A DNA stretch of 32,000 bases from Candidatus Heimdallarchaeota archaeon B3_Heim. Lineage in GTDB: Archaea > Asgardarchaeota > Heimdallarchaeia > Hodarchaeales > Hodarchaeaceae. The notes beneath the pieces were generated by a model that saw only the letters and a list, made by a program, of their open reading frames with translations, did not search any database and had not been told where the DNA came from. Positions 1-32,000 of the stretch are shown one piece after another. Where the stretch lies: NCBI GenBank assembly GCA_003144275.1, contig NJBF01000007.1, positions 30,001 to 62,000 on the forward strand. The letters are read 5' to 3'. The number at the start of each line of letters is the position of its first letter. The first letter of the stretch is position 1. The translations under genes were made by a program, and so were the position numbers.

Positions 1-179
1 GCCAAGGTAAATAATATACTGTCAATATCAGGAGAGACATAAAGACCATAATATCGCCAATCATCCCCTGTATTTCCAATAACTGTAATATCTCGAGGAT
101 CAATAAGAGAATTGATACCTTGTAGTAATTTTGGGGTACCAGTCCCACCTGATAAAAAAACAATCTTTAATGAGCCCAT
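1..179 (-). CDS. cofD: 2-phospho-L-lactate transferase (coenzyme F420 biosynthesis), N-terminal 59 aa; runs off the window edge
   Basis: Not in the ORF track. Manual translation from ATG at 179 gives [60 protein letters not shown], matching the CofD N-terminal signature ([13 protein letters not shown]...NTGDD...SPDxDxxLxTLA). Confidence 0.88.
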
Positions 180-267
180 ATTGTCCCACTTTTATCACAA
201 AGTCTTTACCTCATAAATTCCTAATGACATTTAACTTGATTGTATGAAGTACATTATCTGACCTGTA

Positions 268-1383
268 ATGAATCAAACTATTCCAGAATGGGACTTAATA
301 ATCCTTAGAGAGAATGATAGCTTAAATACACAAGTAGTTTGGCATGCTGCTGCATTAGCTAGAAGTCGGGGGATACAAACTCGTGATCTTATCATTATCG
401 ATTGGCCCACTGATCCAATCGTGGTATGTGGGTTTCATCAAGTTATTGAGCGTGTGGTTGATATTGATTATTGTAAGAAACATGGAATTCCTATTAGTCG
501 CCGTGCTTGTGGAGGAGGGGCTGTTCTTTTAGATTCAAATCAGCTTTTTTATAATATCATTTCCCATATTGATTCCACGATTATTCCCAGGAATATAACT
601 AAGTTCTTCGAAAGAACACTTGAACCAGTGGCTCAAACCTACCGCCATTTCGGTATAGATGCGGAGTACAAACCTGTTAACGATATAATTGTCAATAATC
701 GTAAAATTTCTGGTAATGGTGCCGGCTTACTTGAAAATGCTCAAATCTTAGTTGGTAATTTTATCTTAGACTTTCCTCGGAAAGAAATGGCCCAAATTTT
801 AAAAGTTCCCAATGAGAAATTCCGCGATAAAGTAATTAAATCTTTGGAAGCAGGTATTAGCTCATTTCAAGACGAATTAGGATATATTCCCCCTCGTGAT
901 TCGATCATTAAGGAATATATCAAACAGGTTGAAACAGCTTTTAATATTCGTCTTGTTGAAACTCAGTTTGAACCAGGCACTCTTGAGCTTATAGAGGATC
1001 TTAGAAAAACTTACTTAACCGATGATTGGCTTTACCAAGTGAAGGCCCGAGGAAAACAACTTACTAGTAAAGTAAAGATACACGGATCTGCACATGTGGT
1101 TGAGGGGATGTATAAATCTATGGGCGGGTTAATAACGGTGATTTGTGAGTTTAATGATACTATACTCACAGACATTCTCATTAGTGGTGATTTTTGGATT
1201 CTTCCAGACACGGTTCTGCCCAAGCTTGAAAAATCGTTATTAAATCATGATCTAAAAAAAGGAGATCTTATTGATCAGATTGGTTCTTTCTTGGATGACA
1301 ATGAATGTGAAACTCCCGGTACATCTGCCTCCGATCTGGCTCAGGCTATTCAGAACGCATTTGACAGTATTTCTAAATTATAA
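268..1383 (+). CDS. lplA: Lipoate-protein ligase A family protein, catalytic domain plus C-terminal accessory (LplB-like) domain
   Basis: RRACGGGAVLLD (RRxxGGGAV motif), KPVNDI, RKISGNGA (conserved Lys). The C-terminal ~90 aa (YKSMGGLI...DILISGDFWILP) resembles the LplA C-terminal domain. Confidence 0.9.
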   Translation: MNQTIPEWDLIILRENDSLNTQVVWHAAALARSRGIQTRDLIIIDWPTDPIVVCGFHQVIERVVDIDYCKKHGIPISRRACGGGAVLLDSNQLFYNIISHIDSTIIPRNITKFFERTLEPVAQTYRHFGIDAEYKPVNDIIVNNRKISGNGAGLLENAQILVGNFILDFPRKEMAQILKVPNEKFRDKVIKSLEAGISSFQDELGYIPPRDSIIKEYIKQVETAFNIRLVETQFEPGTLELIEDLRKTYLTDDWLYQVKARGKQLTSKVKIHGSAHVVEGMYKSMGGLITVICEFNDTILTDILISGDFWILPDTVLPKLEKSLLNHDLKKGDLIDQIGSFLDDNECETPGTSASDLAQAIQNAFDSISKL

Positions 1384-1462
1384 AAGTCAATGACTTTTAC
1401 AGATAATTTCATCCGTTTCCTTAAATATCTAAGTTCCATTTCACTCAATAACAAGATTTATC

Positions 1463-4375
1463 ATGTCTATATTGATCATTGAGTGCGTAAGAACCATGAA
1501 ATTTTCCAAGATAAATCCAAATCGTATCGGACACTATTCAGGGAGTGAAAGGTTAGAAGATCCAACCTTAGAGGAGCCTGATGAAGATACAGAGGAAGTT
1601 GCTCATCGTTGGCATGACGATCCTGAAACTAAAAATAAAATGATTAAGGAAATGAACAATAAACTCAAAAAATGGGATCAAGACATATTTGGAAAGTATC
1701 CTCATTCCAAAATGTCGTTTCATTTAGTGGGACAGTCACACATTGATATTGCATGGTTGTGGAGAATTGAACAAACAAGGAAAAAATCAATTGTAACCTT
1801 CAAAAAAGCGGTTTTTCATACTAATCGTTTTCCAAAATCATATTGCTTTGCTCTTAGTGAACCAATTCTACTTGAGTGGATTTTAGAAGATGATCCTGTA
1901 TTGTTCAAAGATATTCAAAGAAGTGTTGAGAAAGGAGGAATAGAATTAGTTGGTGGATCTTACGTCGAACCTGATTGTATGATGCCCTGTGGAGAGGCAA
2001 TGACTAGAAGTCGACTATATGGACAAAGGTTTTTCTTTAAGCATTTCAACCGTCTTCCAAAAGTTGAATGGTTTTTAGATTCATTTGGGTATTCAGCTGG
2101 CCTACCTCAAATTCTTAAGAAGAGTGGAGCTGAATATATATGGACAACAAAGTTATCGTGGAACTTACAAACCGATTTTCCATTTTGCAACTTTTATTGG
2201 GAAGGTGTCGATCACTCACAAATTCAAACTGGAATTTTTCCTATGAGTTATGGTTCTTTTGACAAATGGGATAAATTTGAGGTTGGTCATCATCCTCTTA
2301 AACCTAATGTAACATATCGGGGAAATTATGAAAGAGATTATACTGATCTTACCCAATGGGTAGAAAAGGATGAGATCATTCCCCATATCGGATTATTCTT
2401 TGGTTTGAGTGACGGAGGCCATGGGCCTACTTATGAAGAAGTCGCTCGGGCCAACACATTGGTGGAATTAAGTAACACATTTCATTGGAGTCGAGTAGAA
2501 ACATTCTTTCAGAAAATAGAACAATGGAAGGATCGTTTTCCTATTTGGGCCGATGAATTGTATTTGGAGAATCATAGAGGATGTTTTTCAGTCCATGCTG
2601 AGGTTAAAAAGAAGAATCGGGAATTTGAAAATAAACTCATTTCAACAGAAATCCTAAGTACGATAAACTCTATCATCAAAAGTAACTCAAATCAAACACA
2701 CACAGAAGAACTCGAAATAATTTGGAAAACTCTCCTTAAAAATCAATTTCATGATATACTTCCTGGAACATCGATTCCTGAGGTATATGATGATGTTCAC
2801 GAGGATTGGCTGTCCTCTGATCAGAAAATACAGTTAATTAAGGATGATATTAGTAGGAAGTTGAAAGGCCCCACCGAAAAATGTCAATTTGTGATGTTTA
2901 ATTCCCTCTCTTGGGAGCGAAATGCTAGGGTTTTTCTCCCGATAGATATAGTTAAAGGAAAAATCCCTCTTGATAACGATGGGTGTCCTCCTAAGGCAAC
3001 TCTTACATATTTTAATCCAACCAAAATGACTGAGCTTGTGCAGCCAGTCTCGGCAGAACCAGAGGAATGGCTTGATGCCCGATCTGCAGGTTGGTGGACA
3101 ATCATACGACTCTCAGCAACAAGTCTTACCCCAGGATATCTTTCTCTGAATGTAGAGATGGATAATGGTAAAGCAATAAAATCCGAACAGTATTGCTTAG
3201 ATAACGAATTAGTTAGTATCATACTTGACTCCAATACTGGTGGTATCCTCTCTCTAACTAATGTTTCAGTTGCAGACAATGCAAATTTACTAATGGGTTC
3301 AAATAGTAATTTGACGGAGGCTTATGAGGATATATCCGATATTTGGCCAGCTTGGAATCTCACCTCTGAATACTGGAACCACCCAATTGAACTATCTAAT
3401 TCACAAGATGTACAAATCTTTCTACGTGATGCAGGCCCCATTTTTGCTACTATTGAAGTACAAAGAACCTTAGGAAATCCAAAAAATTCAGTCACACAGC
3501 GTTATACTCTTTTTAAGGGACGAAAGGAAATTTTTCTTGATTACATTGCCGAGTGGCAGCAACCCCAAGTTATGTTGAAAGTGGGATTACAATCAGCAAC
3601 TAATGCAAATCGTTGCACAACTGATGTGATGTTTGGGGCTATAGAACATAGTACAGTTCCAGAAACACCCGCTGATAAAGCACGATTTGAGAAAATTTGT
3701 CATAAATTTTATGATTTAAGTACGCTCTCGAATGAATGGGGGATTGCTACTCTTAGCCAAGATAAATATGCTTTTAGTGTCACAAATGGTGATAGCTCCC
3801 TCACAATGCTACGTTCTCCACCTTATTTTCCAGCTTCACCAGAAGCCTGGGTTCATGAAGAACGAGCTAAAAGAAAGGAAAAATACGGCACAGAGGTACC
3901 TGAGTATTCGGGTCTTGGTCCACTTCGTAGTCAGTATGCTTATCTTTCACATAAGGGAGGTTCACTTCTTACTCAAGATGAAAAACCCAATCCTGTTGTT
4001 CGACGAGCTGCAGAAGAATTTAATCAACCTGTACAGCTTCTCAAAATAACTTCTGAAAGAGACGAAGAAAAAACACAAGTTGTAGGAAAATCCCTAATTG
4101 AAATTGATTCGGCTATAGCGATGCTCTCAGCTCTGAAAATGAATGAATGGAAAACGAATGGTAATCTAGTAATTAGAATAGTAGAAATATTAGGAGTCGG
4201 TGGCAAAATACAGGTAAAATTTAATTCAATTATTCAAAGTAAGATTAAATTAGTTCGAGAAGTAGACTTACTTGAACGACCCGTATCAGAAACAACAATA
4301 GAAAAGGAAGATTCAGGATTTACAATTACTTTAACCCCATTTGAGGCAAAATCTATAGAATTAATTATCTATTAG
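1463..4375 (+). CDS. GH38 alpha-mannosidase, no signal peptide (true start may be ATG 1496)
   Basis: GQSHIDIAWLW (Zn-binding HxD), GGSYVEPD, WFLDSFGYSAGLPQI (nucleophile Asp region), SDGGHGPT, ELYLENHRG, NQFHDILPGTSI, and a C-terminal beta-domain with ARFE/LSMLR-like motifs. Confidence 0.93.
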   Translation: MSILIIECVRTMKFSKINPNRIGHYSGSERLEDPTLEEPDEDTEEVAHRWHDDPETKNKMIKEMNNKLKKWDQDIFGKYPHSKMSFHLVGQSHIDIAWLWRIEQTRKKSIVTFKKAVFHTNRFPKSYCFALSEPILLEWILEDDPVLFKDIQRSVEKGGIELVGGSYVEPDCMMPCGEAMTRSRLYGQRFFFKHFNRLPKVEWFLDSFGYSAGLPQILKKSGAEYIWTTKLSWNLQTDFPFCNFYWEGVDHSQIQTGIFPMSYGSFDKWDKFEVGHHPLKPNVTYRGNYERDYTDLTQWVEKDEIIPHIGLFFGLSDGGHGPTYEEVARANTLVELSNTFHWSRVETFFQKIEQWKDRFPIWADELYLENHRGCFSVHAEVKKKNREFENKLISTEILSTINSIIKSNSNQTHTEELEIIWKTLLKNQFHDILPGTSIPEVYDDVHEDWLSSDQKIQLIKDDISRKLKGPTEKCQFVMFNSLSWERNARVFLPIDIVKGKIPLDNDGCPPKATLTYFNPTKMTELVQPVSAEPEEWLDARSAGWWTIIRLSATSLTPGYLSLNVEMDNGKAIKSEQYCLDNELVSIILDSNTGGILSLTNVSVADNANLLMGSNSNLTEAYEDISDIWPAWNLTSEYWNHPIELSNSQDVQIFLRDAGPIFATIEVQRTLGNPKNSVTQRYTLFKGRKEIFLDYIAEWQQPQVMLKVGLQSATNANRCTTDVMFGAIEHSTVPETPADKARFEKICHKFYDLSTLSNEWGIATLSQDKYAFSVTNGDSSLTMLRSPPYFPASPEAWVHEERAKRKEKYGTEVPEYSGLGPLRSQYAYLSHKGGSLLTQDEKPNPVVRRAAEEFNQPVQLLKITSERDEEKTQVVGKSLIEIDSAIAMLSALKMNEWKTNGNLVIRIVEILGVGGKIQVKFNSIIQSKIKLVREVDLLERPVSETTIEKEDSGFTITLTPFEAKSIELIIY

Positions 4376-4441
4376 GACAAGAAGTGCAAAAGTTCACTCA
4401 TTCAATTATTTCCAAACCAAGAATGCCTGATGACATAATTA

Positions 4442-4645
4442 TCAGTGCACGAAGGAAATTATTGTTAATTTTGCCCTTTTTTCTTCTTTAATTATCTTTT
4501 TCTCCTTTAAAACGTTCAGAGCTTGAAAAAAATATAAGTTGGCTAATTTTGATTCTTTCTTGAGAGCCAACAATGTCATAGATCTATTGTTTCTTTGTAA
4601 TACAGCAATAATAATATTCTTATTTTCAGAAAGCTGTTGATTCAT
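4442..4645 (-). CDS. Small basic protein, probable winged helix-turn-helix (67 aa from ATG 4645; track start 4666)
   Basis: MNQQLSENKNIIIAVLQRNNRSMTLLALKKESKLANLYFFQALNVLKEKKIIKEEKRAKLTIISFVH shows a three-helix plus beta-hairpin wHTH pattern. It lies directly downstream of the GH130 gene on the same strand. Confidence 0.5.
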   Translation of the reverse strand: MNQQLSENKNIIIAVLQRNNRSMTLLALKKESKLANLYFFQALNVLKEKKIIKEEKRAKLTIISFVH

Positions 4646-4684
4646 CGCCAAAAAAATACCCCACAAATATGTTTGGAAAAAACC

Positions 4685-5581
4685 CTAAAGAGCCTGCATT
4701 AGCTTAGATTTATCAATAGTGGCAACTCCAATGACTTTATCTGCGCCCCCATAATATACAAAATACTTGTTTTCCTTTTCCACCACTCCACAGGTGAAAC
4801 AAACATTTGGTACATCGCCATGGATTTCGTAATCTTCTTCTGGACTTAAAATTGGCTCTTCTATTATAGATATAATCTTACTGGGCTCATTTAAATCTAA
4901 TAACATTGCACCCAAACTATAATGTAGGTTTTTGTCAACACCATGGTAGAATTCTAGCCACCCTTCTTCTGTCTTGATTGGTGGCGCACCAGCTCCGACC
5001 TTGAAATCCTGCCAAGTATTCTCTATAGGTGCGAAAAATTTTGTATGATCTGTCCAATTTTTTAAATCTTTCGAATAAGCTATCCACATATCCGGTTCAG
5101 GAGCACGATGCATCAAGACATATCTCCCATTGATTTTTTCAGGAAAGAGAACTCCATCCTTATCACGATATTCATTAATTATTGTTCCATGCCTTTCATA
5201 GTTCTTAAAATCAAGGGTTGAGGCAATACCAATATGAAATTCTACATCACCCACAGGTATCAATGTTTTGACCGCAGTATAGGTAATATAGTATTTTTCA
5301 TCTAAAAACGTAATACGAGGATCTTCAATCCCGAATTTTTCATACTCTGCTTCAGGGATCATATTTGGTTCTGCAAACTGCTCGAAATTATAACCGTCTT
5401 TACTCAGAGCCAGACCGAATGTCGAAATATATGTTTCATAATTCCCAATTGCACGATAAAGCAATGCTACTTGGTCATTGTACATAGTTGCAGCACAATT
5501 GAAAACTCCCCCTTTTTCCCAATCATGATTTTTATTGGGTACAATGATAGGATTTTTAGTATATCTTGTTAAAGAAACCAT
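4685..5581 (-). CDS. GH130 family beta-mannoside phosphorylase-like protein (ATG 5581 preferred; track uses TTG 5590)
   Basis: NPII, VFNCAA, LLYRA, GIEDPRIT (catalytic Asp), KDGVLFPEKINGRYVLMHR, KVGAGAPPIKTEEGWLEFYHGV, GDVPNVCFTCG, VYYGGAD. No signal peptide. Confidence 0.9.
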   Translation of the reverse strand: MVSLTRYTKNPIIVPNKNHDWEKGGVFNCAATMYNDQVALLYRAIGNYETYISTFGLALSKDGYNFEQFAEPNMIPEAEYEKFGIEDPRITFLDEKYYITYTAVKTLIPVGDVEFHIGIASTLDFKNYERHGTIINEYRDKDGVLFPEKINGRYVLMHRAPEPDMWIAYSKDLKNWTDHTKFFAPIENTWQDFKVGAGAPPIKTEEGWLEFYHGVDKNLHYSLGAMLLDLNEPSKIISIIEEPILSPEEDYEIHGDVPNVCFTCGVVEKENKYFVYYGGADKVIGVATIDKSKLMQAL

Positions 5582-5709
5582 TATTGTCAACCTTTTTCGT
5601 AAGAATTAATGATCAGAAAATTGACCAAAGCATGAACAGAATGAATTTGTTGAGCCTTAATCAAAATTATTTAAAATTCTTCATTTTTCTTGGGTGTTTA
5701 CCCCGATTA

Positions 5710-8157
5710 TTAACTCATTCTATTATCTGCCCAAGTACTAAAGAACTTAGAATCATCTTCTGGTAGGTTCTCAACCTTAATACTGTATGTTTCGTTTGGT
5801 AATAAATTGAAACAATTATCTTGAGGTCGTAGTTCCCACGAGATTGTTACTAAGAAAGTAAAAACATTAGAAATGAAAGTTATTGTGTTTTCATCAGCAT
5901 TAATATCAAATTTCACCTTGGGTTTACCAAATTTGAGATTCACAGGGTCATTTAACAAGAAAAAATTGTTAAAACTACCAATATTGGATTTAAAGTCCAT
6001 TATTACAATATCATCTTTATTCTGTTCATTTAGCGGATATTCAAGCTGTATGGTACCATTTCCTTTAATCGACAGCTCATAATTCATGTTCTGAGTCATC
6101 CTTCCCGGTAACTTAATAGTAGATATTTTTAATACCCCTGATATCTTTGTAAATGTGTCATTTATTAAGATAATCTTCTGTTCATTCTTATTATAAGAAA
6201 CTAATACTGGAGAATATGCATTTTTGGTATACCAATATGCCATCTTCGGAACTCCATAATAATCAATTAATGACCAACAGATAGTAGGCCAAGGTTCATT
6301 AAATTGCCATATTAATGACCCACTATTTTTAAACTTCCGTGATCTCCAAATTTCAATGGCAAATTTCATTGCAAACGCTTGAGCTGTCTGTGAATAGAGA
6401 ATCCACTCATTAATAGTTTCAGGCTTTCCAAATTTACTAATATTTACATTTATTTTGTCTAAAACCAAATTATGAAATTTCCATATATCATTTGGCTGAC
6501 TTTGGCTAGTTTTACTTAATATTTTTGAGAGGGTGGATTTTGAAGGAAAGCTCTGGATACCAAACTCAGACACAAATCTTGATTTAAATATCCCATACTG
6601 CTCATAAGTAGGAGGTTCTAAATTGGGTTGGTTCACTCCATGCCAAACTTCCCAATTATGAGAATTACCTTCTTCTTGAGAGTTGGGATCGAACGTATAC
6701 TCATTTTCAGCTGAAGGACTCCAAGGACTAGATCTCCAATACGGTCGAGAAGGATCTAAATTCGAACAAAGCCTTTTTTTCAAAAGATGTAATTTTTCTC
6801 CGATTTTTTTCTCCTTCCTGTCCTTGAGCGGAATTTTTTGAAAGTCAATCCACTCATTTTCGTTGTTTCCACACCATAAGACAATCGAAGGGTGGTTTCT
6901 TAACCTTTTAATTATTTGTTGAACCTCTGCCTCTACTTGCGTCAGAAATTTATCAGTCTCAGGATATATACTACAAGCAAATTGGAAATCGTGCCAGATC
7001 ATTATTCCTAGACTGTCACATAGTTCATAAAATTTCTCTCTCTCAACAACTCCACCTCCCCAAATCCTTAGCATATTAAAATTCGCCTTTTTTGCCATTT
7101 GGATTAAATTCGAGTATTTCTCATCTTCACAATAATTGAGCAACGCATCAGTTGGAACCCAATTTGCTCCCTTCGCATAAATCATTTCACTATTTATCTC
7201 AAAAGTAAAACGATTCTCTAATTCATGGTTTAGGATTAGTTTAACCAATCTAATGCCAAACAAACGCTCCTTGCTCTCATTAATTCCTTCAACTGTAAGT
7301 TTTATCTTATACAAATGTTGAGCGCCGCACCCATTTGGCCACCACAGTCTTGGGTCATTGAGTACAACTTTGGTCTGGTATTTATTCACACCTTTAGTTA
7401 GTGCATAAAGAGATTGATCGTTGTAGCATATTTTGTTATCTTCTGGTTCAAATACTTGTATCGTGATTGGTAATTCATCCTCAACTTCACTATGTATTTC
7501 CCATTCAAGAAACTGCAAACAATTTTCTTTTTGGATTTCTAATGTATAGATAAAAATATCTGAAATTTCAATTAATCCCGTTCTAGTTAGCGTAACCTTT
7601 CCTATACCTTTTGTAAGTGACCGAGGGGCAAAATCCCATCCATAATTATAAGTAGGTTTTCGAAAGATAACCCTTTCATCAAGTTTCTGGGTATAATCAG
7701 TTTTCTTTGTTTCAGGAAGAGGAGGATAAATAAAAAGACTTATTGAATTGATTCCCTTTTTCAAATACTCTAATGGGAGTTCAACTTTGATAACCATGTG
7801 AGCACTTCTTGTTTGTTTAATCAAGTTACCATTTAGGTAAACATCACACACTGTATCGATATAGTCAAAGGTTAGTATGTTTCTCTCATCAAAGTACTCA
7901 ATATTAACCTCAGTAAACAAAACTAAAATCATTTCCTCATATTTCTTGAAATTTTCCATATTTTTTTCATAATAAGGATCTAGACCCATGTGTCTTACGA
8001 TATTCGACTGTAAAGTTCCTGGTACAGTAAATTTCAATAATTTCAATGGTAAGGAGGAGGGGGTGATATTTTTAGTGATTAAATTCAAAATACTCTCTTT
8101 TTGAGTCCTATCTATTGGACTAAAGAGCCAATTTGAAATTACCGTTCTGTTTAGCAT
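5710..8157 (-). CDS. GH2 beta-mannosidase, no signal peptide
   Basis: RKPTYNYGWDFAP, KGANWVPTD, NMLRIWGGG, IWHDFQFACSIYP, RLRNHPSIVLWCGNNENE (acid/base Glu), RFVSEFGIQSFPS (nucleophile Glu), GSLIWQFNEPWPTICWSLIDYYG. Confidence 0.92.
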   Translation of the reverse strand: MLNRTVISNWLFSPIDRTQKESILNLITKNITPSSLPLKLLKFTVPGTLQSNIVRHMGLDPYYEKNMENFKKYEEMILVLFTEVNIEYFDERNILTFDYIDTVCDVYLNGNLIKQTRSAHMVIKVELPLEYLKKGINSISLFIYPPLPETKKTDYTQKLDERVIFRKPTYNYGWDFAPRSLTKGIGKVTLTRTGLIEISDIFIYTLEIQKENCLQFLEWEIHSEVEDELPITIQVFEPEDNKICYNDQSLYALTKGVNKYQTKVVLNDPRLWWPNGCGAQHLYKIKLTVEGINESKERLFGIRLVKLILNHELENRFTFEINSEMIYAKGANWVPTDALLNYCEDEKYSNLIQMAKKANFNMLRIWGGGVVEREKFYELCDSLGIMIWHDFQFACSIYPETDKFLTQVEAEVQQIIKRLRNHPSIVLWCGNNENEWIDFQKIPLKDRKEKKIGEKLHLLKKRLCSNLDPSRPYWRSSPWSPSAENEYTFDPNSQEEGNSHNWEVWHGVNQPNLEPPTYEQYGIFKSRFVSEFGIQSFPSKSTLSKILSKTSQSQPNDIWKFHNLVLDKINVNISKFGKPETINEWILYSQTAQAFAMKFAIEIWRSRKFKNSGSLIWQFNEPWPTICWSLIDYYGVPKMAYWYTKNAYSPVLVSYNKNEQKIILINDTFTKISGVLKISTIKLPGRMTQNMNYELSIKGNGTIQLEYPLNEQNKDDIVIMDFKSNIGSFNNFFLLNDPVNLKFGKPKVKFDINADENTITFISNVFTFLVTISWELRPQDNCFNLLPNETYSIKVENLPEDDSKFFSTWADNRMS

Positions 8158-8172
8158 AAAAAACTTACAAAC

Positions 8173-8219
8173 TGCTTATTAATTATTAATTTACTGGTTT
8201 GTACAATAATTAATGAGCA
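8173..8219. promoter_or_regulatory. 15-bp inverted repeat in the divergent GH2 / PqqD-like intergenic region
   Basis: TGCTTATTAATTATT (8173-8187), 17-nt spacer, AATAATTAATGAGCA (8205-8219); 14 of 15 positions are complementary. The function is inferred. Confidence 0.45.
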
Positions 8220-8253
8220 TAAAATCTCAGTTATTTCAGTTAAGTGATCTCAA

Positions 8254-8718
8254 ATGGCATCATCCAAAAAATCATCTTTGGAAAAAACAAGTAAACTGGA
8301 GAAGAAAGTTCTTCATGTTACCAAAGAGGAATTTTTTTCATTAAAACCTATTCAAAGTACATTCCTCACTGTTTTAAAAGAAAAAGAAGATGGCTTATTA
8401 TTAGAAGTTAATATTGCACAATTTAAGAAAAAATCGATAAGAAGAAGATTAATTCCTTCACCAAATTATAGGAAAATCCAATTAGATAAACTGGGTAAAT
8501 TTACATTCGAATTATGTAATGGAAATAATACAGTTAAGCAGATCATTCGAAAATTTCAAGAAACATTTAAATTAACGCTAACTGAGACAGAAACAGCAGT
8601 TGCAAAATACCTGACGTTACTTAACACACGACACTTAATTGGTTGGCAAATTCCTCAAGATATGATTGAAGGGACTGATTCGAAGGACAAAAAAGTTGAC
8701 GAAATTTCTCTGGATTAG
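8254..8718 (+). CDS. Stand-alone PqqD/RRE-like protein
   Basis: RKIQLDKLGKFTFELCNGNNTVKQIIRKFQETFKLTLTETETAVAKYLTLLNTRHLIG fits the PqqD-family pattern (LdxxGxxxWelcdGxxTvxxI...vxxflxxLxxxxLI), preceded by beta-strands. Confidence 0.75.
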   Translation: MASSKKSSLEKTSKLEKKVLHVTKEEFFSLKPIQSTFLTVLKEKEDGLLLEVNIAQFKKKSIRRRLIPSPNYRKIQLDKLGKFTFELCNGNNTVKQIIRKFQETFKLTLTETETAVAKYLTLLNTRHLIGWQIPQDMIEGTDSKDKKVDEISLD

Positions 8719-8739
8719 CTTGTCTTACAGAGTAATCAT

Positions 8740-9696
8740 TCAATTCTTGGTGATTGCAAACTTTACTACATTCTCAATTATTCGTCTAATATGCTTATAC
8801 GTTGAAGTCTGAGTTTTATACTTGAAAATTAAACAGTAGATATCATTTTTTTCTTCACTTTGCCAAAAATACCCTTGAAATTCGGATCCTGACCTCAATG
8901 GGAGTTTTCTTTTCTGAATATTCTTGTTATACTGCCATAAAACTCCCTCTGTTTGCCCTATTTTCTTTTTGCTGAATTCACTTTCACTCGGTCTAAAACC
9001 TGAAGGGATCCTAGGGAGCTTTTTTGGATAATAATTCATGAACCACACTGGTAACTCATCAATAGAGTTAATTTTTTGGTTTGCTAAACCCAATCTATAA
9101 CAATACATATCTAGAGACTTATATCGAAGCTGGAAAAACGTTAATCCTACTAGAAAAGACTGTTTAACTAGGTTCATTGATCGTGGGGTCATAACGGTCA
9201 GATTTGGTGCAATCCATTTACTCTCATAGTCTATTGGATGACAATTTATTGTTTCAAGGATTTGCATGATGTTAGCTTTAATTTTATTAGCTTGATCGCT
9301 TGAAAATTGGCTTTGCATTATGATTAATCTTTTTAGTACATCACAATTCCATACTACGATATAACCGTGTAGTGTCATATCCTCAGTTATCCAGTATAAT
9401 GTTTTAGCCGAATGATCATTAACCTTAATTCCACTTTCGGTACGTTTCTTGATTTTCTTTCGCTCTTTCAGAATAGTCTTGAAATAATCATCAATTACAA
9501 CATCTAAATCAGGGGTTTTCCCCTTCTCAACTTCGACCCAGCGAAATTCCAATATTTTTTTTTCTGTAGTACGAAAACCAAAATAACCCGTCATCTCTTT
9601 GCCTTTCCTCTTCTGTGTTTTCGTTGCAAACACCATTTCCCATTCATCTGGGACATTTAAGACTATATCCTGCCAACCGATGGTTTTAAAGTCCAT
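8740..9696 (-). CDS. Hypothetical soluble protein, possibly two PsbP/Mog1/DcrB-like repeats (ATG 9696 preferred)
   Basis: Long ORF with no TM segment. An AGGAG at 9712-9708 overlaps the track's GTG, which favours ATG 9696. The N-terminal WQDIVLNVPDEWEM is echoed by the mid-protein WIAPNLTVMTPRSMNL. Confidence 0.65.
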   Translation of the reverse strand: MDFKTIGWQDIVLNVPDEWEMVFATKTQKRKGKEMTGYFGFRTTEKKILEFRWVEVEKGKTPDLDVVIDDYFKTILKERKKIKKRTESGIKVNDHSAKTLYWITEDMTLHGYIVVWNCDVLKRLIIMQSQFSSDQANKIKANIMQILETINCHPIDYESKWIAPNLTVMTPRSMNLVKQSFLVGLTFFQLRYKSLDMYCYRLGLANQKINSIDELPVWFMNYYPKKLPRIPSGFRPSESEFSKKKIGQTEGVLWQYNKNIQKRKLPLRSGSEFQGYFWQSEEKNDIYCLIFKYKTQTSTYKHIRRIIENVVKFAITKN

Positions 9697-9767
9697 ATTA
9701 AGATCCACTCCTATAAAGACTCTGAGGAAAGGTAACTATTGGAAGATGAAATAGAGGTTTATTAGGG

Positions 9768-10814
9768 TTGTTAAATAACGTTGCTCTATTTACTGAGCCA
9801 AAAAGCATTAATCTTCAAACGATTGATATTCCCAAGATAAAAGAATCAGAAATTCTGGTAAAAACAGCATATTGTGGACTCTGTGGAACGGATATTCACC
9901 TTTATGATGGAAAAGTACCTTTTGCAAACTATCCATTAGTGCCTGGTCATGAATTTTCAGGAGAAATAATTAAGGTCGGTTCCAAGGTAAAGAATGACCT
10001 GAAAATTGGTGATAGAGTAGCAATTAATCCGAATTTGTCCTGTTATGACTTACAGAAGAAATTATGTTATTATTGCGAAAAGAATCGAAAACATTTCTGT
10101 GTGGCATGGGAAGCGATAGGAGTTACCTTGAATGGTGCTTTCGCAGAATATGTCATTTGCCCAAGCACCGTTGCTTATAAAATTCCCGATAATGTCTCTT
10201 TAAAAGCTGCTGCGTTTATGGAACCACTTGCTTGCTGTTTACATGGCTTAAACAATATGACGATAATGGATTCAGATGTTGTCTTTATTATTGGCTGCGG
10301 ACCCATTGGTTTATTGATGCTCTCTGTTATAAAAGCAACTACGTCTTGTAAGGTAATAGTAAGCGAGCCTGTAAATTCTCGAAGAAATTTAGCCAGAAAA
10401 ATTGGAGCAGATGTGATATTAAATCCATTAAGCGATGAAATAGTCCCAATTATTAATTCCGAGACATGTGATAAAGGAGTGGATGTTGCGATAGAGTGTG
10501 TGGGATTATCAAATACTGCAAAGCAAGCGATTGGTAGCCTGAACAAAGGAGGAAAAGCATTGATTTTTGGGGTCGCTGATCCTTTATCAACTATAGATTT
10601 GGATATTCACAGACTATATTCTAATGAAATTTCAATTTTTGGAAGTTTTACTAATCCCAATACAAACATGAGAGCTTTAGACTTACTATCTAAGGATATA
10701 CTAACACCTATTCCAATTATTTCTCATGAATTCCCAATAAAGAGGATTGAAGAAGCCATTTCTCTTATAAAAAGCCATGTAGATAATGTGAATAAGATTT
10801 TAATAAATCCCTAA
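9768..10814 (+). CDS. Zn-dependent medium-chain dehydrogenase (threonine/sorbitol/polyol dehydrogenase-like)
   Basis: CGLCGTDIH, GHEFSG, structural-Zn cysteines (CYDLQKKLCYYCEKNRKHFC), EPLACCLHG, GCGPIG Rossmann motif. TTG start with GAGGT about 9 nt upstream. Confidence 0.9.
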   Translation: MLNNVALFTEPKSINLQTIDIPKIKESEILVKTAYCGLCGTDIHLYDGKVPFANYPLVPGHEFSGEIIKVGSKVKNDLKIGDRVAINPNLSCYDLQKKLCYYCEKNRKHFCVAWEAIGVTLNGAFAEYVICPSTVAYKIPDNVSLKAAAFMEPLACCLHGLNNMTIMDSDVVFIIGCGPIGLLMLSVIKATTSCKVIVSEPVNSRRNLARKIGADVILNPLSDEIVPIINSETCDKGVDVAIECVGLSNTAKQAIGSLNKGGKALIFGVADPLSTIDLDIHRLYSNEISIFGSFTNPNTNMRALDLLSKDILTPIPIISHEFPIKRIEEAISLIKSHVDNVNKILINP

Positions 10815-10904
10815 AATTAACTTGGGAATTGAGATACTCCAAAAGTAAATTAACCCGTGAATTTAATAATAAACAAACTTCTTGAATAATCCAAGGAAAA
10901 GAAA

Positions 10905-11285
10905 ATGATGTCTGAAAGCACCATTCAATGTCCCTGTGGCCGAACAATCCATGATTATTCGGACTATTCTCTTCTGTATTTGAAAAAAGAATTTGGTGAA
11001 GGAGGAGAGATCGATATTCTATGTAAAAATGATTATTGCTATTTGAGAGAGCTAGGGTACTTGAAATTTAGTATTGACAAAGCCAAAAAAGTTATTTTAG
11101 AAAAAGGTAAATTCTATGCCCCATATGTGACATGGAACGCGACAAGAATGTCCGAAGATAGGACTGTTGAAATTCTCAAACAGCATCTAGTTGATATTAC
11201 AGAAAAGCTAGTTCAATGGCAGAAAGTTATGAAAAGTACAGATGAAGAAAAGGTACAATCAATTTCTGAGGAAGTAATTACGTGA
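10905..11285 (+). CDS. Hypothetical protein with four cysteines (CPC...CxxxxC), putative Zn-binding
   Basis: QCPCGR...ILCKNDYCYLRELG. Its stop overlaps the next start (GTGA at 11282-11285), indicating translational coupling. Confidence 0.7.
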   Translation: MMSESTIQCPCGRTIHDYSDYSLLYLKKEFGEGGEIDILCKNDYCYLRELGYLKFSIDKAKKVILEKGKFYAPYVTWNATRMSEDRTVEILKQHLVDITEKLVQWQKVMKSTDEEKVQSISEEVIT

Positions 11286-11884
11286 GCTTAGATTTACCAG
11301 AACCCAAATTTTCAATCTCTGAGGTTTTTTATTTATCTTATTCAAATATTAAAAGACGATTTTTCCGTTCTGTTATAACAGCCTTAGGAATTATACTAGG
11401 AATCGCATTTATGGCTGCATTATTAACAAATTCACTTATTTTAGATTGGTTACAGACTGGATCAGGTGTAGAAGCATATCAATATTGGTTAGTAGGGATT
11501 TCATTAATAGTTGCTTTTGGAGGAATAACCAACTCAATGCTGATGGCTGTTAACGAAAGAGTAAAAGAAATTGGGGTTTACAAATGTATTGGAGGATTAG
11601 ATAGTCACATTGTTCGGTTATTTATAGTAGAAGCCTTACTTTTAGGAATATTGGGAGGTTTCCTTGGAGGAATTATCGGCATAGGAATGGGAATTGGAAT
11701 TAATTTAAATCGAGCTTCATTACAGGAGTTATCCGTCCTCCTAGAGTCGAATATCACCTCTCTGATATTGCTTTTATTGGCTTGTATTGTCCTTGCAATA
11801 GTATTAACTTCACTCGCTACATTCATTCCTGCTCGTAGAGCTTCTAAACTATCACCAGCGGAAGCTTTAAGATACGAAAACTAG
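11282..11884 (+). CDS. Minimal FtsX/MacB-type ABC permease (4 TM, no extracytoplasmic domain)
   Basis: NIKRRFFRSVITALGIILGIAF (MacB TM1 motif), NSMLMAVNERVKEIGVYKCIG...FIVEALLLGILGG (FtsX coupling motif), C-terminal PARRASKLSPAEALRYE. Confidence 0.88.
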   Translation: MSLDLPEPKFSISEVFYLSYSNIKRRFFRSVITALGIILGIAFMAALLTNSLILDWLQTGSGVEAYQYWLVGISLIVAFGGITNSMLMAVNERVKEIGVYKCIGGLDSHIVRLFIVEALLLGILGGFLGGIIGIGMGIGINLNRASLQELSVLLESNITSLILLLLACIVLAIVLTSLATFIPARRASKLSPAEALRYEN

Positions 11885-11899
11885 TATGGCGGTTAATTT

Positions 11900-12622
11900 A
11901 TGAGTTTAGAAGAATTCGTCGTTGAAATAGATGATGTATACAAGGAATATACTTTAGGAAAGGTTATAATCCATGCTCTTCAGGGAGTTTCATTTAAGAT
12001 CAAACGAGAGGAATATGTTTCTATAATGGGTCCATCTGGATCGGGAAAAAGTACCATTTTCAATGCTATTGGTGGTTTAGATACAGTTACTAGTGGCGAA
12101 ATTTACATAGACCAAGTAGACATAGCTGAATTGGATGCCTATGAATTAGCATGGTTGAGGAATCGGAAAATTGGATATATCTTTCAGACATTTAACTTAC
12201 TACTTGCCTTTTCTGCACAGGAAAATATTGAAATTCCAATGGTATTTGCTGGTGTTCCAAGAGAGGATAGAAAGAAGAAATCAAAAGAAATTTTAAAAAT
12301 GGTGGGCTTAGAAGATCGAGCTAAGAATAAGCCAGGTCAGTTATCGGGGGGACAGCAACAGCGAGTGGCAATAGCTCGAGCTCTAGCCAATGATCCTGCA
12401 ATCATACTAGCAGATGAACCGACTGCGAACCTCGATTTAGCAACAGGATTGGAAATAATCGGGTTGCTCAAAAGGCTCAACGAAGAACAAGGAACGACAA
12501 TTGTGTCTGCTACACATGATCTGAAAATGATTAGCATTAGTGACAGAATTATCTGGATTCGAGATGGAAAAGTAGATAGAATTGAAGACAGAGCTGATAT
12601 TCAAGTAGACGCAATGACGTAA
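11900..12622 (+). CDS. ABC ATP-binding protein, LolD/MacB/FtsE type (paralog 1)
   Basis: Walker A GPSGSGKST, Q-loop IFQTFNL, signature LSGGQQQR, Walker B IILADEPT, H-loop ATHD. Confidence 0.95.
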   Translation: MSLEEFVVEIDDVYKEYTLGKVIIHALQGVSFKIKREEYVSIMGPSGSGKSTIFNAIGGLDTVTSGEIYIDQVDIAELDAYELAWLRNRKIGYIFQTFNLLLAFSAQENIEIPMVFAGVPREDRKKKSKEILKMVGLEDRAKNKPGQLSGGQQQRVAIARALANDPAIILADEPTANLDLATGLEIIGLLKRLNEEQGTTIVSATHDLKMISISDRIIWIRDGKVDRIEDRADIQVDAMT

Positions 12623-12626
12623 TGGA

Positions 12627-13373
12627 GTGAAAAAGTTGTCAGAAGATATTACCATACAGATGGAGAATGTAGTAAAAACTTATCAACTGGGAAGTCAGGA
12701 AGTCAAGGCATTAAACGGAATTTCCCTTTCTATCCCACGCGGTGAGTTTCATGTTATCATGGGTCCATCTGGATCAGGAAAAACAACATTTCTCAATATG
12801 GTTGGTGCACTAGACGTTCCTTCGGAAGGTGAGGTCTACTTTGAGGGGGTTCCTCTTTCTAATCTGACTCAAAAACAACTAGCTTCCTTGAGAGCATATA
12901 AAATCGGATTTATCTTTCAAACATTTAATTTAGTACCAGTAATAACAGCCTTGGAGAATGTTACTCTACCATTAATATTTCAGAATTATCCTCGAGAAGA
13001 ACGAAGAAAAAGAGCAAAAGAAATATTAAAACGCGTTGGTTTAGAGGATCGAATGAACCACACACCAGATGAATTGTCTGGAGGACAACAACAGCGAGTC
13101 GCCATCGCTCGTGCACTTGCAGGGGAGCCAAGTCTTGTCTTAGCAGACGAACCAACTGGAAATCTAGATTTAAAAACAGGATTTTCCATAGTCGAATTAT
13201 TAAGAAAAATTTGTCATGAAACTGGTGTTACAGTGATAAATTCGACTCATGACTTGAAATTAATCGATATTGCTGATAAGATTTCGTGGTTACGAGACGG
13301 TGTTATAACAAGAACCCAAAAAAGAATTGATGTGTCGATATCTTCTGAAGATGTGACTATTCCTTCATATTAA
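12627..13373 (+). CDS. ABC ATP-binding protein, LolD/MacB/FtsE type (paralog 2)
   Basis: Walker [44 protein letters not shown] start 4 nt after the previous stop. Confidence 0.95.
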
Positions 13374-13466
13374 CACTCTATAAAGAATTTTCTTCAGGAA
13401 AAAACTTAAAAGTTGACAGAATATATTCAAAAAAACACGTTAAATACAAAATTTGGTGAGTAAATT

Positions 13467-13652
13467 TTGGCAGAAAATAGTGATATTATTGCAGGTGTAT
13501 GCGTTGTATTAGCTCTACTACTTGCTATTTATAGTACTCCTGTGATGGATGCAATTGGTGAATTATTATTATTTCTCATTGAAATTGGGTTACTCATATT
13601 AATAGTAGTGACTGCAATTTATGGACAGCGTATGTCAAGAAGCCGTGGATAA
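13467..13652 (+). CDS. Small two-TM membrane protein (61 aa)
   Basis: TTG start preceded by GGTGAG (13455-13460). Two hydrophobic stretches and a basic C-terminus (RMSRSRG). It does not overlap neighbouring genes. Confidence 0.6.
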   Translation: MAENSDIIAGVCVVLALLLAIYSTPVMDAIGELLLFLIEIGLLILIVVTAIYGQRMSRSRG

Positions 13653-13669
13653 TTTATTCGATCCATCCC

Positions 13670-16096
13670 TTAAGGACATTTCTCGATTGGGGTAAGCACG
13701 ACATAGAAAATTTCTCCTTCATGTAGATCAAATTTTATTCCAGTATTCAGCTCTTTTTTTGAGAGAGTGAGGACATTTGTTCTCTTGACTCTGCTAAGTG
13801 TTTGAATCCTCATCTCATAGTTTTCATAATCTCTTGGATAAAAAGTGATCTGACAGTTAGTGTGTTCAACTAACGGATTATAAATAATGAAGTTTAGTTT
13901 CTTAGGAGGAAAAATGTCCATCAAAGGAAAATCGAAAAGATCTAGATTTAAAACCATTATATCAGGCTTGATACTTTTGGCTAATGCCTCAAACATTAAA
14001 TAAAGATATATTATTTCCCCTGCACCGTATATCTCCCTTCCCAAAGTGCCTGACCGTGCACCTTTTTTGGAATATTCCTGGGAAGCGGAAAAATGCGGGG
14101 GTGTTTCCAGCATCTCAAGATCTTCAAATGGAATATATGGACAAGGGGTGTTTCTTCTCGATGGATAAATAAATTCCTCTGATAAGACGTTTGAGAAAAA
14201 ATAGAAAGTATTAATCCTGATGAGATTCATGATTTTCATGGCACCTCTAGGCAAGATCTGAATTTTCTCTTCCTTTAAAGCTGTTTTCAAAAATATTAAC
14301 CATGGGAGGACTGATTCAATATTTTCTTTTACAGCAGGATATCGAATACCTATACATGCCATAGGCAATCCTAAATTAGATCGTTTACCCTTCCAATCAA
14401 ATGAATTGTCATTATACCAGTAAAACATTCTTAATTCATTAAATAAGAACTTCCTCGCTATTTCTAAGTATGTATAATCTTTTGAAATACTAGCAAGTTC
14501 AGCAAATCCTGACACAGCATAAGCTATCTCAAAAGGTTCCCAAAATAATGTGTCTGGAGAAAATTCGGCCAGTTTCTTCGCGCTTTTGATTGCTTCGTCA
14601 AGATATTGACTTTTTTGAAAGAGATGGTAAGCTTCGATTACAATATATAAATGGATGCCAAGGCAGGCGTAATTTTTTGCTTTTCGTTTCCAAATTATGT
14701 CCTGTTCACCCCTAGATCTCTTCAAGAGTATTTCTCTTTGTTCATCATCATCCAGAACTTCGTAAAGTGGTTTAAGAGTAAATGGATCATAAAAAGCAGT
14801 AATTTCATAATTATGCTTTTTAACGAACTCCATAGATTTTTTTACCATATTTCTAAACGTTTCGAGATAACTTTGACTATTGGAAAGCAAAGGGAAGAGT
14901 CGTACTACCCAACCTAACCTTAAAATAGGCTCAAAAAAGTACCACGAATCTCCAATTGAATATTCTGTTGCTTTAATTATAGTATGGCCTTTGTCAGGGT
15001 AATAATCTATATTATTATAAAAAAAATTTGAGGCAGGGTCAATAAAGTGATTTAAAGTCCTATACATTCGACGAACATGATTTTCTTGAGAATTACTAGG
15101 ATTTAGAGTTAAGTATAAGATCCAAGGCGGAAGAAGTGAGAGTAATGTCATTGTTTCAAATACATTTGATCTTCCTATTGCTTCTCTTCGTTGAAGTTCT
15201 GAGTCATCCATTACATAAGCATAATATTTAGGAGATTTTGGATCAACCCAACAATATTTTTCTTTCAAAAGATCATCAATGCATCCCTTAGAAAATTCTG
15301 TCCAATTTAACCCTTCTTTTGGATAGGGAACTTGTCCTGGAATTAATGAAAAACATCGAGTAATAAGATTCTCCATCAAATCCCATTGGTTTGGTTGTAC
15401 TTCACAGTATTCCTGTGTAATATAATAGTCAAACACTATTGTTGACCCTTTCGGAAATGTTATTGACGATTTAAGGGGAATCCTATGTATTAAACCAATT
15501 GTTCCACTTGAATGAACACCACATTCATAGATTGAAAATCGCTCTATGTTTTTTGGTGACATCCATTCCATTTTTGAAAAATTCATAAAGAAAAATGTTT
15601 GAACTTTTGATTCGGGATTCCAAACTGCCGCGGCTGGCATATCATTTGATTTCCACTCGTTAGTAGGAGGAGTATGTCGACTTGGCTGTTGAATAGTCAC
15701 CACATTTTTTGAAAGATGAATTTTCGGTATAAGATGGATTTTTATCTCAGGACCAGTTTTATAAAATGTATAATCTTTGTTGAATTTTATTTTAGTTGTA
15801 AAATGAATCCAAGGATGAATATTGTTCTGAGTTTCAATCTCTGTAGATATTGTAAATCCTACATCTCTTTTATTTTCAAGCTGGAGAAGTGAGTGATTTT
15901 TTTTTGCAGTACTGGGAAGAAAATCAGCTGCACAAATTGATATTCCATTTTCTAATGTTATGAGAGGTATTTTTGCACTTTCTTGCCATTTGTCTTTTAT
16001 TCTAAGCTGTAAGAATATTATAAAGTGGTTTTTTTCTTTTTTCAACAAAATTGACTGATGTTCCGTTACCAAAAACTTGTTTTGGATTGATTCCAT
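13670..16096 (-). CDS. Uncharacterised cytoplasmic protein, probable (alpha/alpha)-barrel glycoside-hydrolase-like; paralog of 30222..32000
   Basis: 808-aa ORF without signal peptide or TM. Helical repeat pattern (YHLFQKSQYLDEAIKSA; DYTYLEIARKFL). Shares DSWY, ExxEIA, KENIES, YIPxED and EIYGAGE blocks with the last ORF. The CDS is secure; the function is inferred. Confidence 0.75.
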   Translation of the reverse strand: MESIQNKFLVTEHQSILLKKEKNHFIIFLQLRIKDKWQESAKIPLITLENGISICAADFLPSTAKKNHSLLQLENKRDVGFTISTEIETQNNIHPWIHFTTKIKFNKDYTFYKTGPEIKIHLIPKIHLSKNVVTIQQPSRHTPPTNEWKSNDMPAAAVWNPESKVQTFFFMNFSKMEWMSPKNIERFSIYECGVHSSGTIGLIHRIPLKSSITFPKGSTIVFDYYITQEYCEVQPNQWDLMENLITRCFSLIPGQVPYPKEGLNWTEFSKGCIDDLLKEKYCWVDPKSPKYYAYVMDDSELQRREAIGRSNVFETMTLLSLLPPWILYLTLNPSNSQENHVRRMYRTLNHFIDPASNFFYNNIDYYPDKGHTIIKATEYSIGDSWYFFEPILRLGWVVRLFPLLSNSQSYLETFRNMVKKSMEFVKKHNYEITAFYDPFTLKPLYEVLDDDEQREILLKRSRGEQDIIWKRKAKNYACLGIHLYIVIEAYHLFQKSQYLDEAIKSAKKLAEFSPDTLFWEPFEIAYAVSGFAELASISKDYTYLEIARKFLFNELRMFYWYNDNSFDWKGKRSNLGLPMACIGIRYPAVKENIESVLPWLIFLKTALKEEKIQILPRGAMKIMNLIRINTFYFFSNVLSEEFIYPSRRNTPCPYIPFEDLEMLETPPHFSASQEYSKKGARSGTLGREIYGAGEIIYLYLMFEALAKSIKPDIMVLNLDLFDFPLMDIFPPKKLNFIIYNPLVEHTNCQITFYPRDYENYEMRIQTLSRVKRTNVLTLSKKELNTGIKFDLHEGEIFYVVLTPIEKCP

Positions 16097-16312
16097 GAGA
16101 ATTATCGACTCAAATTTTATCTTAAAATTTCTATTCAGTAGAGTAAGTCCTTACCCGTATAAATGAGCATATTCGTTTTTAGTAAATTATTGGGATATAG
16201 AATAATTGGAACCTAGCTCGTTATTACCTAAGAATTGAAGAACTTATCGAAAAACTTGGTTTTTTATTTCAACGGCATGAAGCTTTTTTTGATTGGTTTT
16301 GTTATCTGGGGT

Positions 16313-16325
16313 AAAGGTTTTTTAA
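16313..16325 (+). promoter_or_regulatory. Possible archaeal BRE/TATA promoter for the 16389-25067 operon
   Basis: AAAGGTTTTTTAA about 65-75 nt upstream of the start codon. Weak evidence in AT-rich DNA. Confidence 0.3.
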
Positions 16326-16388
16326 CACACTAATATCGTTCCTACGAGCTAATTAATTTTTAACATTTGCCCTTCCTATCAGGTTTGT

Positions 16389-18587
16389 GTGATTCAAATG
16401 AGTTCAGACGCTGAAAAAATAGAGAAATCAACTGAATTAGAGGAACTAGATCAACCTCAAACTGGATTAACAAAAAAATCGTTATTTATTGGATTAGTGA
16501 TCCTATTATTATGGGGACTAATGAGTATTTTTGCTGGTAACTTTGGAGAAGCTCCACATATTTTTATAGAGGAAATGAGTATCCTCTTCCCTTTCTTCCT
16601 GTTAATTTTCGGTCTTCAAGCTCTTGAAAGAGTACGAATAAGAGGTTTAAAACTAACCCGTCAAGAATTGACATTTATTTGGGGTTTATTAGTCGTTGGT
16701 ATTCCCATAACTAATTCTGGATTTCTTGCTGGAAGATTATTATTAAACGCCATGTATCCTCTACGGGGCGAATCACCTCCACCCTCGAATTTTGCACCAT
16801 TTTTCTGGGGACCTACGTCACCTGATGAGTATTATGCGGCGTTTGATGGCGGTGGTTTTCCTGATCTTGGTCAATGGTTACTACCACTTCTATTTTGGGC
16901 AATAACGTCTTTTGCTTGGGCTTTCATGTGTCTATTCTTAATACAAATCTTTAGAAAACCTTGGATTGATGTAGAAAGACTAGCTTTTCCACTTGCTCAG
17001 CCTGTTCAAGAACTTTTAGAAGCGCCACTAGCCAAGCCTCATGAAAGGAATAGGAGGTATACTTGGTTATCCTTTGGAGCTTTGCTAGGAATAATTTGGT
17101 CTTCATTTGAGTTTCTAAGAGTAGTTTATCCTGAATGGGGAGATATATTTGCAGATATCGATCTCTTAGGAATTAAACCAGGGAAGGCTTGGGCAGTGCG
17201 GATAGATTTCGGCCAGCTATTTGGTTTAAGTCAGTTTCTGCCTAATGCTTATCTTGAGTCACGGCCCGAACCAGTAATGATCGCTGTATTTCTTTTAGTA
17301 TCCTTAAATGTCCTGCTATCGTCAATAATTTTTTATTTACTATTTTGGGTGCTTATTCCGATATTTCAGACAGAAGCAGGTTTAATAGCGCCACCTACTG
17401 GGCCTCCTTGGGCATCACCTCCAGATATTGATTTAGGATTCGCAAAAGGTGGCGGAATGTCTCTCTTCACATTTGGTGAATGGGGAATCCTTTTTGGGTG
17501 CGCATTTTGGGCAATAATATTACAACGTCGGTATCTATGGAGAACAATAAAAGCAATCTGGGATCCCAGTGTTATAGATGAGTCAAACGAACCTATTCCT
17601 TATCGTGCGGCTTGGATTGGATTGTTCATCTGTTCTCTAATCTTCTTAATGGCTTTACTACTAAGTGGAGCACCTTTGATTGGTGGTATTTACGCCATCT
17701 TGTTCCTCCTGATAGCATATGTAGCAGGAGCAAGACTTAGAGCGGAAACAGCAGGTATGGGAATTGGTCACCCGGGATATGTTCATCTGCATGGCATGCA
17801 TTCAGTCCGAGTTCTCATAGGAACGGATAGTGATGGAAAACCGGTAGATCAACCTGGTTTCTATGTAACAGCGTTGTGGATACAATTCTTCCAGAGAGAT
17901 GCCGCTCCTGCTTCCCCTGCAATTTCAGCACTAGAGTCTTACAATATCGCTCGGATTACGAAGACACGAACTAGGGATATTTTCATTAGTCATTCTATTG
18001 GAGTAACCGCCATAATTATCTTATGTTTAACAGCTTGGCCTATTTTAACTTATTTCTATGGTCTGAGTAATGAATGGTCAGGAGAAGCAGGTCACTACTT
18101 CGATTATACTGAATCAGCTTATGAATTAGTAACTGGAGGTTTCTGGGATTTCACTAGCTATCGTGTTGATATTTGGGGACAGGCAATCTTAGGAATAGTT
18201 TTCGCAATCGGGTTAAACATTATTCGTCTAGGAAGCCCCTGGCTTCCTTTAAATCCAATCGCAGCTCCGATACTTCTAAGCCTTCGCGGTGGATATTGGT
18301 GGTTACCCATCTTAATAGCCTATATTCTCAAATATGGAGTAGTAAGAATTGGTGGTACACGAGCGTACACCACATTTCTATTACCTGCGGCTGTAGGATA
18401 TCTCTTAGGTACAGCTGGCATATGGGGTTTTTCACTGGTCTCTATTATGATTCCAGCAATCTTTCCGATGATAATATTTAATTCCTCAATGGAATTTATA
18501 TATTATAACGGTATAATCCTTTTGATTTGGATCGCTTCGATCTTAGGAGTAGCTTTCTTCTTCTTAAAAAGATTAATGCAGAGTTGA
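16389..18587 (+). CDS. Polytopic membrane protein, DUF6785/DUF6784-like, OPT-transporter-related (ATG 16398 possible)
   Basis: More than 14 hydrophobic segments. LTRQELTFIW; RKPWIDVERLAFPLAQPVQELL; C-terminal WLPLNPIAAP...IAYILKYGVVRIGGTRAY...LPAAVGYLLG, as I recall for DUF6785/6784 proteins. Confidence 0.78.
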   Translation: MIQMSSDAEKIEKSTELEELDQPQTGLTKKSLFIGLVILLLWGLMSIFAGNFGEAPHIFIEEMSILFPFFLLIFGLQALERVRIRGLKLTRQELTFIWGLLVVGIPITNSGFLAGRLLLNAMYPLRGESPPPSNFAPFFWGPTSPDEYYAAFDGGGFPDLGQWLLPLLFWAITSFAWAFMCLFLIQIFRKPWIDVERLAFPLAQPVQELLEAPLAKPHERNRRYTWLSFGALLGIIWSSFEFLRVVYPEWGDIFADIDLLGIKPGKAWAVRIDFGQLFGLSQFLPNAYLESRPEPVMIAVFLLVSLNVLLSSIIFYLLFWVLIPIFQTEAGLIAPPTGPPWASPPDIDLGFAKGGGMSLFTFGEWGILFGCAFWAIILQRRYLWRTIKAIWDPSVIDESNEPIPYRAAWIGLFICSLIFLMALLLSGAPLIGGIYAILFLLIAYVAGARLRAETAGMGIGHPGYVHLHGMHSVRVLIGTDSDGKPVDQPGFYVTALWIQFFQRDAAPASPAISALESYNIARITKTRTRDIFISHSIGVTAIIILCLTAWPILTYFYGLSNEWSGEAGHYFDYTESAYELVTGGFWDFTSYRVDIWGQAILGIVFAIGLNIIRLGSPWLPLNPIAAPILLSLRGGYWWLPILIAYILKYGVVRIGGTRAYTTFLLPAAVGYLLGTAGIWGFSLVSIMIPAIFPMIIFNSSMEFIYYNGIILLIWIASILGVAFFFLKRLMQS

Positions 18588-18641
18588 GAATAGACCAAGA
18601 TCTGATGGAAGACCCAGTCATGTAATTAAAATAGGAGAATA

Positions 18642-21600
18642 ATGATCTTGAAATTTGCCAGAATTTTATTCTTCTTTTTTTTCCTATTCTCCCTAGTAGC
18701 AAGCAATCATGTTTTCTTTGAGGATGGATATATTCAGGAAGATAGAGAAGAACAAATTGATAATCAAACAGAATTAGATATGTTTAACTCAATTTCTAAA
18801 ACAAACGAATTTCCAGGATATGAAGGATTAAGTGACCAAATCAATGAAACTTATTATGCAAATATACAAAGTCATATAACAAACTTCTCTACGTTTGATC
18901 AAAGTCGGTTTACTGGATATCCCGGGTATGAGTACGCAGCTAATTATATCCGAGATTTTTTTATCAGTCAAAACTTAGAGAATACTTCTTTCCTTACTTA
19001 TCCTCTTTTAGTTCCGATTGATAAAAACACTATGATTGAAGTGAATGGAAAAAATTTCACAGCACACACTCTCATGCCTAATTCACTCAATCCTAGCAAA
19101 ATTTCTTCAAATGGAACATCTGGTACCTTGATTTATGGAGGTACAGGTTCCTATTCTGATTTAAACGGTAAAAAGATTGAAGATGCGATTGTAGTACTTG
19201 AGTTTAATTCCTTGGGCAATTGGATAAATGTAGCGAGTCTAGGAGCGAGTGGAGTTGTTTTTCTACCTACTAACGACACAAATCGCTTTGAAGCTGAAGA
19301 AAAAGTTTTGGATATCCCACTTCACTTCCCAAGGCTCTATATTGAAAACCAAACGACTGCTACGACATTAAAAAACTTATCAATGCAAGGAGATCAACAA
19401 GTCACGATTTTTTCCAATATGGAATGGACTTCGATAGCTGCTAAGAATGTGATAGGATTATTACCTGGTAAAAGTGAAGATATTATTATTGTCTCGGCTT
19501 ATTTTGATTCAGCGTCAATAGTTCCATCTATCGCTCCTGGTGCAGATGAAGCTTGTGGCATTGCTACTATGTTAGAGTTTATTCGTATCATTAATGATAA
19601 TAATATCGTTCCTGAAAAAACAATTATGTTTTTAGCCCTTTCAGGACATAATCAACAGGCTGCTGGAGCAAGAAATTTCGTGGATCAGAATTATAGCTCC
19701 TTAAATTTAAACAAAGGGATAAAACTATTTCTTTCATTCGATCTTTCGACTACTAACGATAAAATAGCTATCAATCCATATGGTTACTTATACAAATTCC
19801 AACTCCAATATACCACAGGAAATCGACTTATTACGAAATTGAAAGATATTGCTGAAGATTTACTTCTCACTTACACAGATGAAATAATGAGTGAATCGGG
19901 CTATTCTTTTAATGTAAAATCTTATGTTACGAACAAAGAGTTTAGGGATATTGCCCCTATTAATTTTGTTGGTGATCATGAACCTTTCATTGCATCTAAT
20001 GTATTAGGATTATCATTATTTACGTCAGAGTCCCATCGCTTAAGATATAATACACCCACCGATTTATACACACAAATTTCCCCTAAGCAATATGATTATC
20101 TGAAAAATCAAGCAGTGTATACCATTTGTGCTTTAACTCAACTAATCATTGATGAAGAACTTAATCCAATTTTAGAAAACCTTGAAAACAAAAAATTCTC
20201 ATTAAAAGTTGCCACAAATGCTCATGTTGGTTACGGATATATTGAAGGGTTCGTAAAACAATATGATAAAACAAATGCATGGTTAATTAATGTTCCAAAC
20301 GCTCTTGTTAGAATCAGATCCTACAACAGTCGTGATAGTAGTTTTGGAGAATACTCTTACATTACCAGAGCGGATAAAACAGGTTATTACCAAATCCAAG
20401 GAGTTTCATCATCACAACCCGATTATCCCCTAGAATTTGTAGCTGAAGCATATTTATTTGATTCTGATGGAAATTTAATAAAAGCAATTGATCTCGGCAC
20501 GCAAGGCCAATATTTCAAAAATTCAAATGCACTTACAAAACGCAAAACAACTGTAAATCCCACTGTTTTTGATTGCAGCACGCTAGGGATCTTTGGAATT
20601 TACCACCCATTTACACAAGTCAGTGCTGCCCAAAACCTTGATTATAAGATCTTGGATCCGCAAACACGAAATCAGTTCTTCTCTTACGGATATACTGGCT
20701 CAAAAACCGTGAGTTTAGTATTCCTACAACCAGATGTTCCTTCTATTGCGGTAGGAGTATATAATGATGGAATACTAGGTGTATATGCTACAAATTCAGA
20801 TAATCAAACTTTACGAGGAAAAGGTTATACAATAGGACAGGGAGAGTATAAAAATCTTGGTTTCTCCTCATTTATTACCGCAAGAGATTTCCTATCAATT
20901 ACTCAGACGTATATCTCATTGTACAGTCAGTATAATATTTATGATGCTTTAGTTGAGCTTACATATCAAACTGCCTCTGAGTTGTTGAACACTGCAAACG
21001 TTTTGAAAACCAATTATCAATATTCGCAGTCGATTGCGACAATAATCGAATCACAGACATGGGCTTATGATTCTTTTAGACAAGCAAGAAAAGTTATACA
21101 GGATGGAACCACCACATCTATATTCTTTGCTGTTCTCCTAATACCATTTGCTTTTGCACTATCTGCATTATTATTTAATTTCGATAGCGGTATGAAACGA
21201 ATATTAGCTACTAGCGCAATCTATGCTGCTGGATTTGGATTTTTCTATTTAATCCATCCAGGAATGCACCTCTCAAAGAATATTGCTATGATAATATTAG
21301 GCGTAGTAGCGACAATATTTGTATTTCCAGCCCTATTCATGATTTATCAGGAGGGTTATGATTACCTCAAGAGTATACGTATCAAACAACTCGGATCACA
21401 TTTTGCTGACACTTCACGAACCTCGACTTTGTTAATAGCCATGAGTACAGGCATCTCAAGGATGAAAAAGCGAAAAGGAAGGACAGTCATTGCTTTATCA
21501 GGGATAGTTCTCATTACTTTTTCCTTAACTCTTTTCACATCTGCCACTACTCAAATTGCTACATATTCAAAAGGAGAAAGCCAAAATATTGACTATGATG

Positions 21601-23147
21601 GCATTTATATCAAGACAAAGGATTGGGAATATCCACTCCCAGAAGAAATAATCACTAATTTAAAAGTTAAATATGAAGACGATATTCAAATCGCATCACG
21701 ATGGTGGCTGTATCCACCCTCAGATTTATCAGCTTTCCCAAATGGTTATGTAAAAGTTGAGACTCCAGAGGGGGATAGGAAGTGGGAAGGTTCCGCAATA
21801 TTAGGTATGACAGCTGTTGAACAGAATTTTCATCCTATCGAGACATTGCTAATAGCTGGACGATGGTTTACAAGCACGAATAGTTCAGAATGTTCACTAG
21901 TTAATTATATCAGTGATAAATTAGATGTATCGATCAATGAAACAGTTTTTTGGGCTGGACAAGAATTTACGGTTGTTGGAATAATTGATTCTAATGGATT
22001 TGAAAGGCTCAAAGATTACGACGGCGAAAAAATGACTCCCAAAAACAATCATGCCCCAGCTCCAAACGTTCATATATTAGCAAATGATACTTTTATATTA
22101 CCTGCTTATACTGTCAAGTCTTTTGGAGGAACCCTTTCCTCTATTTCGATTACAGCAGCAAACCAATCTTTTCATGAACTTTTTTTATATGAGGAGATCG
22201 CTAGAACAATTTCCTCAACTTATGGCCGAAACTTGCAGGTTAGAGTAGGGTTTGATGATGAAGTAACGATTTTTAAACGACAGCTCCAAAGTCTTGGGCA
22301 GGGTTTAGGAGATCTCGGAATTCCACTATTAATAGCCGTCCTATTGATGATTAATACTTCAGTAAGTACTGTGTACGAGTCAAAAAAGGAAATAAATACA
22401 TTTACCTCATTAGGATTGGCACCAATTCATATTGCTGGTCTATTCTTAGCAGAATTTCTAGTTTATGCAATTCTTGGCTCTGTGATAGGATATCTAATGG
22501 GTATTACATCTGCTGTCATACTTTCGACTTTAGGAATTCTTCCCGATTCTTTAGCAATAAATTATTCGTCAGGATCAATAGTCTCTGCCTTAGGTTTAGG
22601 AATGGGTGGAATTCTCCTTAGTACAATATATCCACTAAGAATTTCAGCAAAAATGTCTGTTCCTTCTGTCCGACGATCATGGGAGTTAAAAACAACTTAT
22701 GAAGATGATGGTAAAACTTGGAATATTCCTCTTCCCTTTGTAGCTGCAACTGAACAGGAAGCAGAGGGGATCATTGAATTTTTAAGGGAATATTTCTTCA
22801 TTTTTGAATCAGAAAGTGTTGGAGGAGCATTTTTTGCGCAAAAGATTTCAACTAGTGAGACTGATCAAGAAAGAAAGGAAAAACATCTGACTGCAGTTGT
22901 TAACTTGGCACCTTTCGATGCAGGTCTGAAACAAAAGGTCGATATTTTCACCTACCTTGAGGAGATCAAATATCATTATGTTTTCGAAATTAATTTAGTA
23001 CGGCAAGAAGGAATTCTATTAGCTTGGGAATCTTCTGTTAGACGATTCGTTGATAGTATTAGAAAACAGTTATTAATCTGGCGAAGTCTTCCCAAAGAAG
23101 AAAAGGCACTTAAATCTGAGAAGTTCAGATCGAATTTACAACAATGA
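18642..23147 (+). CDS. Fusion protein: signal/anchor, PA domain, degenerate M28 peptidase domain, beta-sandwich domains, TM bundle, MacB-type ectodomain, FtsX permease, cytoplasmic tail
   Basis: AGGAG RBS at 18633-18637. PA: GTLIYGGTG...IVVLEFNS...LGASGVVF. M28-like: SAYFDS...PGADEACGIATMLE, LSGHNQQ, GDHEPF, YNTPTD. MacB TM1: MKKRKGRTVIALSGIV. FtsX: KKEINTFTSLGLAPIHIAGLFLAEFLVYAILG. About 15 N-x-S/T sequons. Confidence 0.85.
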   Translation: MILKFARILFFFFFLFSLVASNHVFFEDGYIQEDREEQIDNQTELDMFNSISKTNEFPGYEGLSDQINETYYANIQSHITNFSTFDQSRFTGYPGYEYAANYIRDFFISQNLENTSFLTYPLLVPIDKNTMIEVNGKNFTAHTLMPNSLNPSKISSNGTSGTLIYGGTGSYSDLNGKKIEDAIVVLEFNSLGNWINVASLGASGVVFLPTNDTNRFEAEEKVLDIPLHFPRLYIENQTTATTLKNLSMQGDQQVTIFSNMEWTSIAAKNVIGLLPGKSEDIIIVSAYFDSASIVPSIAPGADEACGIATMLEFIRIINDNNIVPEKTIMFLALSGHNQQAAGARNFVDQNYSSLNLNKGIKLFLSFDLSTTNDKIAINPYGYLYKFQLQYTTGNRLITKLKDIAEDLLLTYTDEIMSESGYSFNVKSYVTNKEFRDIAPINFVGDHEPFIASNVLGLSLFTSESHRLRYNTPTDLYTQISPKQYDYLKNQAVYTICALTQLIIDEELNPILENLENKKFSLKVATNAHVGYGYIEGFVKQYDKTNAWLINVPNALVRIRSYNSRDSSFGEYSYITRADKTGYYQIQGVSSSQPDYPLEFVAEAYLFDSDGNLIKAIDLGTQGQYFKNSNALTKRKTTVNPTVFDCSTLGIFGIYHPFTQVSAAQNLDYKILDPQTRNQFFSYGYTGSKTVSLVFLQPDVPSIAVGVYNDGILGVYATNSDNQTLRGKGYTIGQGEYKNLGFSSFITARDFLSITQTYISLYSQYNIYDALVELTYQTASELLNTANVLKTNYQYSQSIATIIESQTWAYDSFRQARKVIQDGTTTSIFFAVLLIPFAFALSALLFNFDSGMKRILATSAIYAAGFGFFYLIHPGMHLSKNIAMIILGVVATIFVFPALFMIYQEGYDYLKSIRIKQLGSHFADTSRTSTLLIAMSTGISRMKKRKGRTVIALSGIVLITFSLTLFTSATTQIATYSKGESQNIDYDGIYIKTKDWEYPLPEEIITNLKVKYEDDIQIASRWWLYPPSDLSAFPNGYVKVETPEGDRKWEGSAILGMTAVEQNFHPIETLLIAGRWFTSTNSSECSLVNYISDKLDVSINETVFWAGQEFTVVGIIDSNGFERLKDYDGEKMTPKNNHAPAPNVHILANDTFILPAYTVKSFGGTLSSISITAANQSFHELFLYEEIARTISSTYGRNLQVRVGFDDEVTIFKRQLQSLGQGLGDLGIPLLIAVLLMINTSVSTVYESKKEINTFTSLGLAPIHIAGLFLAEFLVYAILGSVIGYLMGITSAVILSTLGILPDSLAINYSSGSIVSALGLGMGGILLSTIYPLRISAKMSVPSVRRSWELKTTYEDDGKTWNIPLPFVAATEQEAEGIIEFLREYFFIFESESVGGAFFAQKISTSETDQERKEKHLTAVVNLAPFDAGLKQKVDIFTYLEEIKYHYVFEINLVRQEGILLAWESSVRRFVDSIRKQLLIWRSLPKEEKALKSEKFRSNLQQ

Positions 23148-23165
23148 TACAGAGGGCTGCAAAAT

Positions 23166-25067
23166 ATGAGTGAAAATAGTGAAATCAAGGATGGGGTGAT
23201 AAAGACTGAAGGACCCAAAGAGAACTATCAAAGTGGATTTACATGGCGAGTTGGCCTAGCAATAGTTTATTCCGCTGTTATTATTCAACCCGCTGCAATC
23301 TACTTATATTTTGTAACTAATCAATGGTTTATCGGTGCTGTTCTAAATACAACCATTGTATTATTCGCTGTTTTTGCTAAATTAGCTGATAATCCTCTAA
23401 GCAAACAAGAAGTCTTCATGCTAATTAATGTTACGAGTACAGCACTTGGGATGGAAATGATTGTACTTTTAGTCTTTAATTATTATTTAAGACACCACCC
23501 TATTATTAGCTCTCAGATCATCAACGGTGTTCCACTCACAGCTTTGATACCTGATTGGTTCGCCCCTGCATATTTTGGCCCTCTTGAAACTTTACTAAAT
23601 CCAGTGTTTATCCTCCCGTTGGGTTTGTTAATAATCACTGCTCTTTTGGCCAAATCAACTGATATTTCCCTCGGAATTGTATTCAACTACTTATACACTA
23701 AAGTTGAAGTATTACCGTTTCCAACAGCTGAAGTTGAAGCCGAAAGAGCTAAAGCACTCACATGGGAGGATAAGAAGAAGTTACAAGTTTTTTCCATCAG
23801 TGCAATAATAGCAAGTTTTGCGGGGTTAATTCTCTACTTTTTCCCGTTAGTTTTTGATATCACTTTGATTCCCATTCCTTGGTTTGATTTCACGCCGTCT
23901 GTTGAAGGATTTTTGAATGGTGCAACATTTGGAATTGCAACAGACATTATTTTCTTTGTCACTGGATTTATTCTTCCTATGAGCGTTGTAGTGAGCATTC
24001 TAATAGGATCACTCTTCGTTAACTTTCTTGTGAATCCATTACTTGTTGCAAATAACATTGATATTGGATGGGAAAAAGGTATGTCACTTATAGATACATT
24101 TAATAACTCCCAGCTAAATTTCTGGCTTCCGTGGACAATTGGATTACTCTTGAGTTCTGCTTTAATTCCAATATTACGTAATCCTAAGATCTTTATAACC
24201 ACTATAAAGGATTTGAGAAAACTTTCAAGAGGAAAGGGAGAAGAGTTAGAAGGAGGGGCTCCAAAATTGAGTGTTTTGTTTGGATTTTTTGTATTGGGAA
24301 CTTTAGGTTCTGTAGCTGTCGCTTGGTTGTTTATTCCTGATCTTTCACAGCAAATGATTGTTATTCTTATAATACTAACTCTGGGTTGGAGTTTTCTGTC
24401 TTCTTTAACTATGGCATATGCTTTTGGGATAACAGCAAACCTTCCAGTTATACCGTACGTCAAAGAATCGGCTTTTGTGGCAGCTAATGCGCCCATTGGT
24501 GGCCAAATTTGGTTTATACCTTTAGTGATTTCACAAGGAGGAGCAGGATGGGTAGCTACTTTCAAAACAGCCGACTTAACTTATACCAAAAGAGGGAGCT
24601 TGATCAAAGCGCATTTCTTGGCCTCATTCGTTGCTTGGATAGCTGGTATCTTCTGGGTATCGGCCCTTCTTTCGATTGCTCAGGTTCCCTCTGTTATTTT
24701 TCCAGCTCCTTTTTGGCCATTAGAGGTTGGTAAAATAGCCACCTTTGTTACAAATCCAACTGCAGTCATTGATCCTCTTATTATCGGAATTGCTTTTATT
24801 ATCACACTCTTCTTATATTTTCTAGAGTGGGGAACAATACTCCCACTATCAGTTATTTCATTCTCTGTGGGAACTATAACAGTTATTCCTTATGCGTTTA
24901 CAACATTTTTAGGTGCCCTCTTTGCCCAAATTCTTAAAACTCGTATGGAGAACTGGAATACAAATCGAGCAGTTATTTTAGCTGGTGTAGGAGCAGGAGT
25001 CGGGATTGTAATTGCTCTGGCTACTTTCTTGTCCTTAATTAAAAATACAATTGCTTTGCCATTATAG
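23166..25067 (+). CDS. OPT (oligopeptide transporter) superfamily-like polytopic membrane protein
   Basis: SGFTWRVGLAIVYSAVIIQPAAIYL, LSKQEVFML, KVEVLPFPTAEVEAERAKAL, GFILPMSVV. About 15 TM segments. Follows the fusion gene after 18 nt. Confidence 0.78.
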   Translation: MSENSEIKDGVIKTEGPKENYQSGFTWRVGLAIVYSAVIIQPAAIYLYFVTNQWFIGAVLNTTIVLFAVFAKLADNPLSKQEVFMLINVTSTALGMEMIVLLVFNYYLRHHPIISSQIINGVPLTALIPDWFAPAYFGPLETLLNPVFILPLGLLIITALLAKSTDISLGIVFNYLYTKVEVLPFPTAEVEAERAKALTWEDKKKLQVFSISAIIASFAGLILYFFPLVFDITLIPIPWFDFTPSVEGFLNGATFGIATDIIFFVTGFILPMSVVVSILIGSLFVNFLVNPLLVANNIDIGWEKGMSLIDTFNNSQLNFWLPWTIGLLLSSALIPILRNPKIFITTIKDLRKLSRGKGEELEGGAPKLSVLFGFFVLGTLGSVAVAWLFIPDLSQQMIVILIILTLGWSFLSSLTMAYAFGITANLPVIPYVKESAFVAANAPIGGQIWFIPLVISQGGAGWVATFKTADLTYTKRGSLIKAHFLASFVAWIAGIFWVSALLSIAQVPSVIFPAPFWPLEVGKIATFVTNPTAVIDPLIIGIAFIITLFLYFLEWGTILPLSVISFSVGTITVIPYAFTTFLGALFAQILKTRMENWNTNRAVILAGVGAGVGIVIALATFLSLIKNTIALPL

Positions 25068-25185
25068 GGGTATTAACAGTCAAGTAATTAACAAACAAAT
25101 ATGGGCAAATAGACCAAGAGAAATGTAACAACAAAGGAAGGGCGGATAGAAGCAGAATTAGCGCCAGTCTTTCAGAACGGTAATA

Positions 25186-25866
25186 TTATAATCTGGCTTC
25201 AGTTTCTTTTGTAATTCTTTGTACGTTGATAGAAATATCTTCTAAAAGTTCGATGATTAGATCCAGTGTCTGAAAATATTTCTTTTTTGAAAAAATCACA
25301 TCAATAAATTTCTCAATACTTATATTCCAAATAAGTTCAGAGGGAGATTCGTATCTTTCTTTAAATTTGCGAGAATATTCGTCAAGATCTTTTGTAATAA
25401 TTGGTTGTGAGAAGAGCCGAACTGATAACTGATCTGGCACAATTTTGTGAATACATTGCAAAAGTGAGCTTTCTTGGTTTAAAATTTCAACTAATGATGA
25501 GTTTATGTATACATTCGTATTCTCATTCTGTAAATATTCAAGAAAAGGAGAGGAGTGGAACCGATAATTTTTCCTAACAAATCCTGTTCTTTCTAGCTCA
25601 CATTCATATCCCTTAAGGCGTTGAAAGAGAAGAATATTTTCAGAAGAGAAGTTTTCTTTATCAATTATTACTACTGAGGCTGTGAATTCCCAAGATTTAT
25701 CAGAAGAATATGAAAGTCGTTTGGATCTAACAAGTATCGAATTAAAATGGTAGCCTGATTTAGGAACTAAAATACTTGCCCCTAGATCGGAAATTTGCCA
25801 GTCCCCGTACTTGGACATGTACTTAGCAAAGGGAGCTAATAGGCCGTCACTGTAAGATTCAACCAT
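25186..25866 (-). CDS. Hypothetical soluble protein (226 aa)
   Basis: Non-overlapping ORF filling the gap between the OPT-like gene and 26039. No recognisable motif. Confidence 0.65.
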   Translation of the reverse strand: MVESYSDGLLAPFAKYMSKYGDWQISDLGASILVPKSGYHFNSILVRSKRLSYSSDKSWEFTASVVIIDKENFSSENILLFQRLKGYECELERTGFVRKNYRFHSSPFLEYLQNENTNVYINSSLVEILNQESSLLQCIHKIVPDQLSVRLFSQPIITKDLDEYSRKFKERYESPSELIWNISIEKFIDVIFSKKKYFQTLDLIIELLEDISINVQRITKETEARL

Positions 25867-26038
25867 ACAAACTCATCAGGATTAATTGTGTTTTGATGGA
25901 CTTAGTCTGGGGTTTAAGATTCATTTGTTCCCCTTAAGGCGTATTACTTTGTACAGGAAATACTCTTTTAAACAACTCTTATTTCATAATTTGTTCAATA
26001 AAACAAAAAACTTACTTGTTTCTTTGCGGTGAATTCCC

Positions 26039-28318
26039 ATGAAAAAATCGTTAAAATCCTTAATCTTTATTGTTTTAATAATGTCTCTTCTGACTCAAGT
26101 TAACATTGGCCAAAGTAGATCGAATTTCTCTCCAATAGCTGAAAAGAGAATAGTCAGTAAAACTGTTGCAACTGATGAGATGATCAAGGTAAACATTAAT
26201 GTGACTGCTCCCGGCACACATGATTTACCAGAATTTACAGTCATTATAATTAAATTGAACGAAATAGCCTCTAACCTACCAGTATCCATAGATTCTTTCG
26301 GTATGAATACACCTGAAAGCACAGATGATATTAAATGGAATGCTGCATATGTCACATATGAGGGTTCATTAATCCCGTCTCAAGTAGATGATGTCGATGG
26401 AATAACAGGATTTTCAGAAAATGATGAATTGCTATTTGCACTTCCAGAATCAGTCAATCTAGCTATAGGCCAGAGTGCTCAATTTATTGTCTACTTTAGC
26501 CTATTGGATTTGGATCTTCCTCCTCCATATTTTCCAGAAGTCTGCAGTCTCATTGTTTATCCAAAACTAAAGGCAATCGATGATCTTCATTCTGATATGA
26601 TTGACCCAAATGACGGGGCATATTACATTGGAAATGAGATCATACAAGGGGCAGTATTAATCGCAGCCGCATGGTCTTCGGGGACTATGTATGAATTGTC
26701 ACTTTTAGATGATCAAGGAGAGTCCCGATGGGATATAATTAAACAAAGAAGGGACCCCCCCCCCATTGATTCTCAGGTTTGGAAATGGTCTCGTTTTGCT
26801 CGATTTGAAGAGTTCACCTCGCAAAATCAATATGCTACTCGTCCCTATCCTGGAAAATTAGTCGAATTGATCCCTGGCCCTATTCGTGCCCGAATTACTG
26901 TACAAAGTACCCAACCCTACGTAAAAGGTGTATTTGGAGGACCAACGACACAAATAGATATATTTGGCTTATTCACGTATGATGTCTATGTTAATCAACC
27001 CTATCTTGACTATTCACTAGACATTACAGGCCCCAGCGCTGGTAGTATCGACGATCTTTCTCTTGAATTCCAAAACCGAGAATGGGGTGGTGGAAGACCT
27101 CAAACTCTTTATAAGGGAATATATATCCCAGGATATACCGAAGATATAGGCTATGGTGAAGGATGGGTTATGCGGGGCCCAGATGACACTGATATTCATA
27201 AAATTAATGCAAACATTTTTGATTCCCCGTGGTATCTCGAGGCATTATTGGAGGGCACAACAGTCATTCCTCCCTCATTAGCGGAACCAAATGACGACCA
27301 GCGTGGATATGGGTTCATTTTTGATGAGACTGGTTTCAGCAATCTTGAATGGAGTGCTTCAACTGAAGGTGTAAAGAACATGTATTCAGCAGCACAGTTT
27401 CCATTTAATACAAGATACCATCCATTCGATGGTGATATCCTTCAAGGGCAGGACAAAATTGAATTTATGGAAGATAAATATGACGAATATTTGAGACCTG
27501 ACCCCATATTCAGTTTTAATAGCTCTATCATCTCCATAACTGACATTCCTTTTGATTATCTTTTTGTTTCTTCACCCGATGTGGAACTTGACTTTGACAA
27601 TGCTTTATTGCAGGTAGAAAATATTACAGCTTTTGCCACTGATGTTGCTGAGTTTGTTACAAACCTTACTGCCACGAGTGCAACTTATAAAATTTTCAAC
27701 TTTAAAGAAAAGTCAGAAACGGAATTAACTGGTAGTTTAGTATGGGATCCTACTTCCCAAACATGGGGTATTCCAGAAATTGATGTCTCATCCTTGAACC
27801 TATACAGTTCTTACTTCATTTCAGCCACCTTTGAAACTTCCACACTTGCTGGAGAAAGTCCTCCATCCGCACGCTGGGGTGGTGGTATAGATGTTTTCCC
27901 CCCCATTATAGGTTCTGTTACCAGAAATCCTTCTGATATTGTTCGTAGTGGAGATAGGGTGAATATTAGTGCCTCAGTTGAAGACGATGAAGGTGAAGTC
28001 ACCTCTGTGATATTACTCTATAATCACAACGGTACATGGTATGATGTGCCAATGGACATGGCCTATGGATTATACAAAGCATCTATTCCTCCTCAAAAGC
28101 AGGGGACAACAGTTGAGTACAAAATCACTGCCTATGATGATGCTACCCCCGAAAATTTCAATACTTCAGAGGTTTACAGTTATACCGTTGCAGTAGAATA
28201 TTCCCCTGGACAGGGACTAGTGCCACTGTTTCTTGGAGGTGGAGTGCTAATTGCTGCTGTAATTCTAGCTCTAAAATCCGGAGCACTTCATAGATTGAAA
28301 TACGACGAAGTAGATTGA
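26039..28318 (+). CDS. Secreted surface protein with C-terminal TM anchor; beta-supersandwich/DUF4861-like N-part plus Ig-like domains
   Basis: GGTGA RBS at 26028-26032. Signal peptide MKKSLKSLIFIVLIMSLL. IPSQVDDVDG...DELLFALP and GPIRARITV motifs. Ig-like PPII...VNISASVEDD...VEYKITAYD. TM LVPLFLGGGVLIAAVILAL. About 8 sequons. Confidence 0.78.
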   Translation: MKKSLKSLIFIVLIMSLLTQVNIGQSRSNFSPIAEKRIVSKTVATDEMIKVNINVTAPGTHDLPEFTVIIIKLNEIASNLPVSIDSFGMNTPESTDDIKWNAAYVTYEGSLIPSQVDDVDGITGFSENDELLFALPESVNLAIGQSAQFIVYFSLLDLDLPPPYFPEVCSLIVYPKLKAIDDLHSDMIDPNDGAYYIGNEIIQGAVLIAAAWSSGTMYELSLLDDQGESRWDIIKQRRDPPPIDSQVWKWSRFARFEEFTSQNQYATRPYPGKLVELIPGPIRARITVQSTQPYVKGVFGGPTTQIDIFGLFTYDVYVNQPYLDYSLDITGPSAGSIDDLSLEFQNREWGGGRPQTLYKGIYIPGYTEDIGYGEGWVMRGPDDTDIHKINANIFDSPWYLEALLEGTTVIPPSLAEPNDDQRGYGFIFDETGFSNLEWSASTEGVKNMYSAAQFPFNTRYHPFDGDILQGQDKIEFMEDKYDEYLRPDPIFSFNSSIISITDIPFDYLFVSSPDVELDFDNALLQVENITAFATDVAEFVTNLTATSATYKIFNFKEKSETELTGSLVWDPTSQTWGIPEIDVSSLNLYSSYFISATFETSTLAGESPPSARWGGGIDVFPPIIGSVTRNPSDIVRSGDRVNISASVEDDEGEVTSVILLYNHNGTWYDVPMDMAYGLYKASIPPQKQGTTVEYKITAYDDATPENFNTSEVYSYTVAVEYSPGQGLVPLFLGGGVLIAAVILALKSGALHRLKYDEVD

Positions 28319-28320
28319 GA

Positions 28321-28353
28321 AGAAGAATCAGGGGACTGGCCTTCTTCTTTTTT
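28321..28353 (+). terminator. Hairpin plus T-run terminator
   Basis: AGAAGAA-t-CAG-ggga-CTG-gcc-TTCTTCT followed by TTTTT, immediately after the stop at 28318. Confidence 0.45.
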
Positions 28354-28504
28354 CCTTATTTTTAATAAAACTGGTTGTAATCTTAAATCAATCAAGTGAA
28401 ATTCAAATCTATCGCAAGTTCTCCTCTTCAAGAATAAACGTTTTTTTTTATTATTCTTGGGGGAAAAACGGTCAAATGGGGACAATAAGATAATAATTTT
28501 TCCA

Positions 28505-28528
28505 ACCCATATGATTCACCCATATGAT
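28505..28528. repeat. 11-bp direct repeat ACCCATATGAT x2 (13-bp period)
   Basis: Copies at 28505-28515 and 28518-28528, each containing the palindrome CATATG, about 150 nt upstream of the PGF-CTERM gene. Confidence 0.5.
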
Positions 28529-28590
28529 GATGAAAAAAAGAAGAATATTGGAGTTATACTTAAAAAAGATAAAAAATGATTGAGTCTGTT

Positions 28591-28622
28591 AATAGAAAAC
28601 ACGTTTGTGTGTTATTTCTATT
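28591..28622. promoter_or_regulatory. Imperfect inverted repeat upstream of the PGF-CTERM gene
   Basis: AATAGAAAACAC-gtttgt-GTGT(ta)TTTCTATT: 12 complementary pairs with a 2-nt bulge. Confidence 0.3.
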
Positions 28623-28679
28623 CTTTAGAGGAAAATATTTCGAATTCTAAAGCTATCAAGAAACTGATTGGTTTTTAAA

Positions 28680-30077
28680 ATGCAAAAGAAAAAGATTCAG
28701 ATCTTATCACTAGGTCTATTTATCCTAGTATTATTTATGCAATCCCCTCAAACTGGAACAGCTTCAGTTTCTGCATGGAATGCAGTTACTATTGTTGTTA
28801 CAGCAGGTAGTGATGGATTAGCCGCCGGAACGCCTATTATTATGGCTGATTCAGAATTTTCAGGCGATTTCGCCTTAGCAACTGCGGTTGTTATGGATGG
28901 TGACACAGAGCTTCCCACACAATATGACGTTGATCTTGGTGAGTTAGTCTTCCAACTTCCCGCCGCGATCGCCGCTAGTGGTGAACAAACTTTTGAAGTA
29001 GAAGCAAGTTCATCAGGAGATACAAATGATCAAACTACATCAATCACAATGACTCAAGGTAATTATAGCGAAACATACTCTGATTATCTTCCTGATTGGT
29101 CTTCTGCCCTCTTAATGAATGGTACAGCATTAGCCAATGATGTACATTCACTTGGAGATGTCATTTGGGTAGAAACAGATTGGGGTGTTCTTTGTTTACA
29201 GGTTGCAGCAGATTGGAGACATGGGACGTGGAAACATGTCATTCTGAAAGCTGAGAATTGGGATGCCGTAGGCGGTTTCCATAAAGCAGCTACCAACTGG
29301 AGATGGCGATGGGCTCAAGCACTTTTCCAAGATGCAGATGAAGGATGGCAAGTAGGTGGTCGCGGACCCGATACTATTGAAATTATGACTTATGGTCCAG
29401 TTAGAGCTGTTATTAGAGCAGTGGCCAATTCTGACTTCAAGGATAACTATGCTCAACAAGTTCAAAATATGAATGCAACTCGAACCTATACCATTTACAG
29501 CGGAACCCCTGGAATTGCTCAACATTTCACCTTAACTGGCACTAATGCTACACAAGCAATGACAGATTTTAAAGTCCTGAACGAATTGGATGAACCCCTG
29601 AGAATGAAACATCAGCTCATGGATAGCCAATTCAACACCTCTGATTCAAATAATCTATCCACAATTTACGTACCAGGTGATGCAACCTACGCTAGAGGAG
29701 GTGCGGCGGTATTTAACCTGTCAAAAATCACCGATCCCTACTTCGCTGTTTATAATGATGTGAGTAAGCACGGCTATGTTTACAATTATGGTCCATCTTC
29801 GATTATGGACAAATTGACAAACATAGACGTGGGAAATGAAGTTGTTATGAACTACGCGTTCGATGCTTTCCCAACTGGTGGATTTAATCGATATTGGACG
29901 CCTTTCAGCACTTTTACAGGGGCTATTGCTGATCACGCAGCAGCATTAAACACTATGTGGGTAGCGTCTTACACAACTGCTATGGAAGAACATGCCAAAC
30001 CTGCACCTGGGTTTGAAATCGTTATGGGAACTCTCACTTTAGTGGGTTTAGCGATATTCGTTAGAAAGAGAAGATAA
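28680..30077 (+). CDS. Secreted surface protein with PGF-CTERM-type sorting signal; paralog of the 26039 protein (track start TTG 28668)
   Basis: Signal peptide MQKKKIQILSLGLFILVLFM...ASVSA. LPTQYDVDLGELVFQLP and GPVRAVIRA motifs. C-terminus PAPGFEIVMGTLTLVGLAIFVRKRR (PGF, TM helix, basic cluster). Seven sequons. Confidence 0.8.
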   Translation: MQKKKIQILSLGLFILVLFMQSPQTGTASVSAWNAVTIVVTAGSDGLAAGTPIIMADSEFSGDFALATAVVMDGDTELPTQYDVDLGELVFQLPAAIAASGEQTFEVEASSSGDTNDQTTSITMTQGNYSETYSDYLPDWSSALLMNGTALANDVHSLGDVIWVETDWGVLCLQVAADWRHGTWKHVILKAENWDAVGGFHKAATNWRWRWAQALFQDADEGWQVGGRGPDTIEIMTYGPVRAVIRAVANSDFKDNYAQQVQNMNATRTYTIYSGTPGIAQHFTLTGTNATQAMTDFKVLNELDEPLRMKHQLMDSQFNTSDSNNLSTIYVPGDATYARGGAAVFNLSKITDPYFAVYNDVSKHGYVYNYGPSSIMDKLTNIDVGNEVVMNYAFDAFPTGGFNRYWTPFSTFTGAIADHAAALNTMWVASYTTAMEEHAKPAPGFEIVMGTLTLVGLAIFVRKRR

Positions 30078-30093
30078 ATCACTCCTCTCTCCC

Positions 30094-30120
30094 TTTTTTC
30101 TTTTTTCTTTATTTTATCTT
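30094..30120 (+). terminator. Archaeal oligo-T terminator
   Basis: TTTTTTCTTTTTTCTTTATTTTATCTT starting 17 nt after the stop codon, in a convergent intergenic region. Confidence 0.55.
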
Positions 30121-30221
30121 TGATTTCAAGATTTCCATTCTCAATTTGTTCTAAACAAAAACATTGTTCTGTTGATCGAACTTACTGCTCGCAAGTTCAT
30201 TCTAGGAGCATTTTGGATTTC

Positions 30222-32000
30222 TCATTTTCTTTTTGGTAACATCGTATAGGTAAGAACAGCTATCAGGGACAGCCCAGAGATTCCAAGAAAGAGGAGTATT
30301 GGTAATTCTTTGAAGGAGTTATTTCCAGCAGGAATCGTCGTAACGTTCACAATCGGAAGTATCCATTCTGTTGAAATTTCTGATAACGTTATATACGCAG
30401 AACCAAGAGGGGGAAGAACAGTATTGAATGATTCCCCTGGTTGGTATTGACCACTGAATGTCCCATTCACATATATATCGTATTGATCTGTTAAGTGTTT
30501 TAATGTAAATTCCAAGCTTTTTTGCTGTTCATAAGGATTAAAAATCATAAAAATACGATTTTCAGGTTCAGGCAAATAAGACTGGTCAAAAATATTTAGA
30601 TTCACGATCAATGATTTATTATCTGTTGCTTCTCCCAAAGCTTCAAACATCAAAAAGTTCCATAGTGTTTCTCCAGCCCCATAAATTTCTTTTCCGTTAT
30701 ATCCTGCTTTCAATGGGTCAGGATCATAAAAACCTCTAGAAGTATGATAATCTATATCCTCATAAGGAATATATTGAAGTGTAGTTGGTCCATAATCTCT
30801 TTCATAGACATCGGGGATGCTAGGACTAAAGAAATAAAAGTTCTTTATTCGATTTAAATTTAAAATTTTGAGGGGTTCAATAGCTTTGAATCCAGGTCTA
30901 AAATATAGATTTTTGAGGTAGGATGTCCAAAACATTATTGATTCGATGTTTTCTTTATATGCGGGTGCATTAATACCTCCCGTATTTACTTCCTTGGGAT
31001 TAGCGTAGGGGGAGTGCAATCCATCTCGCCAATTTGAGGGTAACCAAGGACTCGGCTCGGGATTAAATCCAAATGACCAATCGATTTCTCCATTATTATA
31101 ATAAAGAACTTGTTCTTCTGCATAGAATAAATCGATAGCTAGTTGTGCAAAATCAGTTGAGGACTCAATGACATCTACATATTGAAGAAGTCTTGATGCC
31201 GCAGCTACTCCTGCAGCTATTTCCTGTGGTTCATACATTAGCTTATATGGTTCTTTAACAGCTCTCATTGCTTCGAGAGCAGTTTTGGCTTCGTTTAAAT
31301 ATTCAATATTACCTGTAAGCTCATAAACATCTATTAAACTGTAGGCCAACAAACCAGAGGTGCCATAATTAATATTAGTATTTCGAGTCTGTTGTTTTGT
31401 CTCAACACTTACAAATTGGGGGAATAAATAATTGAAATTGTGAGCCATCTCTATAGCGCTACCGAGAGAGCCATAAAAAGATTCATTTAATACTGAAGCT
31501 TGGCTCATCATAAATATTTGCCCCCACTTCAAGACTGAATTTTCTAAATAATACCAAGAATCGTGATTGGTTTCCCCCGGACCATTGGTAGCCTGTTCAT
31601 AGATGATGGAATAATATAAAGGTAAACTATTAATGAATTCTTCTACGAGTGATTGTTGTGTAGAATTTGGTTGAAGTTGGAGATAACGATATAACGGCCA
31701 GATAACATCTACTGTCGCTATAAGTTCAGCACTTTCTCTAGTCCAATCCTCTCCTCCCCATCCATCAGCACCTTTCACATACGGACGAAATCCAATGTTT
31801 CCTCCAGAAAGATTGATCCAACATTCATCAAAAGTTAAAAGATCATCAATACTTTTTTTAGTGTAGTCTGTCCAATTCGTAGCATGATCAGGATAATCAG
31901 CATACGCAGGTAGAATGTCTATCGCGGTTTTACGTGACGTAATCATTGAATTCCAATCGGTATAGATATTTACTCCAGTATTAAATTCAGGTAGGCTAAA
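30222..32000 (-). CDS. Membrane-anchored extracellular paralog of the 808-aa helical-barrel protein; 5'-truncated by the window edge
   Basis: The frame stays open upstream of the track's ATG 31946 to base 32000 (FSLPEFNTGVNIYTDWNS-MITS...). C-terminal TM LPILLFLGISGLSLIAVLTYTML plus PKRK. About 8 sequons. Shares motif blocks with 13670..16096. Confidence 0.82.
   Translation of the reverse strand, partial: FSLPEFNTGVNIYTDWNSMITSRKTAIDILPAYADYPDHATNWTDYTKKSIDDLLTFDECWINLSGGNIGFRPYVKGADGWGGEDWTRESAELIATVDVIWPLYRYLQLQPNSTQQSLVEEFINSLPLYYSIIYEQATNGPGETNHDSWYYLENSVLKWGQIFMMSQASVLNESFYGSLGSAIEMAHNFNYLFPQFVSVETKQQTRNTNINYGTSGLLAYSLIDVYELTGNIEYLNEAKTALEAMRAVKEPYKLMYEPQEIAAGVAAASRLLQYVDVIESSTDFAQLAIDLFYAEEQVLYYNNGEIDWSFGFNPEPSPWLPSNWRDGLHSPYANPKEVNTGGINAPAYKENIESIMFWTSYLKNLYFRPGFKAIEPLKILNLNRIKNFYFFSPSIPDVYERDYGPTTLQYIPYEDIDYHTSRGFYDPDPLKAGYNGKEIYGAGETLWNFLMFEALGEATDNKSLIVNLNIFDQSYLPEPENRIFMIFNPYEQQKSLEFTLKHLTDQYDIYVNGTFSGQYQPGESFNTVLPPLGSAYITLSEISTEWILPIVNVTTIPAGNNSFKELPILLFLGISGLSLIAVLTYTMLPKRK

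Follow-up and report, generated by a model that had tools for sequence, protein, structure and literature searches.

The locus studied here, from Candidatus Heimdallarchaeota archaeon B3_Heim (Hodarchaeales), raises the question of whether a type VII ABC system and two polytopic proteins resembling OPT permeases, encoded beside genes for mannose-glycan breakdown, form a single uptake machine. The window analyzed is a 32,000-nt stretch of contig NJBF01000007.1 (positions 30,001 to 62,000), and a first-pass annotation of its interval 8254-32000 had proposed such a machine. All of the genes listed in that annotation are present where it placed them, and the window holds the following features (coordinates, strand, description and, in parentheses, basis).

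1463-4375, +, GH38 alpha-mannosidase, cytoplasmic (Pfam; outside the annotated interval)
4685-5590, -, GH130 mannoside phosphorylase, cytoplasmic (Pfam; outside the annotated interval)
5710-8157, -, GH2 beta-mannosidase, cytoplasmic (Pfam; outside the annotated interval)
8254-8718, +, PqqD/RRE-like cytoplasmic protein, 154 aa (Pfam PqqD, 25 bits)
8740-9708, -, cytoplasmic protein of an unnamed family, 322 aa (homologues pair with the PqqD gene)
9768-10814, +, Zn-dependent polyol/threonine-type dehydrogenase, 348 aa (Pfam ADH_N, ADH_zinc_N)
10905-11285, +, Cys4 (CxC...CxxxxC) protein, 126 aa (4-nt overlap with the FtsX start)
11282-11884, +, small FtsX permease, 200 aa, 4 TM (Pfam FtsX, 64 bits; TM map)
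11900-12622, +, ABC ATPase 1, 240 aa, LolD/MacB/FtsE type (Pfam/NCBIfam)
12627-13373, +, ABC ATPase 2, 248 aa, LolD/MacB/FtsE type (Pfam/NCBIfam)
13467-13652, +, 2-TM protein, 61 aa (TM map; present in most Hodarchaeales loci examined)
13670-16096, -, 808-aa cytoplasmic protein, (alpha/alpha)6 glycosidase-like as a lead only (fold clusters)
16389-18587, +, DUF6785+DUF6784 polytopic protein, 732 aa, putative OPT-superfamily permease A (Pfam, 120.6 bits; hhalign)
18642-23147, +, giant permease, 1501 aa (Pfam M28, MacB_PCD, FtsX; AF2 fold)
23166-25067, +, 633-aa polytopic protein, putative OPT-superfamily permease B (family profile matches; AF2 fold)
25186-25866, -, 226-aa cytoplasmic protein with no family assigned (syntenic in Hodarchaeales)
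26039-28318, +, 759-aa surface protein with signal peptide and C-terminal TM (TM map/sequence)
28668-30077, +, 469-aa DUF4861 surface protein with signal peptide and C-terminal TM (Pfam, TM map)
30222-31946, -, 574-aa C-terminally anchored protein, paralogue of the 808-aa protein (TM map, paralogy)

Three of these genes, separated by 54 and 18 nt, form an operon in the order DUF6785 (732 aa), giant (1501 aa) and 633-aa protein. The claim that no classical solute-binding protein or type I permease is encoded here was borne out, as Pfam found neither in the window and returned zero matches to BPD_transp_1 across the whole 105-kb contig; the flanks of the window likewise contain no sugar transporter. 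The description of the genes as interleaved with mannosidases needs adjustment: the annotated GH38, GH130 and GH2 genes are adjacent, just upstream of the interval, whereas the interleaved 808-aa and 574-aa proteins only resemble (alpha/alpha)6 hydrolases. Specifically, in the Atlas clusters that neighbor the 808-aa protein (TM 0.6-0.8), a minority of members are labelled GH127 or GH76. The dehydrogenase at 9768-10814 (NCBIfam matches below cut-offs; syntenic in most Hodarchaeales loci examined) is a locus-specific catabolic gene.

A conserved module in distant lineages

The module is a conserved unit that joins a type VII ABC part (the giant, a small FtsX free of any ectodomain and two LolD-type ATPases) to two OPT/YSL-fold permeases that are paralogues of each other (DUF6785 and a member of a divergent OPT subfamily) and two cytoplasmic accessories (the PqqD/RRE-like protein and a ~320-aa protein of an unnamed family). 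When 20 Planctomycetota loci were sampled by anchoring on the OPT-subfamily gene alone, the giant gene lay directly upstream of it in all 20. The same order recurred in Armatimonadota, Tepidisphaerales, Verrucomicrobia and one more Planctomycetes record, and in three Bathyarchaeia loci, three further lineages and 11 Hodarchaeales. Across every locus examined, the OPT subfamily had the giant gene directly upstream, frequently overlapping or less than 20 nt away, and gene order was invariant over archaea and at least four bacterial phyla. Further, the OPT and DUF6785 trees exhibited identical subclades, even in genomes with several modules. The annotation had mentioned similar FtsX/M28/OPT/PqqD neighborhoods in other archaea and bacteria and had suggested profiling gene neighborhoods over genomes; such neighborhoods do exist, and the components travel as a unit in very distant lineages. 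We found no paper describing this module.

In a sample of 301 Asgard genomes, full-length matches to DUF6785 were confined to one Hodarchaeales genus, which probably acquired the module through gene transfer. Since synteny within the Hodarchaeales represents this one genus, it carries little weight as evidence.

Two divergent members of the OPT superfamily

The annotation had described the two polytopic proteins as OPT-like, and profile and model evidence places both in the OPT superfamily, a membership that is invisible to Pfam on the window proteins themselves. The 633-aa protein matches Pfam OPT (PF03169) at E 0.88 and 8.6 bits, under the gathering score, and the only matches of the 732-aa protein are to DUF6785/DUF6784, not OPT. 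Membership of the former is supported by family transitivity, with about half of its relatives (19 of 40) matching PF03169 at E <= 0.01 (best 1.3e-17), and by its predicted fold. Specifically, its AF2 model (pLDDT 89.7) matches barley YS1 of the OPT/YSL family (TC 2.A.67; PDB 7WST and 7WSR) with TM 0.66-0.72 and E 2e-11, at only ~13-16% identity, and also matches YSL and OPT proteins in Swiss-Prot. DUF6785 is linked to the 633-aa family by profile-profile comparison (hhalign probability 99.7, E 3e-27, 590 columns). Some OPT-subfamily members hold inserted Reg_prop beta-propeller or helical domains. Unlike known OPT/YSL systems, the module has two divergent paralogues and an obligate genomic link to an ABC motor. 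To our knowledge, all characterized OPT/YSL proteins are importers. Barley YS1 is itself an importer, and its scaffold domains join it into a homodimer (PMC9691689), so that a heteromeric OPT pair is conceivable.

The type VII ABC part

The giant is a MacB-type permease that carries a catalytically dead M28 head. In its predicted layout, a signal peptide or anchor and a PA/M28-like head are followed by three extra TM helices and a MacB-type 4-TM module, whose TM1 and TM2 enclose a periplasmic core domain; a conserved tail domain of ~160 aa lies in the cytoplasm. The three extra helices, which precede the FtsX module, were placed from the sequence by eye, and a hydropathy scan resolved two of them. 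Pfam found PF02687 in both the giant and the 200-aa FtsX. The giant's MacB_PCD match (24.6 bits) falls below the Pfam cut-off of 27, and in the AF2 model residues 800-1501 match MacB, LolC/E, YbbP, HrtB and BceB at probability 1.0, with a TMt of 0.65 against the MacB periplasmic domain (3ftj). N-glycosylation sequons are confined to the predicted outer parts.

Relative to the Aeromonas aminopeptidase (1AMP), the head carries Tyr in place of His97 and His-Asn in place of Glu151-Glu152, and the catalytic Glu pair is substituted in nearly all of 116 relatives. With this pair gone, the head is predicted to be able to bind and not to cleave, so the proposal that the ABC module "captures or processes" its substrate has to be narrowed to binding. 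Inactive PA/M28 ectodomains of the nicastrin, transferrin receptor and GCPII type offer a parallel for an aminopeptidase fold that lacks catalytic residues and may serve as a binding head, and one relative of the giant also matches the Pfam nicastrin family; unlike those ectodomains, the head here forms one polypeptide with an ABC permease. One giant-like paralogue, which lacks the periplasmic core domain, has neither an OPT nor an ATPase gene adjoining it.

In the small FtsX, the TM map places TM1 and TM2 only ~20 residues apart, which leaves no room for an ectodomain; its homologues are present in bacterial modules. Both ATPases have LolD, MacB-NBD, DevA, FtsE and YbbA as their top NCBIfam matches. 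The Cys4 gene, whose 4-nt overlap with the FtsX start makes the two translationally coupled, has a paralogue (E 1e-35) in the same slot of a second module on another contig (C31). Compared with the known type VII systems (MacB of MacAB-TolC, LolCDE, FtsEX, YbbAP-TesA, HrtBA and BceAB), the module shares the 4-TM FtsX module with its TM1-TM2 periplasmic core, the LolD/FtsE-type ATPases and, probably, an asymmetric permease pair, as in LolC/LolE. It deviates in the ~800-aa fused outer head, the extra helices and the cytoplasmic tail of the giant, in the missing ectodomain of the partner FtsX, and in always being encoded with OPT-fold permeases. None of the established partners (MacA/TolC, LolA, EnvC/PcsB, TesA) was found in the window or in eight Pfam-labelled non-Hodarchaeales loci. 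Further, the context of the module argues for import, and we know of no importer among the characterized type VII ABC systems.

Two cytoplasmic proteins complete the module. The PqqD/RRE-like protein, which passes the Pfam PqqD cut-off marginally (25 bits against 23.4), is by sequence a conserved accessory, with homologues annotated as PqqD located inside bacterial modules. In Armatimonadota and Planctomycetota modules, the gene directly preceding PqqD encodes a homologue of the 322-aa protein, whose relatives form unnamed Atlas clusters in Bathyarchaeota, Poribacteria and Armatimonadota and whose fold gave just a weak PsbP/DcrB-like match (TM 0.44). Like the discrete RRE/PqqD proteins of RiPP pathways, the PqqD-like protein is small and stands alone; unlike them, it has neither a RiPP enzyme gene nor a precursor gene close by (Pfam found no radical-SAM, YcaO or lasso modifying enzyme in the window) and accompanies a membrane module as a fixed accessory, paired with the ~320-aa protein. 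Three components, the OPT fold, the M28-like head and the PqqD/RRE fold, hint at peptide rather than sugar.

Glycan-breakdown and peptidase neighborhoods

The GH38, GH130, GH2 and 808-aa proteins have no signal peptides, so their substrates have to be taken into the cell, and the module stands as the only plausible importer in this mannose-glycan breakdown locus. Three of its nearest outside relatives (33-36% identity) reside in other glycan-breakdown loci: one has DUF6785, giant, OPT, GH130 and GH2 genes in one strand run, plus GH35/42; another has sulfatases and a GH53-like gene nearby; the third lies near a BNR sialidase-like gene, NanA-type lyases, GFO/IDH and a GH43-related gene. GH130 also adjoins the Tepidisphaerales module, and stand-alone DUF6785 genes occur near GH4 and GH38. 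The association with CAZymes is recurrent in independent lineages but not universal: no glycan genes lie beside the Armatimonadota, Verrucomicrobia and one Planctomycetes module, and a small set of glycan-enzyme queries matched in only 3 of the 20 Planctomycetota loci, among whose 129 neighbor ORFs the commonest matches were HEAT_2 (5), AP_endonuc_2 (3) and GH4 (2).

The second module of the same genome, which has a Cys4-FtsX-ATPase-ATPase cassette, a larger FtsX and an OPT-like protein of 739 aa, is surrounded by six TldD/PmbA genes and one gene for a PA-M28 peptidase, with no evident N-terminal signal peptide on any of these products. TldD/PmbA and M28 genes also flank a homologue that shares 72% identity with the OPT-like protein of this module.

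In several lineages, a conserved transport core beside varying glycan enzymes and surface proteins resembles the polysaccharide utilization loci of Bacteroidota, to which the annotation had likened the locus. The differences are that Pfam found no SusC/SusD families in the window, that the archaeon has no outer membrane, that no linked sensor or regulator was seen, and that the core sits in the cytoplasmic membrane with a CAZyme link that is not universal.

A possible route of import and its alternatives

The best explanation overall, to which we assign a probability of roughly 0.45, is that the module is a nutrient importer whose cargo here is a mannose-containing oligosaccharide. Import is the best reading given the position of the module among cytoplasmic GH38, GH130 and GH2 enzymes, the lack of a type I permease on the contig, the relatives in glycan loci and the paralogue among peptidases. 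Of the original inference of an uptake machine, the conserved unit, the OPT-superfamily assignment of both permeases and the mannoside-enzyme setting with no other importer nearby hold up, whereas a general CAZyme association and processing by the head do not. Under import, the OPT-fold permeases would be the membrane conduit, with an elevator-type fold as in barley YS1, and the ABC part, which would have no channel of its own, would use ATP to move its large outer domains, so that a bulky oligomer is bound at the cell surface and fed to the permeases, or the permeases are gated. In this Hodarchaeales genome the cargo, possibly peptide-linked, might undergo first external binding or cutting by the anchored surface proteins and, once imported, would be degraded by GH38, GH130, GH2 and the 808-aa protein. 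TRAP and TTT systems offer a conceptual parallel without homology: there, an extracytoplasmic binding component feeds a secondary-transporter-type permease, a role that an ATP-driven motor in the membrane, rather than a soluble binding protein, would play in the present module.

The same machine could instead work inward on peptides or glycopeptides, with the dead M28 head binding a peptide end outside, the OPT-fold permeases importing it, the PqqD/RRE-like protein and its 322-aa partner receiving it, and the mannosidases trimming imported N-glycopeptides. OPT proteins transport oligopeptides or amino-acid-derived chelates, the PqqD fold is a peptide clamp and the giant's head has an M28/PA fold, although by Pfam many bacterial giants lack that head. 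The paralogous module among TldD/PmbA and M28 peptidases and a pyroglutamyl peptidase gene ~2 kb past the window end also suit peptide cargo, but the former has neither the PqqD gene nor its partner, and the contexts of the three outside relatives described above contain sugar enzymes only. Similarly, GH38, GH130 and GH2 would fit breakdown of an N-glycan core, while PNGase, ENGase, aspartylglucosaminidase and hexosaminidase are all absent from the window and flanks. We regard this reading as unlikely.

Another explanation is an envelope-maintenance or export machine. Here the type VII ABC would act like LolCDE, MacB or YbbAP and extract or expel a glycoconjugate of the surface or a lipid-linked intermediate, with OPT-fold proteins as flippases or anchors and catabolic genes that are coincidental or recycle surface glycans. 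Such a machine would accord with the outward action or envelope partners of every characterized type VII ABC (PMC5985334, PMC12646458). GT4 glycosyltransferase genes near two bacterial modules, an upstream flank that resembles sugar-nucleotide biosynthesis (by eye only) and the glycosylatable surface proteins encoded at the locus point the same way. We consider it unlikely, as the Pfam-labelled loci contain no MacA/HlyD adaptor, TolC, LolA or EnvC-like partner, the module occurs alike in cells with one membrane and cells with two, its recurrent neighbors are cytoplasmic catabolic enzymes of varied specificity, and we know of no OPT-family exporter or flippase. The components could also belong to two systems, with an OPT-type importer co-regulated with a neighboring, unrelated ABC-VII system that serves, for example, in peptide resistance or sensing; this is suggested by many Planctomycetota loci, where the giant-OPT pair has no small FtsX or ATPase gene beside it, and by the solitary giant-like paralogue. 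The invariant order of near-overlapping genes over archaea and bacterial phyla, the constant placement of the giant directly upstream of the OPT subfamily and the joint diversification of the components as paralogous modules make such a separation very unlikely.

Returning to the nutrient importer, a broader and more doubtful possibility is that the module represents a new transporter class, in which a type VII mechanotransmission ABC loads or gates elevator-type OPT permeases for bulky oligosaccharides, glycopeptides and peptides. Interchangeable giant and OPT "specificity pairs" might then serve different polymers, in a system common to PVC bacteria, Bathyarchaeia and, by gene transfer, one Hodarchaeales genus.

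Gene content and layout

The window spans C96:30001-62000 of a 3.9-Mb MAG, and its proteins score best against Hodarchaeales, a lineage of the Heimdall group of Asgard archaea. Every gene listed by the first-pass annotation was recovered in the ORF listing and in Pfam and NCBIfam scans. The central genes fall into two plus-strand runs, the second of which holds a giant permease with an M28 head and a MacB-type FtsX module; just upstream of both, the genes for a PqqD-like protein and a 322-aa protein lie tail to tail.

Module genes and associated features in the window
Plus-strand run 1: Cys4 protein, FtsX (200 aa), ATPase, ATPase, 2-TM protein (gaps of -4, 15, 4, and 93 nt)
Plus-strand run 2: DUF6785 protein (732 aa), giant permease (1501 aa; 18642-23147), 633-aa polytopic protein (gaps of 54 and 18 nt)
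13670-16096, minus strand: putative (alpha/alpha)6-like family member
25186-25866, minus strand: 226-aa protein of unknown family
30222-31946, minus strand: putative (alpha/alpha)6-like family member

The mannosidases said to be interleaved with these genes (GH38, GH130, and GH2, at 1463-8157) do adjoin the interval, but none lies inside it. NCBIfam returned no match for the window's unknown proteins, Rfam returned no RNA family within the window, and the repeats within the interval look like chance. The 226-aa protein always follows the OPT gene in Hodarchaeales, and a matching stretch occurs inside a 1104-aa ORF in one genome (L012:18504-21818).

Two polytopic proteins of the OPT superfamily

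Both polytopic proteins flanking the giant are OPT-superfamily permeases, because relatives match PF03169, the 633-aa protein shares the fold of barley Yellow Stripe 1 (YS1), and the two families align by profile. On its own, the 633-aa protein reached only E 0.88 against Pfam OPT. An exhaustive search gathered 393 representative relatives, of which 40 were aligned, and 19 of those 40 matched PF03169 (best 1.3e-17). Its AF2 model (pLDDT 89.7, pTM 0.90) matched YS1 (7wst/7wsr) at E 2e-11 and TM 0.66-0.72, with further matches to plant YSL and fungal or bacterial OPT proteins. Direct BLASTP between the two polytopic proteins was not significant (E 0.36), and their relationship is visible by profiles only: the DUF6785 profile aligned with the 633-aa family profile over 590 columns (probability 99.7, E 3e-27). 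In a tree, the families form two paralogous clades. YS1 is a homodimer joined via scaffold domains, for which its authors proposed an elevator-like mechanism (PMC9691689); by analogy, a heteromer of the two OPT-like paralogues is conceivable. In some members of the OPT subfamily (P0285, P0289, P0293, and L050:8872-12123), a stretch of ~300 aa bearing Reg_prop (two-component regulator propeller) repeats is inserted, and one DUF6785 protein has a FeoB_Cyto-like helical insertion (L040:15545-18169).

The ABC components

Conservation among 110 relatives extends over the whole of the giant's C-terminal 700 residues, whose model (pLDDT 80.8) matched MacB, LolC/E, YbbP, YtrF, HrtB, and BceB at probability 1.0. 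Ahead of the 4-TM FtsX module, inspection of the sequence by eye shows three extra TM helices (a hydropathy scan resolved two), and a tail domain of ~160 aa follows the module. All N-glycosylation sequons fall within regions predicted to lie outside the cell: the head has 11, the core domain 4, and the tail none. Relative to Aeromonas aminopeptidase, the M28 head has Tyr in place of His97 and His-Asn in place of Glu151-Glu152, and almost none of 116 relatives retains the Glu pair; judged by these residues, the head is catalytically dead. In the 200-aa FtsX, TM1 and TM2 are separated by only ~20 residues, and both ATPases scored highest against LolD, MacB, DevA, FtsE, and YbbA in NCBIfam. The partner FtsX is not always ectodomain-free: in one relative it is a 965-aa protein with a CarboxypepD_reg-like domain and MacB_PCD (L058:611-3508), and the size of this second permease varies between lineages from 200 to nearly 1000 aa.

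The extra TM helices were considered as an OPT docking site. A 1256-aa M28-FtsX paralogue of the giant (L053:4392-8162, on contig C25 of the same genome, and L051:8001-11687) matches the extra-TM stretch, TM2-4, and the tail, without the periplasmic core domain, and one relative has it as an isolated gene, flanked by neither an OPT-like nor an ATPase gene. The docking idea is weakened because a paralogue without an OPT neighbor shares that stretch. A complex prediction of the giant's membrane domain (residues 815-975 and 1215-1345 as two chains) with the 633-aa protein scored 0.01, which counts neither way.

A conserved module beyond Hodarchaeales

Synteny across the whole locus extends to 11 other Hodarchaeales genomes, which weighs little because these belong to one GTDB genus. 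Distant lineages carry more weight, and there the components do co-occur, as the first-pass annotation had suspected.

Module genes in other lineages
Capsulimonadaceae (Armatimonadota): giant, OPT-like protein, 322-aa-like protein, PqqD, FtsX, ATPase
Tepidisphaerales: giant, OPT, DUF6785, 379-aa protein, PqqD, with GH130 next door
Verrucomicrobia: ATPase, PqqD, giant, OPT-like protein, DUF6785
Bathyarchaeia: module present
Further Planctomycetes record: module present

A search anchored on the OPT subfamily alone found it in 46 of 301 Planctomycetota genomes, with up to four matches per genome. In all 20 fetched Planctomycetota loci the giant gene lies directly upstream of the OPT gene on the same strand; adjacent genes include DUF6785 (15/20), small FtsX with ATPase (7/20), and PqqD with its partner (4/20). 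A DUF6785 alignment search reached 18 loci. The subclades of the OPT tree mirror those of the DUF6785 tree, including in genomes with several modules, and the module parts have therefore diversified together. The module is real and conserved, and our literature search found no paper on it, nor any containing both 'type VII ABC' and 'oligopeptide transporter'. In Thermoproteota, Bathyarchaeia, and Brockarchaeota, a distinct clade of DUF6785 genes stands alone, lacking both giant and OPT partners (L003, L019, L022-L024); one of these genes neighbors GH4, and another lies 5 kb away from a GH38.

Among Asgard genomes, Pfam DUF6785 was matched in 14 of 301. Eleven matches are full length and all come from one genus (the window genome plus 10 of its 20 other genomes); the remaining three are short and weak. 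The DUF6785 tree groups the Hodarchaeales clade with a Planctomycetota subclade as its sister (support 96, from a quick method with long branches). Gene transfer between the lineages, in either direction, is likely.

Glycan context and a paralogous module

Neither the GH38, GH130, and GH2 enzymes nor the 808-aa glycosidase-like protein at 13670-16096 has a signal peptide, and their substrates must therefore be imported. The 18-kb flanks hold no sugar transporter, and none of the 16 BPD_transp_1 matches in the genome falls on the window's 105-kb contig. Downstream, a further glycosidase-like surface protein, the last such at the locus, is adjoined by a pyroglutamyl peptidase (Peptidase_C15; L056:2148-2777 on contig C96, ~2 kb past the window end), after which the locus ends at methyltransferase, Na/Ca exchanger, and DNA primase genes. 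By N-terminal motifs, read by eye only, the upstream flank (L057, C96:12000-30000) resembles a sugar-nucleotide or nonulosonic-acid biosynthesis cluster. The (alpha/alpha)6-like family, with a third member at L056:169-2085 (minus strand), comprises one cytoplasmic and two anchored proteins, none with a Pfam match; Atlas neighbors suggest that they may be unclassified glycosidases of (alpha/alpha)6 GH127/GH76-like fold. A sequencing-run search returned no RNA runs and found the DNA at small share in marine and sediment metagenomes.

The three closest outside OPT relatives with long contigs (33-36% identity) lie in differing glycan loci. One has DUF6785, giant, OPT, GH130, and GH2 in one strand run, plus GH35/42; another has sulfatases, a GH53-like gene, and an MFS sugar carrier; the third has a BNR sialidase-like gene, NanA-type lyases, GFO/IDH, and a GH43-related gene. 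With the Tepidisphaerales GH130, these uphold the proposed association with CAZymes in part, but it is absent from 3 of 8 Pfam-labelled non-Hodarchaeales loci (Capsulimonadaceae, Verrucomicrobia, and the further Planctomycetes locus). Further, a small glycan-enzyme query set matched in only 3 of the 20 Planctomycetota loci, whose 129 neighbor ORFs were led, in raw counts, by HEAT_2 (5), AP_endonuc_2 (3), and GH4 (2). The link is recurrent, not universal.

A second module lies on contig C31 of the same genome (L052, C31:28000-46000), with ATPases of 246 and 253 aa, a 203-aa FtsX, a 128-aa Cys4 protein, a 739-aa OPT-like protein, and a 579-aa FtsX with MacB_PCD. Its Cys4-FtsX-ATPase-ATPase cassette keeps the gene order of the window, and the orthologue pairs match; beyond this, the module adds the 579-aa FtsX, with its core domain, and the 739-aa OPT-like protein. 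The tails of the giant and the 579-aa FtsX share only a short motif, which is not significant. This module is set among six TldD/PmbA genes, CbiX, and a 406-aa PA-M28 peptidase, and TldD/PmbA and M28 genes also flank a homologue 72% identical to its OPT-like protein. The same architecture thus stands beside cytoplasmic enzymes for different polymers, the pattern expected of an importer.

Interpretation and significance

The best-supported reading of the window locus is that it imports a mannose-containing oligomer; we assign this reading a probability of roughly 0.45, and its mechanism we infer. The uptake machine proposed in the first-pass annotation, a type VII ABC system putatively coupled to two OPT-like permeases, is partly supported by the conserved module and the import-like context. 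A glycopeptide or peptide cargo stays a serious rival to the mannose-containing oligomer because the OPT fold, the M28-like head, and the PqqD fold all point to peptides. By analogy, the module may instead have an outward-acting envelope role, since all known type VII systems act so, and to our knowledge no type VII ABC imports. A MacAB-TolC-like efflux pump was rejected: no adaptor or exit duct was seen in the window or in the eight Pfam-labelled loci, and the host is an archaeon.

We know of no described transport system that joins a MacB/FtsX-type motor to permeases of secondary-transporter fold, and the module would represent a new membrane-transport architecture if the ABC-OPT coupling is real. 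It is common in glycan-degrading lineages from which SusC/SusD loci are absent (Planctomycetota, Verrucomicrobiota, Kiritimatiellia, and Bathyarchaeia). The module itself would work at the inner, not the outer, membrane. What makes the Hodarchaeales locus useful is that its enzymes point to a cargo that can be tested, mannosides or N-glycan cores; the peptidase-linked paralogue on C31 offers a built-in contrast within the same genome. The locus also places a probable nutrient-uptake module of bacterial type in archaea closely related to eukaryotes.

Follow-up and report, generated by a model that had tools for sequence, protein, structure and literature searches.

Why should an archaeal membrane protein carry a peptidase-type domain with substituted metal ligands, and carry it on an ABC permease? 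The question is raised by an uninterrupted open reading frame (18642-23147, plus strand) in the window, that is, the whole 32,000-nucleotide stretch of DNA from an Asgard archaeon analysed here. In its 1,501-aa product, P0001, a PA+M28 outer head is joined to a MacB/FtsX-type ABC permease. Pfam matches Peptidase_M28 at residues 269-490 (E 8.6e-18) and FtsX at residues 1229-1339 (E 5.5e-11); the MacB_PCD match (residues 948-1119) reaches 24.6 bits, slightly below the cut-off of 27. Within the permease module, TM1 comprises aa 948-968, the MacB-type periplasmic core domain aa 969-1222 and TM2-4 aa 1223-1340. The gene is laid out as follows:

18642..23147, plus strand: whole gene, PA/M28-like pseudo-peptidase fused to a MacB/FtsX-type permease (open ORF, Pfam, 75 full-length relatives)
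18642..18719, plus strand: hydrophobic N-terminus, aa 1-26, either signal peptide or membrane anchor (hydropathy scan)
18810..20165, plus strand: M28 catalytic-type core, aa 57-120 and 263-508 (Pfam, structural alignment)
19002-19427, plus strand: PA-type insert within the M28 core, aa about 121-262 (structural alignment spans the insert)
20166..21119, plus strand: all-beta region, aa 509-740, then three-helix stalk into the membrane, aa 741-826 (AF2 secondary structure)
21120..21356, plus strand: three extra TM helices, aa 827-905, returning the chain to the cytoplasm (hydropathy, AF2)
21483..22661, plus strand: type VII ABC permease module, TM1, PCD, TM2-4 (Pfam FtsX and MacB_PCD, Foldseek)
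22662..23147, plus strand: conserved cytoplasmic C-terminal alpha/beta domain, aa 1341-1501 (AF2 secondary structure)

The AF2 model of residues 27-826 has a pLDDT of 91. Superposition on an active M28 aminopeptidase, suggested in an earlier note on this DNA, gave Z 29.2 and rmsd 2.5 A for 1amp over 268 of 291 residues (VIA-align). By the same method the alignments to BSAP, TfR and GCPII cover 383-410 residues, insert included, which bears out the PA+M28 fold that the note had compared with the transferrin receptor. PaAP and 2ek8 match the head at about 1e-23 (Foldseek), and Z is about 28 both for the TfR1 structure and for animal glutaminyl cyclases, which have the same fold. The best matches in sequence and structure, with the same domain order, are 2ek8 (Aneurinibacillus), BSAP/YwaD (Bacillus), PaAP (Pseudomonas) and 1amp (Vibrio); unlike P0001, these are soluble secreted enzymes with the full His-Asp-Glu-Asp-His set and the catalytic Glu. 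Active bacterial aminopeptidases score better against P0001 than eukaryotic homologues do, and similarity to the latter indicates no specific kinship. A Pfam search with the beta region and stalk (aa 509-826) returned zero matches, and neither Pfam nor Atlas gave a match to the C-terminal domain (aa 1341-1501), which is 74% identical within Hodarchaeales and 30% across phyla.

The membrane half matches MacB (1.4e-11) and LolCDE (about 1e-10) in Foldseek, and the MacB periplasmic domain 3ftj with TM 0.63. Judged by the model, it is of the MacB/LolCE/FtsX type (type VII ABC), and the second ectodomain is MacB-type, as had been noted. Of the approximately four extra TM helices proposed earlier, three (about 827-905) stand, while the fourth is the N-terminal signal/anchor segment. 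The suggestion that the head replaces a solute-binding protein finds no support in that form, because the membrane module is of type VII, a class (MacB/LolCE/FtsX) that works by mechanotransmission and is not known to offer an import pathway, and because the head fold is not of the binding-protein type.

Residue equivalences in the former zinc site were taken from HMMER alignments with M28 enzymes of solved structure rather than judged by eye. GGHLDS of the Vibrio/Aeromonas aminopeptidase aligns with SAYFDS of P0001, GADDDAS with GADEAC, AAEE with SGHN and LQLDM with LSFDLS, and wYHTPND of 2ek8 and BSAP aligns with YNTPTD. In P0001 the motifs start at 19497 (AYFD), 19539 (GADEA), 19641 (SGHNQQ), 19971 (GDHEPF) and 20046 (YNT). 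The resulting positions, with counts among 220 relatives, are:

19500..19502, plus strand: Tyr287, where the Vibrio aminopeptidase has Zn ligand His97 (alignment; H 118, Y 80)
19506..19508, plus strand: Asp289, Asp99 position (invariant, 220/220)
19545..19547, plus strand: Asp302, bridging ligand kept, Asp117 position (alignment; D 120, E 41)
19647..19652, plus strand: His336-Asn337, replacing catalytic Glu151 and ligand Glu152 (alignment)
19740..19742, plus strand: Asp367, ligand kept, Asp179 position (alignment; D in 175)
20049..20051, plus strand: Asn470, replacing the last Zn ligand His256 of the YHT motif (alignment; G 65, N 62, F 26, H 4)

All three substitutions reported in the earlier note (AH(Y/L)D to AYFD, EE to HN and YHT to YNT) hold. 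DEA and GDHEPF, which it gave as retained, are both present, but only the former supplies a ligand (D302); GDHEPF aligns with the non-ligand motif DHESF. These alignments preclude the M28 domain from being a di-zinc aminopeptidase of the canonical co-catalytic kind. One residual metal could be held by Tyr/His287, Asp302, Asp367 and His336.

Are the substitutions peculiar to this copy? The 220 relatives compared, from Asgard, Bathyarchaeia, Brockarchaeota and several bacterial phyla, give a negative answer. Glu or Asp at the catalytic general-base position (336) occurs in none of them, 194 (88%) having His there, and an intact Zn1 triad is likewise found in 0 of 220. Position 337 has W in 95, N in 55, H in 28 and Y in 19, and in Hodarchaeales position 287 is always either His or Tyr. 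The H/Y-[DE]-[DE] triad (287, 302, 367) is present in 139 relatives and broken in 81 by Lys, Gly, Asn, Ser and others. A short paralog encoded by this genome and named bacterial members show the same pattern of ligand loss. Across phyla, PA+M28 is the best-conserved outer region (30-37% identity, against 15-22% for the beta domains, stalk and PCD), and N147, W194 and R231, all within the PA insert, are family-invariant. Since no relative has an acidic residue at the base position or an intact Zn1 triad, the substitutions are ancient and selected, not the decay of a single copy.

Next, the gene neighbourhood was examined:

16389..18587, plus strand: DUF6785/DUF6784 polytopic membrane protein, OPT-like partner (Pfam; beside the fusion gene across loci)
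23166..25067, plus strand: 633-aa OPT-like polytopic membrane protein, second partner (Atlas structure; directly after the fusion gene across loci)
10905..13373, plus strand: Cys-rich protein of 126 aa, 200-aa FtsX without PCD, and a pair of ABC ATPases of 240 and 248 aa (Pfam)
8254..9708, mixed strands: PqqD/RRE-like 154-aa protein (plus; Pfam PqqD) and a cytoplasmic protein of 322 aa from an unnamed family (minus)
25186..25866, minus strand: 226-aa cytoplasmic protein recurring with the system (L001 and the paralogous locus L020 encode homologs)

The DUF6785/DUF6784 protein and the 633-aa protein are distantly homologous (hhalign 99.5%, E 1.7e-22). The latter matches Atlas clusters named peptide transporter or OPT with TM 0.79-0.88, and 15-31% of the members of some matching clusters carry PF03169; its match to Pfam OPT reaches only E 0.88, and a Thermoproteota ortholog of the OPT-like neighbour has a weak precomputed OPT match. 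In each of the six long-form loci that were read completely, OPT-like partners abut or overlap the fusion gene; certain Armatimonadota copies of the fusion gene have no OPT-like neighbours. The earlier note had left these flanking genes unconnected to the fusion protein. OPT proteins are an uptake family driven by the proton gradient. The two neighbours resemble OPT/YSL proteins (PF03169) in size and polytopic topology, but known members operate alone on that gradient, whereas these two stand beside an ABC module. They are likely to be conduits.

Both ATPases have MJ0796, LolD and MacB as best matches and, on that basis, belong to the class serving FtsX-type permeases. In 5/5 related genomes the long form has the small FtsX/ATPase group upstream at the same spacing, about 8 kb away. 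In Hodarchaeales the fusion gene is further accompanied by the FtsX without PCD, a pair of LolD/MJ0796-class ATPases and four cytoplasmic proteins. The paralogous locus L020 repeats ten of these components, including the whole 10905..13373 group and homologs of the 154-aa and 322-aa proteins. Relatives of the 322-aa protein occur in an Armatimonadota locus (L053) and a Thermoproteota locus (L010), and tblastn detected it together with the PqqD-like protein in L053 and in the Poribacteria loci L103/L105. Two bacterial operons are compact, with the order small FtsX, ABC, fusion, DUF6785, OPT-like (L095) or fusion, OPT-like, 322-aa, PqqD, small FtsX, ABC (L053). An ATPase within 10 kb is absent from most Thermoproteota and Bathyarchaeia loci. 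GH38, GH130 and GH2 are encoded in the window upstream of the fusion gene; they have no hydrophobic segment and are therefore cytoplasmic. Mannosidase-type genes recur near archaeal cassettes, the glycosidase link being confined to archaeal loci.

Known type VII ABC systems (MacB of MacAB-TolC, LolCDE, FtsEX, HrtBA, YtrEF, YbbAP, BceAB) have in common with P0001 the four-helix FtsX module with a core domain between TM1 and TM2, and LolD/MJ0796/MacB-class ATPases share a conserved gene array with it; as with LolC/LolE, there are two unlike permease genes. In contrast to all of them, P0001 adds an 800-residue PA+M28 ectodomain and three TM helices before the module and a 160-residue cytoplasmic tail after it, its candidate partner permease is entirely without ectodomain, two OPT-like proteins are constantly linked, and the ATPase genes are non-adjacent in many lineages. 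FtsEX with EnvC combines a MacB-type motor with a degenerate, non-hydrolytic LytM/M23 peptidase-fold domain that has lost its ligands. P0001 also pairs such a motor with a metal-ligand-depleted peptidase fold, but this is M28 fused in cis, not M23 bound, and the locus is unlinked to cell-wall amidases or division genes. The non-peptidase M28 homologues transferrin receptor 1, nicastrin and nicalin likewise bear a PA+M28-type ectodomain with lost metal ligands; they are eukaryotic and single-pass, whereas P0001 is a prokaryotic, polytopic ABC permease fusion that keeps two of five ligands and has, where the general base would stand, a conserved His.

Having lost its catalytic Glu and Zn1 site, the head would be a non-hydrolytic capture/gating module whose target is probably the end of a peptide or glycopeptide; that it binds a ligand, possibly a glycan, we infer. 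P0001 would be the large, substrate-facing permease subunit of a multi-subunit envelope machine, most likely a heterodimer with the small PCD-less FtsX. Through the stalk and three TM helices the head would be coupled to the MacB/FtsX-type module, driven from the cytoplasm by the LolD/MJ0796-class ATPases, and translocation itself would proceed through the two flanking OPT-like proteins. To this explanation as a whole we give an even chance. Known type VII systems (MacB, LolCDE, BceAB) act outward, mostly exporting or extracting and not importing, which counts against uptake; the Thermoproteota and Bathyarchaeia loci without a near ATPase, the OPT-less Armatimonadota copies and the restriction of the glycosidase link to archaeal loci also weigh against the explanation.

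Alternatively, the head might be an enzyme of altered chemistry, a possibility already raised in the earlier note, with a single metal kept at what was the Zn2 site (Tyr/His287, Asp302, Asp367) and His336 as general base, processing a peptide, glycopeptide or other substrate at the cell surface before OPT-like uptake. Animal glutaminyl cyclases, of the same fold, operate with a single zinc. Invariant Asp289, the prevalence of His336, the triad in 139 relatives and the His/Tyr alternation in Hodarchaeales, either residue being able to bind metal, favour this reading, and the title of Bzymek et al. 2005, as given in PMC3426542, describes an E151H mutant of the Aeromonas aminopeptidase (PDB 2anp) as functional. 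Yet the triad is broken in 81 relatives while His336 persists, so that the family as a whole does not require the metal site; the Zn1 triad is missing throughout, and bulky Trp fills position 337 in 95 relatives. We consider such chemistry at the residual Tyr/His-Asp-Asp site rather unlikely. Simple decay into a functionless peptidase domain, for which nothing speaks beyond the ligand loss in P0001 itself, has a negligible probability: the frame is intact, conservation is strong and the pattern extends to 220 relatives in two domains of life. Conservation in Hodarchaeales, in these relatives, in the paralog and in bacterial members refutes it.

The machine might also export or process a peptide, handed by the PqqD/RRE-like protein to the ABC module and held or released outside by the dead M28 head. 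The recurrence of the PqqD-like protein in Asgard, Thermoproteota, Armatimonadota and Poribacteria loci and the outward action of type VII systems are consistent with this, but no conserved precursor-peptide or maturation-enzyme gene was found in any locus read, the most constant partners are two OPT-like proteins, of a family known for uptake, and cytoplasmic glycosidases adjoin the archaeal loci; we regard export as quite improbable. M28-like subunits are also found in the ER translocon complex (nicalin) and in gamma-secretase (nicastrin), and the family profile matches solved chains of nicalin (E 2.7e-11) and transferrin receptor (1.1e-11). The head, permanently attached to a membrane complex, might similarly be a structural scaffold or steric gate without specific ligand, organising or shielding the OPT-like subunits. 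Invariant N147, W194, R231 and D289 and the widespread His336 exceed what a scaffold needs, and PA+M28 is conserved above the rest of the ectodomain, which makes this reading very doubtful.

Our literature search found no paper describing this family, which would belong to a conserved, undescribed multi-subunit system. If the head is a capture/gating module as preferred here, the direction would possibly be uptake, and the cargo in the archaeon would plausibly be a mannose-containing glycan or glycopeptide, delivered to the cytoplasmic GH38, GH130 and GH2.

The open frame at 18642-23147 (+) encodes P0001, a protein of 1,501 residues in which a PA+M28 head is joined to a MacB/FtsX-type permease. 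The window has a G+C content of about 36% and is closely related to MAGs that carry the labels Hodarchaeales, Hodarchaeota or Heimdallarchaeota (Asgard archaea). We derived the domain layout of P0001 from hydropathy and from two AlphaFold2 models, covering aa 27-826 (pLDDT 91) and aa 815-1501 (pLDDT 83).

Layout of P0001 (residue numbers)
1-26: N-terminal signal or anchor
57-508: M28 core with PA-type insert (Pfam Peptidase_M28 at 269-490, E 8.6e-18)
509-740: all-beta region
741-826: three-helix stalk
827-905: three extra TM helices, followed by a basic cytoplasmic linker
948-968: TM1
969-1222: MacB-type periplasmic core domain (Pfam MacB_PCD at 948-1119, 24.6 bits, just below the cut-off of 27)
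1223-1340: TM2-4 (Pfam FtsX at 1229-1339, E 5.5e-11)
1341-1501: cytoplasmic alpha/beta tail after TM4 (window 22662-23147)

In the predicted topology, which is like that of MacB, the two large domains are extracytoplasmic, and the FtsX module begins and ends in the cytoplasm. Extra TM helices do exist, as the earlier note had claimed, yet they number three plus the N-terminal segment and not about four. At E up to 1, Pfam has no match for aa 60-270, 509-830 or 1341-1501. The tail is conserved, lacks Walker motifs and has no family assignment; a feature search of the Atlas gave no usable matches to it. It may be a docking site for the ATPases or for cytoplasmic accessory proteins. N-x-S/T sequons number 17 in P0001; 10 fall within residues 1-350, and the majority belong to domains predicted to lie outside. 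Such a pattern would fit an N-glycosylated surface protein.

Next, we compared the head with solved M28 enzymes. The modelled M28 fold is intact: it aligns to Vibrio aminopeptidase (1amp) with Z 29.2 and an rmsd of 2.5 A over 268 of 291 residues, and 383-410 residues align with the PA-bearing BSAP, transferrin receptor and GCPII. Both the alpha/beta core and the sequence family are thus those of M28. The metal site tells a different story. The motifs lie at the positions read in the earlier note. HMMER alignments to the solved enzymes fixed the residue equivalences, and the substitutions seen in that note are confirmed.

Active-site positions of Vibrio aminopeptidase, their equivalents in P0001, and residues found among 220 aligned family members
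His97, Zn2 ligand: Tyr287, lost; family His 118, Tyr 80
Asp99: family Asp 220 of 220
Asp117, bridging ligand: Asp302, kept; family Asp 120, Glu 41
Glu151, general base: His336, replaced; family His 194, Glu or Asp never
Glu152, Zn1 ligand: Asn337, lost; family Trp 95, Asn 55, His 28, Tyr 19
Asp179, Zn2 ligand: Asp367, kept; family Asp 175
His256 (of YHT), Zn1 ligand: Asn470, lost; family Gly 65, Asn 62, Phe 26, His only 4

P0001 therefore has no catalytic Glu, and both its Zn1 set (Asp117/Glu152/His256) and its Zn2 set (His97/Asp117/Asp179) are incomplete. Not one of the 220 relatives retains a complete Zn1 triad. GDHEPF of P0001 corresponds to the DHESF motif, which provides no ligand. A PA+M28 ectodomain with lost metal ligands is also what is found in the receptor-type non-peptidase homologues TfR1, nicastrin and nicalin.

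The family is large and widespread. A search of 5.8 billion proteins returned 75 full-length relatives of P0001, and 1,246 matches at E <= 1e-30 emerged when 1.84 billion representatives were searched with a profile; the best 150 of these all have the P0001 architecture. In databases such proteins are named 'M28 family peptidase' or 'FtsX-like permease'. Hodarchaeales relatives fall into two size classes, about 1,470-1,500 aa and, for proteins that lack the MacB ectodomain, about 1,250 aa; those from Thermoproteota and Nitrososphaerota measure about 1,500 aa, with about 28% identity. When named genomes were scanned, the range widened to Bathyarchaeia, Brockarchaeota, Armatimonadota, Latescibacterota, Gemmatimonadaceae, Brocadiia, Poribacteria and Desulfobulbus; the Armatimonadota include MAGs with the labels Fimbriimonas and Chthonomonas. 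Homologs in related genomes were located with a 261-residue query; a query with the whole ectodomain missed them, and its tally was not used.

Named bacterial members conform to the family's substitution pattern in a comparison that leaves out the Gemmatimonadaceae locus L065, for which an ORF in the wrong frame had been taken, and the short paralog of the same genome carries a Y-D-H-N-D-N set identical to that of P0001. Taken together with the counts in 220 relatives, this residue pattern shows that the substitutions are old and maintained across the family. Decay of the M28 domain, which would have made them peculiar to this copy, is refuted. Across phyla the PA+M28 part is the best-conserved outer portion (30-37% identity); identities in the beta region, the stalk and the periplasmic core domain are 15-22%. 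Five residues are fully invariant, the polar or aromatic ones being N147, W194, R231 and D289; the first three of these lie within the PA insert. K221 reaches 96% conservation.

The C-terminal half of P0001 has the features of a type VII ABC permease. Besides the FtsX four-TM module, its model matches MacB (Foldseek 1.4e-11), LolCDE (about 1e-10) and the isolated periplasmic domain of MacB, and the extracytoplasmic core between TM1 and TM2 superposes on 3ftj and 5f9q with TM scores of 0.63 and 0.64. This core domain is missing from the short paralogs. The earlier note saw the head as replacing a solute-binding protein; that idea is not supported as it stands. Its membrane part folds like MacB/FtsX and its head like M28/PA, whereas a binding-protein-dependent importer would have type I/II membrane domains and a receptor with a periplasmic-binding-protein fold.

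Genes for candidate partners of such a permease lie nearby.

Further genes of the window
1463-8157: GH38 alpha-mannosidase, GH130 beta-1,4-mannooligosaccharide phosphorylase, GH2 beta-mannosidase-like enzyme
8254-8718 (+): PqqD/RRE-like protein, 154 aa
8740-9708 (-): cytoplasmic protein of an unnamed family, 322 aa
10905-11285 (+): Cys-rich protein, 126 aa, followed by a 200-aa FtsX protein without ectodomain (small FtsX) and two ABC ATPases
13670-16096 (-): cytoplasmic protein, 808 aa
16389-18587: DUF6785/DUF6784 protein
23166-25067: polytopic protein, 633 aa
26039-30077: surface proteins of 759 aa and 469 aa (DUF4861-like), with C-terminal anchors
30222-31946: distant membrane-anchored paralog of the 808-aa protein

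The best solved matches of both ATPases are MJ0796, LolD and MacB. This MacB/LolD-class gene pair, 5-6 kb upstream of P0001, is conserved in synteny and repeated in a paralogous locus. ATPase genes also adjoin the fusion system in Desulfobulbus (L095) and Armatimonadota (L053); most Thermoproteota loci read have none within 10 kb. All five related genomes compared encode small FtsX on the strand that carries the long form, at a distance of about 8 kb upstream. A predicted complex of small FtsX with aa 815-1354 of P0001 reached a median score of 0.29 against a mark of 0.32, which speaks neither for nor against pairing. The 126-aa gene shares its last 4 bases with the beginning of the small FtsX gene and is kept in L001, L020 and L021 (52-64% identity). 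Its product, with at least four Cys arranged as CPC...C..C, is possibly a zinc ribbon; Pfam matches up to E 1 were sub-threshold noise only.

The most constant neighbours are the two membrane proteins flanking the fusion. Six long-form loci were read completely (the window, L001, L002, L009, L010 and L011), and in each of them the fusion is flanked by a member of DUF6785/DUF6784 and by a polytopic protein, unnamed and about 635 aa long; the genes often overlap. By tblastn, one or both partners occur in most longer loci of the named-genome scan; they are absent beside some Armatimonadota copies. The 633-aa protein is OPT-like as judged from structure, with TM scores of 0.79-0.88 to Atlas clusters named OPT or peptide transporter; against Pfam OPT (PF03169) it scores E 0.88 and 8.6 bits (cut-off 25.8). 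Its family and DUF6785 are homologous to each other, as hhalign showed (99.5%, E 1.7e-22, 601 columns). Compact gene orders are found in Desulfobulbus (sFtsX-ABC-fusion-DUF6785-OPT-like) and in Armatimonadota L053 (fusion-OPT-like-322-PqqD-sFtsX-ABC).

Ten components recur in L020 (G127:C49:150001-170000), a divergent paralogous locus of a related genome: the PqqD-like, 322-aa and 126-aa proteins, small FtsX, both ATPases, the fusion protein (1,652 aa, 26% identity), a 226-aa protein (no Pfam match even with E relaxed to 1), DUF6785 and the OPT-like protein. It represents a third copy of the whole system, with a DUF6785 protein of 940 aa and an additional 991-aa FtsX protein in which no M28 domain is detectable. 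The source genome itself encodes a 1,272-aa short paralog (C25:4437-8132, L006/L007; 51% identity) without the periplasmic core domain. In L021, from a related genome, the short form shares an array with the long form; there, as in L020, it directly follows the PqqD/RRE-like gene. In L003 the short paralog has neighbours of 638 aa and 411 aa, which proved unrelated to the OPT-like proteins.

Several other neighbours recur. Hodarchaeales arrays retain the 808-aa protein at its place between ATPases and DUF6785 (51-55% identity, L001/L021), with weak relatives near Thermoproteota cassettes L010 and L059; it has no Pfam match and no sequence match in the PDB. The 322-aa family accompanies the system in Asgard archaea, Thermoproteota (L010), Armatimonadota (L053) and Poribacteria (L103/L105). 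Its invariant residues include W11, W22, W119, C121 and H156, and its Atlas likeness to PsbP/DcrB-type domains is weak (TM about 0.44). PDB profile matches to the eL43 zinc ribbon (E about 0.02) were taken as noise. The PqqD/RRE-like protein recurs in L020, L021, L010, L053 and L103. Both surface proteins are also present downstream of the L001 cassette (46% and 35% identity).

As for the cargo, GH38, GH130 and GH2 of the window have no hydrophobic, signal or TM segments, so that their substrates must be imported, and the window contains no classical sugar importer. On sequence grounds the three would fit a cytoplasmic route of mannoside or N-glycan-core breakdown. Beside archaeal cassettes we found GH2 in L002, L046, L047, L049, L051 and L054, GH130 in L010, L021, L032, L033 and L039, and GH38 in L070, L092 and L096; the bacterial loci read show no such recurrence. 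We infer a mannose-bearing glycan or glycopeptide as cargo, for archaeal systems at most. The sequencing runs listed as holding matching DNA are marine, cold-seep and sediment metagenomes, each at a small share, with no RNA dataset among them; they are evidence neither on expression nor on habitat.

What, then, does the head do? The most likely reading, at about even odds, is that it captures a ligand or acts as a gate, without hydrolysis, within a type VII ABC machine. ATP-driven movement of the FtsX module, probably a heterodimer with small FtsX served by two unlike ATPases, would be passed on to the head and periplasmic core domain, and the OPT-like pair would form the membrane path. P0001 and small FtsX can be likened to LolC/LolE, served by LolD, and FtsEX-EnvC offers a precedent for a MacB-type motor using a peptidase fold without a metal site. 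The head could instead be a one-metal enzyme built from Tyr/His287, Asp302, Asp367 and His336. A Zn2-type triad is indeed retained as H-[DE]-[DE] in 86 and as Y-[DE]-[DE] in 53 of the 220 relatives, but it is broken in the other 81, and we consider such an enzyme unlikely. A peptide exporter supplied by the PqqD-like protein appears more doubtful still; no RiPP enzymes are encoded near that gene in the window. Least probable of these is a plain scaffold in the manner of nicalin or nicastrin.

Returning to the capture or gate module, we tentatively propose, as a possibility that may well prove wrong, an undescribed class of composite uptake machine in Asgard/TACK archaea and several bacterial phyla. 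Its ATP-driven MacB-type mechanotransducer, bearing a dead-aminopeptidase receptor, would capture an extracellular glycopeptide or oligomannoside and gate or load the heteromeric OPT-like pair, while the PqqD/RRE-like and three other cytoplasmic proteins would take the cargo inside.

Type VII ABC systems are thought to perform extramembrane mechanical work on separate partner proteins. P0001 departs from this scheme in having the partner fused in cis, in the turning of a peptidase fold into a putative pseudo-enzyme and in its genetic tie to OPT-like channels; the composite machine could be more than a variant of such a permease. We found no paper on the M28-FtsX fusion, on DUF6785 or on the whole system, nor any on the combination of a cis-fused pseudo-enzyme with genetically linked OPT-like channels. 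Judging by its residues, the head would be a clean natural conversion of an M28 enzyme into a non-enzyme, parallel to transferrin receptor, nicastrin and nicalin. Fimbriimonas and Chthonomonas are genera with cultured members, and the relatives in MAGs bearing these labels would make experiments feasible. If the model is true, it would provide a new coupling of ATP to a secondary-transporter fold and a function for DUF6785/DUF6784 and several unnamed families. It would also suggest a nutrient uptake route, possibly for N-glycans or glycopeptides, in Hodarchaeales, which are considered the Asgard lineage nearest to eukaryotes.
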